IMG/VR virus record: IMGVR_UViG_3300025121_000023
Coordinates: 1-64,000 of that record
Reading direction: 5' to 3' (one strand)
Length of the DNA stretch: 64,000 nucleotides
Source: a virus
The notes beneath the pieces were generated by a model. It ran no database searches, had not been told where the DNA came from, and worked only from the letters and a program-made list of their open reading frames with translations. Positions within the stretch are counted from its first letter, which is position 1. The number at the start of each line of letters is the position of its first letter. This document shows positions 1-64,000 of this stretch, piece by piece. The position numbers and the translations under genes were made by a program.

Positions 1-85
1 AATCTATTTTTTTTAATTTTTTCTATCATAATTGTTTGTATTTAGTTTATTTTAATATATTATATTTTTTATTATTTGTTTAATT

Positions 86-745
86 TTAAAAATTATTTAT
101 AATACTATGCACATCATTTTTACGTCTAAGAAAATTATATTTATAAACATTATTTTCATTAAGTAAGGTTCTTGCAAAATTAGCATCACGTTCATTAACT
201 AATAATCTATTCATATTTTCTAATTTATTATAAATACCATTTTCCATTAATAATGTTGATACTGTTAATAAACGATACATGGAAAATATTGCATTATCGT
301 ATTTTAACAAATTTGTTTCATAAATACATTCACCTTTATCAGTTAATTCTAAATTAGAAAATTTATTTTTATATTTTTGAATTTCTTTTTTAGCTTCATT
401 AAATTTTTCAGTATAATATAGTTTATCTTCTTTTACTTTTTCTTCAACTTTAGGTAGATGATTTATCCAACGTTCATATTCATTATAATTATCATCTTCA
501 TAAATTTCTATGTATTCTTTGTTCTTAATTTTTTCTATAAATTTTAAAGCCTTTGCTATATCCCAATCGATTATTTGACCAGTTTTAACATCAATTTCAA
601 ATTGTAATTCATCACTAGAAGAACAAATTGATAAATTTTCATAACCAGGTGAATAATTATCTTCGGCAAATATTATTTTATTGTTTTCTATTATTTCTGT
701 GCTAAATAAATCGTTATGTTTAGCATAAATTTTAATTTTTATCAT
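86..745 (-). CDS. hypothetical protein
   Basis: 219 aa ORF, no recognisable motif. Confidence 0.7.
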   Translation of the reverse strand: MIKIKIYAKHNDLFSTEIIENNKIIFAEDNYSPGYENLSICSSSDELQFEIDVKTGQIIDWDIAKALKFIEKIKNKEYIEIYEDDNYNEYERWINHLPKVEEKVKEDKLYYTEKFNEAKKEIQKYKNKFSNLELTDKGECIYETNLLKYDNAIFSMYRLLTVSTLLMENGIYNKLENMNRLLVNERDANFARTLLNENNVYKYNFLRRKNDVHSIINNF

Positions 746-772
746 TTTTTAAATATTGTTTATTTTATATTT

Positions 773-2422
773 TTATCCATAAATTGAATTTTTTCTATCA
801 ATTTCTATACATTTAACTTTTCCTTTGGGATCATTATAAATAGGTGCTTTTCCAGTCGTTAATATAAGCACCTTATGTTTGCATTCACTAAAATCTAATT
901 TATCTGTGTAACCATCCGTTAAAATCAAGGAGTTGTATAAATGTAGTTTATTTACTGGATTATTAATATAAGTAACAGCAGGTTGTAAAACAGTTCCACC
1001 ACCACCTTTAATAATCATCTTTTGTAAATCTCTTTTAGTTTTAATATCTTCTACAAGTTTAACAACTGTATCAATTTGTATTAAATTAATATGAATATCA
1101 TTTTGGAAAATATATGATAATACGTGTTCAAAATCTCCACTCATAGAACCAGATGTATCTAAAATACAATTTATAACATTTTTATATTTTTTCTTTCCTT
1201 TTAATCCTTCGATATCTCTTCTATGTGGTTTTGTAATTGATTTCTTTTTGGTATTACCAAATATATGATGTGATATAGTTCTTTTAATTTCTTTTAAATA
1301 ATTTCTTTTTGATTTACGTAATTTATTTAAAATAGATTCAATTTCAGCGGACACTAAACCTCGATTTTTTAATCGTTGCATAAAATCTCCAATAATAGAT
1401 TTTCTAGCTGCTTCTGGTACATCATCGTCAATATGGCTATCTATTGTTACTTGATTACCATTTTCGAAACTATCAAAAATAGAATCTAATGATTGACATT
1501 CAACACCATTTTGTCCATTTTTACCATAAACTGGATTACCAAAGCTATCTACGAGCTTATCTGGTTGTTCTGTTGGTACTTTGTTTTCATTTTGATGATT
1601 ACCTTGTCCACTACCTTTACCTGGTTTATTTCCTTTCCCTGTGCCATTTCCTGACATATTTCCATTACCTGACATATTTCCATTACCTTGTGTTTCTATA
1701 GTGTTTTCTATACCTATTAAGTTATTTGGTAAATTTACATTTTGAAGACCTCTACGTTTTTTATATTCACTATATTTATCTTTCATCCATTCATATAAAT
1801 CCTCGAATATATGCAAACCTTTATATTCTATTGGAACAAATACACCCATATTTTTTGCATAATAAGGATTAGCAATAGGATTACCATTTTTATCAAGATA
1901 AGGTTTATTTGTTTCTTTATTTATAAGATATGGTTCTTTGTGTTTAGGAATAGCAACTTTATCTTTAGTCTTGTCATGTTTCATTATATCATCCCATATA
2001 ATTTGATTAATAATCATATCTTGTACAATATTAGAAAAATTCTTATTGTATATAATAGATCGTTTTGAATGATCAAATAATAAATGAAAATCTTCGTGTA
2101 ATAATAAAAATAATGCTTCTTCACTAGATAGGCTATCAACGAATTTTCTATTCCAATAGAAATTCATTCCTTCTTTACTAATATTTACACCACAGGTTGG
2201 AAGTGATGTAGTTTCATAAAAATTTATAAATGTATTAAATTCAGCATAATACGGGAGTGTATTAGATGATAGCAACATAACAATTGTTTTAATAAATGTT
2301 TGATGCTCACCTTTACGTGAAATAATTTGTTTAGCATTTGTAATGCTTTTTTCTTTTTTAGCAGTTTTATCTGGAATTAGTCTTTCGGTTGAAAGATCTT
2401 TTACTTTATCTATATCGTTCAT
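773..2422 (-). CDS. HExxH metallopeptidase-like + VWA domain protein (DUF2201-like)
   Basis: LLHEDFHLLFDH zinc-binding motif, Gly/Asn-rich linker with (GNGNMS)2, C-terminal MIDAS DTSGSM...GGGGT...LTDGY. Confidence 0.85.
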   Translation of the reverse strand: MNDIDKVKDLSTERLIPDKTAKKEKSITNAKQIISRKGEHQTFIKTIVMLLSSNTLPYYAEFNTFINFYETTSLPTCGVNISKEGMNFYWNRKFVDSLSSEEALFLLLHEDFHLLFDHSKRSIIYNKNFSNIVQDMIINQIIWDDIMKHDKTKDKVAIPKHKEPYLINKETNKPYLDKNGNPIANPYYAKNMGVFVPIEYKGLHIFEDLYEWMKDKYSEYKKRRGLQNVNLPNNLIGIENTIETQGNGNMSGNGNMSGNGTGKGNKPGKGSGQGNHQNENKVPTEQPDKLVDSFGNPVYGKNGQNGVECQSLDSIFDSFENGNQVTIDSHIDDDVPEAARKSIIGDFMQRLKNRGLVSAEIESILNKLRKSKRNYLKEIKRTISHHIFGNTKKKSITKPHRRDIEGLKGKKKYKNVINCILDTSGSMSGDFEHVLSYIFQNDIHINLIQIDTVVKLVEDIKTKRDLQKMIIKGGGGTVLQPAVTYINNPVNKLHLYNSLILTDGYTDKLDFSECKHKVLILTTGKAPIYNDPKGKVKCIEIDRKNSIYG

Positions 2423-2502
2423 ACTTCGTATTTGTTTATATACAAAGTACTCAAAATAACTTAAAAATACAAATTATTTTGATATTATTTTAACAATTAT
2501 TT

Positions 2503-2778
2503 TTAAATATTATCTTCTTCTTCTTCTTCCTCAATTATATCTATTTTTCTAAAATCTAAAATAGTTTTATTAAAAAATCTTTTAGATTTTGGGGTTTTAA
2601 GTAATTCTATCAAATTAATAAACGCATATATTATGAAAAAAATTATCATAATTGCACCCAATAAAAAAGAAATAAGTATATCTTTAAAAGATATTGTTTC
2701 TCTTTCCATTATAGATCCTAAAATCAAAAATATTAATCCAATTACTAACCACAACAATATCCATAAAGTCCAATGCAT
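2503..2778 (-). CDS. small two-TM membrane protein (paralogue of 2798-3055)
   Basis: two hydrophobic segments, TILDFRK C-terminal motif, acidic tail. Confidence 0.6.
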   Translation of the reverse strand: MHWTLWILLWLVIGLIFLILGSIMERETISFKDILISFLLGAIMIIFFIIYAFINLIELLKTPKSKRFFNKTILDFRKIDIIEEEEEEDNI

Positions 2779-2797
2779 AATTTTTTATTTTTTAAAG

Positions 2798-3055
2798 TTA
2801 ATATCCATCATCTTCTTCTTGCTGATGTATTTCATAATTTTCGTCTTTATCTCTAAAATCAAATAATGTTATATTTTCTAAATAGCTTATTCCTTTTAAT
2901 GAAAAATAAACTAAAAAGCCAATACCTGTAAAACCCCCACATAATGTTAATCCTAATAGTTCTAGGACGGATATATTCTTTTTTTGATACTTTCGTATTG
3001 ATACTATTGATACAAACCCAATTGATAACCAATATAATATAAAAAATGCCCACAT
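2798..3055 (-). CDS. small two-TM membrane protein
   Basis: two hydrophobic segments, TLFDFRD motif, acidic tail. Confidence 0.6.
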   Translation of the reverse strand: MWAFFILYWLSIGFVSIVSIRKYQKKNISVLELLGLTLCGGFTGIGFLVYFSLKGISYLENITLFDFRDKDENYEIHQQEEDDGY

Positions 3056-3074
3056 AATTTTTTAATTTAAAGAT

Positions 3075-3509
3075 TTACATAAAATTAACAATATCTCTCA
3101 TTGACAATGTTATATCTTTTGACCATTCACGAACTACAGTAATAGGTTTTTCTGTATAATTTATTTTAACTTTAAAGGAACCTTTAAAATGACCAATTGT
3201 TTTTGCTGCCATTTTATCATAAATATTTGAACTCTTAATGTCTTCGACATCTTCACTAACTTTTTCGATAATAATATCAGTCGGCATATATGCAATATTA
3301 AAATGCTTATATATGTTTTCTTCATCATCTACAATATCAATTAATTTTTTTACTGTTGCTTCATTTACATAGCCCAATATTGAATGTGAATAATAACCTC
3401 CACCGTTTTGTTTAATGAATTTCTTTTTTGCACCTTTTGCATTTTTAAGACTTGAAGCGAATTCTTCTACCGTGTAAGTGTTTCCTGGTATTAAAATAGT
3501 TTTTTTCAT
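3075..3509 (-). CDS. hypothetical protein
   Basis: 144 aa ORF co-oriented with neighbours. Confidence 0.65.
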   Translation of the reverse strand: MKKTILIPGNTYTVEEFASSLKNAKGAKKKFIKQNGGGYYSHSILGYVNEATVKKLIDIVDDEENIYKHFNIAYMPTDIIIEKVSEDVEDIKSSNIYDKMAAKTIGHFKGSFKVKINYTEKPITVVREWSKDITLSMRDIVNFM

Positions 3510-3544
3510 TTAGTAATAAATTTAATTTAAATAATATAGATGAA

Positions 3545-4723
3545 TTAATCAGTAATTCTTAATATTTTTTTACATAGATTAACTTCTTCAGCATTTCCAG
3601 TGTTTTTTCCTGGGTTATCAGATAATTTAATAGCGTAATTCCATTCACCATTAACTAATACTTCTGAAATTTTTATAACCATATTTAAAGGTTTAATACC
3701 ATAATCATTCGTTAAGTGTGTGCCGATCCCGAAACTACTTTTTATTTTTCCAACACAATATTCTTTTATTTCCGCTGCCTGGGTTACATTTAATCCATCA
3801 CTAAATATAATTGTTTTAGACGTTGGATCAATGCCTAGTTTTTTATAATGTGCAATAACTTTATCCACAAACTCAAATGGATCCCCCGAATCATGTCTTA
3901 CACTTGTGAAAAGAGATGCAAATTTGAAATTAAATGATTTCAAAAATACATCTAATGTGAATGTGTCTGGCAACACTGTTCCTAATAATCCATCACCATA
4001 TGTATCAAGCCACATATCCATTACCATTTTATTAGCCATTCTATAACCATATAGCGTTGCAAGTGTCATGATTAACTCATGTGCCATCGAACCAACACAA
4101 TTTACATTATATTTCATTGCAAAATGAACATTAGATGTTCCAACAAATACGTGTGTATTGTGTGTAGAATATAGACTAACTATTTTATCTTGACTTGCAT
4201 ATGATTTTCTACGTCTTGTTCCGAAATCAGCAAAATATGCATTATGCTTTTTCATTATTGATAACTTATGCAAATCATTATTAATAAAATCTACATCCCA
4301 AACATTAATGTCTTGTCCAGTTTCAATAAAGTATAATTGTGATATTAATGCCATTAAAGGGACTTCAAATAATATTGTTCTATACCAATAACCTTCAATT
4401 TCAATATTTAATTTATTATTTTCATCTAATGATACGTTAACTTCATTAGAATCGTATCTATAACCATAAAGGAAATCAACATATGTTGGTGGTAAGAAGT
4501 GTCCTAATTTATTATTTAAAAAATCTGCTTCGAGTTTAGTTAAAGCAAGTGTTTCCATAAGTTTTATTTCTTCCTTTAATTTAATATCGAATCCATCAGG
4601 AAAAGAAATTTGATTTCTATCTGTGAATTTATATTTAACTTTTAATCTAGGGAATAACTTAATAACTGCATTTTGCATACTATACTTGTAAAGGTCATTA
4701 TCGAGCATCGAACAGATAATCAT
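3545..4723 (-). CDS. pncB: nicotinate phosphoribosyltransferase
   Basis: LDNDLYK, FADFGTRRR, GTSNV, MAHE, RHDSGDP, FSDGL, FGIGT, KLSDNPGK motifs of NAPRTase. Confidence 0.95.
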   Translation of the reverse strand: MIICSMLDNDLYKYSMQNAVIKLFPRLKVKYKFTDRNQISFPDGFDIKLKEEIKLMETLALTKLEADFLNNKLGHFLPPTYVDFLYGYRYDSNEVNVSLDENNKLNIEIEGYWYRTILFEVPLMALISQLYFIETGQDINVWDVDFINNDLHKLSIMKKHNAYFADFGTRRRKSYASQDKIVSLYSTHNTHVFVGTSNVHFAMKYNVNCVGSMAHELIMTLATLYGYRMANKMVMDMWLDTYGDGLLGTVLPDTFTLDVFLKSFNFKFASLFTSVRHDSGDPFEFVDKVIAHYKKLGIDPTSKTIIFSDGLNVTQAAEIKEYCVGKIKSSFGIGTHLTNDYGIKPLNMVIKISEVLVNGEWNYAIKLSDNPGKNTGNAEEVNLCKKILRITD

Positions 4724-4751
4724 AATATTATATTTTTAAATTAATAATATA

Positions 4752-4782
4752 CAAATATACAAATAATTAATTTATAAACAAA
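4752..4782 (-). promoter_or_regulatory. Bacteroidota primary-sigma promoter upstream of pncB
   Basis: minus strand TTTG-N19-TATATTTG matches -33 TTTG / -7 TAnnTTTG. Confidence 0.75.
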
Positions 4783-4787
4783 ACACT

Positions 4788-5123
4788 TTAACTTTTAATA
4801 AAATTTATACATGGTGATAATGTTTCTTTATAAAATTTTTGAACTACAGGTACATTTCCATTCAAATGTATCATTTTAAAAAAATATCTATCTTTAGTTT
4901 CAAATACTTCTGTTCCTATTCCAAGTTCTTTAAAACCATTATAACCAAAAACTTTATTAAGATGCCCAATTAAAATAGGTGTTTCTTCAATAGAAATTAA
5001 TTCTTCTTTAACTGGAATTAATTCTTCTTTTGGTAGTTTGATTATTAAATTAATAATATCTTGTACTATAGCATCATTGTTAATATTATAATTTTTTAAT
5101 ATTTTTTGTATTTTTGTTTTCAT
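4788..5123 (-). CDS. hypothetical protein (likely ATG start at 5123)
   Basis: ORF track starts at a GTG inside the parS-like palindrome; ATG at 5123 is more plausible. Confidence 0.6.
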   Translation of the reverse strand: MKTKIQKILKNYNINNDAIVQDIINLIIKLPKEELIPVKEELISIEETPILIGHLNKVFGYNGFKELGIGTEVFETKDRYFFKMIHLNGNVPVVQKFYKETLSPCINFIKS

Positions 5124-5130
5124 AATTTTA

Positions 5131-5146
5131 TGTTCCACGTGGAACT
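5131..5146. promoter_or_regulatory. parS-like centromere palindrome
   Basis: TGTTCCACGTGGAACT, 15/16 identical to the perfect copy at 34081; intergenic if the ORF starts at 5123. Confidence 0.75.
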
Positions 5147-5151
5147 TTTAT

Positions 5152-5607
5152 TTATTGTGGTTGTAATTCTAATAATGCTAAATCAGTAATAAGTAATTCT
5201 AAAGTTGGTAATAATTTTGCATTTAAAGATGCAAAAACTCTTTCGGAACCTCGATATATAACTAAATTATCTAATTTTAATACGGTTCTATGTAAACCAC
5301 CTACTGTTACATGCATAGTTATATTTAATCCTTGTAGTTCCAATGAAAATTGTGTCGTATCATATCCTATTTTTTCTACATCTATTACAGTTTTATATGT
5401 AAAATGTAATTTATTATTATATGCTACAATATTTGACACATTTTTATTTTTTTGATATGCTTTTACAAGATCATCAATAGTAACACCGTTATAAAATATT
5501 TTAAATTTTAAATCTTTATCATTATATAAATCACTTGTAATATTTGTATGATTACAAGAAGTAAATAACATTAAAAAAGGTAATACTAAATAAATTATTT
5601 TTTTCAT
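5152..5607 (-). CDS. putative lipoprotein
   Basis: MKK + hydrophobic stretch + FTSC lipobox. Confidence 0.7.
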   Translation of the reverse strand: MKKIIYLVLPFLMLFTSCNHTNITSDLYNDKDLKFKIFYNGVTIDDLVKAYQKNKNVSNIVAYNNKLHFTYKTVIDVEKIGYDTTQFSLELQGLNITMHVTVGGLHRTVLKLDNLVIYRGSERVFASLNAKLLPTLELLITDLALLELQPQ

Positions 5608-5872
5608 TTTTATAAATTTTAGTTATACATTATATTGCTTAATTTGTTCGTCAGTAAAAATCATTCTGAAGTCAGAACGTCTTAATCTTAAACGACCATA
5701 ATATTGCATTGCAATACCTATAATATCAGTTCTCCATCTTATTCTTAGTTCAGTATTTTGATCTTCAAGAATTGCGCACCCAATAGCATTAGTCAAAATT
5801 CTTTTTTGTTGATCTTCATCTAATTTTTTAAATTTTCTAATTATAGGCATAATTAAATGTTATTCATTAGCA

Positions 5873-5903
5873 CAAAGATACGAATAAATATATAATTTAC
5901 AAA
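5873..5903 (-). promoter_or_regulatory. Bacteroidota primary-sigma promoter
   Basis: TTTG-N19-TATCTTTG on minus strand. Confidence 0.75.
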
Positions 5904-5907
5904 ATTA

Positions 5908-6453
5908 TTACCAATAAATATTGAAAGTGCAAGATTCTCCACCCATTAAACGAGTTTCTTTTGATTTATCTAAATAAACACCATAATCAATAGTGTCTAA
6001 TGGTTTATATTTACGAAGCATATATGTAATTATTCCTCTATCAAAATCTGATGGATAAGGGTTTTTACAAATCATAATCGCTTTTCTATGTTTTTCATCA
6101 AATCTAGTTAATTCATAATGTCCTATATTACCACCTTTATGATTTAAATGATATGAAATATCTATACTTTTTAAAGCACCTTGTAAATCATTAAAACCAT
6201 TAGACCATAATGCAGTTTTTGGTATTAATTTACCTATTAAGAAAAGAGTTGTTGTACCAATAGTTTCGTACATTTCTTTAAACGCATTTAACCAATCTTG
6301 TTGACTATACCATTTATTAATTTCAGGATTTATATTATATTTATTTAATATTTGTATTCTTTTATCTTTATTAGATGATAATATATTAACTACAGATAAT
6401 ATAGCCTCACCAGTAACTTTAACATCTTTATCAAACGCAATAAATTGTGCCAT
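5908..6453 (-). CDS. V4R-like small ligand-binding protein
   Basis: CKNPYPSDFDRGII and GGESCTFNIYW resemble V4R/H-NOX-like folds. Confidence 0.5.
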   Translation of the reverse strand: MAQFIAFDKDVKVTGEAILSVVNILSSNKDKRIQILNKYNINPEINKWYSQQDWLNAFKEMYETIGTTTLFLIGKLIPKTALWSNGFNDLQGALKSIDISYHLNHKGGNIGHYELTRFDEKHRKAIMICKNPYPSDFDRGIITYMLRKYKPLDTIDYGVYLDKSKETRLMGGESCTFNIYW

Positions 6454-6525
6454 TAAAATTTAATTATTTTTTATCTGTTTATATATAAATTATACAAACT
6501 ACAAAAAGCTTACCATTATTGGTAA

Positions 6526-6921
6526 TTAGTTAAAACTTAACATTAATTTTATATATTCGTCAAAGAAATTTTGCACAGAACCTAATGGTTTGCCATTTTC
6601 ATTTAATAAAATTTCTACGGAAGTACCTTTACCTTTTGCGCTGAATATGATAGCCTTACAACCATCACATTCAACTAACCAAGCATAATTATTATATTCA
6701 TAACGAAACATAAAATCTTGTTTACCCCATAATTCTTTGAATTCGTCAACTTTAGAAGATACTATTTTAGACATTTTTATAATTTCTTCTTCGGATCTAC
6801 TATCATATATTTTTCTTGTATATTCGCGAAAGCAATTAAAATTATCTATTCGTTTAGTAGGTATTAAACTATTTTTATATTTAAGTCCAAATCCTAAAGG
6901 AGCAACAATTTTATTAATCAT
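6526..6921 (-). CDS. hypothetical protein
   Basis: 131 aa ORF. Confidence 0.6.
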   Translation of the reverse strand: MINKIVAPLGFGLKYKNSLIPTKRIDNFNCFREYTRKIYDSRSEEEIIKMSKIVSSKVDEFKELWGKQDFMFRYEYNNYAWLVECDGCKAIIFSAKGKGTSVEILLNENGKPLGSVQNFFDEYIKLMLSFN

Positions 6922-6986
6922 AGTATAATATTATTTTTCATTATATATTTATTTTAAAAATTACAAGTAGTTAAAAAAATAGAAAA

Positions 6987-7610
6987 TTAAATTATTTTAA
7001 CACCTAATTTTTTTAGTTCATCGATTATTTTAGGTTTATCATCATTATTTATAAATCGAATCGCATCTATGATAAAAGAAGTATCAAAATATTTAACAGC
7101 GTCTATTGCTGTATCTTTACAACAGTAATCTCCAGCCAATCCTGTAATGTGAACTTCTGTTACACCTTTCATTTGTAAAAATTCTAATAAACCATTTGAT
7201 TTATCAGGTAATCCACCAAATCCAGAATATGGATGAAAATTAGTATCTTCACCTTTACGGAAAATGAAGGTATTAGGAAGATCAAGATTTAAATCCTCGT
7301 GGAAACAGGCACCAACAGTATATTGAACACAATGATCAGGCCAAAGTGTATCTGTTAATCCATTTACTTCATAACTATCAAATGGATTTTTACCTGGATG
7401 TTGTGAAGCAAATGCTGTATGTTTACGCGGGTGCCAATCCATAGTGAATATAATAATATCATATCCACCTGATGCACCTAATTTATTTATTAATGGAATA
7501 ATTTTATCACCATCTTTTACTGCTAATGCACCACCTAATTTTTTTGCATAATCTTCAGGTGTAGCAGGCATAAAATCTTTTTGACAATCTACGTTTATTA
7601 ATGCTTTCAT
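6987..7610 (-). CDS. pncA: nicotinamidase/pyrazinamidase
   Basis: VDCQKDF, GGALAV, DWHP, WPDHCVQ, RKG, YSGF, GLAGDYCCKDTAID. Confidence 0.93.
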   Translation of the reverse strand: MKALINVDCQKDFMPATPEDYAKKLGGALAVKDGDKIIPLINKLGASGGYDIIIFTMDWHPRKHTAFASQHPGKNPFDSYEVNGLTDTLWPDHCVQYTVGACFHEDLNLDLPNTFIFRKGEDTNFHPYSGFGGLPDKSNGLLEFLQMKGVTEVHITGLAGDYCCKDTAIDAVKYFDTSFIIDAIRFINNDDKPKIIDELKKLGVKII

Positions 7611-8070
7611 ATTATTTGTTTTTAATTTATTTTTAAATTTATATTTTCGCGAGTATCTAAAATACTTTTAATAATTTCTAAATAAGCTTCCCAATTTTTA
7701 AATATTTGTTTACTATCGATTTCATTAGGATTACATTCATAATTTTTTAGATTTACATAAATATTTTTTATCATTTGATTTTCTACCACATTTACAAATG
7801 TAATCTGGATTTTTCTGCCTTTTTTTATTATTTTTTTTACATAATGTCTTTGCCATAATTATTTAATTTATTCTTCAAAACCAGCCATAAATAATAAATA
7901 GAATCCATATCCTACATAAGTTGATAATAATAATAATAATATAATTAAAAATAATGGGTTTAATAATATGAACCAAAATATTGTTAATATTTTACCTAAT
8001 TTATCTTTTAATAAAGTATTAGGTAAAAAGAATACCCAATTTAATATAAATTTGCTTAAATTTTCCATAT

Positions 8071-9135
8071 TTATTTTACCTTAATCAAATCATTAGCAAA
8101 ATATGCACTTACTCTATCTTCTTTTCCATACGGTTTGAAATATAGTTGCCCATCATCTTTTTTGTATATTTTATGTTCACCATCTTTTTGAACATCTACA
8201 ATATCACCTTCTTTTAATTCTACTTCAAATTTATCATAACATTTTACATATTTATCTGTATAAAGTTTATTTTTATAAATATAACTTAATACTTTAGGAT
8301 GTAACATAGTATCTATTGCTTTAAATCTACATAAATTATCATTTTTTGTTAAATGAAATCTTATATCAGTAGATGATATTTCATCAATACTATTATCATT
8401 TTTTAAAAAAATGTGTGGTGGTTTTAAATACCAAACAACATTTTCATTTCTTTCAATACCTTTTCTTGGAACAACAACAAATCTAACCATTCTTTCAAGT
8501 TCTTGAAAATTAACCCACTTATCAAAACTGTTAGCGTTGTCCAATCCAATTATCATACTGAAGTTATATTTTCCTTCATATTCGGATTCTTCTTTAAGTC
8601 TTTTAAATAAATTAAAAGTTTCACCTGCTAACTTATTTTTTATTTCAAAATCACATACTTTAATTCGACCATCAACTTCTGCTGCTAATTTACACATTTC
8701 TAATCTATCATCAGGTGATTCCATATGTTTTCCTAACATATGAGAGTATGCGGGCATTAGCCACACTTCATCAAACATACCAGATGTATTTAATACAAAT
8801 TTAGCAAGTTCAATATGTGAATTATGAATAGGGTTAAAAGCGCCACCTAGGATAGCTACTTTTACTTTTCTTCCTAATGTTTTATATTGTAATGTACGTT
8901 TATTTATTTTGGTAATAGTGTTTTCAATTAATTCTTCGGCATCCCATTCACTTTCATTACATAATTGTAATAAAGATGATAGTAAATCACCAGCTTCTTC
9001 TTTAAGGTTTTTTACATCTTGCCATTTAATTAATTCTAAAAATTCATTTTGAATATCTAAAAGACGTTCTGATAATGGAGTATATCCGAAGTTTTCTTTA
9101 AATACATTATTTATTTTATTTTGTATTTCTTTCAT
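8071..9135 (-). CDS. nadD: MazG-like NTP pyrophosphatase fused to nicotinate-nucleotide adenylyltransferase
   Basis: N-terminal ExxE...KEEAGDLL helical MazG-like motif; GGAFNPIHNSH (HxGH-like), IIGLDN, ISSTDIR of NadD; extra C-terminal tail. Confidence 0.88.
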   Translation of the reverse strand: MKEIQNKINNVFKENFGYTPLSERLLDIQNEFLELIKWQDVKNLKEEAGDLLSSLLQLCNESEWDAEELIENTITKINKRTLQYKTLGRKVKVAILGGAFNPIHNSHIELAKFVLNTSGMFDEVWLMPAYSHMLGKHMESPDDRLEMCKLAAEVDGRIKVCDFEIKNKLAGETFNLFKRLKEESEYEGKYNFSMIIGLDNANSFDKWVNFQELERMVRFVVVPRKGIERNENVVWYLKPPHIFLKNDNSIDEISSTDIRFHLTKNDNLCRFKAIDTMLHPKVLSYIYKNKLYTDKYVKCYDKFEVELKEGDIVDVQKDGEHKIYKKDDGQLYFKPYGKEDRVSAYFANDLIKVK

Positions 9136-9190
9136 ATATTTATAATTTTCATTAAAGATAATAAAAATAATCGTTTTAACCTAATTAATT

Positions 9191-9592
9191 TTAAAGCGTC
9201 CAAAAATTACCATACATATTTATATTATGATTTGATGTTATTCCTTTTTGCACGAATATATTCCAATTTTTACTCCAGGAATTAAGACAAAGATATAAAT
9301 CTTTTAAATATTTATATCTTTCAAATTCAGTATCAAAATTACATTTTATTTTATGTTCAGGTTTTAAAAAAGATTTTTCAGGAATTACAAAAGTTTTAGA
9401 ATATATTTCACCATTATCAAACGAGTATAATTTAAATCCATTTTCATCAGAATAATATACATTTTTATATTCATCAATAGAATCATATAAAAAATCATTA
9501 TCCCAAAAGTGAATTATTATTTCTAATGTATTATGTTTATTATATAATATAAATTCTAATATAAATTTATTCATTTTTTCATTACCGTTCAT
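9191..9592 (-). CDS. hypothetical protein, 'ERY' paralogue family
   Basis: FDTEFERYKYLKDLY...W motif shared with 40129, 40517, 51666. Confidence 0.65.
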   Translation of the reverse strand: MNGNEKMNKFILEFILYNKHNTLEIIIHFWDNDFLYDSIDEYKNVYYSDENGFKLYSFDNGEIYSKTFVIPEKSFLKPEHKIKCNFDTEFERYKYLKDLYLCLNSWSKNWNIFVQKGITSNHNINMYGNFWTL

Positions 9593-9798
9593 TTACCTAT
9601 GAACTTTGATTATCGTTATATATTTCAATTTCGTCTTTTGTCATTGGAATAACCTTAAACATGAATGTCGCAGAACCTTGCTGTTTTATAAATGTCCAAC
9701 ATTCTTTTTCAGTTCCACTAAAACATTCTTGTTCCTCATCTACAGTATAAAGCAAATCTAATACTTTGTGTGTTTTCATATTTAATTTTTTTTTGTTA

Positions 9799-10515
9799 TT
9801 ATGCTACTTTTATAAATTGTTTAACAACTCCTGCAAAAATATCAGTTTTAAATACTTCAAGAACTTTTATAGTTATTTTTTTTCCTTTTGTTCTTTGTGC
9901 CTTTCCATTAATAACAGGCATAATGTATGGATACAATCCACTAACTTCTTTTCCATCAATACAAACAACACTTAATTCTATATAATTAAATATCGCATCT
10001 GTACATACATCATTATCATAAGAAATAAAACCATTTCTTGTAAATTCAATTTCAACAACATCATCTACTTTTAGTAAATTCTTGCTGTTAATTTCATCCT
10101 GTTTTGCTTTTTCGATTGCTTCAAAATGAGCAATATATTTTGGGTGATTAATAATGAATTTTGAAGTTTGTCCACCATAATTATTTGCACACCATAGGCA
10201 ATATTGAAAATCAATTTCTATCACTTCGTCAATTAATTTACCTGCATATTTACCACTCCAAAAATAACCTTCTGGTAAATCAAGTTTTTCATTACGAGTA
10301 AAAGAACTTGTACCTCTTAATTCAATATCGATTTCCACACCAGGATATAATGATTTTACTTTATTAATATCAGTAGAAACATTCTTAATGTAATAATACT
10401 TATGATCAACACCTGTTTGATGATGATTACCATAACTATCAGTTCGATATTGTTTTACTGCTTCATAATCCCAAAGGGTGTAAAATTGTGTAGCGAATCC
10501 AATTATTTTTTTCAT
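9799..10515 (-). CDS. hypothetical phage protein
   Basis: 238 aa ORF; FWSGKYAGK...YCLW resembles the FGKYKG...YLxW (DUF3820-like) motif. Confidence 0.6.
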   Translation of the reverse strand: MKKIIGFATQFYTLWDYEAVKQYRTDSYGNHHQTGVDHKYYYIKNVSTDINKVKSLYPGVEIDIELRGTSSFTRNEKLDLPEGYFWSGKYAGKLIDEVIEIDFQYCLWCANNYGGQTSKFIINHPKYIAHFEAIEKAKQDEINSKNLLKVDDVVEIEFTRNGFISYDNDVCTDAIFNYIELSVVCIDGKEVSGLYPYIMPVINGKAQRTKGKKITIKVLEVFKTDIFAGVVKQFIKVA

Positions 10516-10643
10516 AATTTAGGATATTAATTATTCTGTAAAAGTAATACAAATAATTGTATTTTGCAAATATTTACTAATTCGTTTTTGGACCAATCAT
10601 AAGTTGCTAATTATTAATACATAAAATTAATAAAAAACAATAT

Positions 10644-10967
10644 TTAATCAAAGAAATCTTTTCTACGATCTATTACTTCTAATCTATCAACATACTTTTT
10701 AAGAATATCACCATGACAAAGTTCATTAGGGGTTGTATTAGTTTTACAAACACATCCAAGACGTTTATATTTTAATTCAGACAAAGAATTTAATAAATCT
10801 TCATTATTTAGCAAATATTTTTCAAATAATACTATTGCTTGTTTTCTATTATCCACTTTAAATTGTGCAAGTGTATTTTCTTTATGTGAATATGGATTAG
10901 ACCATTTTGAAGGACGGGTTATATCAATATCATATGAATCAGTATATTTATTTACAACTTCACACAT
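10644..10967 (-). CDS. DUF4326-like protein
   Basis: ITRPSKWSNPY...LGCVC...CHGDIL. Confidence 0.8.
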   Translation of the reverse strand: MCEVVNKYTDSYDIDITRPSKWSNPYSHKENTLAQFKVDNRKQAIVLFEKYLLNNEDLLNSLSELKYKRLGCVCKTNTTPNELCHGDILKKYVDRLEVIDRRKDFFD

Positions 10968-10968
10968 T

Positions 10969-11337
10969 TTATTTTGAACTACTTTGTACCGATTTTTGAA
11001 CTAAAATAATATATTCCAAGAATGTTATAGGTATTTTGGATTCTTTAAAATTATCATCATACTTTAGAAGAAATAAATTACCTTCTTCGTCAATATCAGC
11101 AATAACATCATTACCATTTATATGATTTCTAAAATTAAGATTACCTGTACCGTTACTATATGTTTTTATTTCTAAATTTTCAATCATTCGAAATTTATCT
11201 TTTAATAAATTACCAATAATTTTTTCTTTTTCATATTTATCCTTTTTTTCTTTTTCTTTTTCTTTTTCCTTACTTAAAAAAAAGTTTAGTGGTTCATAAT
11301 AACCATTATCAAATGATCCTTCCCATATTTGTGACAT
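10969..11337 (-). CDS. hypothetical protein
   Basis: 122 aa ORF. Confidence 0.55.
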   Translation of the reverse strand: MSQIWEGSFDNGYYEPLNFFLSKEKEKEKEKKDKYEKEKIIGNLLKDKFRMIENLEIKTYSNGTGNLNFRNHINGNDVIADIDEEGNLFLLKYDDNFKESKIPITFLEYIILVQKSVQSSSK

Positions 11338-11373
11338 AATTTCTATTTTATATATTTTAAATAATTTGTAGTA

Positions 11374-11751
11374 TTAATGTTTTTCAATCATAAATGTATA
11401 AGCCCAATTTTGTTTATAATCACACACCGGACAAACCCAACCATCTTTTGTTGCTATTAATGCTGTGCTATTAAAAGGTGTTTCTGGATAATTAATACCC
11501 CTTGCTATTTCTTTTTTCAAATATTCATCATAGTTTTCTCCTTTATGTTTTTTTTCAAACTCGAATTTTATATGAATATCATCACCTTGGTTTTGACAAG
11601 TAAACTCGTGAAATTTTCCACTAACTTGATAATTATTTAAATTCTTAACTTGTTCATCAGTAAATGGTGATTTAATATATTTTCCTATATTATCTTTAAC
11701 TCTCAAAATTTGATTATATTTTTCGAGAGTTGACTTTGATTTTGTATTCAT
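11374..11751 (-). CDS. hypothetical zinc-ribbon protein
   Basis: HEFTC...GWVCPVCDYKQNWA. Confidence 0.6.
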   Translation of the reverse strand: MNTKSKSTLEKYNQILRVKDNIGKYIKSPFTDEQVKNLNNYQVSGKFHEFTCQNQGDDIHIKFEFEKKHKGENYDEYLKKEIARGINYPETPFNSTALIATKDGWVCPVCDYKQNWAYTFMIEKH

Positions 11752-11831
11752 AATCAGGTATTTAATTATTTAAGTTTATATATAATAGTTATAAAACATT
11801 AAAACGATTTTATAACAAAGTATAAATTCAA

Positions 11832-12005
11832 TTAAAAATTATATTTAACTATTCTACTTTTTAAGAACTTCGTGATTTTCCTTGAACAAAATAATTGTTC
11901 AAACCAGTTTAGTTCCATTATAAACTTTTCAGCATCTATATACCTTTCCGTAAGTTGTTCCATTTTGTTCAATGAAAATTCTGCAATATTTTTTGTATTT
12001 TCCAT
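11832..12005 (-). CDS. small protein encoded inside the loop of attC-like hairpin 1
   Basis: ATG at 12005 just inside the right arm; stop lies in the left arm. Confidence 0.6.
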   Translation of the reverse strand: MENTKNIAEFSLNKMEQLTERYIDAEKFIMELNWFEQLFCSRKITKFLKSRIVKYNF

Positions 12006-12049
12006 ATTATAATTTTTAACTAAATTTATACTCAACCGTTATAGGGCAT

Positions 12050-12232
12050 TTAATCCCACGGATTCTCACCAGTAATTTCGACAAACACATCCTTTAATTG
12101 CTTTACTTTTTCGGGCAAAGCAATACTAAGTTGTTCAACGTGCATTTGTGGTGGCAACGGCATCTTTAATGAGTGTGCAAGGTTGTCAAGCGAATCAATC
12201 AACTGACCAAGTGTTTCAAATTTATCTTCCAT
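12050..12232 (-). CDS. small cassette protein (MEDKFETL...)
   Basis: ATG at 12232; lies wholly between GTTATAGGGC and GCCCTATAAC. Confidence 0.65.
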   Translation of the reverse strand: MEDKFETLGQLIDSLDNLAHSLKMPLPPQMHVEQLSIALPEKVKQLKDVFVEITGENPWD

Positions 12233-12381
12233 TGTAATTAAAATAAACGCCCTATAACAACAAGTATAGCAAAGCAGGGGCGTGTTCTGTATGCTATCTG
12301 AGTGCATCTAATTTACTTCATCACGGCTCGACAGGTTAGCACTCTAAATCCCTGCCTTGCTATACTTGCAGCCGTTAGCAA

Positions 12382-12651
12382 CTATAATTTGCTTTTAAAT
12401 TCATCTACTAATTTAGTTTTGTACTCATCAGTAAATTTCATCTCGAATTTATCGGCATACCAAGTAATAAAAGCAAATAACAGTTCACTTCGTTTGCTAA
12501 CACATTGTATATCCAAATTTTTAACAAAAGTTAGTATGTTATTTTCAATTCCTAGCGTTTCACAAACTCTGTCATAAGCATCTGCCTTTGGTCGAACTTC
12601 TGTAATTAATTTTATCAGTTCTTTCTTTTTTAATTGTTCTAATGTTTTCAT
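12382..12651 (-). CDS. cassette-junction protein (...DIQC|VSKRSELL...)
   Basis: starts in a hairpin loop and reads through arm and GTT (Val) junction. Confidence 0.7.
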   Translation of the reverse strand: MKTLEQLKKKELIKLITEVRPKADAYDRVCETLGIENNILTFVKNLDIQCVSKRSELLFAFITWYADKFEMKFTDEYKTKLVDEFKSKL

Positions 12652-12693
12652 CTCTTTTATTTTTTGTTAAAAATCAGTATATACAATCATACG

Positions 12694-12951
12694 TTAGCGG
12701 TCATTGCCGTAACACTCTTGTTTATATTGTTCCAATTTATCATACAGTACTTTAAATTGTGGTTGACCGTTATCAATTAGCCAATCAATAAAATGGTAAG
12801 TTGGGTTTATATATTTGCGAATTTTATCACCCATTGTATCAGGCAACGAACCGCTAACACCCAATAAATCCAATAAAAGCTTTCGTGCTTTATTGTCAGT
12901 TATAGTGCCTTGTTCAAGGTCTTGTGCTATTTTTGAAAGTTCTGTTTTCAT
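12694..12951 (-). CDS. cassette-junction protein (...DLLG|VSGSL...)
   Basis: starts in a hairpin loop, reads through GTT junction, stop TAA is part of the next TAAC core. Confidence 0.7.
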   Translation of the reverse strand: MKTELSKIAQDLEQGTITDNKARKLLLDLLGVSGSLPDTMGDKIRKYINPTYHFIDWLIDNGQPQFKVLYDKLEQYKQECYGNDR

Positions 12952-12992
12952 AATCTTTTACTGTGTTTATTTTTAAAGTTAGAAGTAATAAA

Positions 12993-13277
12993 TCAAACTA
13001 CCATAGTGAAACTATCAGAAATCCAATTATCACCAACATATATTTCACTATCGAGTCCGTCAAATTCAACAATATTCGTACAGGTATAAATTTTATCTTC
13101 TTCCCAAAATTTACTATCTCTCATAATTTGTGTTGGTAATTTGACTTTGAATTTCTGACTTATTTTCGTAACCTTACCGTTTAATTTACTACTTCTAATA
13201 TCAGATATACTCAAGTTTTCTTGATATTCATTGAAACTTTGTATGTATTTATTATCTTTATTCTTCAACGTATTCAT
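12993..13277 (-). CDS. cassette-junction protein with KYIQSFNE leader (...ENLSISD|IRSS...)
   Basis: junction ATTAGAAGTA pairs with TACTTCTAAC on the minus strand at 12987-12978. Confidence 0.65.
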   Translation of the reverse strand: MNTLKNKDNKYIQSFNEYQENLSISDIRSSKLNGKVTKISQKFKVKLPTQIMRDSKFWEEDKIYTCTNIVEFDGLDSEIYVGDNWISDSFTMVV

Positions 13278-13279
13278 TT

Positions 13280-13969
13280 TTATTTAAAACCAAAATAGAA
13301 TTTAGGAATAACTTCTATTTTTAATCCTTTAAAATAGTCATTTCTAAATTCTTCAATTATTTTTTCATCTTGTGTTGCAAATACATAAAAACCATTTAGA
13401 AATATTTGAATTTTATCCTGATATTTATTCTTTAACGTTTCAATTAATTTATTAAATACGTATGTTGTATCATCTAATATTTCAGTAGTTTCTTTATCAA
13501 ATTTAACTTCTGGATATATTTTTATTACATCACCTATAAAAGTAGGATTAATAATAACGCCTTTAATTGTTTCAAAATAATCGTGGAATAAAGTTAGAAA
13601 TAATATTGTATTATCATTATAAGCTCTTATATTATGTATCACAAATCCTGGTTTATATCTAGTAATTATTTGATTTCTAACATAATTTATAATTTCATCT
13701 TTATTATAAATATGTTTAACAAAAACAGATATATTTAATAATTCTTTATAATTATGTTTATTAGGAATGATATCATTTAATAATAATGATAATTTTGTTT
13801 TTTCATTATCTGTAAATTTTTTTTCTTTATCAAATTCACCTTTTTTAATAATTTTATTCATAAGAACTTCGGCATCAATATTTGTAAGTTCGGGTTTAAT
13901 TCCTAACTTAGTCTCCATCATTTTTCTTATATTTTGATTTATTTGATATTTTTTTGTTGATTCATACAT
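13280..13969 (-). CDS. hypothetical protein
   Basis: 229 aa ORF. Confidence 0.65.
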   Translation of the reverse strand: MYESTKKYQINQNIRKMMETKLGIKPELTNIDAEVLMNKIIKKGEFDKEKKFTDNEKTKLSLLLNDIIPNKHNYKELLNISVFVKHIYNKDEIINYVRNQIITRYKPGFVIHNIRAYNDNTILFLTLFHDYFETIKGVIINPTFIGDVIKIYPEVKFDKETTEILDDTTYVFNKLIETLKNKYQDKIQIFLNGFYVFATQDEKIIEEFRNDYFKGLKIEVIPKFYFGFK

Positions 13970-13981
13970 ATTATTAAAATA

Positions 13982-14347
13982 TTACTCATTATTTGAATTT
14001 TTATAATTTTTTAAAAAATCCTTTTTATCTTTTGATAATTTTTCTAAACCGACTTTATTTATTTCATTTAATATATCATCTATATTATATTTAGGTGATT
14101 TATCAATTGTAATAGGATTTCGAATTAGTCTATGTTTTTTTGTAGTACTTTTAATTGTATTATCTGAAACTTTTCTATATATCTGTCTAAGTTGATCTTC
14201 ATTTAAATGTTTACTCATTTTAGATATTATAGATGTTCTTGATTTTACAGAAATCTTTAATTTTTTAATTTCATCTCTATTTTTTAATATAAAATAGCCC
14301 ATAACAAATATTACAATTATTATTAATGTTAATAACAAATTTTCCAT
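13982..14347 (-). CDS. single-TM protein with DUF6576-like C-terminus
   Basis: N-terminal TM; IDDILNEINKVGLEKLSKDKKDFL. Confidence 0.6.
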   Translation of the reverse strand: MENLLLTLIIIVIFVMGYFILKNRDEIKKLKISVKSRTSIISKMSKHLNEDQLRQIYRKVSDNTIKSTTKKHRLIRNPITIDKSPKYNIDDILNEINKVGLEKLSKDKKDFLKNYKNSNNE

Positions 14348-14354
14348 TTTTAAA

Positions 14355-15203
14355 TTATTTATAAATTACTATTTGTTTTTCAGTTGGTTTAACCATTTCA
14401 ACAGGAATGAATACATCAAACCCATTATCATCTTCAAGATGATTAATATTTTCGGGGAATGTATATCTAAATTTATCTATCATATATACAAAGTTATTTC
14501 CATTCCATACTGCTACTTGTGCATTTCTACATTTACCATAATAATATTGTCCAGTTATTAAATCATTTTTCCTAATTATTCCTTTATTAAATAATTCTTT
14601 ATATAATTCACCAGGTATTGGTCTAGGTAATTTAATATTATGAACAGTTTCTTTATCAAATTTTTCTATATTATTATATGTAATTTCAAAATATTTTTCA
14701 TTTGTATTTGTGATATTTTCTAACTCTTCCCACATTTCACCATATTTTCCATTATAAAGTTTTTCTTTAAATAAAGGAAATTCTTTTTTATACATTTTAA
14801 ACATATTATAATTCCCATATGTTTTACTATATATCATATTAGATATTCTATCACATATTTTAACAAAGATAGCATAATCACATTCTTTTATTCCTTCGTA
14901 ATATTTATTATTGGATCTTTCTGATCTGTTTTTTCCTTTTTCATTGCTAACTCTATAAATTATATCAGCAATTTTTACTCCTAGTACCTGTTTTACACCA
15001 TTATAATTAACAGTTGGATCTTCAATTAAATCATGTCCCCAACATGCTTTAATAATAATATCGTGATATTCTTTTGGAATTAAATATAAATATTTTTTAG
15101 CAATTTTAACAACACCTTGTAAATGAACAATATAAGGCAATTCATCATATTTTTGATTAATATCAATATGCTTTTGTATAATCCATTTAATTTTATCATC
15201 CAT
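14355..15203 (-). CDS. HD-domain hydrolase (RelA/SpoT HD, Mesh1-like) fused to a phage domain
   Basis: PYIVHL, GHDLIED, VKICDRISN; separate C-terminal GKCRNA...HLEDDNGFDVF domain. Confidence 0.8.
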   Translation of the reverse strand: MDDKIKWIIQKHIDINQKYDELPYIVHLQGVVKIAKKYLYLIPKEYHDIIIKACWGHDLIEDPTVNYNGVKQVLGVKIADIIYRVSNEKGKNRSERSNNKYYEGIKECDYAIFVKICDRISNMIYSKTYGNYNMFKMYKKEFPLFKEKLYNGKYGEMWEELENITNTNEKYFEITYNNIEKFDKETVHNIKLPRPIPGELYKELFNKGIIRKNDLITGQYYYGKCRNAQVAVWNGNNFVYMIDKFRYTFPENINHLEDDNGFDVFIPVEMVKPTEKQIVIYK

Positions 15204-15237
15204 AATTTATCACTTTAATTATTGTTCATGTGATATT

Positions 15238-16197
15238 TTAAATACCTGTATTAGTTATTTTTTGTTTTGGTACAAATAACATTTTCTGTTGTTTTTTATA
15301 AGAAAAATCATTAAATCCGAAATTAGGATTCCTACCTTCATTAAATTTTCTAGTTGATTTAATACTTTCCCAATCTATTTTTACGAAAGCATCAGTCAAA
15401 TCTATAAGAAATTCTAAGTCTTGACATTCTGCATCAGAATGTGCTTTAAAATAACCAACAGAAATATTTGTACATTCATTAATACGGTCATCAAGAATAC
15501 GAGAATCAGTTGAACTACCAAAAGGATCAGGTGCAAACCAAAAACCAAATCGATTAAGTTTTCTACAAACTTCAGTAGCAAATTCATCAGAACAAGATCT
15601 TTTATATCTTTGGTGTGTAATAACTGAGTTATACCCCTTTCTATCCAAAGATATACATTTTGTTACATTTTTGAGGTCAGTATTTTCGAAAATACTATTA
15701 CGTAACTTTCCTGAACCAATTAAACCAACTTCTTCACCTCGAAATAAATAATATATACCAGGTTTTTTATATCTAATCATATCTAGGATAATAGCTACAC
15801 CTGCTTTATCATCAGCACCTAATGTAGTTTTACCGTCAGTTTTTACAAAATCACGAGTTTTAGAAAAAACGTGATTAACAATTTTACTTTTACCCCAATC
15901 CAATTTTAATTTTCTCATCCAATTATAACGTTTTGTAGTTAGAACTGTATCAGTATGGGCAGTAAACATTGTAGTAGGTGAAGTATTTTCTGCAGTATAA
16001 ATTACTCTATACAAGTTTCCATTATCATCGAATTTAAAATTATATTCGTTAATTAATTTTTGAATCATTAAAGGTTGTATATTAATATGTTCAGGTGAAC
16101 CGTATTTCATATTAGGATTAGATGGTGGATTATATTCAGAACCATAAGGATATGTTTTTGATGTTAACCACAAAAAATTACTTTCTACAAATTTCAT
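15238..16197 (-). CDS. M28/M20-family zinc peptidase
   Basis: AHTDTV, LGADDKAG, GEEVGLIGS, SLDRKG, TNISVGY..AH. Confidence 0.85.
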   Translation of the reverse strand: MKFVESNFLWLTSKTYPYGSEYNPPSNPNMKYGSPEHINIQPLMIQKLINEYNFKFDDNGNLYRVIYTAENTSPTTMFTAHTDTVLTTKRYNWMRKLKLDWGKSKIVNHVFSKTRDFVKTDGKTTLGADDKAGVAIILDMIRYKKPGIYYLFRGEEVGLIGSGKLRNSIFENTDLKNVTKCISLDRKGYNSVITHQRYKRSCSDEFATEVCRKLNRFGFWFAPDPFGSSTDSRILDDRINECTNISVGYFKAHSDAECQDLEFLIDLTDAFVKIDWESIKSTRKFNEGRNPNFGFNDFSYKKQQKMLFVPKQKITNTGI

Positions 16198-16226
16198 ATT
16201 ACATAAGTTTTAATTATTTACTTATA

Positions 16227-16258
16227 CAAAGATACAAATAAATTATTTATTAAACAAA
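16227..16258 (-). promoter_or_regulatory. Bacteroidota primary-sigma promoter
   Basis: TTTG-N20-TATCTTTG. Confidence 0.75.
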
Positions 16259-16287
16259 AAAAGGGTGTTAAAAATTTAACACCCTTT
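16256..16287 (-). terminator. intrinsic terminator after clpC
   Basis: AAAGGGTGTTAAA/TTTAACACCCTTT hairpin followed by U-tract on minus strand. Confidence 0.8.
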
Positions 16288-16317
16288 AAAAATACTTATT
16301 TAACGAAAAAATTAATC

Positions 16318-18747
16318 TTATGTGCTACTTTCATTAGCAGCTTCTAAACTTAATAGTTTTTGTTTTACTGAAAAATCTAATTCATCTTCAGTTTTAGATT
16401 TTGTCACTAAAATATGATCACCACTTTTGATGTCTTTAGTAATAATTCTGATGGAAATTTCATCTTGAATATATTTTTGAATTGCTCTTTTTAATGGTCT
16501 TGCTCCCATTTCAGCATCCCAACCTTTTTCAAGAATAAAATCCATTGAACTTTCATTCAATTCCATTGTAAGATTATTTTCAGATAATCTTTGATAGAAT
16601 TTACTTAATTCAATATTAATAATTGATTTAATGCTATTTTTTTCTAATGAATCGAAATATACCGTTTCATCAATTCTGTTAAGGAATTCTGGTGAAAATT
16701 TCTTTTTCAATTGTTTTTCGACAACAGCTTTAGATGAAGTTTTTTTATCAACACTAAAACCAACACCACCAATTTTTGATTCTCTTGAACCAACATTAGA
16801 AGTCATAATAATAACAGTATTTTTAAAATTAACTGTTCTACCTTTACTGTCAGTTAAAACACCATCATCAAATACTTGAAGAAGAATATTATATACATCA
16901 GTATGTGCTTTTTCTATTTCATCAAGAAGAATAATAGAATATGGTTTATTTTTAACAGCATCGGTTAATTGTCCACCTTCATCGTGTCCAATGTATCCAG
17001 GAGGTGCTCCAATTAATCTTGATACAGTATGTTTTTCCATATATTCACTCATATCGATACGTATCATATTATCTTCACTATTGAATAATAATTTTGTTAA
17101 TTCTTTAGCTAAATAAGTTTTACCAACACCAGTTGGTCCTAAGAATAAGAATGTTCCAATAGGTTTTTTAGTATCATTAAGACCTGCTTTATTTCTAAAA
17201 ATACATTTAGCAATTTTTTCAACAGCATTATCTTGTCCAACAATAACTGATTTAAGACTAGGAATCAAATTTGTAAGTTTTTCAGTATCATCATTTGAAA
17301 TATTTTCAGATGGAATACCAGTCATAACAGATATAACATTTGCTACATCTTCAACAGTTACTTCTTTCAGATTTTCTAATCTATTTTTATGAACATCATT
17401 TTTAATTTCATCGATTTCTGCTTGAATCATATCTTGTTTTTTCTTTAATTCCGCAGCTTCTTCAAATAATTGTTCTTTAACACTTGCGTCTTTTTTTGCA
17501 ATTATTTCAGAAAGTAAATTTTCTTTTTCAAGTAAATCAAAAGGAAGTCCAAGTTGAATTCTAACAGCGGCACCAACTTCATCTAAAGCATCAATTGCTT
17601 TATCAGGAAAATTACGATCAGTAATATAACGTTCAGATAATTTTAAACAAGCTTTAAGAACATCATCAGAATAACTAACCATGTGGTGTTTTTCATATTT
17701 AGGTCTTAAATTTAAAAGAATTTGATATGTTTCTTCTCTTGTAGGTTCAGATACCCTAATTTTTTGAAATCTACGATCAAGAGCACTATCTTTTTCGATT
17801 TTTTTATATTCTTTATTAGTCGTTGAACCGATACAACTAATTTCCCCCCTAGAAAGAGCTGGTTTAAGAATATTAGCAGCATCTAATGATCCACTAGCAC
17901 CACCCGCACCGACCATTGTATGAATTTCATCAATATAAAGAATTATATCATCTGATTCTTTTAATTCATCAACGATTTTTTTCATTCTTTCTTCGAATTC
18001 ACCACGATATTTAGTACCAGCAACAATAGAATTTAAATCTATTGATATAATTCTTTTATCATGTAATATATCTGGTGTTATTTTTTTAACAATGTCTTGG
18101 GCTAATCCTTCAACAATTGCTGTTTTACCAACCCCCGCTTCACCAATTAAAATTGGATTATTTTTCTTTCTACGTGAAAGAATTTGGGCAATACGTATTA
18201 ATTCTTTTTCTCTTCCAACAACAGGATCTAATTTATCATTAGCTGCTAATTCAGTTAAATCCGTGCCATACTCATCTAAAAGAGGAGTTTTAGTTTTTTT
18301 ATTAACTTTTGATTTTCCAGTTTCTTTTGGTTTTTCCATTTCAATCATTTTTAAGTAAATTTTTTCGAGTTCGTCATATCCTATGACATTAATTAATTTT
18401 GATCTTGTCATAGATAAAACTAAATGTTCAGTCCTAATGATATTAGAATTAAATTTAGTTGATTCTAATTCAGACTGTTTCATAATATTTTCAGCTTCTA
18501 ATGTTAATCTAGCTTTAATAAAATCTCTAGTATCTTCTTCAAGATCAATTTTTTTTGCATTATTAGAATATAAATCTAATAATTTTTCTTTCGCATCTTT
18601 TGTATCAATGATTTTTTTAAGTAACTTATAACCACCACTATTTTCATTTAATAATATACCTAATAATAAATGATTAGGCTCAATTATATTATTAGAGTAT
18701 TGTTTTGCAATGGTTAAAACACTTTTGAAATTTGATGAATATGCCAT
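16318..18747 (-). CDS. clpC: ATP-dependent Clp protease ATPase subunit (ClpC)
   Basis: Clp-N repeats, two AAA+ modules (GEAGVGKT, GPTGVGKT), UVR-like middle domain, VGF ClpP-docking loop, GARPLKR. Confidence 0.95.
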   Translation of the reverse strand: MAYSSNFKSVLTIAKQYSNNIIEPNHLLLGILLNENSGGYKLLKKIIDTKDAKEKLLDLYSNNAKKIDLEEDTRDFIKARLTLEAENIMKQSELESTKFNSNIIRTEHLVLSMTRSKLINVIGYDELEKIYLKMIEMEKPKETGKSKVNKKTKTPLLDEYGTDLTELAANDKLDPVVGREKELIRIAQILSRRKKNNPILIGEAGVGKTAIVEGLAQDIVKKITPDILHDKRIISIDLNSIVAGTKYRGEFEERMKKIVDELKESDDIILYIDEIHTMVGAGGASGSLDAANILKPALSRGEISCIGSTTNKEYKKIEKDSALDRRFQKIRVSEPTREETYQILLNLRPKYEKHHMVSYSDDVLKACLKLSERYITDRNFPDKAIDALDEVGAAVRIQLGLPFDLLEKENLLSEIIAKKDASVKEQLFEEAAELKKKQDMIQAEIDEIKNDVHKNRLENLKEVTVEDVANVISVMTGIPSENISNDDTEKLTNLIPSLKSVIVGQDNAVEKIAKCIFRNKAGLNDTKKPIGTFLFLGPTGVGKTYLAKELTKLLFNSEDNMIRIDMSEYMEKHTVSRLIGAPPGYIGHDEGGQLTDAVKNKPYSIILLDEIEKAHTDVYNILLQVFDDGVLTDSKGRTVNFKNTVIIMTSNVGSRESKIGGVGFSVDKKTSSKAVVEKQLKKKFSPEFLNRIDETVYFDSLEKNSIKSIINIELSKFYQRLSENNLTMELNESSMDFILEKGWDAEMGARPLKRAIQKYIQDEISIRIITKDIKSGDHILVTKSKTEDELDFSVKQKLLSLEAANESST

Positions 18748-18809
18748 ATCTTATTTTTTTTTTAATTTACTATATAATTTATATATTATTTTTTGATAAT
18801 TGTTTAAAA

Positions 18810-18850
18810 GTCAAATTTAATGCCAAATTTTAATTTTGACAATTTTGACA
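18810..18850 (-). promoter_or_regulatory. sigma54-like (-24/-12) promoter with upstream TGWCAAAAT box, clpC
   Basis: TGTCAAAATTGTCA-N10-TTGGCATTAAATTTGAC; near-identical element upstream of dnaJ. Confidence 0.6.
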
Positions 18851-18852
18851 TT

Positions 18853-19188
18853 TTAATCTTCTACTGTTGCTTCAATATTTCTTTTGTTTAATCCTTTTTT
18901 TAATTCCATCATATCTTCTCTCGAACCAGTTTTAGCAATAGCTTTTCCTTTTTCATGTGCTTCTAACATAACTTTCATAGATTCTTGATCAGATAAACCA
19001 CATATTTCATATAAAGCAACCATCACATATATCATATCATTTACATGATCATTCCAAAGAATTAATTTAGATTTACCTTCTTTTTCTGTATCAATACCCA
19101 TTTCATCTAACAACTTTGTTAAATCGTCAATTTTTGTATCGACATTATCAACTTCATTATTTATATTTTCCATTCTTTTGAAATCCAT
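18853..19188 (-). CDS. clpS: Clp adaptor ClpS
   Basis: LILWNDHVNDMIYV...MLEAHEKGKA. Confidence 0.88.
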   Translation of the reverse strand: MDFKRMENINNEVDNVDTKIDDLTKLLDEMGIDTEKEGKSKLILWNDHVNDMIYVMVALYEICGLSDQESMKVMLEAHEKGKAIAKTGSREDMMELKKGLNKRNIEATVED

Positions 19189-19224
19189 ATTTAATTTTTT
19201 ATAAAGGTAATTATTTTTTCCTAA

Positions 19225-19974
19225 TTATACAATTATTTTGAACTTTTTTTCTGAAAATTCAGATTTTCTTTTTAATCTAAAGTTGTTCATTTTTGCAAAT
19301 TGTAATTTTTCTTCATTATTACTGAAATTTTCTATACAAGTTTCACACATTCCATCATTTTTATCTCTTTCAACACTTTTATACATTTTACCACAACAAG
19401 AACATTTTTCAAATGATTTATAAGTACTTGCATTTGAATTATTATAATTTCTTGTTGTATATGTTGGCTGTTCACGTGTTGGTATTTCACTTTTTTCTAC
19501 TGTTTGCAATGTACCAGAAGGTGTAATTGGATTTGATTTTCTATTATAACAATTTTCAGCATCACTATTTATATTATTATATGTATTTTTTTGTGAACTT
19601 AAAGAATTAATACTATCAATTAATATTACATTTAAATCCTTATCAAATTTAACATATTTATCAGATATGATTTGAATTTTATTAATATCCATACTAGTTA
19701 ATGAAATAACATCAGAAACCATTGTAGGTAATTTACAAAAAATAGGTATATTAATTACACTTAATGGGACATAATTACCATTTTTTCCACTAAATGTATA
19801 TGCTCTTATATGTTCAATATTTTCGTCTAACGTATGTATATTTGTACAATAACTCATTTTATTAGATGGATTTATTTTAAAAAATGGACAAAAATTACAT
19901 TTATTCATATATAATATTCTTTTTTCTCCACTAATTTCGGTTACAATATAATGTCTACTACCTTTATCTAACAT
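19225..19974 (-). CDS. Cys-rich hypothetical protein (paralogue of 19964-20716)
   Basis: CxxC pairs, IPxxCxLP, GMCxxC, NNFRLKR. Confidence 0.7.
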   Translation of the reverse strand: MLDKGSRHYIVTEISGEKRILYMNKCNFCPFFKINPSNKMSYCTNIHTLDENIEHIRAYTFSGKNGNYVPLSVINIPIFCKLPTMVSDVISLTSMDINKIQIISDKYVKFDKDLNVILIDSINSLSSQKNTYNNINSDAENCYNRKSNPITPSGTLQTVEKSEIPTREQPTYTTRNYNNSNASTYKSFEKCSCCGKMYKSVERDKNDGMCETCIENFSNNEEKLQFAKMNNFRLKRKSEFSEKKFKIIV

Positions 19975-20716
19975 TTTTTTTAAGTTTTAATTCTTTAATA
20001 TATTTAAATTTGTTATGAGTAAAATCAATATTTCTTTTTAATCTGAAATTATTTATAAATGCTCTTTTTTTAGTTTTAATATCACTTAAATTCCAACACC
20101 TATCACACATACCAAAATGAATTTGTCTATCAACACTTTTATCATCTTCGCCACATAAACTACATCTTAATATATTACTGTTTAACTTAACATTTGATGT
20201 AGTTTTTTCATTTTTTCCCCAAGTATCCCAAGATTTTCTATAATCACTATCACTATCTCTATTATATAGTATATTACTTTTTTGTGTTTTTTCTATATTT
20301 TTTTTATCCCATATTAATGTATCAATATCAACATTAATTTTTTTAAAAGTTTCTGCATCATAAATTTTAATATCAATAGCAGTATCTTGATATGATATAT
20401 TAATACTATTGGGTGTTATTTTAAATACATCTTTACTAAAATAAGAATCAGATAATTTATCTGGTAATCCACACCATTTTGGTATAGGTAATACTTCAGT
20501 TATTTTTTTAGATGACGGTTTATATGTAGTAATATTTTTTTTAATAATATTGGTTATATTTAATTTATCTACATATTGTCTACATACAGAAGTATTTTCT
20601 TCTGGATAAAACTTCATTAAATTACAAGAATTACAAATTAACATTCTTTTTATAACAATATTATCATTGTGGTATGTTTTAATAAATCTTGGCATAAATA
20701 TTTTTATATCATACAA
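19964..20716 (-). CDS. Cys-rich hypothetical protein
   Basis: same motifs as 19225; true start probably the downstream ATG (MPRFIK) since the promoter at 20714-20744 overlaps the track start. Confidence 0.7.
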   Translation of the reverse strand: MYDIKIFMPRFIKTYHNDNIVIKRMLICNSCNLMKFYPEENTSVCRQYVDKLNITNIIKKNITTYKPSSKKITEVLPIPKWCGLPDKLSDSYFSKDVFKITPNSINISYQDTAIDIKIYDAETFKKINVDIDTLIWDKKNIEKTQKSNILYNRDSDSDYRKSWDTWGKNEKTTSNVKLNSNILRCSLCGEDDKSVDRQIHFGMCDRCWNLSDIKTKKRAFINNFRLKRNIDFTHNKFKYIKELKLKKNVR

Positions 20717-21214
20717 AGATACTAAAAAATATTTATATTACAAAATTATTTAATATCTGATTTATTATTTTTAGAATTTTCTGAATTTTTATATTTTTTC
20801 CATTCAGATTTAGAAACATATGTATACCATTTTTTTAAATAATCAAATTGTTCTTGTTCTTTTACTCTGATGATTTCATCACCTTTTTTCATTGTTTTCA
20901 TAATTTTTATTTAATATTTTTTAATTCGTGTTATTATGAAAATATAGATATATTATATTTTAAAAAATATATAAATCTTATATTGTCATTTAACTAAAAA
21001 GCAACCCTGGTTTTTTATAACCTTCTTGTTGATATATTTCATTTAATTGTTCAATAGTTAATTTATCTTTATCCCATCCTTTTTCATTAACATATTTTTC
21101 TACAAATGTTTCTCTTAACATTTTTAAATCTTTTTCTGATAATCCAGTTTCTTTAATCATATCATTCATATTTAATTAATTATTTTTTATATATTATATA
21201 TATAATTTTTTATG

Positions 21215-21640
21215 TCAATAAATCAGATCAGCTAACTTTTTATCGACTATTATTCGTTCTAAAACATTATATTCTTTACCATAAAGAATTTTATTTATTT
21301 TTAATCTTCTTAAAAATAATGTATTATATTTTATATCTATTGTAGTATCCATCCAAGTTTTATTCGGATCAATATAAATTTCCATATTACTTATTCGACC
21401 TATTGAATATATCCCGCCATTAGTATTTAAAAGTGGAACTAGAAAACTTACAGAAAATTCACCGAAATCTTGGAATACTATACCTAAATGGGTATTTGTT
21501 ATTAAATCAACATTTACACAATTATACTTATTTAAATAATAAATAATTTTAGAATATATTTTTCTATTTAATGTATGTGTGCTATCAGCTATTGAATTTT
21601 TTGTTTCTAATATTTCATCATATGTAATTGTTTCAATCAT
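21215..21640 (-). CDS. hypothetical protein, weak T4 gp23-like capsid-domain motif
   Basis: IGRISNMEIYIDP resembles G-x-L-x-GR-x-VY-x-DP of gp23-family proteins. Confidence 0.4.
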   Translation of the reverse strand: MIETITYDEILETKNSIADSTHTLNRKIYSKIIYYLNKYNCVNVDLITNTHLGIVFQDFGEFSVSFLVPLLNTNGGIYSIGRISNMEIYIDPNKTWMDTTIDIKYNTLFLRRLKINKILYGKEYNVLERIIVDKKLADLIY

Positions 21641-21647
21641 AATTAAT

Positions 21648-22334
21648 TTATCTATTCATATTTAAAAAATCTACATTTGTAATAAAATTATTAAAAGATG
21701 TTCTAACAATCTTATTTGAATCATCTTTTAATGTTACAACATATTTAGTTTCAAAATCAATATCTATTCTAACGATTATATCAATAATAGAATATTCTGT
21801 TCCTACAGAAAATCCTTTTTGTTTTTTAACACAAATTAATTTATGTCCTTTTAACTTTAAAAGAATTCCTTTTATTTGTTGTGATAAAGATAGTAATTTA
21901 TTTTTAATATATTTACTTTTCATACTAAAATCTATGATATCATCTTCAGTATAATCTGCTTTTTGTTCATTGCAATATTTACACAATAATTGATAATTAC
22001 TGATATCGTTTTTACCACCTTTGCTTTTAGGATAAATATGATCTATTGTAAACATATGGATTTGTTCACCAACTTTGCTATATAAATCTAAATGCCATCG
22101 ATTAGATTTATCTTTTCCAGATGCAAAATATTGAGATTCTAAATTACATGCTTGACAGTTTTTACCATCTCTATCAATTATTTCTTTTAGTATACTTACT
22201 CTTGTAAGTGAATCTTTAAAATCTTTTTCGTGGAATATTATTTTATCCGGAATAGTATTATTTTTTATATTTTCAAATATTTCTTCAATTGTATATTCTT
22301 TATAAATTTCATAACCGTGATTATATTTTGACAT
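21648..22334 (-). CDS. HNH endonuclease
   Basis: CQAC, TIDHIYPKSKGG, NYQLLCKYCNEQK. Confidence 0.88.
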   Translation of the reverse strand: MSKYNHGYEIYKEYTIEEIFENIKNNTIPDKIIFHEKDFKDSLTRVSILKEIIDRDGKNCQACNLESQYFASGKDKSNRWHLDLYSKVGEQIHMFTIDHIYPKSKGGKNDISNYQLLCKYCNEQKADYTEDDIIDFSMKSKYIKNKLLSLSQQIKGILLKLKGHKLICVKKQKGFSVGTEYSIIDIIVRIDIDFETKYVVTLKDDSNKIVRTSFNNFITNVDFLNMNR

Positions 22335-22398
22335 ATATTTTTCTTCATTTCTTTTTTTTAATTATATTTACATATATCCTATTGTTACTAAATAGTTT

Positions 22399-22430
22399 AA
22401 AAAAAAGGAAGTTGATTAACTTCCTTTTTT
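22399..22430. terminator. intrinsic terminator
   Basis: AAAAAAGGAAGTT/AACTTCCTTTTTT hairpin. Confidence 0.8.
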
Positions 22431-22437
22431 AATAGTT

Positions 22438-23271
22438 TTATTTTAATGCTAATTTTTTATCATAATATATAAATAAATTTGGATCGACTGGTCTGTTATT
22501 AACCAATATTTCATAATGTAAATGTGGTCCTGTTGATAAACCAGTATTACCAACCCATCCTATTAAATCACCTTTTTTAACTTTTTGATTTATATTTACA
22601 TTAAATGAATATAAATGAGCATAAACTGTTTTATATCCATATCCGTGTTCAATAACTATTCTATTACCATAACCTTTTTTAGATTTAACTTTTTTTATAA
22701 TTATACCGTTTGCTGATGCATAAATAGGTGTTTTCATATCTGCTGATATATCTATACCCTCGTGAAAAATCCATTTATTAAATATTGGATGTTTTCTATA
22801 TCCAAATTCGTCTGATATTTCTTTTAAATATGCTAAAGATATTGGATTTATATTTGGAATACTTTTTATAGAATCCCACATCACATCAATAGTTTTTGTA
22901 TATTTTGAATATTTATCATTTTGATCATTATAATATGTAGTTAAATCTTCAATATTATATTCAGTTAAATTTACATAATTTGTATCAGTTGATATATTTA
23001 ATGCTTGTTGAATAATATGTTCTTCTTTTTTTTTCATTTCTTTTAATTCATTAGTTATAAATTTTCTTAATGAATCATTTTCTTTTTGAATTTGTTCTGT
23101 TTTTTTAATTAGTTCTGAATTAATAATTGATGGTGCTGTACTTGAAAAAGATACAAATAATATAAAGAAAATTACAATGGCTGATAAAATATATCTTGTG
23201 TGTAACTTTGTAACTAATTTGTTCTTATCAAATAAATAAACATCTTTTTTAATAATTTTTAAATTTGACAT
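22438..23271 (-). CDS. M23-family peptidoglycan peptidase
   Basis: N-terminal TM, coiled coil, FGYRKHP, HEGID, YAHL, STGPHLHYE. Confidence 0.92.
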   Translation of the reverse strand: MSNLKIIKKDVYLFDKNKLVTKLHTRYILSAIVIFFILFVSFSSTAPSIINSELIKKTEQIQKENDSLRKFITNELKEMKKKEEHIIQQALNISTDTNYVNLTEYNIEDLTTYYNDQNDKYSKYTKTIDVMWDSIKSIPNINPISLAYLKEISDEFGYRKHPIFNKWIFHEGIDISADMKTPIYASANGIIIKKVKSKKGYGNRIVIEHGYGYKTVYAHLYSFNVNINQKVKKGDLIGWVGNTGLSTGPHLHYEILVNNRPVDPNLFIYYDKKLALK

Positions 23272-23637
23272 AATTTATTATTTTTTTTTCTAGGCTAAAT
23301 TATTGAAAATGATTTTTACAATAAAAAATAGTTTTCATCTGAACTCCTTATTTAATAAAGGGTTTAGTACTATTCGCCGTTATTTTTATAATACTCTGAT
23401 TTATATATTTTATAGGTATAAATCAAAGAAAATGTATTAACTTATTGATAATTAATAACTTGTATTTTTTAATAAAAAATAGATTTTTTAAAATATTATT
23501 TCGTTATATTTAAAAAAAAATTAAAAATGTGTTTGTTTTTTATTTAAAATGATGATAATTTTTGTAAAATTCTTTATAAATCGGCGTATATATTTAAATA
23601 TGATTTTTGTTTTTTCTTATTTTTTAGCCAATTTCTT

Positions 23638-23664
23638 TTATATAATTGATTATCAATTATATAA
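23638..23664. repeat. 27-bp palindrome in a long intergenic region
   Basis: TTATATAATTGAT-T-ATCAATTATATAA. Confidence 0.7.
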
Positions 23665-23792
23665 TTTTTTAATTTATATTTATTCTAAATAATAATAAGA
23701 ATATAAATATTTATAAAACGGACTTTTTAAAAAAAATATCTAATTTTATGAATTTAATGCAATTTAGGTTATTTTATGAATTTGATTAAATG

Positions 23793-23819
23793 AAAAAATC
23801 GGGATTAACCCGATTTTTT
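23793..23819. terminator. intrinsic terminator after sigma gene
   Basis: AAAAAATCGGG/CCCGATTTTTT. Confidence 0.8.
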
Positions 23820-23821
23820 GT

Positions 23822-24673
23822 TTAGTCTAAACCATTTTCTTCGAAATATTTAAATTTCTTTTTAACAATTGCCGATATTAATTGTCTACCTTTACTGATT
23901 TGTGATTTAATAGTTGATAAGTTAGTAGTAGTCCTATATGTTCCTGATATTTTATCGTTTGATATAACTTCTACTTTATTAATATTTTCAATAATATTTT
24001 TATCGAATTTGAATCGTTCACCTGGTTTTACTTCCATTTGAATTTGTTCCGTATCATCATATGTAAAATTTATATAACAATCTTTTTCTCCATTATTTTC
24101 GATAACTATATCTAAAAAATCTGTAGGTGATGGCATTTCTTTTTTATCAGTTTTCATATCGATATTATAATCTTTTGTGCATAATTCTGCAATTTCTAGA
24201 TATGGTCTATTTTCCAATTCACGCATATACATTACACGTTTATATTTTTCTGGCAAACTCATTATAGCATCTCTTACAAGTTCTGCTTTTTTAATTATTA
24301 ATGCATCATGATCTGTGTCATTTTTATCTTCAATATTTGAATGGGGTACAATATTTTTAAGATTTAAATTATCAGAATATTCTTTATCTAATGAAAAAAC
24401 CATCATTCTTTTTCTGTCTTTAAAATCTTTTTTAACTAAATTTTCACCAATTTTATAAATCCAGGTATGAACTTGTGATCGTTCAATATCATAATTTCCT
24501 ATTTTTAATAATGCTTGTGTGAATGCATCATCGGCAAAATCCTCTGCCTTTTCTTGGTCTCGTGTAAATTTAGTTAAATACCATACTAATTTAGGTTTAT
24601 ATTTATGATAAAATAGTTCAAACGGTTGTCCGGTTACTTCTTCAAAATTTTTTGATAGTTGTGTTTTTTGCAT
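23822..24673 (-). CDS. ECF-type sigma-70 family factor with insertion in region 4
   Basis: region 2 AEDFADDAF...TWIYKI; region 4 LPEKYKRV...YLEIAE [about 85 aa insert] NLSTIKSQISKGR. Confidence 0.85.
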   Translation of the reverse strand: MQKTQLSKNFEEVTGQPFELFYHKYKPKLVWYLTKFTRDQEKAEDFADDAFTQALLKIGNYDIERSQVHTWIYKIGENLVKKDFKDRKRMMVFSLDKEYSDNLNLKNIVPHSNIEDKNDTDHDALIIKKAELVRDAIMSLPEKYKRVMYMRELENRPYLEIAELCTKDYNIDMKTDKKEMPSPTDFLDIVIENNGEKDCYINFTYDDTEQIQMEVKPGERFKFDKNIIENINKVEVISNDKISGTYRTTTNLSTIKSQISKGRQLISAIVKKKFKYFEENGLD

Positions 24674-24752
24674 AAAATTTAAGGTTTTTTTAATTTTCAG
24701 TTTAACGTATATTTAAGTAATACATTATATATTAAAAAATTAAAAAAGTTTA

Positions 24753-24792
24753 AAAAAAACGAACAATTTTTTTAAATTGTTCGTTTTTTTTT
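24753..24792. terminator. intrinsic terminator
   Basis: AAAAAAAACGAACAATTT/AAATTGTTCGTTTTTTTT. Confidence 0.8.
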
Positions 24793-24812
24793 ATAATTAT
24801 AAAAATTAATGA

Positions 24813-27089
24813 TTATGTTCTTCTTCTTCTTCTACTATAATACCTTCTATTTACATGATGTGTTAAATCATATACATTTACTGGTCTAACTACTGGTCTA
24901 TCTTCTAGTCTATCTTCTGGTCTAACTTCTGGTCTAACTTCTGGTCTAACTTCTAGTCTAACTATATGTGTTAAATCATATGGATTAATATTTACTGGTC
25001 TATCTTCTGGTCTATTTTCTATTTCCATTATATCATCTTCTATTCTATCTACTGGTCTAACTTCTGGTCTAGCATCTGGACTAACTACTTCTGGACTAGC
25101 TTCTGAAAGATAAGGACTATAATTTGTCGTAGTATCTCTAAATATCGTTATGTATCCTGTTGATGAAATTTGATATATAGTACCATTATCGAAATAAACG
25201 ACAGTATCACCATTATGCATTGGACTTCTTTGTATAATATTAGCATTAATTGGTCTATTTAATACTATTATATTTCCAGTTTGTGCAATTTCATATATAG
25301 CTCCATTATCATAATATTCAATAACATCACCATTACTATTTCTATTTCTTCGTATAATATTAGCAATAATTGGTCTACTATCTTGACTTTGATTATTACT
25401 ATTTGAAGTTGTTCCTGTTAAAACTTGATTATCTACTCCTTGTGTTATATCATCACCACTTATATCAACACCACTTATATCAATTTCTGAATTTATAGAT
25501 CTTGATGATGCAGATTGAATTGTAAAATTAAAATCATTAAAATCTTGTAATTGTACACCAAGCCTATCAAGAGTATTTCTAACAACTACTGATCTATCAG
25601 AAGTAGGTACAGTACGTGATAATCCAATTACATTAAATGGATTACTTCCCATACTTGATATATTTCTTCTTCTTTGTGGTTGTTGGTCTAAAACAGGATT
25701 TAAATGTTTTGAAATTTGTTCCCTATAATCATAATATTTAGGTGTTTCACCTTTTCCATCCCATACTATTTTAAATAAATTCCCATTTTTTTCTTCAAAA
25801 AATTTACCAATTAATCTTCTATGAATTAATACTTTTTCTTTTTTATTTTTATCAAGATAAGCAATTTTAGAACTTTCTTTAAAAATCCAACTATTCATAT
25901 ATTCAGAAAAAATACAATAATCTCTTAAGAAATATATTTTCTTATTAATGACTTGTGTTTCTACAATTCTATTACTACCACGAGTAGCAAATTCTCCACC
26001 TGTATTATGAACATATATTTGATCACCATCACGAACATAATCATTATCAATCGAACAATAAATAGCTTCTGATCTTAAAATTTCACGATTATATAACTGA
26101 CTAAAAATCATATCACGATCTTCATATTCGACTAAATAATTACCTTGGTAATCCATTAAATGTAAATATGGTTTTTTTCTTAACAAATCACCATTATTAC
26201 ATAGTACTCCAGTAGTTGGATTAAATACAGATAATGTATCCAAATATGGATATTTTTTAAAATTATAATTTTTTAATCTAACTTCCATATATATCTTTTC
26301 CCAAGAAAGTACGTTATTATTTCTAGTATCAACAATTGGTTGTGACCAACCATATGTTTGACGATATTTATGTAACCATCCACGTTCTTTTGCATAATCT
26401 TTAAATAATTCAATATCAAAATCATTAACAGAATATATTCTATCCATTAATATTCTATCCATATTGTCTAGATACCAAATTAAAGCTCTTGCTTTAATTT
26501 TTCCTTCATCATCTTTTAAAATAAGCATATTAACTTTATCTTCATTTAATGCATACATTTTAAGAAAATTACTTGCCTTATCGTGTCGCATACAAGATTT
26601 ACCTAATGATGTTTCTTCATTAGCAAATCTAGTGTGTTGTTTATAGTTATACCATTTTACAAGAGTAGATCCTTTTACTTCCGAAAAATTTTTATAATTA
26701 ACTTTTTTATTTCTTTCTTTTTTAAAAATATTAACAAATGTTTCTATATCATATGGTGTTCCTGTATAGTTATCACCTTTTGGCATATTAATAGGATATC
26801 TATCTTTGAAAATTAATTTAATAATTTTTCCAATTCTCATTTCTGATCTTTTTTCAACCCAAGCACGTGAATTACATGTATCAAGATTTTCATCCATTAA
26901 TTCAATTAATTTATTTGAATAAATAAATGTAACACTATCTTCTTCATCACCAAAATCAAGATAAGATATGACAGTATTAGTTTTCCATCTTATCATTTCT
27001 GATAACTCATATGATATTTGATGATTCATTCTACTCAACAACTCTATTAATCTTTGGGATGCGATCATAGATATTTTTTCTCTTCGCAT
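24813..27089 (-). CDS. large hypothetical protein, 'SCM/DRIY' family, repetitive C-terminus
   Basis: KIGK, SCM, ARALIW, DRIY, PYLDTL shared with 46610 and 47853; RP(E/V)(V/D) repeats. Confidence 0.75.
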   Translation of the reverse strand: MRREKISMIASQRLIELLSRMNHQISYELSEMIRWKTNTVISYLDFGDEEDSVTFIYSNKLIELMDENLDTCNSRAWVEKRSEMRIGKIIKLIFKDRYPINMPKGDNYTGTPYDIETFVNIFKKERNKKVNYKNFSEVKGSTLVKWYNYKQHTRFANEETSLGKSCMRHDKASNFLKMYALNEDKVNMLILKDDEGKIKARALIWYLDNMDRILMDRIYSVNDFDIELFKDYAKERGWLHKYRQTYGWSQPIVDTRNNNVLSWEKIYMEVRLKNYNFKKYPYLDTLSVFNPTTGVLCNNGDLLRKKPYLHLMDYQGNYLVEYEDRDMIFSQLYNREILRSEAIYCSIDNDYVRDGDQIYVHNTGGEFATRGSNRIVETQVINKKIYFLRDYCIFSEYMNSWIFKESSKIAYLDKNKKEKVLIHRRLIGKFFEEKNGNLFKIVWDGKGETPKYYDYREQISKHLNPVLDQQPQRRRNISSMGSNPFNVIGLSRTVPTSDRSVVVRNTLDRLGVQLQDFNDFNFTIQSASSRSINSEIDISGVDISGDDITQGVDNQVLTGTTSNSNNQSQDSRPIIANIIRRNRNSNGDVIEYYDNGAIYEIAQTGNIIVLNRPINANIIQRSPMHNGDTVVYFDNGTIYQISSTGYITIFRDTTTNYSPYLSEASPEVVSPDARPEVRPVDRIEDDIMEIENRPEDRPVNINPYDLTHIVRLEVRPEVRPEVRPEDRLEDRPVVRPVNVYDLTHHVNRRYYSRRRRRT
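24880..25100. repeat. 12-bp coding tandem repeats (TCTGGTCTAACT-like)
   Basis: encode RPEV/RPED/RLED tetrapeptides. Confidence 0.8.
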
Positions 27090-27132
27090 TGTTTATGTTT
27101 TTTAAAATTTATATTAAGTTTACTATTATATA

Positions 27133-27163
27133 CAAATATAACAATTTTTATATCAAAAACAAA
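27133..27163 (-). promoter_or_regulatory. Bacteroidota primary-sigma promoter
   Basis: TTTG-N19-TATATTTG. Confidence 0.7.
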
Positions 27164-27736
27164 TTATATTGTACTTTTTTTATTTGGTATTTTAACTATT
27201 TTTTTTCCAACATTTTCAATAAGTTCTTCTATTGAAATAGGTTTATAGTTTAATAATTCAACACCCACATTTACAGATCTTCCTGGATTTTTCATATCAA
27301 AATCAATTGAATTATTATGAGTATGTCCATGTACGTGAATAGAACCTTTCCACATTCTATTCCAAGAATATATAGGATAATGAAATAAAATCATATCATA
27401 TATTTCATTTTTATATTCATATGGAAATCTATAATAATCTTTAACCCATTCAAATCTATCTTTAAATCTATCAATAAGTTTAATTTTATCGTGATTTCCA
27501 TTAATTAAATAGATTTTTCCATTTAATCTTTCTAAAATTTCTCCAAACAATCGAGGATTAATTTTATAAGACATATCACCTAAGTGATATACTTCATCAT
27601 CTTCACCTACTACAGAATTCCACATTTCAATCATATATTCATTCATTTCATGAATACTTTCAAATGGTCTTTGTGTATTCTTTATAATTCCACCATGACC
27701 CCAATGATGATCTGCTATTAAATATTTCATATACAA
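27164..27736 (-). CDS. calcineurin-like metallophosphoesterase
   Basis: ADHHWGH, HLGD, GNHD, HYP, HGHTH, NVGVE. Confidence 0.9.
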   Translation of the reverse strand: MYMKYLIADHHWGHGGIIKNTQRPFESIHEMNEYMIEMWNSVVGEDDEVYHLGDMSYKINPRLFGEILERLNGKIYLINGNHDKIKLIDRFKDRFEWVKDYYRFPYEYKNEIYDMILFHYPIYSWNRMWKGSIHVHGHTHNNSIDFDMKNPGRSVNVGVELLNYKPISIEELIENVGKKIVKIPNKKSTI

Positions 27737-27794
27737 ATATAATTTAAAAATTTCAATTAAAAAAATTAATCAAAATAAATTTAATATATACTAT

Positions 27795-28451
27795 ATGAAA
27801 TATATTCAAAAGTTTGAAAAATTTAATATAAATAGTGATTATTTTTTATTAAGAAAAATAATTAAAGATGTTAAATTAGATTTTTATAGTATATTAAAAT
27901 ATCAATTAGCTATAATAAATATCAATTTAATTATATCAAAATTAATAAATAATGAATCAAATTATAATACACTTTTATTAACTATCTGTGCAATATCTAT
28001 ACTCACTAGGGAAAATAAAGATAAAATTAAAACGTTATTTAATTTTGCATTAGAAAAAGGAATTACAGAAGAAGAAATAAATGATGTTATTAATAAAATA
28101 AATCTGTTATTGGAATTATTTACTTCAGTTGCTAAACAATTTGATAAAAATATTTCAACAGTAAATAAAATGATACGTAATATATCCATTCTAATACCTT
28201 TTTTAAGCGTTTTAAAGGACTTAATTAATAATGAACTAGTAGATGTTCAATGGTTTAATAATGGTTCAGATAATCTTAAAAAAAGTATAGGGCTAGATAA
28301 ATATAAAAGAATCATTGAACGATTAATGCATAAAATAATAATAATAATAAGTTCAACTGATAAATTTCAGAATGTAGAAAATGTTAAACCTTTATTAGCA
28401 CAGGATGAATTAAAATCTCCTATGTACAAAAAAATTAAACCATATATTTAA
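27795..28451 (+). CDS. hypothetical protein with capsid-targeting-like N-terminus
   Basis: MKYIQKFEKF; TTAATATATA immediately upstream. Confidence 0.65.
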   Translation: MKYIQKFEKFNINSDYFLLRKIIKDVKLDFYSILKYQLAIININLIISKLINNESNYNTLLLTICAISILTRENKDKIKTLFNFALEKGITEEEINDVINKINLLLELFTSVAKQFDKNISTVNKMIRNISILIPFLSVLKDLINNELVDVQWFNNGSDNLKKSIGLDKYKRIIERLMHKIIIIISSTDKFQNVENVKPLLAQDELKSPMYKKIKPYI

Positions 28452-28453
28452 AA

Positions 28454-28720
28454 ATGAAACATCTTAAAAAATTTGAAAATTATATTCAAAAGTCAGAAAA
28501 TTATAAAAGTTTAGTTAATGAATTTTATGATGAAACAGAACTAATATATAAAACTACAGAACAGATAATAAGGGAAGATATTAAAAAATATTTAAAATAT
28601 AATTATTCAGATACATATATTGAAGCAGCATTATACGGAAAATATAAATATGCTTATTCAATGGAAGATATTAATTCATTAATAGAAGAAGAAAGAAGAA
28701 ATATGGATTTGGTGGATTAA
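28454..28720 (+). CDS. hypothetical protein with capsid-targeting-like N-terminus
   Basis: MKHLKKFENY. Confidence 0.65.
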   Translation: MKHLKKFENYIQKSENYKSLVNEFYDETELIYKTTEQIIREDIKKYLKYNYSDTYIEAALYGKYKYAYSMEDINSLIEEERRNMDLVD

Positions 28721-28739
28721 ATTATTATTCGTATCTTTG
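28708..28739 (+). promoter_or_regulatory. Bacteroidota primary-sigma promoter
   Basis: TTTG-N20-TATCTTTG ahead of small plus-strand ORFs. Confidence 0.75.
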
Positions 28740-29240
28740 TGGTGAATTTAAAATAAATATTATGGAACTTACTGTTCTATATAAAAAACTAAATAATTTA
28801 TTAGACTTATAGGAACGTAGGGATTTAACAACCAAAGAAGAAATTGAATTAAATAAGCTTAAAAAACAAAGAAATAAACAAGATCCAGATTGGTTTTTAA
28901 AACTTTAATTAAAAATATTATGAAAATAAAACATCAAGCTCCACATATAGATAAAATAAAACATTTAGATGTTGAAGATAGAAAATCTATTAAAAGTTAT
29001 AATAATACCCGAAAACGTAAAATTAGAAAACTTAAAAAAGTAGAAAAATAAAATGGAAGAAAAAAATATTAATTTTTGGGATGAATTAGATAGAAAATTT
29101 AGAAGATTACAAAAACTTCTTGAATGGAAAATTGATGGACAATTTCAACACGGAATTGCACCTGGTTTGTACCCTTCTTTAACACCTGAAAGAATAGAAA
29201 AATTATATAATGTGAGTTTTGGTAATTAAAAATTATAAAT

Positions 29241-29495
29241 ATGGAAAATTCAGATATTCAAAAATTAGCGGAAGAATTAAAAAAAGGAGAAAAAAAAGAA
29301 GATCCCTTTATTTCTAAAAACGTATGGCTTAATCGAATAGGTCTTATAATTTTAGTTGCTGGAATGTTTCCAGAATTATTGAATTTATATTCACACGAAT
29401 TTTATCAAATATTTAGATGGTGTGTTTATTTAGCTGCCGCAACCTGGATATTTAAAATTATTAAATCAGAAATCAAATCATTTTGGAACTCATAA
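29241..29495 (+). CDS. small two-TM membrane protein
   Basis: two hydrophobic segments. Confidence 0.6.
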   Translation: MENSDIQKLAEELKKGEKKEDPFISKNVWLNRIGLIILVAGMFPELLNLYSHEFYQIFRWCVYLAAATWIFKIIKSEIKSFWNS

Positions 29496-29539
29496 AGTAG
29501 GGATTTATATTTGAAATATGATCTACCCCGATCCCTATG

Positions 29540-29565
29540 AAAAGTCGCTCAACAGCGGCTTTTTT
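29540..29565 (+). terminator. intrinsic terminator between convergent units
   Basis: AAAAGTCGCT-CAAC-AGCGGCTTTTTT. Confidence 0.75.
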
Positions 29566-29715
29566 ATTTTTTATACCATTTTGTAATTTGATTACTTTCT
29601 ACAAATCCTATTTTTTCAACAAAATTCATAGCTATGTCATCTTCTATATGACAACACAATTCAGTACAATTCCATTCTGGATGTATATTTATTATGTGAT
29701 TTACTATTTTTTTCC

Positions 29716-29979
29716 CTATTCCTTTTTTTCTGTATTGATTTTTCTGTATTGATCATCTATACATATTAATTCTATATATCCCCACGTAAAATGATTAAAA
29801 TACAAAATAAATCCTGTAATTTTCATATCAGTAATATGAACATATGAACTATTATTTTCTATATATTTTTCAAAATCATATGATGTATTTTTTACTTCTT
29901 TTATCATATTTTTAATTGTAATCTGATTGTATAAATAAAGAATATCAGGTATATCATTAATATTTGATTTTCTAATCAT
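29716..29979 (-). CDS. GNAT acetyltransferase-like fragment
   Basis: MIRKSNINDIPDI...ITGFIL...YIELICIDDQYRK; stops just at motif A, possibly truncated. Confidence 0.55.
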   Translation of the reverse strand: MIRKSNINDIPDILYLYNQITIKNMIKEVKNTSYDFEKYIENNSSYVHITDMKITGFILYFNHFTWGYIELICIDDQYRKINTEKKE

Positions 29980-29983
29980 TAAT

Positions 29984-30358
29984 CTATTGCAATATTTTTT
30001 TTATTTTTTTCTCCCTTAGAAATATTTTAACATCATCATAATATTGAATATGAGTTGCAACTATATTAAATTTAACTTTATAATTTAAATTATTAATAGT
30101 ATAAGATTCTATAATAGGATTTTTAAACACGATAATTAAATCTTCACCGATTAATTGAATTTCATCAGTAGATTTATCTATATTAAATTTTACATATAAT
30201 TCAGTAATATAATTTATAACAGAAGTAGATGAATAACAATCAATTACTAAGTTATTTTTTATTCTATTTTTTGAGTAAGCATATCCATCTTCAAATTTAG
30301 CATTTTCTAATTCTACAATTTTATCATTACATATTAATAAAGTTATATTAGGTTCCAA
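29984..30358 (-). CDS. hypothetical protein with RxxKIxxI C-terminal tag
   Basis: FLREKKIKKILQ. Confidence 0.55.
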   Translation of the reverse strand: MEPNITLLICNDKIVELENAKFEDGYAYSKNRIKNNLVIDCYSSTSVINYITELYVKFNIDKSTDEIQLIGEDLIIVFKNPIIESYTINNLNYKVKFNIVATHIQYYDDVKIFLREKKIKKILQ

Positions 30359-30457
30359 AAAATAATAATTCTTTTTTAAGATATATTTTAAAAAGAAATT
30401 AAAGTTTAATATATAAAGAAAAATGAATATTAATAAATGAAAAAGATTATAATATTA

Positions 30458-31561
30458 TTAATTATTTTTATTTAAAAAATCTTTCCAACCTTTCCAACCC
30501 CTATCTTTTTTATTATAATAATTTTCTGGATGATTTGGTATAATTTCTGGTATTTTATTATTTTTGGCATTCAACATCCATTCTTTTTTGCTTTTGATAT
30601 TAATTTTTTCTTTAATATATTTTTTAGATTCTTCATATGATATATAATTTTCAGCTATTTTATTATCTCGAACTTTATTAGTTCCTAAAAAATCACCCAT
30701 ACTAATCCACCCATTATTTTTATATGTTGAAGATGGTGTTAAAGGTATATTTAAATTTTCTATAACTTTTTTATTATATTTTCTCCATTCCGATCTACTT
30801 TTAATATTTAATGGTTTAATAAGTTTTTTAGCTTCTTCATATGAAACAAAATTTTTATTTTTATGTGCTAATCTGTTAGTTCCTAAAAAATCACCCCAAC
30901 TAACCCATCCTCTATTTTTATTAGCATAAAATCTATCTGGTCTATTTGGAATAGTTTCTGGTATTTCATTATTTTTTAGTTTCATTTTCCATTCTTCAAT
31001 AGTATTAGCTATTATATAATTTTTAATATAATTCTTAGCTTCATTGTATGATATATATTTTTCTACTATTTTGTTATCTTGAATTTTATTGGTCCCTAAA
31101 AAATCCCCCCAACTAATCCAACCATTATTTTTAAATGTTATATTAGGGTTAAATGGTAAATTATATTTATTTTTAATATTTTTATGATTTTTTTCCCAAT
31201 CGTTTCCACTTTTAATATTTAAACGATGTGCTATTTTTTTTGCATCTTCATAAGAAATTGTATATAATAATCCGTGACCTCCATCACCACCACCAGTATG
31301 ATTAGTTAAATTCGGTAATTTTTTAATCCAATATTTTTCTTTTTCTATCCAATCATTATTATTACATTTTTCTAATATTTTAATTTTTATTTGATTACCT
31401 TTTTTCAATTCTTTTCGTATCCAATTATGTTTATATGTTTTACAATTTCTAATAGTATCACTTAAATGTTCATATAATCTCTTTTCTAAATTATTAGTTT
31501 TTCCGACATATCGTATATCATTATCCATATTAGTATACAACCCATAAATATACATTGTCAT
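30458..31561 (-). CDS. GIY-YIG homing endonuclease with four tandem repeats (integrase-repeat-like)
   Basis: YIYGL...RYVGKT...RLYEH; 4x SYEEAK...IP..P...GWxSWGDFLG. Confidence 0.88.
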   Translation of the reverse strand: MTMYIYGLYTNMDNDIRYVGKTNNLEKRLYEHLSDTIRNCKTYKHNWIRKELKKGNQIKIKILEKCNNNDWIEKEKYWIKKLPNLTNHTGGGDGGHGLLYTISYEDAKKIAHRLNIKSGNDWEKNHKNIKNKYNLPFNPNITFKNNGWISWGDFLGTNKIQDNKIVEKYISYNEAKNYIKNYIIANTIEEWKMKLKNNEIPETIPNRPDRFYANKNRGWVSWGDFLGTNRLAHKNKNFVSYEEAKKLIKPLNIKSRSEWRKYNKKVIENLNIPLTPSSTYKNNGWISMGDFLGTNKVRDNKIAENYISYEESKKYIKEKINIKSKKEWMLNAKNNKIPEIIPNHPENYYNKKDRGWKGWKDFLNKNN

Positions 31562-31597
31562 AATTATTTTGATTTGTTTATACTGGTATATATAAAA

Positions 31598-31634
31598 ATA
31601 AAAAGCCCACTTTATATAAAGCGGGCTTTTTATT
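31598..31634. terminator. intrinsic terminator after clpP
   Basis: AAAAGCCC...GGGCTTTT hairpin. Confidence 0.75.
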
Positions 31635-31649
31635 TAAATTAATTATATT

Positions 31650-32381
31650 TTAATTACCTTCTTCACCAATAATTGTGTCAATTGCTCCTTTTTCACCATA
31701 TTCTTTTGCTTCAAATGAAGTCAACCAAAAATCTCGTTCTGCATCAATTTTAACTTGTTCTAATGATTGCCCACATTTGTCAGCAATAATTCCATTAGTT
31801 TCTTCTTTAAATCTTTGAATCTGTTTATATCTAATTCCGATATCTGTTGCTTGTGAATGACCTATTGTAGCAAGAGGTTGATGCAACATTAAACGACTAT
31901 GTTTTAAAGCTGATCTTTTAATGCCATTGATAGATAAAATAAATGCCATACTAGCTGCCATTCCAGTCACAAGTGTATTAACATCTGGTTTAATGAAATC
32001 CATAGTGTCAAATATTGAGTATCCAGCTACAATCGAACCTCCTCCTGAGTTAATATACAAGTCAATTGGTTTTTCGCTATCTTGAGATGCTAGGAACAAT
32101 AATTGAGCAGTAACGATATTACTAACAGTATCATCTATTCCTGTTCCAAGGAAAATTATACGGTCTATCATCAATCTACTGAACACATCCAACTGTGTTA
32201 TGTTCATTGGTCTTTCCTCGATAATTGAAGGGTTAATATGACCAGAAACTCTAGCTCTATTCTGTATATCTAGGTGGTCATATGCTTTATTTTGGAAATC
32301 TATATAATCACCCATAGCTATTCCACTAATACCTTTATCTTTACGAAAAAGGTTAAAGTCGTGTTCGAAATTTTCTCTCAT
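31650..32381 (-). CDS. clpP: ATP-dependent Clp protease proteolytic subunit
   Basis: DVFSRLMIDRIIFLG, YINSGGG, GMAASMA, MLHQP, ERDFWL. Confidence 0.95.
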   Translation of the reverse strand: MRENFEHDFNLFRKDKGISGIAMGDYIDFQNKAYDHLDIQNRARVSGHINPSIIEERPMNITQLDVFSRLMIDRIIFLGTGIDDTVSNIVTAQLLFLASQDSEKPIDLYINSGGGSIVAGYSIFDTMDFIKPDVNTLVTGMAASMAFILSINGIKRSALKHSRLMLHQPLATIGHSQATDIGIRYKQIQRFKEETNGIIADKCGQSLEQVKIDAERDFWLTSFEAKEYGEKGAIDTIIGEEGN

Positions 32382-32479
32382 AATTAGTTTAATTTAAGTT
32401 AATACTGTTATTTGTCTATTTTAATAATTAACATCTAAGATAGTAATTTTTTTTTAATTTACAAAAAAAATCACTTTAT

Positions 32480-33565
32480 TTAACATTTAAAATTATTTTG
32501 TTTAGATAATTTTTCTAATAATTCTTTTTCTTTATCTGTTATTTCATTAGGAACACCAACACTTATATAGATTAATTCATCACCTAATGTTCCTCCTTGA
32601 TCTGATAAACCTTTTTTCTTTAATCTTAATACTTCACCATTTTTAGTATGAGGTTTAATATTTATTATAGCCTCATTATCTAATGTTGGAATATTAATTT
32701 TTCCACCTAAGATAATTTTAGTTATTGGTAATTCTAATTTATAAATTATATTATTACCACTTCTTTCAAAATGTTTATGTTTAATTACATTTACAAATAC
32801 TATTAAATCACCGTTAATACCGTTATTTCCTGGTCGTTCAGGTGCATGTCCTTTATTATGAACTTGAAATTTACTTCCATCTTCAACACCTTTTGGTATT
32901 TTAATAACTAATTCTGTTTCAGAATTTTCAACTCCATTTCCATTGCATTTTTTACAAGAATTTATTATAATTATTCCTAATCCTTTACATTGATCACAAG
33001 TAGTTGTAGTTGACATAGTTCCTATTGGTGTATGTCTAGTTACCTGTATAATACCGTTTCCATTACATTTAGAACATTGTTTAGTATCACCACCAAATCC
33101 ATCACAACTTGAACAACCGATATTTCTATTATATTTAACAGTTTTTTCTAAACCATCTCTGACATTTATTAAAGTCAAATCTATTTTAATTTGAATATTT
33201 TGTCCTTTAAATTTTCTTTGACCACTTCTATTATTTCCACCAAACCCACCAAATGTATTAAATATATCATTTATATTAAATCCACCACCAAATGGTTGAC
33301 TACCAAATCCACTAAACCCACCGAATCCACCACTACCAAAAGGATTTCCTTCTGCTGTTCCGTATTGATCAAAATTACTTCGTTTATTATCATCTGATAA
33401 TATTTCATATGCTTCTGATACTTCTTTGAATTTTTCTTCTGCTTCTGGATTATTTGGATTTTTATCAGGATGATATTGAACAGCTTTTTTTCTATAAGCT
33501 TTTTTTATTTCATCTTTAGTTGCAGTTTTATCTATATCTAGTATATTGTAATAATCTTTTGCCAT
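32480..33565 (-). CDS. dnaJ: chaperone DnaJ
   Basis: J domain with HPD, G/F region, four CxxCxGxG repeats, C-terminal domain. Confidence 0.96.
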
Positions 33566-33589
33566 TGTTTATATTGTTTTAAAAAAATT

Positions 33590-33697
33590 GGTAGATAAAA
33601 AATAATCCCGATAATATTCTCCATTAAGAAGTTTGACCGTTGCAATTGCGGTATTTATCATGTTATACTTCTAAACAACTTTTCTTTTTTATCTACC
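33590..33697 (-). ncRNA. candidate structured leader RNA of dnaJ
   Basis: 13-bp closing stem GGTAGATAAAAAA/TTTTTTATCTACC with nested AGAAGT/ACTTCT and ACCG/CGGT stems. Confidence 0.45.
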
Positions 33698-33710
33698 TTA
33701 CTTTTGGTAT

Positions 33711-33751
33711 GTCAAATATAATACCAATTTACATTATATGCTATTTTGTCA
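33711..33751 (-). promoter_or_regulatory. sigma54-like promoter with upstream TGWCAAAAT box, dnaJ
   Basis: TGACAAAATAGCA-N11-TTGGTATTATATTTGAC; core 15/17 identical to the clpC element. Confidence 0.6.
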
Positions 33752-33777
33752 GTTTTGTTTATAATTTTTAATATATA

Positions 33778-34068
33778 TTAATTGTATTTAAGTATTTCTT
33801 TTATATCTTCAGGATATTTATTTTCAGCAATAATATATTTATTAAATGCATTTAAACTAGTTACACCTAACATTTCATCATTATCACTATAAACAGTAAT
33901 TTCAAAACAAGTTATAATATATTTTACACCTTTATAACTAAGATCATATTGTAATTTTGTACAATCATCATATAAATTTTCAAAGGTAGTTATTTTACCT
34001 TTTCTCATAGTTATTATACTATTAGGTATATTTTTTGTTTCACCGACTATTTTTAATAAATAATACAT
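33778..34068 (-). CDS. hypothetical protein
   Basis: 96 aa ORF. Confidence 0.55.
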   Translation of the reverse strand: MYYLLKIVGETKNIPNSIITMRKGKITTFENLYDDCTKLQYDLSYKGVKYIITCFEITVYSDNDEMLGVTSLNAFNKYIIAENKYPEDIKEILKYN

Positions 34069-34080
34069 TTCATATTTTTT

Positions 34081-34096
34081 TGTTCCACGTGGAACA
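34081..34096. promoter_or_regulatory. parS-like centromere palindrome
   Basis: perfect TGTTCCACGTGGAACA in a 29-bp intergenic gap. Confidence 0.8.
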
Positions 34097-34097
34097 A

Positions 34098-34409
34098 TTA
34101 ACTAAAAATTTCAAGTTTTTCATCTACCCAAGAACGTCTCCATCTTAACCAAGGATTTTCGAATGATAAATTATCATTAAATTTAACTATACGTTTAAAT
34201 TGAAGCCTAGATGTTACTACATATTTATTTAACCAACAAAAATGTTTCATAATAACAACAGGTATAATAGGAAATATTGTTCTTCTATATATACGACTAG
34301 TTATTTTAATTTCATAATGTCGATGTGGATGAATATTAATATCATTTGAATCTATTGTTTCTATAATAGTAAATTCTTCTCCACCTATTCTAAATTTTTC
34401 TTTTGCCAT
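34098..34409 (-). CDS. hypothetical protein (paralogue of 34450)
   Basis: EKF..GG/NG..F.IIE...SNDI, PI.P, Trp-rich C-terminus. Confidence 0.65.
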   Translation of the reverse strand: MAKEKFRIGGEEFTIIETIDSNDINIHPHRHYEIKITSRIYRRTIFPIIPVVIMKHFCWLNKYVVTSRLQFKRIVKFNDNLSFENPWLRWRRSWVDEKLEIFS

Positions 34410-34449
34410 ATTAGTAATTTATAAATAATTGATATGATCTATCCATATC

Positions 34450-34749
34450 TTAAATCATATCAATTATTTCTTCTGATAACCATTCATATTTCCACTTACC
34501 CCAATATTTACGATATGTCCACTCATCATTGAAATATTGTTTACGTAATATATAAAGTCTATAAACAATTATGCATTTTTTAAACCAACGAAATTTTCCA
34601 CCTATATGTATTGGAAAAATAGGATATACTTCTTTTTTGATAATTTTATTAGTTTTTTTAACTTCAAATTCATTATCTCCTTCTATATCATTAGAAACAA
34701 AAGATTCAATTATATCAAATATATATCCATTAAATTTAAATTTTTCCAT
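34450..34749 (-). CDS. hypothetical protein (paralogue of 34098)
   Basis: shared motifs with adjacent ORF. Confidence 0.65.
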   Translation of the reverse strand: MEKFKFNGYIFDIIESFVSNDIEGDNEFEVKKTNKIIKKEVYPIFPIHIGGKFRWFKKCIIVYRLYILRKQYFNDEWTYRKYWGKWKYEWLSEEIIDMI

Positions 34750-34770
34750 CAGTATATTTTTAAATTTGTT

Positions 34771-35373
34771 TTACATTCCACCAAACATTATTGCATAAGC
34801 AATTCCAAATTGTCCAACAAATAATAACATATATAGAAATTTAACAAAAGCATCACCATCATAATCAACAGGTTTAATTATTTCATATTCTATATTTGTA
34901 TCCCATAATCTTCGTATTAGTGGTACTTTTGTTTTAGCTATTTTTTTAATACCAAATTGGTTTTTATAAAAAATTGGAAGAGATATTGAACATATTATTA
35001 TGAGTAAAATACCTATTATAATTCTAACAGCATCCTTACCCATTACTTTCCAGGCTATTAAATACATTGTGAATTTTCCTACATTTGTACCACTGAATTC
35101 AACAGCAACATCTTTAACTGCAAATAATCCTTCTCTGATTACTGAACCAATTTCACTACCAACACCTACCCATTTACCATAATGTGATATTTTATCTTCC
35201 AACATTTTCAATTCTTTTTCAGCTTTAATTTTAGCTAATTGATCAGGTGTTAAATCACTTTCATTTACAGTAATTGTTTTTTCGGGAACCACTGTTGTTT
35301 GTGCATTTGCACTTGGACAACAAGATAATGCAATCATTAAAATTGCAAATAAAATAAATCCTAATTTTTTCAT
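34771..35373 (-). CDS. signal-peptide membrane protein
   Basis: signal peptide, GKWVGVGSEIG...IAWKVMG, TM segments. Confidence 0.7.
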   Translation of the reverse strand: MKKLGFILFAILMIALSCCPSANAQTTVVPEKTITVNESDLTPDQLAKIKAEKELKMLEDKISHYGKWVGVGSEIGSVIREGLFAVKDVAVEFSGTNVGKFTMYLIAWKVMGKDAVRIIIGILLIIICSISLPIFYKNQFGIKKIAKTKVPLIRRLWDTNIEYEIIKPVDYDGDAFVKFLYMLLFVGQFGIAYAIMFGGM

Positions 35374-35418
35374 TTTGTGTTTAATTTAAGTTAATATAAG
35401 TATTTAAAAATTATTATA

Positions 35419-35450
35419 CAAAGATATAATAAAATATTTTATAAACCAAA
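35419..35450 (-). promoter_or_regulatory. Bacteroidota primary-sigma promoter
   Basis: TTTG-N20-TATCTTTG. Confidence 0.75.
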
Positions 35451-35460
35451 TTAAAAAATA

Positions 35461-36675
35461 TCAAATTTGATATATTGGACAAGCAATCCCACAAGTTTTA
35501 TTATTAATAGTTATATTAGCAAAATCCCTTGTTTTTTTAGCTAACCAAACATCTTTCATAAAATTATCAATTTCTAAAACATTTATTCCTTCAGACCAAT
35601 CTCCTGGTGCATTTTTTACATTTTCTGAAAAGCTACATGGATAAAAAAAACCTAATGAGTTGATATATAATGAGTTTAATGTACTTTCACAACTCTCTGT
35701 ATATTTTTCTATATTTTTTGCATTTGGTCTTGATTGTATCACTTTTACGAATTTTGGTTGAGTGCAAGAGTCAAATCCAATAGGAATATTATTATTTAAT
35801 GCATAATCTACAATATTTTTAAATTTTTCATTACTTAATATCGAATATGCATTATCAACTGATCGACCTTTTTTCTTAAGACTTAAAAATACCAGGGCGT
35901 TAAGTGATTTTAATCTTGAATCAGTTTTTATATCTTTCATTAATTTAAATGCATTATCATATGTTTCTGTTGATAACATATAATGAATATTGCATTGTTT
36001 CATTCCTCTATTTGTCAATTCTTTTATAGCATTGTATGTTAAATTTTTATTATAAAAACTAACAGCGACTGCACCCATTGTAGATGCTAATTTATCAAAT
36101 AATTCAGGTGCCATACGATCACCATTTATTGTTACATTAGGAATTACACCATTATTTCTACAATAATTAAATATTTCCCACATATCAGGGTTTGCATCTA
36201 TATCCGTAATTCCAAAAGCAATCTGAGTTATAGTTGGAATTAATTTATTAAATAATTTTTTAAATGTATCTAATGACATATTACCTTCACCATTTATTTG
36301 AGGATGGTTAGATTTATAACAAAAAGAACAAGGTCCTATTCCTTTTACCCCATGACAAGATGTACTCAACTCTATATCAGCAATTTCTGGTAAAAATTGA
36401 TACATATTTCCATCGGTTTCTAAGTCCATTAAAAATTCTTTTAAATCGATCTTACCAAAAAAATCAGTCCAAATTTTATAAATCATTAAACTTGCACCAC
36501 TTACTATTTTTGGTTTTTCTGTACCTTTTCTATTTCCCCATCTAACAAAAAATCCGTCTTTCTTATTAAAAAAAAAATTATAATCATCTGATTTAAATAG
36601 TTTATATTTATCAGTATCTATAACTATACCGACAGAACCATCTATCATAGTTATTTCGTTTGTTATAATTTTCAT
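35461..36675 (-). CDS. radical SAM protein with SPASM/twitch-like C-terminus
   Basis: CHGVKGIGPCSFCY (Cx8Cx2C), NVTING, SCES...YPCSF...CPIY. Confidence 0.85.
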   Translation of the reverse strand: MKIITNEITMIDGSVGIVIDTDKYKLFKSDDYNFFFNKKDGFFVRWGNRKGTEKPKIVSGASLMIYKIWTDFFGKIDLKEFLMDLETDGNMYQFLPEIADIELSTSCHGVKGIGPCSFCYKSNHPQINGEGNMSLDTFKKLFNKLIPTITQIAFGITDIDANPDMWEIFNYCRNNGVIPNVTINGDRMAPELFDKLASTMGAVAVSFYNKNLTYNAIKELTNRGMKQCNIHYMLSTETYDNAFKLMKDIKTDSRLKSLNALVFLSLKKKGRSVDNAYSILSNEKFKNIVDYALNNNIPIGFDSCTQPKFVKVIQSRPNAKNIEKYTESCESTLNSLYINSLGFFYPCSFSENVKNAPGDWSEGINVLEIDNFMKDVWLAKKTRDFANITINNKTCGIACPIYQI

Positions 36676-37210
36676 TTTAATATCCTAAATATGGTAAACT
36701 TAAAATTCGTTTAATATTATAACCATTAAAAGGCCATTCTTCATTACAATGTGTTTGTATGAAATAATTTTTTTCCTGATTTGGAAATGTGCCATTTTCA
36801 TATTTATGAATAAAAGATGTAATTTTATCTGCTATTTCCCAATCATACCCATCAACTCCTCTAGGATTAGCAAATGCTTCATTTATTGTAGTTATTATAA
36901 AATCATAATGACACATATCTAATAATACAAAATGAATTTCATCACCCGATTCGTGCCAAGTTACTAAAAAATATTCTTTCATAATTTTTTTTTTACAAAT
37001 TTAATTAAATATATTCTATTTTTTCAATAATAGTAAAATTTGCAGGATATAAACTTATGGTTTCTCCATCTTCATCTAAAAATATAATTGATGAATTTTC
37101 AATAATATAATTATATGCTTCTAACATATCAATGTAATATTGACGTTCATATTCATCACTATTACTAGGGTATAATATTTTTAAATGATATTTTTTCATA
37201 TATATAAATT

Positions 37211-38155
37211 TTACATTGCACCAAAAATATCTCTACTAATAGATTGCCCACTTGCAATTCTTTTAATTGCTTGTGCAAGTAATTCATCAGTAGATAATAC
37301 TATTATTTTTTTACTTAGTTCTGATTGAATAGGAATAGTATCAGTAACTATCAATTCATCTAATTTAGAATTATTAATATTATCATAAGCATTTCCTGAT
37401 AATATAGGATGTGTTATAAGAGCCCTAACTGATTTAGCACCACTATTCATAACTAAATCAGCAGCTTTACAAATTGTTCCAGCAGAATCAATGATATCAT
37501 CAATAAAGAAAACATCTTTGCCTTTTACATCACCGATAAGTTTCATTTTAGATACATCTCCATTAGTACCTCTTTCTTTATGAACAAGTACTAAATCAGT
37601 ATCAAATGCATTTGAATAACGACTTGCTCTTTTTGAACCTCCTACATCTGGTGATGCAAAAACCATATTATCAATAGAAAAATTTTCTCTAAGATAAGGA
37701 ATAAATATAAAACTTGAACTTAAATGATCTACTGGAATATCAAAAAATCCTTGAATTTGATCAACATGTAAATCAATTGTTATAACTCTATCAGCACCAG
37801 AAGCAGTTATTAAATTGGTCATTAATTTAGCTGATACCGGAACACGTGGTTCGTCTTTTCTATCTTGTCTAGCGTATCCAAAATAAGGAATAACGGCACA
37901 AATTTTTCTTGCAGATGCTCTTTTAGCAGCATCTAACATTAAAAATAATTCAATCAGATTATCACTACTTGGATTAGTAGATTGAATTATAAATATTTTT
38001 TTCTCTCTTACTGTTTCACCAAAACGAACTTTAATTTCACCATCACTAAATTTTTTAATACTGATATTATTTAATGTTTTTTTATCAGAATATTTTTCTA
38101 CTACTTTTTTAGCTAGTTTTTTAGATGCTGTTCCAGAAAAAATTTTTATACTCAT
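37211..38155 (-). CDS. prs: ribose-phosphate pyrophosphokinase
   Basis: FSDGEIKV, PYFGYARQDRK, DLH..QIQGFF, SPDVGG, DDIIDSAGT. Confidence 0.96.
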   Translation of the reverse strand: MSIKIFSGTASKKLAKKVVEKYSDKKTLNNISIKKFSDGEIKVRFGETVREKKIFIIQSTNPSSDNLIELFLMLDAAKRASARKICAVIPYFGYARQDRKDEPRVPVSAKLMTNLITASGADRVITIDLHVDQIQGFFDIPVDHLSSSFIFIPYLRENFSIDNMVFASPDVGGSKRASRYSNAFDTDLVLVHKERGTNGDVSKMKLIGDVKGKDVFFIDDIIDSAGTICKAADLVMNSGAKSVRALITHPILSGNAYDNINNSKLDELIVTDTIPIQSELSKKIIVLSTDELLAQAIKRIASGQSISRDIFGAM

Positions 38156-38168
38156 AGTTTTTATTTAT

Positions 38169-40144
38169 TTATTTATATTTATTAATTCTTCTTGGTGTAT
38201 AATCAGGTGCTATTGGTTTATTTTCTGTTAACATATCCCAAGATATTCCCCAATTATCTAATCTTGGTAATAATTTATTTTTATCAACATAATAAGGATA
38301 TGGTGTACCAATGTATTTATTCATACGTATATTCCAACCAGCTTGTATTTTGTGAAACCCCAACCCCCAATCTTCACCAAATTCTTTTATAAATTCAGTT
38401 TCAGTTTTAAATCTATATGGATAATGTTCTGTCATTTCTTTCTTCTTGGTGTATAATCAGGTGTAATTGGTTTATTTTCTGTTAACATATCCCATGATAT
38501 TGACCAACCATCAAAACTTGGTAATCTTGTAAATGGTATTTCTAATCTATCGACATAATAATAAGGATATGGAATGCCAAATAAATAATTCATTTTTGGT
38601 ATTGCCCAATCAACAGTACCTCTTCTACCAATATTCCAATTTTCACCAAATTCTTCTATAAATTCAGCTTCAGTTTTAAATCTATATGGATAATGTTCTG
38701 TCATTTTATTATATTATCTAAGTTTTTAAAATAATTTTGTAAAGATACAAATTTATTATTATTATTACAAATATAACCTATATTATGTATAATTACGTGT
38801 TCTTTATATCCAGTTTTCACCAAATTCTTTTATAAATTCAGCTTTAGTTTTAAATCTATATTGATAATGTTCTTTTATTTTTTTTCTTCTTGGTGTATAA
38901 TCAGGTATATTTGGTAGAATAGTAATATCTAAAAAAAACATTTCAAAACCCATATCATCTCTTAACAATGACCACCAAGGTTCATTTATATTATGTTTAT
39001 ATTTTTCTATAATAGTTAAAGATTTATCTATATTTCTATATAGAAAAGTATTTGAATCTCGTTGCCAAGCAAACTTATAAACTTTAAAATAGTAAGTGCT
39101 TTTAACTAAACTTTCAGCATTTTTAAATAATCTAACTTTGTCTCCTACAAAATATTTAGGTAATTCCCAACCATTTATATCAACTAATTGTCTTATTTTT
39201 TCGTTATCTCTATCTCGTAAATTTAACATTTTATTTTTGGGTTTATAATATAGTACTCTTTCTTTTACACCATATTTTAAAATATTTTCTATTATATCTA
39301 ATTCATTAATATATCATATTATCAAATCTAATAACTATATTCTTGATAATATGATGTATTATGTTTATCATTTCTTTTTCTTCTTGGTGTATAATCAGGT
39401 GCTATTGGTTTATTTTCTGTTAACATATCCCAAGATATTGTCCAATAACTTAAACTCTGTAATAATTTATTTTCATCAACATAATAAGGATATGGAATGC
39501 CAAATAAATAATCCATATCGTTATTCCAACCAGATCTTATTTTTTGAAATCTCCAGCGTTCACCAAATTCTTTTATGAATTCAGCTTCAGTCTTAAATCT
39601 ATATGGATAATGTTCTGTCATTTCTTTTTTCTTCTTGGTGTATAATCAGGTTTAATTTCTGTTAACATATTCCAAGATATTGACCAACCATCTAATCTTG
39701 ATAACATTTTATTATTTTTATTAACAAAATAAGGATATGGTGTACCAAAAAGATTATTCATTTTTGGTATTGCCCAATCAACACGACCACCTTTATTGAT
39801 ATTCCAATTTTTACCAAATTCTTTTATGAATTCAGCTTCAGTCTTAAATCTATATGGATAATGTTCTGTCATTTCTTTTTTCTTCTTGGTGTATAATCAG
39901 GTTCAGTTGGTTTATTTTCTGTTAACATATCCCAAGATATTGACCAACCATTTAATTTTGGTAATAATTTATTTTTATCAACAAAATAAGGATATGAAAT
40001 GCCAAATAAATAATCCATACTTGATATCCAATCAACACGACCACCTTTATTGATATTCCAATTTTTACCAAATTCTTTTATGAATTCAGCTTCAGTTTTA
40101 AATCTATATGGATAAGGTTCTTTCATATTTAGTATAATGTCCAA
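38169..40144 (-). repeat. tandem array of short paralogous genes (MTEHYPYRFKTE...PDYTPRR family)
   Basis: five full copies (38169, 38432, 39328, 39618, 39869) and a partial copy at the end of 38804-39229; near-identical DNA at both ends; ATGA overlaps. Confidence 0.92.
38804..39229 (-). CDS. chimeric ORF: unrelated N-terminal domain + PDYTPRR + partial family N-terminus
   Basis: ...IPDYTPRRKKIKEHYQYRFKTKAEFIKEFGENWI. Confidence 0.6.
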   Translation of the reverse strand: MLNLRDRDNEKIRQLVDINGWELPKYFVGDKVRLFKNAESLVKSTYYFKVYKFAWQRDSNTFLYRNIDKSLTIIEKYKHNINEPWWSLLRDDMGFEMFFLDITILPNIPDYTPRRKKIKEHYQYRFKTKAEFIKEFGENWI

Positions 40145-40515
40145 TTATTTTTATAATACAATAATGTATTATCTTTGAAATTAATATTTTCATAATAAAA
40201 ATGACTAGAAAGTGAAAGTTCTTTTAATGTTTTACTAAATTTTAAAAGTGTTTTATATCTTTCTTTTTCATTTCTAAATACATATGAACATACATTGTTT
40301 CCTTCTGGTTTTTTAGGAAAAATAAATGCATTTGGTGTAAATACTGGCCAAAGACCTTTTTTAATACTAAAAAAATTTTTATAACTATAAAAAATAATAT
40401 CATTATAATAATCAATCAATTTATTATGTGCTTTTATGAATGTAATTTTAATAGCTAATTCACCAATTAATTCTACTTTAATAGATAATTTTATATTTGA
40501 AGATAAATCAGGCAT
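40129..40515 (-). CDS. hypothetical protein, 'ERY' family
   Basis: YVFRNEKERYKTL...NNWTLY. Confidence 0.7.
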   Translation of the reverse strand: MPDLSSNIKLSIKVELIGELAIKITFIKAHNKLIDYYNDIIFYSYKNFFSIKKGLWPVFTPNAFIFPKKPEGNNVCSYVFRNEKERYKTLLKFSKTLKELSLSSHFYYENINFKDNTLLYYKNNWTLY

Positions 40516-40516
40516 A

Positions 40517-40909
40517 TTAATATACTATCCAATTATTATTTAAATATTTAATTTTGTTATTATCATATACTTTATTAATCAATTTAAAATGATCAGAATA
40601 TGAAAATTCTAATAATGCTTTATTTAATCTTACAAGTGTTCTATATCTTTCATCTTCATTTCTAAATACATATGATGATACTCTATTACTATTATTATAA
40701 GATGGTATTGTAAGTCTAGTTGGAGTTATTAACGTTAAATATGAGCTTTTTGTAAAAGTAAATATTTGTTCTTTACTATAAAAAAATGAATCATCAACAC
40801 AACTCAATATATTAGGATGAACTTTGACAAATTTTAATTTTATACTTTTTTGACCGATAAGTTTTATTCTTAAAATCATTTTAATATTTTTATATTCACT
40901 ACCAATCAT
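40517..40909 (-). CDS. hypothetical protein, 'ERY' family
   Basis: YVFRNEDERYRTL...NNWIVY. Confidence 0.7.
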   Translation of the reverse strand: MIGSEYKNIKMILRIKLIGQKSIKLKFVKVHPNILSCVDDSFFYSKEQIFTFTKSSYLTLITPTRLTIPSYNNSNRVSSYVFRNEDERYRTLVRLNKALLEFSYSDHFKLINKVYDNNKIKYLNNNWIVY

Positions 40910-40924
40910 ATCACTTATTTATAA

Positions 40925-41260
40925 TTATTTTAAATTATCAATTTTTTTAAAATCTTTTTCATCAACTTCACTTGACCAAACACTATGTAAATACCAAAAA
41001 GGTTTACATAAATGAATTATATTATCACATTTATCATCCATAAAAAATATTTCTTTTTTTACTAGACTTTCAACAACTTTTTCGGATTTATTTTTAGATA
41101 TTTGTATTTTATCAGCAATGTCAACAATACTTATATTACTTGTTCCAGGATCACCATATAATTCAGATATTAAGGCAAATAGAACTTCTTTTTCTATTTT
41201 AGATATTTCTAATGATTTTATATAAGGTTTACTTATATTTCCGTCGTATCCTATTGGCAT
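40925..41260 (-). CDS. winged-HTH protein
   Basis: EK.VL..LI..LY..PG, DIADKIQIS...SLVKK, FWYLH. Confidence 0.65.
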   Translation of the reverse strand: MPIGYDGNISKPYIKSLEISKIEKEVLFALISELYGDPGTSNISIVDIADKIQISKNKSEKVVESLVKKEIFFMDDKCDNIIHLCKPFWYLHSVWSSEVDEKDFKKIDNLK

Positions 41261-41263
41261 AAT

Positions 41264-41560
41264 TTATAAATTTGTAATTATTATTTTATCTTCTTCTATC
41301 ATTTCATTTTTCCATTCTGGATGCAAATACCAAAAAGAATTATTTAAATATATGCAATCTTGATATTCATTTTCACCCACTACTATTACTTCTTTTTTAC
41401 ATAACGAACCAATTACACCTTTAACTTGATTATTAGACATATCTAATTCATTAGCTATTTCTTTAACACCTACATCACTAAATCCAGGTTCAGCATATAA
41501 ATTATTAATTAAAGAAAATAATATCTTTTTTTCTAAATCAGTTAATGTTATGTTTTTCAT
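41264..41560 (-). CDS. winged-HTH protein (paralogue of 40925)
   Basis: LTDLEKKIL, EIANELDMS..QVKGVIGSLCKK, FWYLH. Confidence 0.7.
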   Translation of the reverse strand: MKNITLTDLEKKILFSLINNLYAEPGFSDVGVKEIANELDMSNNQVKGVIGSLCKKEVIVVGENEYQDCIYLNNSFWYLHPEWKNEMIEEDKIIITNL

Positions 41561-42668
41561 TATAAATTATCTATTTGATTTTGTATATTTTTTAATTTTT
41601 CTATAAATTCATTTAATACGTCATATATTAGTTGATATGCATCTTTATTAACTTTCATTAATTCTTTAACTTTTTCTATTTCTTTATATTTTGCTTCTAA
41701 TGAAGTGTGTATATAAAGTCCTAAATCGTTTTTTCTTTTTCTGTTTTGAAATTTAGTATTATAGAAATGTTTACAATATTCTAAACAATTACTTGGTAAA
41801 ATAAATTCATTAAACTTATGTCCAAGATATAATCTACTACAAAAATCAGAATGACTATTTGATGTTATTTGCGTTCCTTCTTGTTCAAGAAGATTATATT
41901 TTTCTTTTAATTTTAAAAATTTAACACTATAATTTTGTTGTCTATTATAAGCAAGTCCAACATGTATTTCTTTAACAGGATAAGGAGTATAATTAGAAAG
42001 TTTGTATATGACATAAACTTTATCAGTTATTCTATAAAAATATAATGGTTTGGTTCTCATAATTTAAATATTTTTATTGTGATTGTCTTATTTCGGTTTG
42101 AAAAATAGTTTCTAATTCTGGTACAGGTGCGCCGTTATTTAACATTCCATTATCGTCACCCCATCCCATCGGCTTACTATAATATTCCAACGGTCCGCCA
42201 ATTCTATGATCATCTGGATAAGTATTCCAACTAATTGTATGAAAATCTGTATACATAATACATTCTTTTCTTATATAATCTATTCCATTATGATTGATTA
42301 TATCAATCCATTCTGTTTTGAAATATTCTATACCGTTTCTTATCATAATTATATAGTTTCTAGTTCTTGTAATTGTTTATTAAATTCATAATATTTATCA
42401 ATTGCTTCTTTAGATTGAATAATAGATACTGTTAAAAATCCTTTTTTAATTCCACCTATTCCAAAATACTTTAATCTTGGAATTTCCCAATATCCTTCTG
42501 CGCCAACTGGAATATAACTATTTCTTACAATTTCAAATCCTCTATATTCAATAACTCTGTCATAAGCTTTAATTTCAGTACGTCTTGAACCTTCGTAACG
42601 ATCAAAATCTTTAAGTTTTTCTATGTTTTTAAGATCAAATCTTTTTATCATATCTGTATAATTTGATA

Positions 42669-42699
42669 CAAAGATACGAAAAATTATTTATTTGACAAA
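42669..42699 (-). promoter_or_regulatory. Bacteroidota primary-sigma promoter
   Basis: TTTG-N19-TATCTTTG. Confidence 0.75.
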
Positions 42700-43206
42700 A
42701 TTTTAATTTTTTTAGTTCTTAAACATTGTGAACAATATAAATAATTTTTTTCTGTTATATACCAACCATCAGGTATTGGAATAGAATTATTAAATATATC
42801 TATTTCACTAATATGTTTAAAATCAGCAAAATTTTCAAATAAAACAATAATATTACAATTATCACATACAACTGATCTTAAATTAAATCCCATTGTTATT
42901 AATATTTTTAATTACATGATTTAATTTTTTTCTTCTAAAATATTCATCACTATAAATATATATATTGAATGTTTTACCATCTTCTATTTCTATAAAGTCT
43001 GATATATATAAATTAAATTTTTTAAATAGCTCTACCTTGAATGCATCAAATTTTAATAAATCCATAGAATTACCTAAAATAAATACTGATATACATCTAA
43101 ATTCAGTATCTGTTATAAAATGAGTTTTAACAATATATTTAGTTTTTTCAATATGATCATTTATTAATTTATTTATATCATATATAATATATTCTATATC
43201 CATAAA

Positions 43207-43743
43207 TTATTCAAATTTAATATATTCAGAAGGAATATAATCAGTTAACCAAACTTTATTTTCTGAAATGTAAAACTTATAACCGTCTTGATACATTTTT
43301 TCAGTATCAATAATTAATATAATAGGTTCTTCATTTTTAGAATGTCTTAAACCAACATTACGTGCTGTAGATTTATTATCAGACAAATGAATATATTTTC
43401 TACTCATCTTCTTTAATCCTTTAAGATAAATGTCTTTAATATTTTCTTTTTTTGTACCATGAAATAAAATTTTTGGAGGAATAGATTCCGGAAAATCTAT
43501 ATTAACAAATTCTAAAGAATGTCCTTGATTCGCTCTTATTTTTGAACCATCTTCGTTATAAACAAATCTTTGTTTATCATTCGTTAAAACTATTTCATTT
43601 AATGTTAATTTATCTATTTTTAATTTAATTAGTAATGTTTTTACATCAACCCAACCCTGGGCATCCATTTCTAAATTTTCGTTATTGTGTCGTAATAAGT
43701 AAGATATCTTTCTTCCTATATTTAATAAATTTTGTTCTTTCAT
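43207..43743 (-). CDS. kptA: RNA 2'-phosphotransferase (Tpt1/KptA)
   Basis: SYLLRH, NDKQRF, IRANQGHS, FHGT, MSRKYIHLS, ENKVWLT. Confidence 0.93.
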   Translation of the reverse strand: MKEQNLLNIGRKISYLLRHNNENLEMDAQGWVDVKTLLIKLKIDKLTLNEIVLTNDKQRFVYNEDGSKIRANQGHSLEFVNIDFPESIPPKILFHGTKKENIKDIYLKGLKKMSRKYIHLSDNKSTARNVGLRHSKNEEPIILIIDTEKMYQDGYKFYISENKVWLTDYIPSEYIKFE

Positions 43744-43756
43744 AATGCAAATTTAA

Positions 43757-44416
43757 TTAAAATTTTTCTAATTCAACTTTGAAATCTTTTATATTCAGGT
43801 TGTTATTTGAATTGTCATATGTTTCTTCATCTAATATTTCTGTCCATTCTGAACCTAAATTTTTTATTCTTTGTATAACTCTTTTGGAATCATACATTAT
43901 TCCATTTGGGTAAATTTTATATTTTTTGTTTTGGCAATGTATAATAGAATTAGGTTTACTTTCATATAAATTTTTACCGTTAAAAAATACTCCACTCGAT
44001 GATAAATCTACATTTACTAATAAATTAAAAAATGCTTTAATCATTCTATCTTGTCTTAGTTTTTCATCTTTACAAAATGGTATATATGGTGTTATAAGTT
44101 GAACAATGTGACTATTTTTATTAATATAATTTAAAGGTTGAAAAATAAATTTAATATCTTTATACATTTTATATATATGTGGATTAAAAAAAGGTATTTG
44201 TCTATATCCTTGTCTTTCAAGAATAATCATAGCAGCTTTTTTAGATTGTGGTAAACATAATATATCAACATCATTTATTTTATAAGGTTGTCCAGAAATA
44301 ATATCTCTTAATGCACCACCAAATACTACTAAATAATCGGTACAAAAAAATAAATAAGAACTATTAAATTCTAAATATTCATCTAAATTTTTTTGTATAA
44401 ATTCTGTAGTTATCAT
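43757..44416 (-). CDS. nucleotidyltransferase (polyA polymerase/CCA head-like)
   Basis: VFGGALRD...DVDI. Confidence 0.7.
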   Translation of the reverse strand: MITTEFIQKNLDEYLEFNSSYLFFCTDYLVVFGGALRDIISGQPYKINDVDILCLPQSKKAAMIILERQGYRQIPFFNPHIYKMYKDIKFIFQPLNYINKNSHIVQLITPYIPFCKDEKLRQDRMIKAFFNLLVNVDLSSSGVFFNGKNLYESKPNSIIHCQNKKYKIYPNGIMYDSKRVIQRIKNLGSEWTEILDEETYDNSNNNLNIKDFKVELEKF

Positions 44417-44886
44417 TTATTTATTAATTTATCAATTTTTAATCTTCGTAAATAACCTGACATAAAGTCATCTTTATTAATGATATTATCATCTATATGA
44501 ATTATACATTCCATCTTAGGTTTACAAATATTTATGTATCCTGTTCCTAATTTACAAGCATCGTAATAATCTCTATCGTCTATTAGTTTTTCTTTATTAG
44601 GGCAATTTTTTTTACAAAATTCTTCTAATTTATATTTTTCTTGTCTTTTAATATGTAAAACTTTGGATTCTCGATGTGTTATATTCAATGATATATCAGT
44701 ACATTGAATATTTTTAACAACTATATCATTTTCGATATCTTTCATTATATAACCATAACCATCTTCTCCATCAATTATAAATAAATGACCTTTTGTAAAT
44801 ATACCGTAAGATATTCCAATATCTTTTAATAATATTACAACATCATTTTTTTTATATGTATTTAGATAATCATTAGGAATAAACAT
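44413..44886 (-). CDS. hypothetical protein with RxxKIxxL tag
   Basis: Cys cluster; YLRRLKIDKLINK. Confidence 0.6.
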   Translation of the reverse strand: MFIPNDYLNTYKKNDVVILLKDIGISYGIFTKGHLFIIDGEDGYGYIMKDIENDIVVKNIQCTDISLNITHRESKVLHIKRQEKYKLEEFCKKNCPNKEKLIDDRDYYDACKLGTGYINICKPKMECIIHIDDNIINKDDFMSGYLRRLKIDKLINK

Positions 44887-45296
44887 TATTTTAAATTTTT
44901 AATAATTATATTTATTTTCTTTTTGCGTAAATAATTAAGTTTAAATTTCTGATAATCTTTAGGTTTAGGTGTTCCCCAAAAATGACCATCTTCTTCAAAT
45001 ATAATTTTATCAATATTAAATTTAACTTCATTTTCTAAAAAAGCTTTCATATCAAAATTATCCATAAATGTATATAAATGTAGTGAAATTTCATCTTCAA
45101 TTACATTCCAATCTTCATAGTATTCATATAAAAATACATCAAAATCTTTACTATTTTTTATAGATTCTTTATCAACTTTTTTAGCAATTTCAATATGATT
45201 TTTAATCATATCTATTTGTAAATCAGTTAAATATTCTTTTAAAATAATAAAACTACTTGAACTACTATTACTTACAAATCCACTTCTAATTTTCAT
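44886..45296 (-). CDS. MKIRxGFVSNSSSSSF-leader protein
   Basis: N-terminal MKIRSGFVSNSSSSSFII; C-terminal YLRKKKINII. Confidence 0.7.
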   Translation of the reverse strand: MKIRSGFVSNSSSSSFIILKEYLTDLQIDMIKNHIEIAKKVDKESIKNSKDFDVFLYEYYEDWNVIEDEISLHLYTFMDNFDMKAFLENEVKFNIDKIIFEEDGHFWGTPKPKDYQKFKLNYLRKKKINIIIKNLK

Positions 45297-46571
45297 TTTT
45301 TTCTTCTATTGTAAAATATTCTTGTATAGAATCATCTTCTAATATCAAATATGATTGCATTGTTAAATAATTCCAGGAAAATTTTTCTGTTTCTCGTTTA
45401 GTATCTTCCATGCAAAGATGTTCATCATCTTCTGTATATTTTAATTTATAATTTATTTTCATATTTTTATATATTTATTTAATGGTTGTTAACTTTTACT
45501 ATAGTTATTTTATCTAATCAATTTGTCTTTTTATTCTTAGTTTAGCTGATTCGGAATTTATTGGTAATAATTTATATTTTATATCTACCATGAAATTGTT
45601 GAACGATATTCATCGTCATCTATTTTGTATCCACGTTCGATAAGAATATTATAAATAGCTGGAAATCGGGATATTAAAATATAAAAACAAGTATATGAAA
45701 AATGACCTTCATCCGCTCTTGATTTAATATTGTTAATTATGGATTTAAAATAGAATTTTTCTAATTTTTTTTGCACAATTGGTTGTTTTTTTTCTGCCAA
45801 TTTTCTTGCTTCTTTTGCATTCATTATTCAAAAATTTTATTAGTTAATAATTCGTATGTATCTTTTAAGTCATTAATATCATTTAATGTTTTAATATATT
45901 CAGTATCACCATATACTTCATAAAATGATGAAAGTATACATAATTTTTGATAAAATTTAACTTCATATTCAAAATATCCATCATACCAAGTATTTTCATC
46001 ATATTTAAAAAATGTATTTTGATTATTTAATTCTATTTTTTTTAACATCGATTTTTTATTTTTTTATTATAGAAATTATTAAATTTACCACCCCAAACAG
46101 TGTTCTTTTCTATTTAAATATTTTGAATATAAATCTAAAATTTCATTTAATTCGTTTTCATCTATGCCTTTGTCTAATAATTTATTTTTGAACATTAAAT
46201 ATTTATATTCTTCAGGATACATAGTTTTTTCAAATTGTTCTCCAGTTGATTTTTCAACAATAACTCTTAAAAACCCATATTTTGTGGGGGTTTTAAGTTC
46301 TTTTTCACCTTCTAATATTTTTATTATTTTCATAAATATAAAATGCTTAATGTTGATATTAATAACGTTAAACTAATTGATAATAATACACTTATTACAA
46401 TAATTTTATCAATTTGTTTATTAAAATAATATTCTGAATTATCTGTTTTAATTTCTTTTTTAATTGTATTTATTGACTTATTGTACAACAATATTGTTAA
46501 TATCATGATTATTATACTTATTGATACTATGAAAATCATAATTTATATTTTTTGGTTAAAATTATCACTTA

Positions 46572-46602
46572 CAAATATAGTAAATAAAAATTATTTTTCA
46601 AA
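46572..46602 (-). promoter_or_regulatory. Bacteroidota primary-sigma promoter
   Basis: TTTG-N19-TATATTTG. Confidence 0.7.
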
Positions 46603-46609
46603 ATATTAT

Positions 46610-47887
46610 TCATCTATATTTTTCTTTTAATATTATTTTACCGTTTATTTTTTCGGTTTTTTCTTCTAACTCTGAATTAGGAATCCAACCATGAAAATCA
46701 TCATTCTTATTAATATATGTGCAGTCATCTTTAAGTCTATATTTATCACCATTTCTCCAATCACGTGTTCCAACACTACAATATATAAAATTAGTATCGA
46801 TATCTGATATCCATCTTTTATAAAAATCTGACCATTTAGCATTTGATGTACCACCACCAGCATCATTTAATAATATATCTTCACCATTTTCACCATTTTT
46901 ATAATTAGACAATTTATTTAATGTGTAATTATAATATTTTAATGTATCTAAATACGGGAAATATGTATGTGGTTTTATTCCTATAACTTCTAAACGCGGA
47001 TATTTATCTTTTAAACCTTTTCCACTAATTTCATTTTCTCCTGTACTTTGATGTTTTTTCCAAAACCAATCATTTTGTTTAGCATATTCAATAAATAAAT
47101 CGATTATGTGTGGTTTTTGATAATAAATTCTATCTAAAAAAAATCTTCCATTAAATTGACCACTAAGTTCCCAAACTAATGCCCTAGCTACTATTCTTTC
47201 TCTATTTTCATTTTCAAATAAAATTAATAATCGAACTTTAGGTGAATTTATAGCATAAAATTCTAAGTAATCATTGCAACCATAAGACATACATGACTGA
47301 TTTAATACTGTTTTATTACCGTTAAGTGCATAATGTTTTTGATCATACCACTTTATTATATCTTTACCTGATACTATTTCAAATAAATTATCTGTATTAT
47401 TTAACATTAAAGTATAATTAGATTTATAAAGATTAACAAAAGTTTCAATAGAGTCATATGATCCATTATCTGGGAATCTATCTTTATATAATTTTTTAAC
47501 TAATTTTCCAATTTTCATTTTTGATCTATATTTATCCCATAATTTATTTTTATCATCACGAATAATTTCATAAAAATCTTCGTCATATATTGTTTTAGTT
47601 TTATCTTCATTTTCATAATAATTATTAATATAATCAATTAATTTTGGCGAACTAGTAAAACTAATCATATCATTTTCATCGGTTATATCAATTAAAGTAA
47701 ATGGTTGATTAGAATATGTAGAAATTATCATTCTACTAGCAATTGGATGATCAATACTTTCAATTAAATATCTAAATTTAGCACTAAAAACAAGTTGTAA
47801 ATTTCCTGTATTATTAACCAATAATTCAAATAATTTATCTATGATAAATTCGTTATGTGTTTTTATTAATTTCATTATATTTGTCAA
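46610..47887 (-). CDS. 'SCM/DRIY' family protein
   Basis: HPIA, KIGKL, SCM, FYAINSP.VRL, ARALVW, DRIYY, FPYLDTL. Confidence 0.75.
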   Translation of the reverse strand: MTNIMKLIKTHNEFIIDKLFELLVNNTGNLQLVFSAKFRYLIESIDHPIASRMIISTYSNQPFTLIDITDENDMISFTSSPKLIDYINNYYENEDKTKTIYDEDFYEIIRDDKNKLWDKYRSKMKIGKLVKKLYKDRFPDNGSYDSIETFVNLYKSNYTLMLNNTDNLFEIVSGKDIIKWYDQKHYALNGNKTVLNQSCMSYGCNDYLEFYAINSPKVRLLILFENENRERIVARALVWELSGQFNGRFFLDRIYYQKPHIIDLFIEYAKQNDWFWKKHQSTGENEISGKGLKDKYPRLEVIGIKPHTYFPYLDTLKYYNYTLNKLSNYKNGENGEDILLNDAGGGTSNAKWSDFYKRWISDIDTNFIYCSVGTRDWRNGDKYRLKDDCTYINKNDDFHGWIPNSELEEKTEKINGKIILKEKYR

Positions 47888-49430
47888 TATCTTCTTTTTT
47901 TACATCATTAAAGTAATAATCACCTTTATATTTATAATAATCATCAGTTGGATCATCCTCATAACTAACTATAAATTTTTGTTTACTATAATCTTTATAG
48001 ATTTTAATATGATTTTTTATATCTACATAAGTAAACAATCTATCTGAATATATACTATCTTCTATTTTAAGCCATTCGTCTGAGAAATTATTATAAACCC
48101 AACCATGATATGGATGTAATCTAACTTTTAATACCCAATCTTTATATTTTTCTATATATTCTGATTCGTTTTTTTGTATCCAAGAATCATGATATTTTGA
48201 TTTAACAAAATATTTATCTATATTATCTTTATGTGTATATCTATGATTAATACTAATATGAACTGCATCTATTTTTTTAATCCATTCATTATTTATAAAA
48301 TCTATAATCCATTCTTTATCAGTCGTTACAAAAACTTGGTTATATCTCTTAGAATATCTTATATTACTTTGACCATATGTATCCCATAATGGTGTATATT
48401 TATTAGATTGTATATGGTTATTATTGTTTGTTAATATCCCGTCATATGGATTATAATTATATAATGTATCTAGAAATGGAAATTGTAATTCATCTGGTTT
48501 AGGGCATTTAATACCTTTAACGACCATTTTAATTTCTACTGATTTATCTTTTTCATAACCATATATAGGACAATCTTCATCACTATTTTGTCTACTTTTA
48601 TGTAAATATCCATTTGATTTAATATATGATAAAAATTTAATTAAATGATTATTTGAATTATAATATATTCTATCTACAAAATATTTATTTTTAACTTGTT
48701 TATCATTTATTTCAGAAAGTTTCCATATTAAAGCTCTACCATCTATTTTACTTTTATCTTTTTCATTATGTAAAATTATCAGTCGTACTGTAGGTGAATT
48801 TATAGCATAAAATTTTAAAAATCCACTACACATAGCTTTATTCATACAAGAATTTGTTAATGGTGTATTTATATCAAAATATGCAATTTGATTTTTATTA
48901 TAATAATGCACAATATCATCACCTTGTACTATTTCGAATAAATCATAATCTTTTGTTAATACAGTGGCATACATGTCCATAAATGATTGTATATCATTAT
49001 CTGGATATCCGTTTGGTTTAAATTCATTAGGAAATAATTTATTTATTAATTTACCTATTTTTATTTTTATTTTATATTTTTTTAATTCATTTTCATAGAA
49101 ATTGATATAGCTTTTAATAGTATAATTATTATAATTATTAATTTTATTAATATCATTGTGTATAATATCTATAATTTTATTAGATGTAATAAAAGATAAT
49201 TTATCTTTTTCGTCATAAATAACATCTAACATCGTTTCTTTTTTATATTCTTCTTCTTTTGATGTTTTTAATAATTTATATGCAATTGGATGTATTATTT
49301 CTTTTAAAATTGCTTTTAAATTATCTGATAAATAAAAAGGTAAAGCACCATCTTTTATTGATAAATCATCAGAATAATATTCTAATATTTTATCTATTCT
49401 ATAATCATCAAAATATTTTATTATTTTCAT
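47853..49430 (-). CDS. 'SCM/DRIY' family protein
   Basis: tandem paralogue of 46610. Confidence 0.75.
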   Translation of the reverse strand: MKIIKYFDDYRIDKILEYYSDDLSIKDGALPFYLSDNLKAILKEIIHPIAYKLLKTSKEEEYKKETMLDVIYDEKDKLSFITSNKIIDIIHNDINKINNYNNYTIKSYINFYENELKKYKIKIKIGKLINKLFPNEFKPNGYPDNDIQSFMDMYATVLTKDYDLFEIVQGDDIVHYYNKNQIAYFDINTPLTNSCMNKAMCSGFLKFYAINSPTVRLIILHNEKDKSKIDGRALIWKLSEINDKQVKNKYFVDRIYYNSNNHLIKFLSYIKSNGYLHKSRQNSDEDCPIYGYEKDKSVEIKMVVKGIKCPKPDELQFPFLDTLYNYNPYDGILTNNNNHIQSNKYTPLWDTYGQSNIRYSKRYNQVFVTTDKEWIIDFINNEWIKKIDAVHISINHRYTHKDNIDKYFVKSKYHDSWIQKNESEYIEKYKDWVLKVRLHPYHGWVYNNFSDEWLKIEDSIYSDRLFTYVDIKNHIKIYKDYSKQKFIVSYEDDPTDDYYKYKGDYYFNDVKKEDIDKYNEINKNT

Positions 49431-49468
49431 TAATGAAATTCATTTTTTTTTATATTATAAATTATTTT

Positions 49469-50905
49469 TTAGTCACTTGTTTTTACTCTTGGTACCATTT
49501 GTTTTGCAACTTCTGCACCTAATAAATCATATAATATTGATGTTTCGTTTGCTTGTCCTTTTTTACCTTCTCCACCAGCTTGATTAATAAATACTTCTGG
49601 CCATTTTGTATTTGCTAAGTTTTTAGAAACAGCATTTTGAATATCAAATGTCCATTTCATTTTTTCTTGAGGTGTTAAACCAGCACTTACAAGTTTTTGA
49701 TTTTCATAAGCTTGTGCGTCAGCAGCAACTTTTTTAGATTTTGCATCAATAACTGCTTTATCAAATAGTGTTTTTGATTCAGTTAAAGCGAATATGGCAA
49801 CTTTAGCATTTGTTTCCGCAGTAATAGTTTTTTCTATTTGTAGTTTTTCTAATCTAGCTTGTTCTCCTGCTTTATTAGCTTCACCTTCTTCATATAAACG
49901 TTTTCTATTATATACCGCTTTTTCTGCCATTTGTTTTTCTAATTGTGTAGCAGCAACTTGCTCTTTTTGTTTATCTAAACGTTCATCAAATTTATCTTCC
50001 CAATCAATTTTATTAACAACGGCAAGAATAACTTTTAATCCATATACATCTCTTAATGATTCACCAGTTCTAACAGGTTCTAAAACTCCTTGTGAATTTT
50101 TAGCATATTTAATTTTATATTTTTTTCTTTCTCCGTTAGAATTATCATTTACTGTTCGTGTTTTACCAAGTTTACCAATAGTATCAGCATCTTGATGATT
50201 TGACACTTCTTCTAATTCATACATACCATTTTCTAATTGATCTGCAAATGCTCTATCAAATTCAGCAGAAGCACCAGCAATATAATCTTGAGCTGACATA
50301 AGTTTAGCAGTATTTTTTAAAACAGCATCTCTAAATGGTATAATACGAGAATATACAAGATTACGTTCAGAACGATTATCTGTTGCAACTTTTAAGAATT
50401 TAGATTCGTGTTCAATGTTTATACTAATAACAACTGTATTAGCTACATCACCTTTTACAGCATCATTAAATTCTCGTTCAGTAGATTTAACAATATAAGT
50501 ATATTCTGATTCTTGTTTTATTTCTGTTTCAGGTAAAACATCTTTAATAGATATTTGATGTGAAATATCAATCAATCTACCCCACCATTTTGTTTTAATA
50601 CCTTGTGACATAACAGGTTTAGCAGTACCCCATAAGTATTGAACAGCATAAGCTTTTCCAGGTTGTGCATAAAAGAAAGCACCAGGTATTGCTAGAACAA
50701 ACAATCCAATTAGAAATATACCTAGTGATTTTTTCCAAGTAAAATTTAACAAAAAATCAGGAGATTTGCGAGCTACTAATTTATTAATCATTTGATTGTT
50801 TCTACCTAAAGATTGTTGTACAACATCTTCTCGATGTAAAAAGGGTTTCATAACTAATGTTGCAATAGATAAAAGCAACAAAATAATTCCAATAAGTGTA
50901 ATCAT
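49469..50905 (-). CDS. SPFH/band-7-like membrane protein with coiled coil
   Basis: N-terminal TMs, SPFH-like core, Ala/Glu/Lys coiled coil, AGLTPQE. Confidence 0.7.
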   Translation of the reverse strand: MITLIGIILLLLSIATLVMKPFLHREDVVQQSLGRNNQMINKLVARKSPDFLLNFTWKKSLGIFLIGLFVLAIPGAFFYAQPGKAYAVQYLWGTAKPVMSQGIKTKWWGRLIDISHQISIKDVLPETEIKQESEYTYIVKSTEREFNDAVKGDVANTVVISINIEHESKFLKVATDNRSERNLVYSRIIPFRDAVLKNTAKLMSAQDYIAGASAEFDRAFADQLENGMYELEEVSNHQDADTIGKLGKTRTVNDNSNGERKKYKIKYAKNSQGVLEPVRTGESLRDVYGLKVILAVVNKIDWEDKFDERLDKQKEQVAATQLEKQMAEKAVYNRKRLYEEGEANKAGEQARLEKLQIEKTITAETNAKVAIFALTESKTLFDKAVIDAKSKKVAADAQAYENQKLVSAGLTPQEKMKWTFDIQNAVSKNLANTKWPEVFINQAGGEGKKGQANETSILYDLLGAEVAKQMVPRVKTSD

Positions 50906-51014
50906 AATTTTTATTTGTTTTTAATTAATACTAATTTAATGTTTTTTATTTTATAATTTAATAGATATTAATCTATTAAGGAGAATCTTTATTTCTATAT
51001 TTTTTCGGCATATA

Positions 51015-51377
51015 TTAATGTTTAAATTTATTAAAATTGGCAATTCTTTGTATTTGTTCACCAGTAAAACCAGCTTTTACTAATGCTTTTCTAAATGGTT
51101 TCCATACATTTTGTATTTGTGGTTCACCATTAGAAAAACCAGTATAATCAAATGTTCCCCATCGTTGAACTACAGCTTTAGTTCTTCTGACTAATTTTTC
51201 ATTATCCTGAATTAATTTAGCCATTGATGTAGCACTTGATTCAAATGGTGATCCATTTCCAAAAGAAGTACTTTTTTGCCAAGCTAACCCTTCAGCTCTT
51301 TCAATATCTTTATTAGTTGGCACCAAAATATCAACATCTATATCACAAGCTTTAAGCTTTACTTTTGTTGTAGACAT
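51015..51377 (-). CDS. hypothetical protein
   Basis: 120 aa; MAKLIQDNEKLVRR resembles KMLNLSLKNENGELVAKMIKDKNKAIAR of 54534. Confidence 0.6.
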   Translation of the reverse strand: MSTTKVKLKACDIDVDILVPTNKDIERAEGLAWQKSTSFGNGSPFESSATSMAKLIQDNEKLVRRTKAVVQRWGTFDYTGFSNGEPQIQNVWKPFRKALVKAGFTGEQIQRIANFNKFKH

Positions 51378-51381
51378 AATT

Positions 51382-51662
51382 TTAATATTTAAGTTGTTCT
51401 ATTTTCTTTTGAATATGTTTTATTTTTTTTGCTTTATTTCTATAAAAATCAGATACATATTGTTTATAAAACCTTTGTTCATCTGAATTATTTGATATAG
51501 CTAAATAAGATATATGATTAGGTATTTCCTCATCTTGTGTATTATAAAGTTGTTTTTTATAATACTTTATTGATTTACGTAATCTCCAATAACGTTTTGT
51601 AAATACTTTATTGATTTACGTAATCTCCAATAACGTTTTGTAAATATTCTAAATATTTTCAT
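51382..51662 (-). pseudogene. small gene frameshifted by a 41-bp tandem duplication
   Basis: 51561-51601 repeated at 51602-51642; removing one copy restores MKIFRIFTKRYW...IEQLKY. Confidence 0.65.
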
Positions 51663-51665
51663 TTT

Positions 51666-52076
51666 TTATAAATTTCCAATTATCCATTCATCACCAATCA
51701 TTTCTAAACATGATTCTCTATCATCATTAAACCCATGCCAATTATTTGCCCATTCTTTTAATGATAGATATAATTTTTTTAAATAATCATATCTATCATC
51801 ATCATTTTTAAATTTTTTTTCTACTTCACTTCCCATATTATCAAAAGTAGGAATATAAAAATAATCTACTCTATTAATAATACTTCCAGATACATAGAAT
51901 TTACTTACAGCAATATTTAACCTTTCTTTCGATGTGTATTTTTCTTCATAATTACTATCAAAATCATATTCAAATCTTTTATCTTTTTCTATAAATTTAA
52001 TTTTAATTAAATTTACAACATCTCCGTTATTGATTATATTAAGTAATCTTATTTTTAATTTTAATTTTATTTTCAT
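51666..52076 (-). CDS. hypothetical protein, 'ERY' family
   Basis: FKNDDDRYDYLKKLYLSLKEW. Confidence 0.65.
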   Translation of the reverse strand: MKIKLKLKIRLLNIINNGDVVNLIKIKFIEKDKRFEYDFDSNYEEKYTSKERLNIAVSKFYVSGSIINRVDYFYIPTFDNMGSEVEKKFKNDDDRYDYLKKLYLSLKEWANNWHGFNDDRESCLEMIGDEWIIGNL

Positions 52077-52436
52077 AATAGTTTGTAAATGTATAAATTA
52101 TTTTTTATATTTCCTAATTTATCATTTTTTTTCTAAATATCCTAATTTCATTAGTTTTATAACACCATCATTAATTTCAGATTTTGTTAAAGTAAATCCA
52201 GAATATTCAAATTCGTTTTCGATTGCATCATATAAAATATCATCTAATTGAAAACGTTCAGCTATATTTCCATCAATCCATCCACATAATAATGATAATA
52301 ATTTAATGTGATTTTTTGTTCTTTTATTCCAATTATCTAAATCATCACTTAGTGGGAACAAATCATTATGTTCTTCATATTTATCTGTTAATCCAAAATA
52401 CATATAATAATTTTAATTTTATTTTAAAATCAGATA

Positions 52437-52468
52437 CAAAGATATAATTAATATTTTAAACCACCAAA
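52437..52468 (-). promoter_or_regulatory. Bacteroidota primary-sigma promoter
   Basis: TTTG-N20-TATCTTTG. Confidence 0.75.
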
Positions 52469-52511
52469 TCTTTTTACCTTTTTGACCATCAAATTTTTAT
52501 ATATAGATAAT

Positions 52512-53270
52512 ATGGTAGTTAGTGAAACAGTTGAAATAAATATTGAACGTAGAAATATAACTTTTTATAGAAAATTAGGCTATGAGTTAAAAGTTGGAAC
52601 AAAATTAGTAATTCCAGTTAATCAATTAATGATAGGCGCTAAAAATAAAATAAAAATATTTTGTGATATATGTAATATACATTTTTATGTAGTATATAAA
52701 GATTATTTAAATTCTAATAAAAACCATAATTTTGATGTGTGTAATAAATGTAAATTTGAAAAAATTAAAATAACTAATAATAAAAAATATGGGTGTGATT
52801 CACCATTACAAAATAATAAAATATTACAAAAATTTATTGAAACTAATAATAAAAAATATGGTGGAAATTCTTCTAGTAATAGCCAAAAAGTATTAGATAA
52901 ACAAAGAAAAACTAGAATTAAAAATAAAATAGAAATACCATCTGATATACCTATTGGAGAATTTAAAAAATATAGAAACAGAGTAGATACATTTACTAAT
53001 AAAAATAAAAAAGAATTATTTAATAGTTGGAATGGTTATGATTTTTATGATGGAGAATATATTAAAGATAATCTTAAATTACATTTTAATGGTAAAAATT
53101 ATCCTACAATAGAACATAAAACATCTGTATTTTATGGATTTATGAATAAAATATCTGAAGAAGAAATATCCAAATTAGAAAATCTGGCTATTACTAAAAA
53201 AAGTATAAATAGTTCAAGAGGAAATAAAAATTTTGATTTATTCAGAGAAAGTTTTAATAAAATTATTTAA
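52512..53270 (+). CDS. putative HNH-type homing endonuclease
   Basis: CDIC/CNKC, two TNNKKYG repeats, PTIEHK...NL......INSSRG; ATG 52512 follows TTTATATATA; overlaps the ligase 3' end. Confidence 0.7.
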   Translation: MVVSETVEINIERRNITFYRKLGYELKVGTKLVIPVNQLMIGAKNKIKIFCDICNIHFYVVYKDYLNSNKNHNFDVCNKCKFEKIKITNNKKYGCDSPLQNNKILQKFIETNNKKYGGNSSSNSQKVLDKQRKTRIKNKIEIPSDIPIGEFKKYRNRVDTFTNKNKKELFNSWNGYDFYDGEYIKDNLKLHFNGKNYPTIEHKTSVFYGFMNKISEEEISKLENLAITKKSINSSRGNKNFDLFRESFNKII

Positions 53271-54464
53271 GTATTCTTGATATTCTAACTCATTTGGAGA
53301 TTTTGTAATTACCCGAATTAATTGTGGAATAATTTCTCCCTTCTTCGCTATTTCTACTGTACAACCAGGATATACTTTATTTTCTATAATCCAACCTAAA
53401 TTATGTAAACTTGCTCTTTTAACTATTGTGCCATCTAATTCAGTTGGATGAAATAAAGCTATAGGGGTAAGTTCACCATCTTTACCTAAATTCCATATAA
53501 TATCATTTATAACTGTTTCTACTTTATTAGGTACAAATTTAACTGCACAAGCCCAATGAGGATGATGATTATTTTCACCTAATTCTTTCCAATATTTAGG
53601 TGGAAAATTTAATACTATACCATCTAAAGCATATTCACAATTAGCTCTATATTCTTTAAATTTAGGATAAATTTCATTAAAAAAATGATTAAAATTGGTA
53701 GTTTCTAATGAAAATATATCACCAAATCCAATACTTTTAAGAGTATCTAATTGATTTTCTGGTCTAATAATTGTATCACCATCAAATATATCCATTCTAA
53801 AAGCAACAAAGCTCATATCATTAATAATTTCGGTAGGAACACCATCTGGTGTATTTAAAATTCCAGCTAACCAATTACGAGGATTATCAACTTTATTTGG
53901 GTTTGAATATTTTTCTTCCCATATAGCAGTAGGTATAATTACTTCACCTCTAATAACTACTTTTTTAAATACTTTGTATTTATCAGGTAATGTATTAGGA
54001 ACTAATAATTTGATTTTTTCTGTTCGGTCTAAACCGCCACCTTCTTCTTCATTACCACGTGTTAAGGCAATATATAAGCATCCATAGTGGTAATTAATTT
54101 CCATAGAGTTTCCATCAAGTTTAGGTGTGCAAGTTATTATAGGATTTACTACTTTATTAAAAAAGTTTTTAATATCAATAGGATATAATTCTTCATCAAC
54201 AGGTTGAGTAACCTGATATTTTTTTAATGATTGCATTGGAAAGGTATGATGAAAACGTAATTCACGTTCACCTATTTTTAATTCTTCTACTAAATTATAT
54301 TTTGCAAGAATTTCAAGAGATGGACAATCTATAATATTAGGTATTAAAGAACCCATTTCTCGAAGTTCGTTTTCTAATGTATCATAAACAGAATCAGATA
54401 CTTCTGTTTTACCATTGTAATACAGATATTTCCATTTTAATAGAATTTTTTCCTTTTCGTACAT
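53238..54464 (-). CDS. ligA: NAD-dependent DNA ligase (adenylation + OB domains only)
   Basis: YYNG...SDSVYD, MQSLKK, KLDG, LTRG, RGEV, NPRN, DGIV, AVKF, RASLHN, GEIIP. Confidence 0.9.
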   Translation of the reverse strand: MYEKEKILLKWKYLYYNGKTEVSDSVYDTLENELREMGSLIPNIIDCPSLEILAKYNLVEELKIGERELRFHHTFPMQSLKKYQVTQPVDEELYPIDIKNFFNKVVNPIITCTPKLDGNSMEINYHYGCLYIALTRGNEEEGGGLDRTEKIKLLVPNTLPDKYKVFKKVVIRGEVIIPTAIWEEKYSNPNKVDNPRNWLAGILNTPDGVPTEIINDMSFVAFRMDIFDGDTIIRPENQLDTLKSIGFGDIFSLETTNFNHFFNEIYPKFKEYRANCEYALDGIVLNFPPKYWKELGENNHHPHWACAVKFVPNKVETVINDIIWNLGKDGELTPIALFHPTELDGTIVKRASLHNLGWIIENKVYPGCTVEIAKKGEIIPQLIRVITKSPNELEYQEYLNNFIKTFSE

Positions 54465-54488
54465 TATTTAATTGATTAAAAATTATTT

Positions 54489-54536
54489 TACAAAGATATA
54501 ATAAATTTCTTAAACAACAAGATTATTGAAGTTTTA
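54489..54536. repeat. 48-bp direct repeat copy 1 (contains promoter)
   Basis: 47/48 identical to 55215-55262. Confidence 0.9.
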
Positions 54537-55193
54537 TGAATTTTTTTTTAATAGCTGATTAGTTATAATATTTATGAATTTTTTTATACCAACTGGTTCA
54601 TATTGATAAATATCATTAAATATATCACTAGAATCATTAATATCTATAAGATAAAAAGTAGGACCACCACCTTCATCGGTAATTGCATCAAAATTAAATT
54701 TAACTGTTTTATCACCTAAATCGATTTCAGTTTTATATCCAATAGTCCATTTTATGCCATTACGATTCATAACATCTTTACCTTCTAACGTAATTGCATT
54801 ACCATTATGAGGAAGATAATTAATATCAAAACCAGCATCCAAAATAGATTTTGAAATAGAACCAACAAATCTATTATCGAGTTTTTTATTACAAAGATAA
54901 GATAATTTATCAGAAAATTTATTTGGGACAGAATTTTCATCAAAAGTTATTTGAATTTCTTCTGTAGTTGCACCTAAAGTTAAAGCTTTATTTCCAAAAT
55001 CAGAAAAAGAACCACTATATTTTTTCCATTTTTCATTATAATTAAGATTAAGACTATTAAGTTTTAATCCACTAACAAATCTAGCAATAGCTTTGTTTTT
55101 GTCTTTTATCATTTTTGCAACTAATTCACCATTTTCATTTTTTAATGATAAATTCAACATACGGTTCCAATCTTTATCTATTATTTTCACCAT
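54534..55193 (-). CDS. hypothetical protein flanked by direct repeats
   Basis: 219 aa ORF. Confidence 0.7.
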   Translation of the reverse strand: MVKIIDKDWNRMLNLSLKNENGELVAKMIKDKNKAIARFVSGLKLNSLNLNYNEKWKKYSGSFSDFGNKALTLGATTEEIQITFDENSVPNKFSDKLSYLCNKKLDNRFVGSISKSILDAGFDINYLPHNGNAITLEGKDVMNRNGIKWTIGYKTEIDLGDKTVKFNFDAITDEGGGPTFYLIDINDSSDIFNDIYQYEPVGIKKFINIITNQLLKKNS

Positions 55194-55214
55194 AATATAA
55201 TATTTTAATTTGAG

Positions 55215-55262
55215 TACAAAGATATAATAAATTTCTTAAACAACAAAATTATTGAAGTTTTA
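55215..55262. repeat. 48-bp direct repeat copy 2 (contains TTTG-N19-TATCTTTG promoter)
   Basis: 47/48 identical to 54489-54536. Confidence 0.9.
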
Positions 55263-55326
55263 AATTATTTTTAAATGTTGTATATCAAGAACAGGGACTA
55301 TACATAAAAGTATTATAAGTTAATAT

Positions 55327-56460
55327 TTAATTAATTCCGAAATATCCTTTTAAAGCTTTTTTACCTTCTTCTTCCATAATATTTATAATTCTTCTATTAT
55401 TTTCTAATATTATAATATTTAAATAATAAAGAATTTTAATAAATTTATCTAATTCACTTGTAGTTATTTTTGCACCACTTAATTCAGATAATTCTACAAT
55501 TGTATTTGTAGTAGGAATTCTATCACCTTTTTGTTTAACTTTACCATAAATTAATTCTAATAAGAAATTAAATTTATGCCATTTTCTAAATTCGGGAGTA
55601 CTAATAATAGTATCTTCATATTCTAATATGACTTTATAATCATAAAATTTATCAAAATAAATACCTAACATAATTATAATTTCTATTGCACTTGAAATTA
55701 AAATTAATGCCCAAATATTTGTTTTATTTTCTTCTACACTTGATTCTAATTTAGTAGTTTCAGTTTGAATAATTCTGTTAGCATCAGAATCTCTTCTATC
55801 TTCGTAACTTCTGATTAATGCATTGTTATTATCTATTTTAATATTATTAGCACTTATTAAATTGGTATATTTAGTTTTATAATTAGTTTTAGATGCTTGA
55901 TTTGAATAATCAGTATTTTGTTCATTTAATAATTTATTTTCATCCATTAAAGGTTTAATATATTGTTCAAAATAAAATGTATTTATTGAATCTACTTTCG
56001 TATTTATTTTATTTTCTGTTGTAGTTTTAAATACTTCTTGATTATCAACAAATCGTTTAGCACCATTTAAACTAAAATAAAAAGAACCTAATACAAGTAT
56101 TGATACACCTATTAAAAACCCTACCATAGAAGATTTAAATAAATCAAATCCTCGTTTAATAAATTCAAGACTAAACATCCCAAATACAAATCTTTTTAAT
56201 AATTCAAACATTGTTAAAAAAAATATTATTCCAAATGTTATAAAAATACTATTACTAATATCATTAAATGAACTAAAAAATATGGCTTGTAAAAAGAAAA
56301 AAGCAAGAAATACAGATACACCGTTACCAAACCAAGAAAACCAATATAAAAATTTATCTACCCATTTAAATCTTTCTGAATAACTCTTTACTAACGTTCT
56401 ACTTTTTAACTCGATATATTTATCGAAATTTATTTTTGATTTGTTTATATTGTCAAACAT
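55327..56460 (-). CDS. multi-TM coiled-coil membrane protein
   Basis: three N-terminal TMs, coiled coil, further TM. Confidence 0.7.
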   Translation of the reverse strand: MFDNINKSKINFDKYIELKSRTLVKSYSERFKWVDKFLYWFSWFGNGVSVFLAFFFLQAIFFSSFNDISNSIFITFGIIFFLTMFELLKRFVFGMFSLEFIKRGFDLFKSSMVGFLIGVSILVLGSFYFSLNGAKRFVDNQEVFKTTTENKINTKVDSINTFYFEQYIKPLMDENKLLNEQNTDYSNQASKTNYKTKYTNLISANNIKIDNNNALIRSYEDRRDSDANRIIQTETTKLESSVEENKTNIWALILISSAIEIIIMLGIYFDKFYDYKVILEYEDTIISTPEFRKWHKFNFLLELIYGKVKQKGDRIPTTNTIVELSELSGAKITTSELDKFIKILYYLNIIILENNRRIINIMEEEGKKALKGYFGIN

Positions 56461-56544
56461 ATGTATTTTTATTTTATTTTAATTATGTATTTTATATAGT
56501 TCTGTATTTTGATGACAAATAATGACATCTGATACATTTTTTTC

Positions 56545-57744
56545 CTAATTCAACGACAAAACTATTGTTTCATCTCCAAAGGCGTTAATTTGGGTGAACT
56601 CGACCCTATTTATTTTATCATCTTTAATTGATTTCAATCTTATACCTTCATTTTTAATGTTTATTGCTGCGTTTAAATCCCTGTTTAGTACAGAATTGCA
56701 TTTTGAACAAGTCCATTCTCTATCTTTCATAGTTAATTTATCATTTTTAACTCCACAACAACTACATTTTTTTGATGATGGAAAAAATCTATCAATTTGT
56801 ATTACTTCTCTATCATACCATATAGCTTTGTATTCTAAAATTGTTTTAAATTTATTTAATGATAATTCTTGAATTGATTTAGCTAAATGATGATTTTTTA
56901 ACATTCCACTTACATTTAAGTCTTCAATAACTATAGTTTGGTTTTCTCTAAGTAATTGATTAACTACACTATGTAAATAGTTTTCTTTTATATTTGTTAT
57001 TTTTTCATGATATTTTGATAATTTTATCCTTATTTTTTGTTTATTTTTTGAACCTTTTTGTTTTCGTGAAAGCAACTGATTTAACCTTTTAAGTTTTTTT
57101 TCATTATTTCTAGTTGATTTTATATTTTTAAATACTTGGTTATCAGATGATACGATAAAATCTTTTATACCTAAATCAATACCTATAATATTATTTTTAG
57201 GTTTTTGTAATATTTTATTTGGCTTATCAATTAAAATGCTAAAATAATATTTATTTGATTTAGTTTTAGTTAATGTACCAGATTTAATTAAATATTTATT
57301 TTTATTTAAATAAATTTCATCTTGTCTTGAACATTTAAAATGAATATCTTTTAATGGTCTAATTATATTTATTCGATTTCCATTGATTTTACCGATGGCA
57401 TCAACAGGAAATCTACAAGATTGTTTGTTGTGTTTTGATTTAAATTTTGGAAATCCATTACCATTACTAAAAAATGATTTATAAGCAATATCTAAATTAA
57501 CTAAACTCTGTTGTAAAACCTTTGAATGGCTATCTTTTAACCAATTAAATTCTTCGATTGCTTTTAAATTAGTTAAATATTTTCCTGTTTCTACAAAAGA
57601 AACTGATTTTTTATGATTATTATATTGATCAATTTTATGAGCTAAACAATTGTTATAAACAAATCTGGATGATCCAATTAATTTATTCACATAAATTGTT
57701 TGTTCATTATTTAAATATAATCTTGTTTTTATTGCTTTTAACAT
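56545..57744 (-). mobile_element. tnpB: solo IS200/IS605-family TnpB RNA-guided nuclease
   Basis: HTH_OrfB N-terminus, GFPKFKSK, RuvC IGIDLG / IEDL / RDLNAA, zinc finger CSCC...CSKC; no tnpA adjacent. Confidence 0.93.
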
Positions 57745-57964
57745 TTTTAAATTATTGTTAGTTTTTTACTTACATTATATATTAAATAAAAAATATGATA
57801 TTTTTCCATTTTAAAAAAGTGATTATAATTGACAATATTTTACATTATTTGTCGTTAAAAAATATAAATATACTTAATACTTTTTACTTATATATTTATT
57901 ATAATAAATAGTTTATTTAAAAACAATTTTTTTATATATAATTAATATAAAACTAAATATATAG

Positions 57965-58483
57965 ATGAAAAAATTTAAGGAATTTATTAACGAAAATATA
58001 AAAAGTATACTAAAAGGTAAATCTGATGAAGATGTTATTGAACAATTAAAAAAATTAGATAATAATGAAAGAATTCAAAAAATAATTGAATTACAGTCAT
58101 ATTGGGAATTATTACCAAGAGATTTAAAAGGAGTTTGTATTTTTTTTGGAGATTTAATATTAAATGGTGATGAAGGTCATAATAAATTAGAATTTTTACC
58201 ACCCGATTTTATTGTTACTGGTGATTTAGATGTTAGTTATAATGAAATTAGATATTTACCAAAAAACTTGATAGTTAAGGGTGATTTGGATTGTACAGAT
58301 AATCAATTAACTGAAATACCAAAAGATTTAATTGTTGGTGGTATTTTATATATAGAATATAATTATATAAAGGAAATACCAGAAACTATAAATGCTAGTG
58401 CAATTATATGTAGTAGACAAGACTTAGTACCTAAAAAAAAGGTAAAAAAACCAAAAAATTTTACAGGAAAATTTATTAATTAA
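57965..58483 (+). CDS. leucine-rich-repeat-like protein with capsid-targeting-like leader
   Basis: MKKFKEFINE; repeated LPxxLIVxGDLD units. Confidence 0.75.
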   Translation: MKKFKEFINENIKSILKGKSDEDVIEQLKKLDNNERIQKIIELQSYWELLPRDLKGVCIFFGDLILNGDEGHNKLEFLPPDFIVTGDLDVSYNEIRYLPKNLIVKGDLDCTDNQLTEIPKDLIVGGILYIEYNYIKEIPETINASAIICSRQDLVPKKKVKKPKNFTGKFIN

Positions 58484-58485
58484 TT

Positions 58486-59082
58486 ATGAAAAATTACAAA
58501 CAATTCAACGAAAACAAATTGCCTAAAATAAAAAAAGGTATTAAAGAAATATTAAAACCATTTAAAGAAAATGAAATTGATATATTTGATACATTTAATT
58601 TAGATAAACAAAATTTTAATATAAAAGATTATATAGAAAATCTGTATAATAATGCCGATTTTAATCATAAAATAGAAAAAAAAGGTTTAAAAAAAGGAAA
58701 ACTTCAAGATACTAAATATAATGAAGTATTACTATATGATAGATATGTTCTTAGATTTTTCTTTATTTATAAAAAAGATGCAATCGAAATTGAAGAACCT
58801 AAATTTATTTTAGTTCAATATTATGATAAGAAAAAAAATATATTAAGTTCAATTAAATTATATAAAAATAAAAACAATACCCAAGATTTCTATGAAGATT
58901 TAACTGATGCTACTATCGAAATTGAAAAAGGTGATGATAATTTTATTTATAAAACATCTAATTCTGGAAATAATTGGGAATTAAAAAATCCAAAAGATGT
59001 CCAAGGTGATTTTAAAGACTCATTAGATAAAACAGAAATTAAAAAAATATTAAAAGACAAAAATACAAAAGTGAGTAAATGA
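58486..59082 (+). CDS. hypothetical protein with capsid-targeting-like leader
   Basis: MKNYKQFNE. Confidence 0.7.
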   Translation: MKNYKQFNENKLPKIKKGIKEILKPFKENEIDIFDTFNLDKQNFNIKDYIENLYNNADFNHKIEKKGLKKGKLQDTKYNEVLLYDRYVLRFFFIYKKDAIEIEEPKFILVQYYDKKKNILSSIKLYKNKNNTQDFYEDLTDATIEIEKGDDNFIYKTSNSGNNWELKNPKDVQGDFKDSLDKTEIKKILKDKNTKVSK

Positions 59083-59137
59083 AAAAAAAATTTAAATTCA
59101 TTTTAATATAAATTAAAAAACAAAAAAAGATAAATAG

Positions 59138-59581
59138 ATGGAATCCAAAAATAATTATAAATATATTGTTATAAATATACCTACAGTAAATTTTGAAAAT
59201 CGTTTATATACAACAAATAAATTAGTTAAAATAATTCGAATGTTATATAAAAACAATATTCTAATATGGAATTTTAATGAAAATACTAATGTTGATAATT
59301 GGGTAAGACTTTCTTTAATTGATTTGGATGAAGATAGATATATTATAGATGAAATGAATATAAAAAATACAGATGATATAGCATTTTTTGAAAAATATCC
59401 CGTTTATATATATATTAACTTATATATAAATGATTTGTGGTATGATTATGATTATGACTATCAAAGGGAGGATGATCCACACGTTTATTCAAATGTAGAT
59501 ATAAGAGATTTTAAAAGTATAATAGAAACTGGTAAAATACCAATTAAACCCGATTATTCACCAAGGAAATATAGGGTTTAA
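59138..59581 (+). CDS. hypothetical protein with PDYSPR C-terminal tag
   Basis: FKSIIETGKIPIKPDYSPRK. Confidence 0.65.
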   Translation: MESKNNYKYIVINIPTVNFENRLYTTNKLVKIIRMLYKNNILIWNFNENTNVDNWVRLSLIDLDEDRYIIDEMNIKNTDDIAFFEKYPVYIYINLYINDLWYDYDYDYQREDDPHVYSNVDIRDFKSIIETGKIPIKPDYSPRKYRV

Positions 59582-59589
59582 TTGTTAGT

Positions 59590-60045
59590 TCATCCAGTAA
59601 TATCTTTAATTTCTTTTTTAGAATCTCTATCTTTGATATAATTTCTTTTATCTGCAACCTTTCTACCTTTTGCTAATGCTATTTCCATTTTAAAAAACCC
59701 TTTATCGTTAGTATAAAGTTTCAATGGAACAATAGATAAACCTTTTTCTTCAATTTCAATTTTTAGTTTAAGCAATTGCTTTTTATGTAATAATAATTTT
59801 CTATCCCTTATAGGATCAACATTATTATAAGAACCTTCTTCTAATATAGATATATTCATACCTTTAATAAATAATTCATTATCGATAAAAATACAATATG
59901 TACCGTTTATGTTAACTTTATTATCTCTTACTGATTTAACTTCTGTGCCTGTTAAAACAATACCAGCTTCGATTTTATTTATAATTTCAAAATCAAAATA
60001 TGCTCGTTTATTTTTAAATGTACTTGTTAATTTTTTCTTTTTCAT
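59590..60045 (-). CDS. smpB: SsrA-binding protein SmpB
   Basis: NKRAYFDF, EAGIVLTGTEVKSVR, RDRKLLLHK, VPLKLY, LAKGRK..DKR. Confidence 0.95.
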   Translation of the reverse strand: MKKKKLTSTFKNKRAYFDFEIINKIEAGIVLTGTEVKSVRDNKVNINGTYCIFIDNELFIKGMNISILEEGSYNNVDPIRDRKLLLHKKQLLKLKIEIEEKGLSIVPLKLYTNDKGFFKMEIALAKGRKVADKRNYIKDRDSKKEIKDITG

Positions 60046-60380
60046 TATTTTCCTGGGATTACATAAAGTTCAATAGTGGATACTTGTTTTAATAAATTGA
60101 AAAATTCTTCTCTATATTCATAACTAATACTTTCTAAAGTAGAAGGTAATTCATTACCATTAAGAGGAATATATACATATCCTTTTGTAAATGGTTTATC
60201 TTTAATATTTACAGAATATACTATGACACCTATCGCATCTGTATTATATTTAGCACTTACACCATTAACAGTAAAGGTTAGTGATTTTTCAGTCTTTACT
60301 ACTATTATAGTATCTAATATATTTACTTCATTATGATCAATTACGTGTTCATGTGGTTTATTAAAAATTATCTTTTTCAT
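60045..60380 (-). CDS. hypothetical protein
   Basis: 111 aa ORF. Confidence 0.55.
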   Translation of the reverse strand: MKKIIFNKPHEHVIDHNEVNILDTIIVVKTEKSLTFTVNGVSAKYNTDAIGVIVYSVNIKDKPFTKGYVYIPLNGNELPSTLESISYEYREEFFNLLKQVSTIELYVIPGK

Positions 60381-60466
60381 TCTTGTTTATTATTTTTTAA
60401 TTACAAATATAATAAATATATTGTAATTTACTATATTTGTTTATATAATTTTATATATATTATATT

Positions 60467-61303
60467 ATGAGTGTAAAAAGTTTTAAAAATTTTGTAAATG
60501 AAAATATTAAAGATCTACTAGTTGGTAAATCATCAGAAGATATTAAAAATCAACTTAAAGGTAAATCTTTTTCAGAAATATTGAATTTAACAAAGAAGTA
60601 TAATATTTATTTTATGGATTTTTTTACAAAAAAAGAACTTAAAGATATTTTTAAAGATTGTTCATTTAAAGAAATTTATGATCAAATAAGATTTAATGGT
60701 GATATAGAAAATATATTTACAAGAGATGAAATAAAAGAATTATTAAAAAAAGATGTACTTAGTAGCACTACTACATATCTTCATAATTACGATTTAAAAT
60801 TAAATAATTTATTTACAAAAGAAGAAGTAAGAGAATTATTAAAAAAAAATAAATGGTATGATGTATTTAAATTTTTAAAAGATAATGATAAATCGTACAA
60901 AGAATATTTATCAAAAAATGATATAATTGAATTAGCTGAAAACCGTTTTGGCAAAAAAATACATAATATATTTGATTTAATCAATATTATGTTTTATAAC
61001 GGAAATATAAATATATTTGACATATTCACAAAAGAAGAAATAAAAAAAGAGTTAGATAAAATATATTTTTATTATCATAATGATATTATAAAAATGTATA
61101 AATTGCCGTTTGATTTAGTATATCCTACAAAAGAACAATTAATTGATTTAATACAAAGATTTTATTATGAAGAAAAAAATATAAGTCGTAATCAAATTAA
61201 CAATTATTTAAATCAATTTAATATTGATTTAGATAATCCAAAGTATTTAAATATATCTAAATTAGAAAAAGATGTACAAAAAAATCGTAATGAAGTTAAA
61301 TAA
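60467..61303 (+). CDS. helical repeat protein with capsid-targeting-like leader
   Basis: MSVKSFKNFVNENIKDLLVGKS; repeated FTKEE(I/V)KELL units. Confidence 0.7.
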   Translation: MSVKSFKNFVNENIKDLLVGKSSEDIKNQLKGKSFSEILNLTKKYNIYFMDFFTKKELKDIFKDCSFKEIYDQIRFNGDIENIFTRDEIKELLKKDVLSSTTTYLHNYDLKLNNLFTKEEVRELLKKNKWYDVFKFLKDNDKSYKEYLSKNDIIELAENRFGKKIHNIFDLINIMFYNGNINIFDIFTKEEIKKELDKIYFYYHNDIIKMYKLPFDLVYPTKEQLIDLIQRFYYEEKNISRNQINNYLNQFNIDLDNPKYLNISKLEKDVQKNRNEVK

Positions 61304-61388
61304 GAATTAGTATAAGGTGCTGTTATGAAAGGAAATTTTGTAAATTAAGAAAATTTATATATAGTTATAGAAATAAATAAAATTAGAT

Positions 61389-62249
61389 ATGAAAAGATTA
61401 AAAAAATTCAAACAATTTATAACAGAAGATGTAGATATTACAGCACAAGATTTAAAACATCCAGTTGATGAACCTATACAACAAGGTATTCCAACATCTC
61501 AAATGCAAGTACAAGGTCAACCAATACAAAATCAACCACAAGTACAACCACAAATGCCTATACAACCTAAAAAATTAACATTGGATAAATATCGTAATAT
61601 GATAGATTATACATTGTTAAAGGATAATGTAAGTAAAGAATTATTACAAAATTTTATAGAAGAAGCAATTCGACAAAAATTTTATGCTATTTGTATATTA
61701 CCTAAGTATGTGGCTGATGCTGAATTTATTATTGATGATAGAAATTTAAAAATAGTCACTGTTATAGATTATCCAAATGGAACAGCAACAGCAAACGAAA
61801 AATTAGTAGAAACTACTGAAGCATTAGCAGATGGTGCAACCGAAATTGATATGGTTATGGATTTTAAAGCATTGAAAGATGCTTATTTAGATGAAAATGA
61901 AGAATCACAAGAATCTACATATCAAATATTACAAAAAGAAATAAAAACTGTCGGTGATGAATGTCATAGAAACGGTGCCATATTAAAAGTTATTGTAGAA
62001 GCAGAATTATTAACATTAGAAGAATTAGCAAAAGCTTGTGAATTAGTTACCAATGGTGGTGCTGATTTTATAAAAACATCAACAGGAACTAATAATAAAC
62101 CAGTAGAATTAGTTAAAGTAAAAGAAATGAGAAGATTATTACCTGATTATGTTAAAATTAAAATATCGGGTGGTGTAAGGACATTACAACAATGTGAAGA
62201 TTTTTATCAATATATTGATAGAATAGGTACATCTATTATTTTAAAGTAG
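61389..62249 (+). CDS. deoC: deoxyribose-phosphate aldolase with N-terminal extension
   Basis: IDYTLLK, VIDYPNG, GATEIDMV, LKVIVE, GADFIKTSTG, KISGGVR, RIGTS. Confidence 0.92.
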   Translation: MKRLKKFKQFITEDVDITAQDLKHPVDEPIQQGIPTSQMQVQGQPIQNQPQVQPQMPIQPKKLTLDKYRNMIDYTLLKDNVSKELLQNFIEEAIRQKFYAICILPKYVADAEFIIDDRNLKIVTVIDYPNGTATANEKLVETTEALADGATEIDMVMDFKALKDAYLDENEESQESTYQILQKEIKTVGDECHRNGAILKVIVEAELLTLEELAKACELVTNGGADFIKTSTGTNNKPVELVKVKEMRRLLPDYVKIKISGGVRTLQQCEDFYQYIDRIGTSIILK

Positions 62250-62290
62250 TTATTAAATTAAATATATATTACAAAATGAATTGTATTTAA

Positions 62291-63406
62291 ATGAGTAGAG
62301 TATTAGTAATTGTTGATGTTCAAAAAGAATTTGATGATTTTATCCAACGTGATTTAGTAGATGAATTATATGATTATGCAGAAAAATTTGAAAAAGTATA
62401 TCAGATATGGGATTCTAATAAAAATCAAATAAAACCAACTTATGAATTTCCTAACCAGGTTAAATCAGTTAAAAAGAAATTCGGTAGAAACCATTTTAAT
62501 AATAAAGTCCAAAAATTTACACAAGATATTGAAGATGTATCTAAAGAAGGTACTACTTTTAAATTAACAAAAGGAAATGGATATATTATTAGAGTAGATA
62601 ACAATCATCAATGGTTTTATGTTAATCCAGAAATTACCGATTTAATTGAAGAATTAAAAGATGATGAAGTTGTTTTAGTTGGTGGTGCTGATGGTGAATG
62701 TCTTGAAGATGTTAAAGTAGCATTTGAAGCTTTTGGATTAAATTATAGAATTAATAAAAAATATGTTTATAGTGCCAAAACAGATAAAAATGATACGATT
62801 AAAGATAATATTAGTGAAGCTAAAAAACAAAAATTTGAATATGATGAAATTTGTTATAAAGTTCAAGATCAAGAAGATGAAGATTTTATTAAATCATATT
62901 TAACAACACAAGGGTATGATTATACAGGACTTAATTCAATACATACAAAACCATATTATTTATTTGTTGATATTAAAAAAGGTAATTTAACACATGATAC
63001 TATACATAGTCTTGATAGGCTTGGTGGTTTAATTAATTATACAAAAGAATATGAATATAGTATATATCCAGTAGTTTTTGATAGATCTAGTTTTAGTACT
63101 TTTAGAGGTATTATAGAATATGGAGAAATAATACCAGATTATAGACCAAGAAGAAAACTTAATGAATCTATAAAAGATATTTTAAAAGGAAAATCAAAAG
63201 AAGATATTGAAAATGCTATGGAAGATTTATTAACTAAAATAACTGATGAAGCAATAGAATTATTTCCGAAAAAATTTACTGAATGGACAGATACATATAA
63301 ATATTTTGAAAAATATAGAGATATAATAAAAAAATACATATTACAAAGTTATACTATTAGTAATGTTATTTATTATATTGTTAATGGATACGCAGAAAAA
63401 AAATAA
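62291..63406 (+). CDS. isochorismatase/cysteine-hydrolase-like domain fused to phage modules
   Basis: LVIVDVQKEF, LVGGADGECLEDV; later PDYRPRR and NESIKDILKGKS motifs. Confidence 0.65.
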   Translation: MSRVLVIVDVQKEFDDFIQRDLVDELYDYAEKFEKVYQIWDSNKNQIKPTYEFPNQVKSVKKKFGRNHFNNKVQKFTQDIEDVSKEGTTFKLTKGNGYIIRVDNNHQWFYVNPEITDLIEELKDDEVVLVGGADGECLEDVKVAFEAFGLNYRINKKYVYSAKTDKNDTIKDNISEAKKQKFEYDEICYKVQDQEDEDFIKSYLTTQGYDYTGLNSIHTKPYYLFVDIKKGNLTHDTIHSLDRLGGLINYTKEYEYSIYPVVFDRSSFSTFRGIIEYGEIIPDYRPRRKLNESIKDILKGKSKEDIENAMEDLLTKITDEAIELFPKKFTEWTDTYKYFEKYRDIIKKYILQSYTISNVIYYIVNGYAEKK

Positions 63407-63436
63407 ATTTCATTTTGAAAACTTTCTTTGGAATGT

Positions 63437-64000
63437 TTAATTAAAAGTAATATTCGAAAATAAATTTTTCTTTTCTACCGATAATATTCTATCAAATATT
63501 TTAGAATCAACATCTTCTAATCCATGATGCATTAGAATTAAATTTATTTTATTTTCAATTGAAAAGTCTTTTAACAAATCTAATATTAAACTAATATAAT
63601 CTTTATTAATTGAGTTAAATACTTCATCCATAAATAATATATTTATATTTTTAATTTCTCTTACTAATTTAATATAAGATATAGCAATACAAATATTTAC
63701 CATTTTCATTTCACCAGTAGATTCAGTTTCCGGATTTATTAATTCTCCTCTATCATATATATCAGCATCAAAATTATCATTCAAATGAACAGTATAAGGA
63801 AAGTTTATTTTTTCTAATAATTCGGTTAATGTTTTATTGATAGGTGGTATTAAAGAAGCTATAATAGATTTTCTTGCACCATTATCACCTAATATTTTAG
63901 ATAATTCTGTTAATGTATTAATTTCTTTTTTTATTAATTCTAATCTATTTAACTTTTCTTTTTTATTTTCTAATAATTTTTTACCTTTTAATTTTAATTC
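63437..64000 (-). CDS. SbcC/Rad50/T4 gp46-like recombination ATPase, C-terminal part (runs off window)
   Basis: frame open to the window edge; STGE signature, ILFMDEVFNSI Walker B/D-loop, LMHH. Confidence 0.85.
   Translation of the reverse strand, partial: ELKLKGKKLLENKKEKLNRLELIKKEINTLTELSKILGDNGARKSIIASLIPPINKTLTELLEKINFPYTVHLNDNFDADIYDRGELINPETESTGEMKMVNICIAISYIKLVREIKNINILFMDEVFNSINKDYISLILDLLKDFSIENKINLILMHHGLEDVDSKIFDRILSVEKKNLFSNITFN

Follow-up and report, generated by a model that had tools for sequence, protein, structure and literature searches.

The plasmid prophages P1 and N15, and the parABS-bearing actinobacteriophages and mycobacteriophages, carry complete ParABS systems. A different arrangement is found in the virulent Bacillus phages phi29 and Nf, whose genomes carry host-type parS that is read by the Spo0J/ParB of the host (Meijer et al. 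2005, as reported in PMC2731898). According to the same account, phi29 possesses five such sites and exploits Spo0J; a virulent phage with host-type parS thus has a precedent (PMC2731898). Outside the phages, the integrative mobilisable element SGI1 carries the parS of the IncC helper plasmid (PMC10954446). A literature search for host-type parS on jumbo phages returned nothing specific. New in the case described here are the huge phage, its probable non-sporulating Bacteroidota host, the dispersal of the sites and a ParA encoded by the phage itself.

Two parS sites in short intergenic gaps

The window, i.e., the whole stretch of 64,000 nt analysed here (positions 1 to 64,000 of IMG/VR record IMGVR_UViG_3300025121_000023), was described in the initial annotation as containing two chromosome-type parS sites in gaps of less than 30 bp within an AT-rich background. 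Both 16-mers were recovered at the positions given there, in the following context:

4788..5123, minus strand: ORFan gene, 111 aa (context; ATG 8 nt past the 14-bp core of site 1)
5131..5146, no strand: parS site 1, TGTTCCACGTGGAACT (15/16 match; perfect 14-bp palindrome at 5132-5145; 28-nt intergenic gap)
5152..5607, minus strand: ORFan gene, 151 aa (context; stop precedes site 1; no family)
33778..34068, minus strand: ORFan gene, 96 aa (context; ATG 13 nt past the core of site 2)
34081..34096, no strand: parS site 2, TGTTCCACGTGGAACA (perfect 16-bp palindrome; 29-nt intergenic gap)
34098..34409, minus strand: ORFan gene, 103 aa (context; upstream of site 2)

On one side of the gap around site 1 (5124-5151), ORF 5152-5607 ends with its stop, and on the other the next gene begins with an ATG at 5123. 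Site 2 is placed alike: its gap (34069-34097) follows the stop of ORF 34098-34409 and precedes a start codon (ATG) at 34068, and the site itself ends 1 nt from the stop codon of its upstream gene. All neighbours are co-directional minus-strand ORFs, and the background has a GC content of 20-27%, as AT-rich as had been claimed. Because the site-flanking genes matched no family in Pfam or PHROGs, no functional tie between the sites and their neighbours emerged. ORF 34098-34409 has a paralogue at 34450-34749 (34% identity).

A scan of the window tolerating up to three mismatches returned sites 1 and 2 as the only matches. Among 100 dinucleotide-preserving shuffles of the window the mean was 0.08 matches, and two or more occurred in 0 of 100.

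Identity of the sites

The assignment to the chromosomal ParB-site consensus held as well. Compared with the palindrome TGTTNCACGTGNAACA, site 2 agrees in 16/16 positions and site 1 in 15/16 with a perfect 14-bp core. Only 4 of 65,536 16-bp palindromes fit this pattern, hence a chance match has a probability of ~6e-5. The comparison with Bacteroidota parS that the initial annotation had proposed found the identical 16-mer in 5 of 81 sampled genomes, at 1-2 copies per 2.7-4.8 Mb and often paired at a distance of 50-1900 bp. Maribacter has two copies of it, and Flavobacterium has a cluster of a T/C variant. From the consensus, we infer that the 16-mers in these Bacteroidota genomes are their functional parS. 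Judged by their sequence, the 16-mers of the phage are genuine chromosomal-type parS and predicted docking sites for ParB. The share of sampled Bacteroidota that use this exact variant is a mere 6%, which we counted against a reading by host ParB.

The 16-mer is not restricted to this phage. In a census of IMG/VR it was present in at least 205 viral loci vs 3 for its reversed control, and neither ParA nor ParB was found near the 16-mer in these loci. Going by this census, orphan host-type parS appears to be widespread among phages and largely unstudied.

Copy number and placement in the whole record

The full record (G000) has a length of 112,560 bp and a GC content of 23%; CheckV puts its completeness at ~23%, with an estimated ~0.5 Mb for the whole genome. 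Counting throughout the record, another check proposed at the outset, gave four sites, the two additional ones being perfect 16-mers at 82432-82447 and 100609-100624. All four share the exact 14-bp core, and the 16-mer is complete in three of them and 15/16 in the remaining one. No other palindrome of the record is enriched as strongly as the 10-bp core of the site, at 727 times the expectation from base composition, and among the dispersed repeats the parS palindrome is the only one that is neither a paralogue nor a tandem array. Chance, an assembly artefact or cellular contamination is an exceedingly improbable explanation: base composition predicts ~2e-6 copies for the record vs the three perfect copies and one 15/16 copy seen, the sites are surrounded by unique phage ORFans, on a contig that also encodes a phage DNA polymerase and virion proteins, and independent contigs carry them, too. 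Likewise, the record is not a piece of cellular chromosome, the outcome that according to the initial annotation would have overturned its reading. It encodes the DNA polymerase and a virion structural protein, most of its genes are ORFans, and it is related to huge phages.

Five more perfect copies were found on sister contigs (two on G001, two on G006 and one on L143). Thus, a single sublineage of huge phages with very AT-rich genomes has at least nine sites, ~9-48 kb apart, with spacings of 18-48 kb in G000, 29.8 kb in G001 and 9.1 kb in G006. The expectation that the sites should be conserved in relatives was borne out in part: they recur in the closest relatives (three contigs) and are absent from more distant ones, where ~1.2 Mb, including two complete genomes, contained 0 sites. 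Therefore, they are a recent trait of one sublineage. Relatives from JGI metagenomes with an orthologous DnaJ (45-49% identity) have no site nearby, so conservation of the sites is shallow; as IMG/VR queries, DnaJ and PncB, which are encoded near sites, gave matches of 25-28% identity or none. The best matches of ClpB are mostly from Bacteroidota, and the host is probably a non-sporulating member of this phylum.

Across the nine copies, conservation ends precisely at the 16-bp parS boundary, without a single degenerate copy, as befits chromosomal ParB sites. The coding fraction of the genome is 90%, yet six of the nine sites are intergenic (binomial P ~6e-5); the other three lie within ORFs, all in the same frame, and encode VPRGT. 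The idea that site 3 splits a prohead-protease gene was discarded, as the local similarity covers no more than 27 residues and the ORF upstream shows no relationship.

The location of six copies in short intergenic gaps or beside terminators could also be explained if the palindrome were the operator of an unrelated dimeric phage regulator, or an RNA hairpin (5-7 bp stem, ACGU loop) for mRNA processing or translation control, and the predicted RNA folding of -6 to -10 kcal/mol (z ~-2) is in line with the latter. We regard a function unrelated to ParB as very unlikely, given the low probability of a chance fit to the parS consensus, the three copies inside ORFs, the transcribed strand devoid of a U-tract and the co-occurrence with a Soj-type ParA described below. 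Moreover, the nine copies lack compensatory variation in stem or loop, which points to the sequence rather than a structure as the conserved entity. An intrinsic terminator or RNA hairpin was also considered as a candidate and rejected: the minus (coding) strand lacks a U-tract, and the sole terminator-like call, at site 1, is on the non-coding strand.

In contrast to chromosomal parS, which is clustered close to the origin, the sites are dispersed over the record, itself a genome fragment. Their density is ~35 per Mb vs ~0.5 per Mb in the host genomes that have the same variant. The supply of ParB in a cell, acting as ParB-CTP clamps, is finite. Dense, dispersed sites that do not resemble a centromere would therefore suit a sponge, in which the parS copies of the replicating phage draw ParB, SMC loading and control of ParA away from the host origin and derange segregation, replication control or division of the host to the benefit of the phage. 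This appears decidedly unlikely to us. ParA would be superfluous for a sponge, whereas this sublineage, and it alone, has ParA along with parS, and nine perfect copies (site 1 in its 14-bp core) with no degenerate one suggest selection for efficient clamp loading, although the latter is compatible with both a sponge and partitioning.

Search for ParB and a Soj-type ParA on a sister contig

The initial annotation had noted neither parA nor parB in the window. We extended this to the complete record with the same result, using PF02195 in six frames, a scan for deviant Walker A motifs and profiles for ParA and ParB. The proposed search of the phage for ParB was carried out on ~300 kb of the sublineage (the 112.6-kb record plus ~190 kb of sister contigs) and found none. 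Specifically, no ParB of this lineage was detected with PF02195 in six frames on G000, G001-G006, G008 and G010, by tblastn with the Maribacter ParB, with a profile built from four Bacteroidota ParB proteins, or in a scan of IMG/VR with a Bacteroidota ParB alignment (two peptide patterns only). Altogether, ParB was not found in G000, G001, G006 and the covered parts of the 233-kb contig 3300025121_000014 (~52 kb). Several host-type parS without ParB are the phi29-type trait, and the record has four sites and 0 ParB in 112.6 kb, with ~23% of the genome sampled. Five relatives that lack parS, two complete genomes among them, have neither ParA nor ParB.

The sister contig G001, which lies outside the window, encodes a full-length Soj-type ParA of 257 aa. 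It possesses the deviant Walker A motif KGGxGK[ST] (here KGGVGKT) as well as the A' and B motifs, matches AAA_31 at 2.6e-67 and has chromosomal ParA/Soj proteins as its closest solved relatives. The protein is 62% identical to the Soj of Maribacter and shares 55-65% of its residues with the ParA of 399 out of 401 Bacteroidota genomes, which has the same length; it retains 114 of the 134 positions invariant in four Bacteroidota ParA proteins. G001 is likely a sister contig of the record's lineage, linked by a shared sample lineage, GC content (22.6% vs 23.1%), tetranucleotide usage (r=0.94), shared multicopy families and the shared motif rather than by an assembly join. Only in this sublineage do ParA and parS occur together; the relatives without parS are also without this ParA. 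From its sequence, this ParA fits a role in positioning or segregation.

These results bear on the possibility of a complete phage ParABS, in which a phage parB within the ~40-75% of the genome not sampled would read the sites together with the phage ParA, leaving host ParB irrelevant or a competitor. With a record ~23% complete and the 233-kb sister contig covered in part only, the part not sampled may encode a phage parB; furthermore, the phage owns a ParA, and partition genes usually travel together. However, parB is normally located directly downstream of parA, where G001 has two ORFans of 46 aa and 201 aa without ParB features, domain or family match. A parA-parB operon with a cognate centromere, as in complete phage or plasmid ParABS, was not seen, and no ParB profile matched; Pfam, the custom profile and tblastn found no ParB in ~300 kb, and the IMG/VR scan described above gave no contig of the lineage. 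We therefore consider a complete phage system unlikely.

Discussion

The most plausible reading is that ParB, most likely that of the host, docks on the 16-mers, and that the phage probably uses them along with its ParA for positioning or partitioning its genome. This reading rests on the sites as such, on a number and a placement that are not random, on a sequence identical to parS of the host phylum, on the joint presence of ParA and parS and on the fact that no ParB was found in the available DNA; from these, we infer that ParB binds, where this ParB comes from and what the sites do for the phage. A canonical ParB dimer would recognise each palindrome, close as a CTP-dependent clamp and spread onto the flanking phage DNA. 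This ParB would most likely be supplied by the host, given that a phage parB did not turn up and that the parA of the sublineage stands without a neighbouring parB. The Soj-type ParA seen on G001 could then act on the ParB-parS complexes, and the phage genomes would be positioned or partitioned in a host that is still growing, e.g., in a carrier or pseudolysogenic state. The phi29 principle of phage-borne host parS read by host ParB would thereby be extended by a motor that the phage supplies.

More tentatively, this may amount to a split partition system, to which the phage contributes dispersed chromosomal-type parS and a Soj-type ParA, with host ParB as the adaptor. A genome of ~0.5 Mb could in this way behave like a low-copy replicon, positioned and inherited in dividing, non-sporulating Bacteroidota, i.e., in a heritable carrier state without integration.

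If host ParB does load, a huge phage of lytic appearance would have a built-in route to persistence and inheritance in growing cells. This would matter for the survival of megaphages whose natural hosts grow slowly and for estimates of how frequently carrier states are genetically programmed, and the phi29 trick would reach beyond spore-formers. Together with a phage-encoded Soj, it would constitute a natural ParABS divided between virus and host. In addition, the exact parS variant and a ParA of 62-65% identity offer handles for host prediction.

Among the described systems, phi29 as presented in PMC2731898 is a phage of lytic type without parB that carries several copies of the 16-bp parS of the host chromosome and exploits host ParB so that the segregation machinery of its host moves the phage genome; the same would apply to the phage described here, which is lytic in appearance and yielded no parB in the ~300 kb of its sublineage covered. 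phi29 differs by its 19-kb genome, its spore-forming host and sites that serve trapping in the spore (PMC2731898), whereas here at least 112 kb were seen (~0.5 Mb estimated) and the host is probably a non-sporulating Bacteroidota. Furthermore, the phage described here, known from its sequence, has sites every 9-48 kb, and its sublineage has a Soj-type ParA of its own. SGI1 likewise is a mobile element with the cis site only, which borrows the ParAB of another replicon for its own stability; however, the hijacked system is that of a plasmid rather than a chromosome, and SGI1 is not a phage and has no ParA (PMC10954446). With P1, N15 and the actinobacteriophages this lineage shares a Walker-type ParA and centromere sites on the phage genome, which in N15 are dispersed as well, but those phages have their own ParB and element-specific centromeres, in contrast to the universal chromosomal parS seen here, where ~300 kb yielded no ParB. 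The chromosomal ParABS of Bacteroidota has the identical 16-mer and a ParA of equal length and 55-65% identity. Yet those chromosomes combine 1-4 clustered, origin-proximal sites with a parAB operon, whereas the phage combines dispersed, ~70-fold denser sites with an orphan parA.

Four parS-like palindromes on a huge-phage contig

Both parS-like 16-mers of the initial annotation are correct in sequence and position, as are their gaps of less than 30 bp and the AT-rich background (20–27% GC in the window). They remained the only matches in the window when up to three mismatches were allowed, and two sites occurred in 0 of 100 dinucleotide-preserving shuffles. Their flanking ORFs are co-directional on the minus strand, and the actual start codon of the gene following site 1 is the ATG at 5123. 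Counted over the whole record (G000; 112,560 bp, 23.1% GC, the window being its first 64 kb), the motif has two more perfect copies.

Perfect or parS-like 16-mers in G000:
Site 1, 5131–5146: TGTTCCACGTGGAACT, intergenic gap 5124–5151 (28 nt)
Site 2, 34081–34096: TGTTCCACGTGGAACA, intergenic gap 34069–34097 (29 nt)
Site 3, 82432–82447: perfect 16-mer
Site 4, 100609–100624: perfect 16-mer

From the base composition of G000, ~2e-6 copies are expected. The 10-bp core of the 16-mer is the top enriched palindrome of the record (727-fold), and the 16-mer is its sole dispersed repeat, tandem and paralogue arrays aside. The 388-aa ORF in which site 4 is found also contains, ~80 nt from the site, a tandem 6- to 36-nt repeat of the CTTTTCAACTTC type (100696–100990, beyond the window).

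CheckV completeness of G000 is 23%, implying a genome of ~0.5 Mb. Coding density is 90% (standard code), and the window contains no tRNA genes. Judged by gene content, G000 is a phage and no cellular chromosome: most genes are ORFans, and among the others are a phage DNA polymerase and a virion structural protein of a type known from T4-like cyanophages. Homing-endonuclease-like genes are multicopy, and several genes are of cellular type (ClpB, DnaJ, PncB, a NadD-MazG fusion and a radical-SAM protein).

Selected genes of the window and of the sister contig G001:
Window 773–2422: DUF2201 metallopeptidase/VWA-like protein
Window 3545–4723: PncB, nicotinate phosphoribosyltransferase (NAD salvage)
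Window 8071–9135: MazG-cytidylyltransferase (NadD/NMNAT-like) fusion (NAD salvage)
Window 16318–18747: ClpB disaggregase, full-length
Window 30458–31561: GIY-YIG endonuclease
Window 32480–33565: type I DnaJ with J, Zn-finger and C-terminal domains
Window 35461–36675: radical-SAM protein
Window 38169–40144: tandem array, five to six paralogues of ~90 aa each
Window 56545–57744: weaker OrfB/TnpB homologue (38.6% identity)
Window 63437–64000, on to 65143: SbcC/Rad50-like ATPase, 568 aa (AAA_23, SMC_N, SbcC Walker B)
G001 51575–52012: Hsp20
G001 52178–53374: IS605-family OrfB/TnpB (Cas12f-like TNB domain), inside the phage contig
G001 56690–57463 (L139:16690–17463), minus strand: complete Soj-type ParA (AAA_31, 2.6e-67)

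ClpB, DnaJ and Hsp20 look like a chaperone set. The tandem array has near-identical 5′ and 3′ blocks, and 12-mers recur in it with a period of ~250 bp. The SbcC/Rad50-like ATPase is probably a T4 gp46-type recombination nuclease subunit, and we found no evidence linking it to parS.

Distribution among relatives

Relatives retrieved via a multicopy 548-aa protein comprised 79 loci (1.26 Mb) of low-GC huge phages, from which only three contigs carried the motif, all from sample 3300025121: G001 (84 kb, 22.6% GC; two perfect sites), G006 (54 kb; two sites) and the examined part of _000014 (one site). GTTNCACGTGNAAC was absent from the whole records of five further, more distant relatives, two of them rated 100% complete (243 kb and 325 kb). 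Conservation in relatives held for the three contigs and failed in the five records. Metagenome contigs with a DnaJ 44–49% identical to the one adjoining site 2 also lacked the motif. Given this confinement to one sample and absence from other relatives, the sites are a trait that is recent and particular to a single sublineage.

G000 and G001 have multicopy families in common but no collinear region, and their tetranucleotide composition is nearly identical (r = 0.94); they are fragments either of a single genome or of two or more sister genomes. A ~530-aa multicopy family (phrog_3339/phrog_559, annotated as homing or HNH endonuclease; L142–L220) has three copies in G000 beyond the window (74154–75800, 82986–84581 and 104588–106129). 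In relatives, its copies stand at contig ends, so they are probably repeats that break assemblies of these huge phages.

The motif as a DNA element of host type

Across nine copies compared, the conserved stretch ends exactly at the 16-bp limits, and none is degenerate. Six are intergenic, in gaps of 28–30 nt separating co-directional genes or adjoining canonical terminators (binomial P ~6e-5, given 90% coding DNA). The other three lie within ORFs in one common frame, reading V-P-R-G-T. At 82433, G000 has NVPRGTVDIQKILTFD vs ...TESNGEVTIKKLFTYD in more distant relatives; the DNA motif may have been introduced here into a stretch that tolerates it, though the similarity is short and carries little weight. 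An RNA element would alternatively account for a conserved palindrome, but the hairpin spans only 5–7 bp (−6 to −10 kcal/mol), no U-tract accompanies it on the coding strand, and compensatory variation across the nine copies is zero; hence the conserved feature is sequence, not structure.

The chromosomal parS consensus TGTTNCACGTGNAACA has four palindromic forms, of which the 16-mer is one. It might instead be read by a regulator other than ParB; this is unlikely, since a random 16-bp palindrome would fit the consensus with a chance of only 4/65,536.

Best matches of ClpB are mostly from Bacteroidota (46–49% identity), the candidate hosts of the initial annotation. In five Bacteroidota genomes examined, matches to the consensus are grouped in small clusters; Maribacter carries two copies of the identical 16-mer, separated by 1.9 kb. 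The exact 16-mer occurred in 5 of 81 sampled Bacteroidota genomes, with one or two copies per 2.7–4.8 Mb, and a reversed control 16-mer in none of the 81. Sites are roughly 70-fold denser in the phage (~35 per Mb) than in the candidate-host genomes that carry the 16-mer.

A phage ParA without a detectable ParB

The window had been described as lacking parB, and this holds for all of G000: a six-frame search with PF02195 (Pfam), tblastn with the Maribacter protein and a profile built over the full length of four ParB proteins from Bacteroidota found no ParB there, nor in G001, G006 and the examined parts of _000014. As a positive control, the four-protein profile detected 22 ParB-bearing viral loci.

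The G001 ParA (257 aa, KGGVGKT motif) is 62% identical to Maribacter Soj over its full length and 55–65% identical to the ParA of 399 of 401 Bacteroidota genomes. The closest proteins of solved structure are chromosomal ParA/Soj proteins, and the G001 protein keeps 114 of 134 Bacteroidota-invariant positions. The parS sites of G001 flank parA on both sides, 13–16 kb away. Downstream of parA are 46-aa and 201-aa ORFans, neither being parB; the latter is a possible adaptor. No ParA was found in the parS-less relatives, so ParA and parS co-occur, in a single lineage only. The link of ParA to the phage of the window depends on the sister contig.

The most economical reading of the predicted parS sites would be partition by host ParB and phage ParA. 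The palindromes would nucleate canonical ParB, most likely supplied by the host, the phage's own ParA would act on the ParB–parS complexes, and the huge genome would be positioned or partitioned in a host cell that keeps growing. Alternatively, a phage parB may be present in unsampled DNA, the sites may act as a sponge, drawing off ParB and disturbing the host, or, less likely, the palindromes may serve a non-ParB regulator or an RNA element. The evidence is compatible with both partition and titration, although ParA would be superfluous for a sponge.

Two IMG/VR scans found the perfect 16-mer in at least 205 viral loci (L010–L129, L223–L307) vs 3 (L416–L418) for a reversed palindrome of the same composition. 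Several loci (e.g., L238, L262, L258) have 2–3 sites within ~2 kb, and ParA/ParB profiles had no match in 1.8 Mb around the sites of these loci. IMG/VR includes prophage flanks and misclassified DNA, and the census is a lead only: orphan host-type parS could be common among phages, or the matches may reflect host flanks.

Comparison with known systems

Our searches of the literature returned no publication on host-type parS in jumbo phages. SGI1 bears the parS of its helper plasmid (PMC10954446), and Bacillus phage phi29 carries five parS sites recognised by host Spo0J and uses the segregation machinery of its host to become trapped in the spore (PMC2731898). Because phi29 has parS for host Spo0J, the principle of a phage with host-type parS is already known. 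In contrast to phi29, the probable host here is a non-sporulating member of the Bacteroidota, the sites are dispersed, the genome exceeds that of phi29 more than 20-fold in size, and sister contig G001 encodes a phage Soj. On sequence grounds, the parS set on this huge phage is real, non-random, lineage-specific and of host type. It would represent a variant of the phi29-type strategy, new in the probable type of host, the dispersal of sites, the genome size and the phage Soj.

What the first reader, a model, noticed from the sequence alone, without database searches (positions are those of the whole stretch)
11788..13199. Integron-like cassette array in a jumbo phage: attC-like hairpins with self-complementary segment ends
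Seen in sequence: four inverted repeats lie in tandem, with arms matching 22/24, 18/19, 23/26 and 14/17. The first three share the exact layout TAAC-N2-arm...arm-CANNC-GTTA. The arms differ from one another, so structure rather than sequence is conserved. Each segment between hairpins begins with a GTT sequence that is the reverse complement of the AAC sequence ending the same segment: GTTATAAAA(11788)/TTTTATAAC(11808), GTTATAGGGC(12038)/GCCCTATAAC(12249), GTTAGCAA(12374)/TTGCTAAC(12494), GTTAGCGGT(12693)/ACCGCTAAC(12850), GTTAGAAGTA(12978)/TACTTCTAAT(13190, one mismatch). Established: this pairing offset by one unit is the footprint of integron cassettes, whose R'/R'' boxes pair in the excised circle and split on G|TT integration. 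Part of the block (about 12040-12400) also looks GC-richer than its flanks. Inference: a phage gene-capture array served in trans by a host or phage tyrosine recombinase, since none is in this window.
Basis: partly seen in the sequence, partly recalled or inferred. Interest (0 to 1): 0.93.

Follow-up and report, generated by a model that had tools for sequence, protein, structure and literature searches.

The report
Integron-like gene cassettes in a phage
This 1.4-kb stretch of a large uncultured phage is a row of small swappable genes joined by folded-DNA sites like those bacterial integrons use to trade genes. The same site family fills Bacteroidota chromosomes next to an unusual recombinase, but here the genes face the opposite way and the phage fragment has no recombinase of its own.

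Summary
Nine abutting inverted-repeat domains run from 11788 to 13199. Long hairpins (TAAC-N2-arm...arm-CANNC-GTTA) alternate with segments closed by their own GTTA.../...TAAC repeat. The three best hairpins are the three top-scoring TAAC..GTTA pairs in the 112-kb record, and random genomes do not reproduce them.

Each hairpin plus segment holds one small minus-strand gene. Hairpins D and H belong to a ~120-145-nt site family that I modelled from other phages. That model hits 79 of 151 sampled Bacteroidota genomes, in co-oriented arrays. In two arrays I inspected, a Xer/IntI-like tyrosine recombinase lacking the integron-integrase insertion lies next to the array.

The window's g2 cassette recurs in other contigs with unrelated flanks, and identity starts and stops exactly at the AAC core. 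This is the footprint of integron-type crossover. The folding strand is the minus strand. In bacteria that strand is antisense to the cassette genes, which argues for a DNA-level function.

No recombinase is in this 112-kb fragment, and recombination itself is not shown. Published work (Qi 2023) reports attC clusters in phages, including a Polaribacter phage site with this layout. This scan has noted the same architecture on many other genomes. Verdict: a new variant of a known kind.

The parts
11788..11816 (-). A: short closed segment (9-bp arms, 11-nt loop) with no ORF. It is either the empty end of cassette 1 or a separate regulatory palindrome.
   Evidence: 43 nt (11775-11817) are 90.7% identical to a palindrome that occurs twice upstream of terS in Cellulophaga phage phi39:1.
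11813..12041 (-). B: long hairpin site (arms 11819-11843 / 12008-12032, 23/25, both mismatches G.T on the minus strand). A nested 18-nt repeat lies at 11875-11892 / 11962-11979. The whole g1 ORF sits in the loop.
   Evidence: Top-scoring TAAC..GTTA pair of the genome. Model R1 does not detect it, because of the long loop.
11832..12005 (-). g1: small ORF (57 aa from the ATG; 67 aa from an upstream TTG at 12035).
   Evidence: No Pfam or PHROG family.
12038..12258 (-). C: cassette body closed by a 15-bp helix (12038-12052 / 12244-12258, 14/15, the mismatch is G.T on the minus strand). The helix includes the stop codon of g2 and ends 11 nt upstream of its ATG.
   Evidence: The helix covaries among g2 homologues in other contigs.
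12050..12232 (-). g2: 60-aa protein of a conserved family (49 homologues at 55-95% identity, nearly all 60 aa).
12255..12377 (-). D: 123-nt attC-like hairpin site, G+C-rich, no ORF. Arms 12261-12279 / 12350-12368, 70-nt loop.
   Evidence: 122 bits on the minus strand against 17.8 bits on the plus strand. 94% identical over 12240-12376 to viral contig L010, next to a different ORF.
12374..12501 (-). E: cassette body closed by GTTAGCAA/TTGCTAAC plus an 18-nt inner arm. It encodes the C-terminal half of g3.
   Evidence: 12478-12525 is 91.7% identical to phi13:2 gp029.
12498..12696 (-). F: long hairpin site (arms 12504-12529 / 12662-12687, 23/26). Its loop holds the start codon and the first ~40 codons of g3.
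12382..12651 (-). g3: 89-aa mosaic ORF. The N-half resembles an ORF in viral contig L003 and the C-half resembles phi13:2 gp029. The junction lies at the 3' arm and GTTA core of F.
12693..12858 (-). G: cassette body closed by a 9-bp helix. Its left GTTA contains the TAA stop of g4.
12855..12981 (-). H: 127-nt attC-like hairpin site. Its loop and 3' arm encode the first ~33 residues of g4.
   Evidence: R1 hit 12845-12991(-), 41.5 bits, E 7.7e-8; H was not in the training set. 12981-12853 is 88% identical to viral contig L076, from TAAC exactly to GTTAGC, with unrelated flanks.
12694..12951 (-). g4: 85-aa mosaic ORF. Many unrelated small proteins share residues 1-33 at 83-96% identity. A different set of proteins shares the body, from the V-S codons that are the GTTA core.
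12978..13199 (-). I: decayed closed segment (arms 12979-12998 / 13179-13198, 18/20; the far core is TAAT, not TAAC). It lies inside g5. No hairpin site follows it, so this is the end of the array.
12993..13277 (-). g5: 94-aa ORF that starts outside segment I and abuts the next gene (13280-13969).

Best explanation
The stretch is an array of four to five single-gene cassettes of an integron-like gene-capture system typical of Bacteroidota and their phages.

Layout. Read on the window's + strand, each cassette is G|TTA-x ... x'-TAAC-N2-arm ... arm-CANNC-G|TTA. The hairpin with its AAC/GTT cores is the attC-like recombination site. The private x/x' repeat is the two halves of the outer (R-box-like) helix. 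These halves sit side by side only in the excised circle, so in the array they bracket the cassette.

Inferred mechanism. The minus strand folds as single-stranded DNA. A Xer/IntI-like tyrosine recombinase, supplied by the host or by the unsequenced part of the phage, exchanges strands within the AAC core. This excises, inserts and reorders cassettes.

Shown here:
- the architecture;
- membership of D and H in the site family;
- covariation in the family;
- strand specificity;
- cassette-exact mosaic breakpoints;
- the association of the family with such a recombinase in bacteria and in one cultured phage.

Inferred, not shown: single-strand recombination, the enzyme that would act on this phage, and any current activity.

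Differences from bacterial cassettes. The genes lie on the folding strand, so the site precedes each gene. In B, F and H the site carries the start codon and the first codons.
For: 1. Non-random chain. B, D and F are the top three of 1184 TAAC..GTTA pairs, and random genomes do not reach them. The minimum-energy fold of the 1431-nt minus strand gives the same row of closed domains.

2. One complete ORF per cassette on the + reading. The opposite reading would split g3 and g4.

3. Site family. Eleven elements from six phages share invariant AACG and TGTTA. 15 of 25 pairs have compensatory changes, and two G.U pairs are conserved. Model R1 finds H at E 7.7e-8.

4. R1 hits 79 of 151 sampled Bacteroidota genomes in co-oriented clusters about 1 kb apart.
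- In G017 and G128 a 346-355-aa tyrosine recombinase lies about 0.7 kb from the last cassette ORF of the array.
- It scores 216-225 bits on NF040815.
- It scores 203-211 bits on the integron-integrase model, in two stretches that skip profile positions ~180-254.
- The recombinase of Polaribacter phage Freya_1, beside a module shared with phi13:2, is 33% identical to it (E 2e-43).

5. Cassette-exact breakpoints.
- In three groups of contigs, g2 cassettes keep identity from |AAC to TAAC| with unrelated flanks.
- phi13:2 and phi19:3 share a 371-nt gene-plus-site unit at 99.2%, bounded by the GTT cores.
- D and H recur in L010 and L076, delimited by the cores.

6. The folding strand is the minus strand.
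- Nine arm mismatches are G.T on the minus strand against one on the plus strand.
- D scores 122 bits on the minus strand against 17.8 bits on the plus strand.
- In the bacterial arrays that strand is antisense to the cassette ORFs. The selected structure there cannot be the mRNA.

7. Published precedent. attC clusters without an integrase occur in phages. P12002L_attC1 has the same TAAC-5 nt-stem...stem-2-3 nt-GTTA layout (PMC9892861).
Against: - No tyrosine or serine recombinase is in the 112 kb, nor in three near-complete small phages that carry the architecture.
- No excision product or cassette-level polymorphism appeared in four metagenome runs. These held only low-depth contigs of identical sequence.
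- B and F are 229 and 199 nt with coding loops. That is outside attC sizes, and R1 does not detect them.
- Extrahelical bases, a hallmark of attC, are not evident. The asymmetry is a 5-nt versus 1-2-nt internal loop plus conserved G.T pairs.
- The x/x' helix reaches 15 bp and includes the stop codon, more than a recombinase box needs. That would also suit an RNA role in phages.
- The one published test of a site with this layout (P12002L_attC1 with IntI1) gave no recombinants.
- Homology limits also fall at the other core (H versus L076, g4 versus its relatives, phi13:2 versus Freya). This fits conserved sites on varied bodies, but exchange at that core cannot be excluded.
- In two MAGs and in one of five genomes checked, no recombinase lay near the sites.
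Confidence: 0.66

Rival explanations
1. Relic array. The cassettes were made and moved by the bacterial system. The phage picked them up (or recombined with other phages) by illegitimate or microhomology recombination at the conserved cores. In this phage the sites are now passive passengers with no recombinase acting on them.
For: - No recombinase is in 112 kb or in three near-complete small phages with the sites.
- Segment I has a decayed core, and B and F have swollen loops.
- L013, L026, L060 and L065 show partly eroded versions.
- There is no population variation in four runs.
Against: - D, C, G and E keep perfect or near-perfect helices. x/x' covaries among phage homologues at 65-83% protein identity, which implies continued selection on pairing.
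- Phage cassettes are systematically inverted relative to bacterial ones, so they are not simple copies of host arrays.
- Identical cassettes sit in several phage contexts with exact core junctions.
Confidence: 0.2
2. RNA-level elements. The hairpins and the cistron-closing helices act in the polycistronic early mRNA, for example in stability, processing or translational control. Shuffling is a by-product of homologous exchange between repeated regulatory stem-loops, as proposed for PeSLs of T4-type phages.
For: - In the phage the folding strand is the mRNA-sense strand, and mismatches are G.U-compatible.
- The helix pairs the stop-codon region with a point 11 nt upstream of the ATG in g2-type units.
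- Start codons lie inside the loops of B, F and H.
- There is a PeSL precedent (PMC2839356, PMC4122927).
Against: - In Bacteroidota chromosomes the same strand-specific structure is antisense to the cassette genes, so the family-wide constraint is not on mRNA.
- The invariant AAC/GTT cores and single-nucleotide-exact junctions with only 3-5 shared bases are unlike homologous exchange.
- Arms differ between neighbouring sites, so they offer no homology.
- g2 homologues work without the architecture in many contigs.
Confidence: 0.1
3. Chance palindromes in AT-rich DNA, or MITE-like insertions.
For: The genome is 23% G+C, and GTTA/TAAC occur about once per 200 nt. Short 9-nt end repeats occur by chance.
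Against: - Random-genome controls fail to reproduce the pattern.
- Covariation is seen in homologous sites.
- A model trained elsewhere finds H.
- There are no repeated identical copies or target duplications in the record.
Confidence: 0.01

Closest known systems
Integron gene cassettes and attC sites, especially sedentary chromosomal arrays with ~120-nt sites (Vibrio-type repeats) and the 'inverted integrase' integrons
   Same: - Imperfect hairpin sites with conserved AAC...GTT triplets at the base.
- An unpaired spacer, a variable stem and a variable loop; structure rather than sequence is conserved.
- One gene per unit.
- Cassette ends that pair with each other, offset by one unit.
- Breakpoints at the G|TT core.
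- One strand folds better than the other.
- In the bacterial relatives, arrays lie next to a tyrosine recombinase.
   Different: - The associated recombinase matches the integron-integrase profile only in two pieces and misses the region that holds the IntI-specific insertion.
- Phage genes lie on the folding strand, antisense to the canonical orientation.
- The outer helix reaches 15 bp.
- There are no clear extrahelical bases.
- Some sites carry coding sequence and start codons.
- No attI, Pc or integrase is in this record.
CALINs (attC clusters lacking an integrase) in phage genomes, Qi et al. 2023, PMC9892861. Example: Polaribacter phage P12002L_attC1.
   Same: - A phage-borne cluster of attC-like sites without an integrase.
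- P12002L_attC1 has the same TAAC-5 nt-stem...stem-2-3 nt-GTTA layout.
- It also comes from a Bacteroidota phage.
   Different: - That study found 17 such phages among 10,705, using the standard attC model. It did not describe the family, its spread in Bacteroidota, the inverted genes or the recombinase.
- Its P12002L_attC1 was not recombined by IntI1.
- I could not run IntegronFinder, so formal CALIN status here is untested.
PeSL (promoter-early stem-loop) mobile regulatory cassettes of T4-type phages (PMC2839356, PMC4122927)
   Same: Small accessory phage genes are flanked by stem-loop elements that mark mosaic breakpoints and may give mini-circles.
   Different: - PeSLs are near-identical promoter-terminator repeats that recombine by homology.
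- Here neighbouring sites share only the cores, junctions are exact to the base, and the family also lives in bacterial chromosomes beside a recombinase.

Membership tests
Classical integron | IntI integrase with the IntI-specific extra domain, encoded beside the array | tested here: not met
   No PF00589 or PF00239 match in the 112,560-nt record at E <= 1. The record is only ~23% complete, so absence from the whole phage is not shown. Array-adjacent recombinases in bacterial relatives fall below the TIGR02249 cut-off and skip profile positions ~180-254.
Classical integron | attC: conserved AAC/GTT triplets closing an imperfect hairpin with an unpaired central spacer | tested here: met
   B, D, F and H have this. 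AACG and TGTTA are invariant in 11 family members, with a 5-nt versus 1-2-nt spacer.
Classical integron | attC length about 57-141 nt, with no gene inside | tested here: inconclusive
   D is 123 nt and fits. H is 127 nt but carries the first codons of g4. B (229 nt) and F (199 nt) exceed the range and hold coding sequence.
Classical integron | Extrahelical bases on the folded bottom strand | tested here: inconclusive
   No conserved bulges in the stems. Instead there are conserved G.U/G.T pairs at alignment columns 15/133 and 33/119, and an asymmetric internal loop.
Classical integron | Cassette = ORF followed by its attC on the same strand | tested here: not met
   Window ORFs lie on the strand that the model matches, so the site precedes the gene. 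Bacterial arrays of the same family do have the canonical order.
Classical integron | Crossover at G|TT, so that cassettes move as units bounded by the cores | tested here: met
   This is comparative evidence only. g2 cassette groups, and the phi13:2/phi19:3 unit, keep identity exactly between cores with unrelated flanks.
Classical integron | Sites recombined by an integron integrase | not testable with these tools
   Published assay: the P12002L_attC1 site with the same layout gave no IntI1 recombinants (PMC9892861).
CALIN (IntegronFinder definition) | Two or more sites passing the attC covariance model within 4 kb, with no integrase | not testable with these tools
   The IntegronFinder/HattCI models are not available here, and Rfam holds no attC family. 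No Rfam match at E <= 1 in 10000-15000 apart from a weak S15 leader hit.
   D matches by construction (122 bits). H matches independently: 41.5 bits, E 7.7e-8 for the genome and 1.4e-9 for the region. B and F are not matched. They share the layout and the conserved stem motif only.
PeSL regulatory cassettes | Near-identical repeated promoter plus terminator stem-loops | tested here: not met
   No repeated copies in the region or the record. Arms differ between sites. Promoter content was not tested, because Bacteroidota promoters are outside the scan tool.

The most novel reading that the evidence does not exclude
In phages the system has been turned round, so that the recombination site doubles as the gene's 5' end. 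The hairpin supplies the start codon and a constant leader peptide (residues 1-33 of g4, shared by many unrelated small proteins). This leader is fused in frame, through the V-S codons of the GTTA core, to interchangeable bodies. Recombination at the cores would then shuffle protein halves and expression signals, not just whole genes. The folded site in the mRNA may also gate translation.
Probability: 0.25. Interest if true: 0.85.

Novelty: new variant of a known kind. Interest (0 to 1): 0.7.

Why it matters
Integron surveys report almost no integrons in Bacteroidota (PMC9024848), and only rare attC clusters in phages (PMC9892861).

The site family modelled here from phages is in about half of a phylum-wide sample of Bacteroidota genomes. 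In two arrays I inspected it sits beside a recombinase that lacks the domain used to define integron integrases.

If these sites are active, then:
- a major bacterial phylum and its viruses share a gene-capture system that standard tools miss;
- phages use it to swap small early or accessory genes, which are likely host-takeover or anti-defence functions;
- cultured phage-host pairs (Cellulophaga phi13:2 and phi19:3, Polaribacter Freya) offer a direct experimental handle.

Tried and rejected
- tRNA scan of the window: none found. D is not a tRNA.
- Rfam at E <= 1 on 10000-15000, and on four related loci: no family for the sites.
- blastn of 10500-14500 against cultured phages: only two short matches, of 48 and 43 nt.
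- tblastn of g2, g3 and g4 against cultured phages: no match.
- Relatives of the flanking 229-aa gene in IMG/VR: none.
- The E/F junction sequence in IMG/VR: only phi13:2 itself.
- The D-arm pattern also hit an unrelated G+C-rich contig, L009. I discarded it.
I reached the contexts of homologues through the search for related loci instead.
- Public runs and read laying on four groundwater runs:
  - They held only low-depth contigs identical to the window.
  - The listed joints have 20-25-nt sides and are not credible.
  - No cassette-level variant or circle junction was seen.
  - These are assembled contigs and cannot show rare forms.
- Paralogy of g3 and g4 as an explanation of shared motifs: rejected (BLASTP E 4.7).
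- Adjacency of sites and recombinases in the two MAGs G005 and G006: not seen, as the contigs are fragmented.
- The Baltivirus 428-aa recombinase next to the phi13:2 and phi19:3 arrays is only a weak XerD match. I did not count it as the family's enzyme.
- Bacteroidota-type promoter motifs in the 3' arm and x region: I looked by eye and found no convincing match, so I make no claim.
Full report
**What is in the sequence.** The region 11788-13199 is a continuous chain of nine inverted-repeat domains that share their boundary tetramers.

There are two kinds of domain, and they alternate.
- Hairpin sites. B is 11813-12041, D is 12255-12377, F is 12498-12696 and H is 12855-12981. On the + strand they read TAAC, 2-4 nt, a 17-26-nt arm, a loop of 70-164 nt, the complementary arm, 5-6 nt, GTTA.
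- Closed segments. A is 11788-11816, C is 12038-12258, E is 12374-12501, G is 12693-12858 and I is 12978-13199. They begin GTTA-x and end x'-TAAC.

Arm matches are 23/25, 18/19, 23/26 and 14/17 for the sites, and 9/9, 14/15, 8/8, 9/9 and 18/20 for the segments. B and E also contain nested inner repeats.

With the layout fixed, B, D and F score 19, 16 and 9. They are the three best of all TAAC..GTTA pairs in the 112,560-nt record. Sixty Markov-1 random genomes gave a mean maximum of 7.2 and 0.2 pairs per genome at 9 or more.

The minimum-energy fold of the whole 1431-nt minus strand reproduces the row of closed domains. G+C rises to 37-42% over C and D, against 18-30% around them.

**The record.** It is an IMG/VR virus contig, linear, 23% G+C, and rated 23% complete. 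It is therefore a fragment of a large phage, but 'jumbo' is not established. The same sequence is held by groundwater and soil metagenome runs.

**Genes.** Five tightly packed minus-strand ORFs fill the chain:
- g1: 11832-12005
- g2: 12050-12232
- g3: 12382-12651
- g4: 12694-12951
- g5: 12993-13277

None has a Pfam or PHROG family.

Read in the + orientation, each closed segment plus the site to its right holds exactly one ORF. The opposite pairing would cut g3 and g4 in two.

g2 is a well-conserved 60-aa protein with 49 homologues at 55-95% identity.

g3 and g4 are mosaics.
- The N-half of g3 resembles an ORF in contig L003. Its C-half resembles gp029 of Cellulophaga phage phi13:2.
- Residues 1-33 of g4 are shared at 83-96% identity by many otherwise unrelated small proteins.
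- The body of g4 is shared by another set of proteins.
- The switch falls at the V-S codons that are the GTTA core.

**The hairpins are members of a site family.** Around g2 homologues in other viral contigs (L011, L016, L017), in L010 and in phi13:2, I found elements of the same layout.

An alignment of 11 of them has invariant AACG and TGTTA. It gives 25 predicted pairs, 15 of which have compensatory double changes, and two conserved G.U pairs.

I built a covariance model from them (R1). In the whole record it finds D (in the training set) and H (not in it), at 41.5 bits and E 7.7e-8.

B and F are not found. Their loops are too long. They do share the layout and a conserved stem motif.

The x/x' helix also covaries among g2 homologues, with three different cores that each match their partner. 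It runs from the stop codon to 11 nt before the ATG.

**Cassettes move as units bounded by the cores.**
- phi13:2 and phi19:3 share one gene plus its site (371 nt) at 99.2%. Both flanks are unrelated. The block starts two bases before GTTA and ends at ...GTT.
- The window's g2 cassette, and two other g2 cassette types, occur in several contigs each.
  - The groups are WIN/L011/L046, L056/L051, and L053/54/57/58.
  - In every group identity begins exactly at AAC and ends exactly at TAAC.
  - The sequences outside are different.
- A Mangrovibacterium MAG contig has g2 at 91% nucleotide identity, ending at TAAC.
- D recurs at 94% in L010 next to a different ORF. H recurs at 88% in L076. Each is delimited by the cores.
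  - This is what conserved sites on varied cassettes should look like.
- phi13:2 and Polaribacter phage Freya share a 188-nt site-type module that starts at AAC.

R1 hits 79 of 151 genomes sampled evenly across the phylum at E <= 0.001. The hits come in co-oriented clusters about 1 kb apart, for example at least 15 in G017:C12.

In the five arrays checked, a tyrosine recombinase lies at one end in G017 and G128. It is about 0.7 kb from the last cassette ORF there. In G049 and G015 a recombinase lies within 2.4-8 kb. In G022 none is near.

The G017 and G128 proteins score:
- 216-225 bits on NF040815;
- 203-211 bits on the integron-integrase model, below its cut-off of 265;
- that second match comes in two stretches that skip profile positions ~180-254.

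In these arrays the ORFs lie on the strand opposite to the model strand. That is the canonical order of gene followed by site. The phage genes are inverted relative to this.

The 271-aa recombinase of Freya_1 lies next to its module and is 33% identical to the G017 enzyme (E 2e-43). The Baltivirus recombinase beside the phi13:2 and phi19:3 arrays is only a weak XerD match.

**DNA or RNA?** The minus strand is the one that folds.
- Nine arm mismatches are G.T on the minus strand against one on the plus strand.
- D folds better on the minus strand.
- D scores 122 bits on the minus strand against 17.8 bits on the plus strand.

In the phage this is the mRNA-sense strand, so an RNA role is possible. 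In the bacterial arrays the same strand is antisense to the genes. The family-wide constraint is therefore best read as acting on single-stranded DNA, as for the attC bottom strand.

**What is missing.**
- No tyrosine or serine recombinase is in the 112 kb, nor in three near-complete small phages with the sites.
- No excision or cassette polymorphism could be seen.
- Segment A is also a conserved palindrome present twice upstream of terS in phage phi39:1, so it may not be part of the system.
- Segment I has a decayed core and no site beyond it, so the array ends there.

**Literature.**
- Qi et al. 2023 (PMC9892861) found attC clusters without an integrase in 17 phages.
  - They showed IntI1 recombination for five of six tested sites.
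  - The failure was P12002L_attC1, whose sequence has the layout seen here.
- IntegronFinder 2 reports almost no integrons in Bacteroidetes (PMC9024848).
- I found no paper describing this family.
- PeSLs of T4-type phages are the nearest phage concept.
- This scan has noted the same architecture on many other genomes. Those notes are unchecked. I list below the claims of theirs that I reused and tested here.

**Verdict.** This is a real, integron-like cassette array of the Bacteroidota/phage type, with inverted genes and no recombinase in view. The mechanism is inferred from architecture, covariation, strand bias and cassette-exact mosaicism. It is not demonstrated.

Noticed in passing
window 12855-12951 (g4 residues 1-33); proteins P0057-P0150: The loop and 3' arm of site H encode an N-terminal peptide that more than 100 small metagenomic proteins with unrelated C-termini share at 83-96% identity. 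I cannot tell whether it is translated or merely conserved as DNA.
   Followed up: partly
window 12050-12232; alignment A1: g2 belongs to a highly conserved 60-aa family with an invariant C-terminal motif. It is found with and without the cassette architecture, in phage contigs and in Bacteroidales MAG contigs. Its function is unknown.
   Followed up: partly
window 11775-11817; L002 2480-2545: A 29-nt palindrome (segment A) is 90.7% identical to a motif present twice in tandem upstream of the small terminase gene of Cellulophaga phage phi39:1. It may be an operator or promoter element.
   Followed up: no
L060 and L065 (upstream of the g2 homologues): These are minimal sites in which the two cores are separated by only 4 nt, with no hairpin. 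It looks as if the stem-loop had been deleted between the cores.
   Followed up: no
L011/L012 (IMGVR_UViG_3300020047_007923, both ends): An 18.5-kb viral contig carries the g2 cassette and three further sites inside inverted terminal repeats.
   Followed up: no
window 13358-13412 (+): Weak match to the S15-Flavobacteria ribosomal leader (34.3 bits, gathering score 46.5, E 0.076), inside a minus-strand ORF. Probably chance.
   Followed up: no
window 10644-10967 (-): A DUF4326 protein (PF14216, E 5.5e-16; phrog_464) lies just downstream of the array.
   Followed up: no
window ~12842 (run X3): One metagenome contig matches the window from 12842 rightwards and is unrelated before that point. This is 13 nt from the TAAC core at 12855. 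It may be a relative with a different cassette body, but I could not resolve it.
   Followed up: no

Follow-up and report, generated by a model that had tools for sequence, protein, structure and literature searches.

Open reading frames that start in hairpins and run into their cargo: a candidate integron-like cassette array in a very AT-rich viral contig

Introduction

Three consecutive small open reading frames (ORFs) of a viral contig run in frame through what look like the crossover cores of a recombination array. This raises the question of what moves in such an array: whole genes, as in integrons, or parts of proteins. The window, by which we mean the whole stretch of DNA that was analysed, covers the initial 64 kb of a viral contig that measures 112,560 bp and has a G+C content of 23%. 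CheckV estimated this contig to be 23% complete, and its source is therefore probably a very large phage. The same DNA is present in metagenome runs from groundwater and soil, and the minus strand carries nearly all genes of the window.

A reading of this DNA made from the sequence alone (hereafter the sequence-only reading) had placed the cassette crossover at the GTT codon of these ORFs, so that genes would span two cassettes and the array would make chimeric proteins, unlike integrons, which move whole genes. Here we describe the array and its relatives, and weigh which of its two cores bounds the mobile unit.

Results

A compact array of five units

The integron-like array consists of five units on the minus strand (11788-13199), with five self-complementary core pairs and four hairpins packed within 1.4 kb (Table 1). 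The units start and end at 13199/12978, 12858/12693, 12501/12374, 12258/12038 and 11816/11788, respectively. Each unit opens with bases that can pair with those ending in its own AAC core (8-9 of 9 positions at all five), and successive units are separated by imperfect hairpins. All four hairpin sites are flanked by AAC and GTT, within cores of the types GCTAAC/GTTAGC and TATAAC/GTTATA. The hairpin arms measure 17-26 nt and are 88-95% complementary; as read off the sequence, arm and core are separated by approximately 4-6 nt at the 5' end of the site and by 1-4 nt at its 3' end. As in attC, an inner imperfect inverted repeat is thus kept apart from the cores by a few unpaired bases. Their sequences fall into four unrelated families, to which only the 6-8 nt cores are common.

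The G+C content of the array (27-39%; window 11900-13100) is above that of its nearest flanks (16-25%), which suggests that the array is of foreign origin and that its cassettes were imported from less AT-rich genomes; related contigs carrying the same modules have 29-46% G+C. A structural scan of the 112 kb remained at background outside 11.8-13.2 kb and revealed no second array. An isolated AAC-hairpin-GTT candidate of 137 nt was seen at window positions 48036-48170; such matches occur at background frequency.

The array closes with a palindromic unit, which may be an empty or primary site. A 38-nt look-alike of this palindrome, including the next hairpin arm, was seen on unrelated contigs of two other runs, and a similar mini-palindrome also closes the array of a related locus, L006.

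Table 1. Coordinates of the array features in the window.
Feature	Coordinates	Strand	Remarks
ORF A, 94 aa	12993..13277	-	Upstream edge of array; reads through ATT AGA AGT at 13199
Start core of unit A, ATTAGAAGTAGTAAATTAAAC	13179..13199	-	Complementary to 12978-12998; inverted repeat 31 nt, 77%
End core of unit A, ...TACTTCTAAC	12978..12998	-	First AAC boundary of the array
Hairpin site 1, conserved leader module of ~125 nt	12859..12977	-	Arms 12971-12955 / 12879-12863; contains start codon (12951) and codons 1-31 of ORF B
ORF B, 85 aa	12694..12951	-	Open frame, protein matches, structure model
GTT core GTTAGCGG	12851..12858	-	Frame-0 Val-Ser; complementary to 12693-12700
AAC core CCGCTAAC	12693..12700	-	Contains the TAA stop of ORF B; putative main cassette boundary, judging from relatives
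Hairpin site 2	12502..12692	-	Arms 12687-12662 / 12529-12504; 26 nt, 88%; contains start codon (12651) and codons 1-50 of ORF C
ORF C, 89 aa	12382..12651	-	Reads through GTT AGC AAA at 12501
AAC core TTGCTAAC	12374..12381	-	Complementary to GTTAGCAA at 12501-12494
Hairpin site 3	12259..12373	-	Strong 19-bp stem, arms 12368-12350 / 12279-12261; 95%
Unit D, GTTATAGGG to CCCTATAAC	12038..12258	-	ORF D (12235 to 12050), or 85-aa form from 12307
Hairpin site 4	11817..12037	-	Arms 12032-12008 / 11843-11819; 25 nt, 92%; ORF E (12014 to 11832) lies in its loop
Terminal 29-nt palindromic unit, GTTATAAAA + 11 nt + TTTTATAAC	11788..11816	-	Almost no cargo

Reading frames across the cores

As had been claimed, ORFs A, B and C each cross an (A/G)TT core in frame 0, and their stops fall in or shortly before the AAC core that follows. 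ORF B reads ...LLDLLG and then GTT AGC GGT (V-S-G-S-L), ORF C reads ...LDIQC and then GTT AGC AAA (V-S-K-R-S), and ORF A reads ...ENLSISD and then ATT AGA AGT (I-R-S-S). Their stops lie inside CCGCTAAC at 12700-12693 (ORF B), 6 nt before TTGCTAAC at 12381-12374 (ORF C) and 13 nt before TACTTCTAAC at 12987-12978 (ORF A). The core triplet of ORF A is ATT, not GTT; its relatives read DVRSS, and thus have GTT where the window has ATT. The short tails at the other two junctions (VIGRLF* from 12258 and VIKSF* from 11816) also read as described, and the ATG of ORF B lies in a hairpin loop, between the two arms of site 1. Hairpin site 3 looks non-coding. An 85-aa frame (12050-12307, minus strand) starts in its loop and crosses GTTATAGGG in a different frame (...CCYRAF...), in frame with the ATG of ORF D at 12235.

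The AlphaFold (AF2) model of ORF B (mean pLDDT 69) is two-part: helices are predicted at residues 2-14 and 19-29 in the N-half and at 41-60 and 64-81 in the C-half, and the low-confidence stretch 33-42 between them covers VSGSLPDT. On this model, the codons at the GTT core probably encode a flexible linker, so that new pairings should be tolerated where halves meet at a standard frame-0 junction. No match was found for ORFs A-E in Pfam or PHROGs, nor for ORFs A, B and C by tblastn against GenBank phages, and the ESM Atlas gave no usable match. The leader of ORF C, searched as a DNA pattern, gave only chance matches, in capsid and scaffold genes.

The same anatomy in related loci

The ~125-nt leader module of hairpin site 1 recurs in 27 other loci, of which 23 are stretches of metagenomes and 4 are IMG/VR contigs; the homology stops exactly at CTAAC (12982) and GTTAGC (12853). 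By a degenerate protein search it was also detected in a Bacteroidota MAG labelled Ekhidna sp., and the exact 23-nt leader pattern was absent from 185,579 species genomes. The 20 related loci that remained after removal of redundancy agree without exception: the start codon of the ORF falls within the hairpin, GTT is a frame-0 codon, and the stop lies at the AAC core or shortly before it (20/20 each), with the TAA inside CTAAC at nine of the 20. In 17 of these loci, 10-14 of the 14 nt that follow GTT can pair with the 14-nt stretch that AAC closes, compared to a median of 7 in 800 random controls, approximately 1% of which reach 10. The same cassette anatomy repeats in dozens of unrelated contigs. 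We take the leader to be coding because its frame is open in all copies; codon-position entropy favours third positions only mildly and is biased by the exact-match search.

The stem of site 1 pairs at 15 of 17 positions in the window copy and at 15-17 of 17 across copies, and in a diverged member (L008b) a double change restores full stem pairing. This site is AT-rich, and its predicted single-stranded fold is no better than that of shuffled sequence (z -0.45, window copy). The non-coding site 3 (12381-12250) is clearly structured (z -3.0). One-base bulges in related sites were noticed by eye.

Locus L006 (IMGVR_UViG_3300020043_005397) has at least eight units. Some look classical, their ORF lying entirely between GTT and AAC and their hairpin being non-coding. 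One leader of this locus reads the core in another frame, and a leader of 10 codons continues into the 5' region of a cargo equipped with a start codon. On the reverse complement of L006, positions 1-121 at the contig end exactly repeat 1671-1791 (a cargo end and the following site) and then diverge, as if the assembly had branched because the array exists in two arrangements within one population. Larger cassettes at 2461-3054 and 3794-4333 of the same strand resemble, by eye, a metallophosphatase (GDVHG...GNHD) and a DNA methyltransferase (TNPPY). L006 and a further locus, L008, have flanking genes that are 99% identical and different cassettes between them. In the Ekhidna sp. MAG (L039, NZ_JAVKDX010000010.1), small ORFs with ...ADVS... 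junction motifs lie at 4000-8400, upstream of the matched cassette, which suggests a longer array of the same kind in a 162-kb Bacteroidota contig of 46% G+C.

N- and C-halves are re-paired at the Val codon

If proteins are assembled at the GTT codon, a given N-half is expected to precede different C-halves exactly at this position. A protein search with ORF B, the front half of which begins MKTELSKIAQDLEQG..., returned 128 matches. More than 100 protein clusters share the 31-residue leader MKTELSKIAQDLEQGTIT..EAR.LLLGLLG, which is followed, after V-S, by dozens of unrelated C-halves. Conversely, the C-half of ORF B (VSGSLPDT.GDKIRK.INP..HFIDWLIDN...) stands behind seven different N-parts of 31 to 57 residues (P0001-P0005, P0170 and P0171); P0001 and P0002, counted from the printed sequences, are approximately 35% identical before the junction and 87% after it. 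The N-half of ORF C precedes more than 20 different C-halves, and its cargo is known with three N-halves: it is 100% identical behind an unrelated N-part of 52 residues (P0125) and 92% identical behind another (P0130). As far as protein sequences tell, N- and C-halves are naturally re-paired exactly at the Val codon.

The expectation of the sequence-only reading was thus borne out for ORFs B and C, whose halves are always joined at the V-S codon, and failed for ORF A. For the latter, about ten homologue clusters were collinear over the whole length and only a few had other N-termini; collinearity across the junction is the pattern that this reading itself had held to speak against a chimera. 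The sequence-only reading had also seen a capsid-targeting-like leader in KYIQSFNE, by which incoming C-halves might reach the virion. No support for this suggestion emerged, and in the collinear clusters the N-part of ORF A is conserved jointly with its C-part.

The probable mobile unit: a hairpin with its downstream gene

Since the self-complementary ends of a unit fit a crossover at either core, we examined which hairpin is linked to which cargo. The sequence-only reading amounts to a crossover at G|TT: the cassette would consist of a cargo and its downstream hairpin, every gene would be a chimera of two neighbouring cassettes, and new proteins would arise whenever a cassette moved. The array would then be oriented like a canonical integron, in which the crossover falls in GTTRRRY and the ORFs are on the top strand; this arrangement accounts equally well for the self-complementary cassette ends, and the re-pairing of halves at the Val codon that it calls for exists. 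However, the same cargo is followed by different downstream hairpins, with identity ending at AAC, in several sets of loci: L020 versus L024; L009 versus L013, L015 and L025; and L027, L029, L032, L039 and L041-L043. This rules out cargo plus downstream hairpin as the unit. Moreover, near-identical hairpins are preceded by unrelated cargo, and hairpin variants track the downstream and not the upstream cargo. These linkage data contradict a G|TT cassette crossover, which we consider improbable.

The hairpin, the GTT core and the cargo form one homology block. Within each of the three sets of loci this block is shared whereas the sequence to either side is unrelated, the breaks falling at AAC; up to seven such contexts were seen for one block. 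Hairpins of cargo-sharing pairs are 89-99% identical, against a background median of 86%. These comparisons, a correlation of sequences in loci anchored on one leader family and one cargo family rather than observed events, indicate that what ordinarily moves is mostly a hairpin together with the gene whose start codon it contains, the unit having an AAC boundary at either end. In the window, cassettes drawn on AAC boundaries run from 12978 to 12694, 12693 to 12375, 12374 to 12039 and 12038 to 11789. Each of them holds a complete ORF, so that ORFs B and C do not span two cassettes, contrary to what the GTT codon as cassette crossover had implied. Because hairpin variants co-vary with cargo, ordinary cassette movement would carry whole genes, as in integrons. 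Of the claim that the array makes chimeras, unlike integrons, the re-pairing at the Val codon therefore stands, while routine movement appears to be that of whole genes.

The GTT codon, by sequence comparison, looks like a second and rarer exchange point. For cargo B, exchange at GTT has been used often: every known relative of this cargo has a different N-half, and exchange at GTT may therefore be as common as at AAC. Hairpin and cargo would then be two independent module types exchanged at AAC and GTT at similar rates, in a two-level combinatorial system. The different N-halves of all seven known members of the cargo B family fit such a system, as do the 100% identical cargo C behind an unrelated N-half and mismatched combinations such as the 10-codon leader of L006. 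It is at odds with the co-variation of hairpin variants and cargo, and with a search that used cargo only and is hence unbiased by the leader: relatives with 89%, 71% and 70% identity had progressively diverged leaders of the same family, and only at 48% was the N-part a different one. In the one cargo family searched in this way, the N-half thus co-diverges with the cargo down to approximately 70% identity. Similar rates at both cores appear distinctly unlikely to us.

A third account dispenses with a dedicated site-specific system: the leaders would be linkers for general or phage homologous recombination, similar to the PeSL cassettes of T4-type phages, and the hairpins would serve expression. 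The leader of ~125 nt, with 77-99% identity across contigs, is long enough for such exchange, an ERF-like gene (by eye only) lies near the arrays in two loci, and PeSL-mediated shuffling as well as mini-circles are documented (PMC2839356). Against this, the four hairpins of the window have nothing but their cores in common, and the occurrence of the same cassette between unrelated flanks leaves no flanking homology. The mutually complementary cargo ends, the sequence of which differs from cargo to cargo, would also go unexplained. We regard this account as unlikely.

Recombinase and rearrangement searches

No tyrosine recombinase (PF00589) was matched at E<=1 in the whole 112,560-bp record, which is 23% complete. 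In locus L008, a temperate-looking contig, positions 6632-7818 hold two neighbouring genes, a repressor-like HTH gene and one for a XerC/D-like tyrosine recombinase of 292 aa. The latter lies 6 kb away from the cassette array, and its product scores far below the integron-integrase cut-off of TIGR02249 (85 versus 265 bits). A phmmer search with this protein against all fetched ORFs gave no further recombinase, and no gene family common to the neighbours of the loci was found. In the contigs of four groundwater and soil runs that carry the same array, neither rearrangement nor excision was seen; three listed joints were discarded, their sides being 20-21 nt long. A search for an empty site by way of the flanking genes led to a distant relative (L034, 57% aa identity) that has ordinary genes at this position, and gave no match for the other flank.

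Discussion

We think it probable, with some reservation, that small mobile cassettes make up an integron-like array at 11788-13199 of this very AT-rich phage fragment, and that whole genes bounded by AAC move while exchange at GTT is rarer. In such a cassette, an AAC core is followed along the coding (minus) strand by a short spacer, an imperfect hairpin, a GTT core, the cargo and a stop. The hairpin loop holds the start codon and the first 20-50 codons, and the GTT core reads as a Val codon in frame 0. The cargo, devoid of a start codon of its own, has complementary ends (the first ~12-16 nt with the last ~12-16 nt), and its stop falls in the next AAC core or shortly before it. By analogy to attC, a site-specific recombinase acting on the folded single strand would cut and join at the AAC core, which is G|TT of the other strand, and would thereby move whole genes with the site at their 5' end. 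Taking the non-coding strand as the canonical top strand would give the layout of an integron cassette, with the gene antisense and overlapping the site. The GTT core would be the mirror-image core of the same folded site, and a rarer exchange there would separate leader from cargo and yield chimeric proteins; such exchange could proceed by recombination of the opposite strand, or by microhomology.

Virulent phages, a Polaribacter phage among them, are known to carry clusters of attC sites without integrase (CALINs), and IntI1 can recombine these sites (Qi et al. 2023, PMC9892861). The top strand of attC, that of phage-borne sites included, recombines less often than the bottom strand (PMC9892861). 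The array described here resembles CALINs in its small co-oriented cassettes and in the succession of AAC core, spacer, imperfect inverted repeat, spacer and GTT core. Further likenesses are that the first bases are complementary to the own AAC core, that cores are kept while the site sequence varies, and that no integrase lies beside the array. Unlike attC, the sites lie at the 5' end of their gene and within predicted coding sequence, with the start and 20-50 codons in the loop and 3' arm, and many cargos have no start codon of their own. The complementarity of cassette ends extends over 12-21 nt, compared to the 7-nt core of attC, the sites reach up to ~230 nt, and the other core appears to serve as a second exchange point. 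Unlike in a complete integron, no IntI-type gene was found in the record (112,560 bp, 23% complete).

ORFs that start in a recombination site and cross the crossover into the cassette also occur in class 1 integrons, namely ORF-11 and ORF-18 of attI1 and short attC ORFs, and provide translation signals for cassettes that have none; ORF-11 aids the translation of cassettes (review PMC8876359). In class 1 integrons such a short ORF is a coupling peptide that ends at a stop in the cassette core, whereas here a conserved two-helix N-module is predicted to be fused in frame to the cargo, in a design that is regular over many cassettes. PeSL cassettes shuffle genes of T4-type phages by homology (Arbiol et al. 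2010, PMC2839356) and resemble the present array in that modules with stem-loops, set among small non-essential genes of a phage, serve the shuffling of modules and their horizontal exchange. PeSL are near-identical, untranslated promoter-terminator units; in contrast, the sites described here differ from each other, share only AAC/GTT cores and bound cassettes with self-complementary ends. In the literature searched, no description was found of a translated site that gives a conserved N-terminal module to start-less cargos. Compared to integron arrays, the sequence comparisons point to translated, 5'-placed sites and a second, in-frame exchange point as the novel traits.

A site inside a gene that joins a constant N-part to alternative C-parts is also a property of inversion systems. 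Gin and the G segment of Mu, Cin of P1 and the R64 shufflon invert segments that carry opposed alternative exons beside the recombinase. An inversion model was rejected for the present array: across the cargos the plus strand offers only short, closed frames, and, unlike in those systems, the units move between genomes.

Beyond cassette movement, the array might be part of a dedicated protein-assembly system, in which site-specific recombination at the second core would re-pair leaders with start-less C-terminal effectors by way of the frame-0 Val codon and the linker, and so diversify small early, possibly anti-defence, proteins. This would amount to combinatorial domain shuffling that occurs naturally and at the level of DNA. 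We put this idea forward tentatively and think it rather doubtful.

Sites of the integron type have been seen as non-coding movers of whole genes; here, the site doubles as a first, exon-like protein module. With one 31-residue leader in more than 100 protein clusters, this bears on the annotation of many small phage ORFs. Should an enzyme carry out the exchange at the Val codon, this would represent a prokaryotic mechanism that builds new proteins from parts, and would offer a handle on how integron cassettes acquire their sites.
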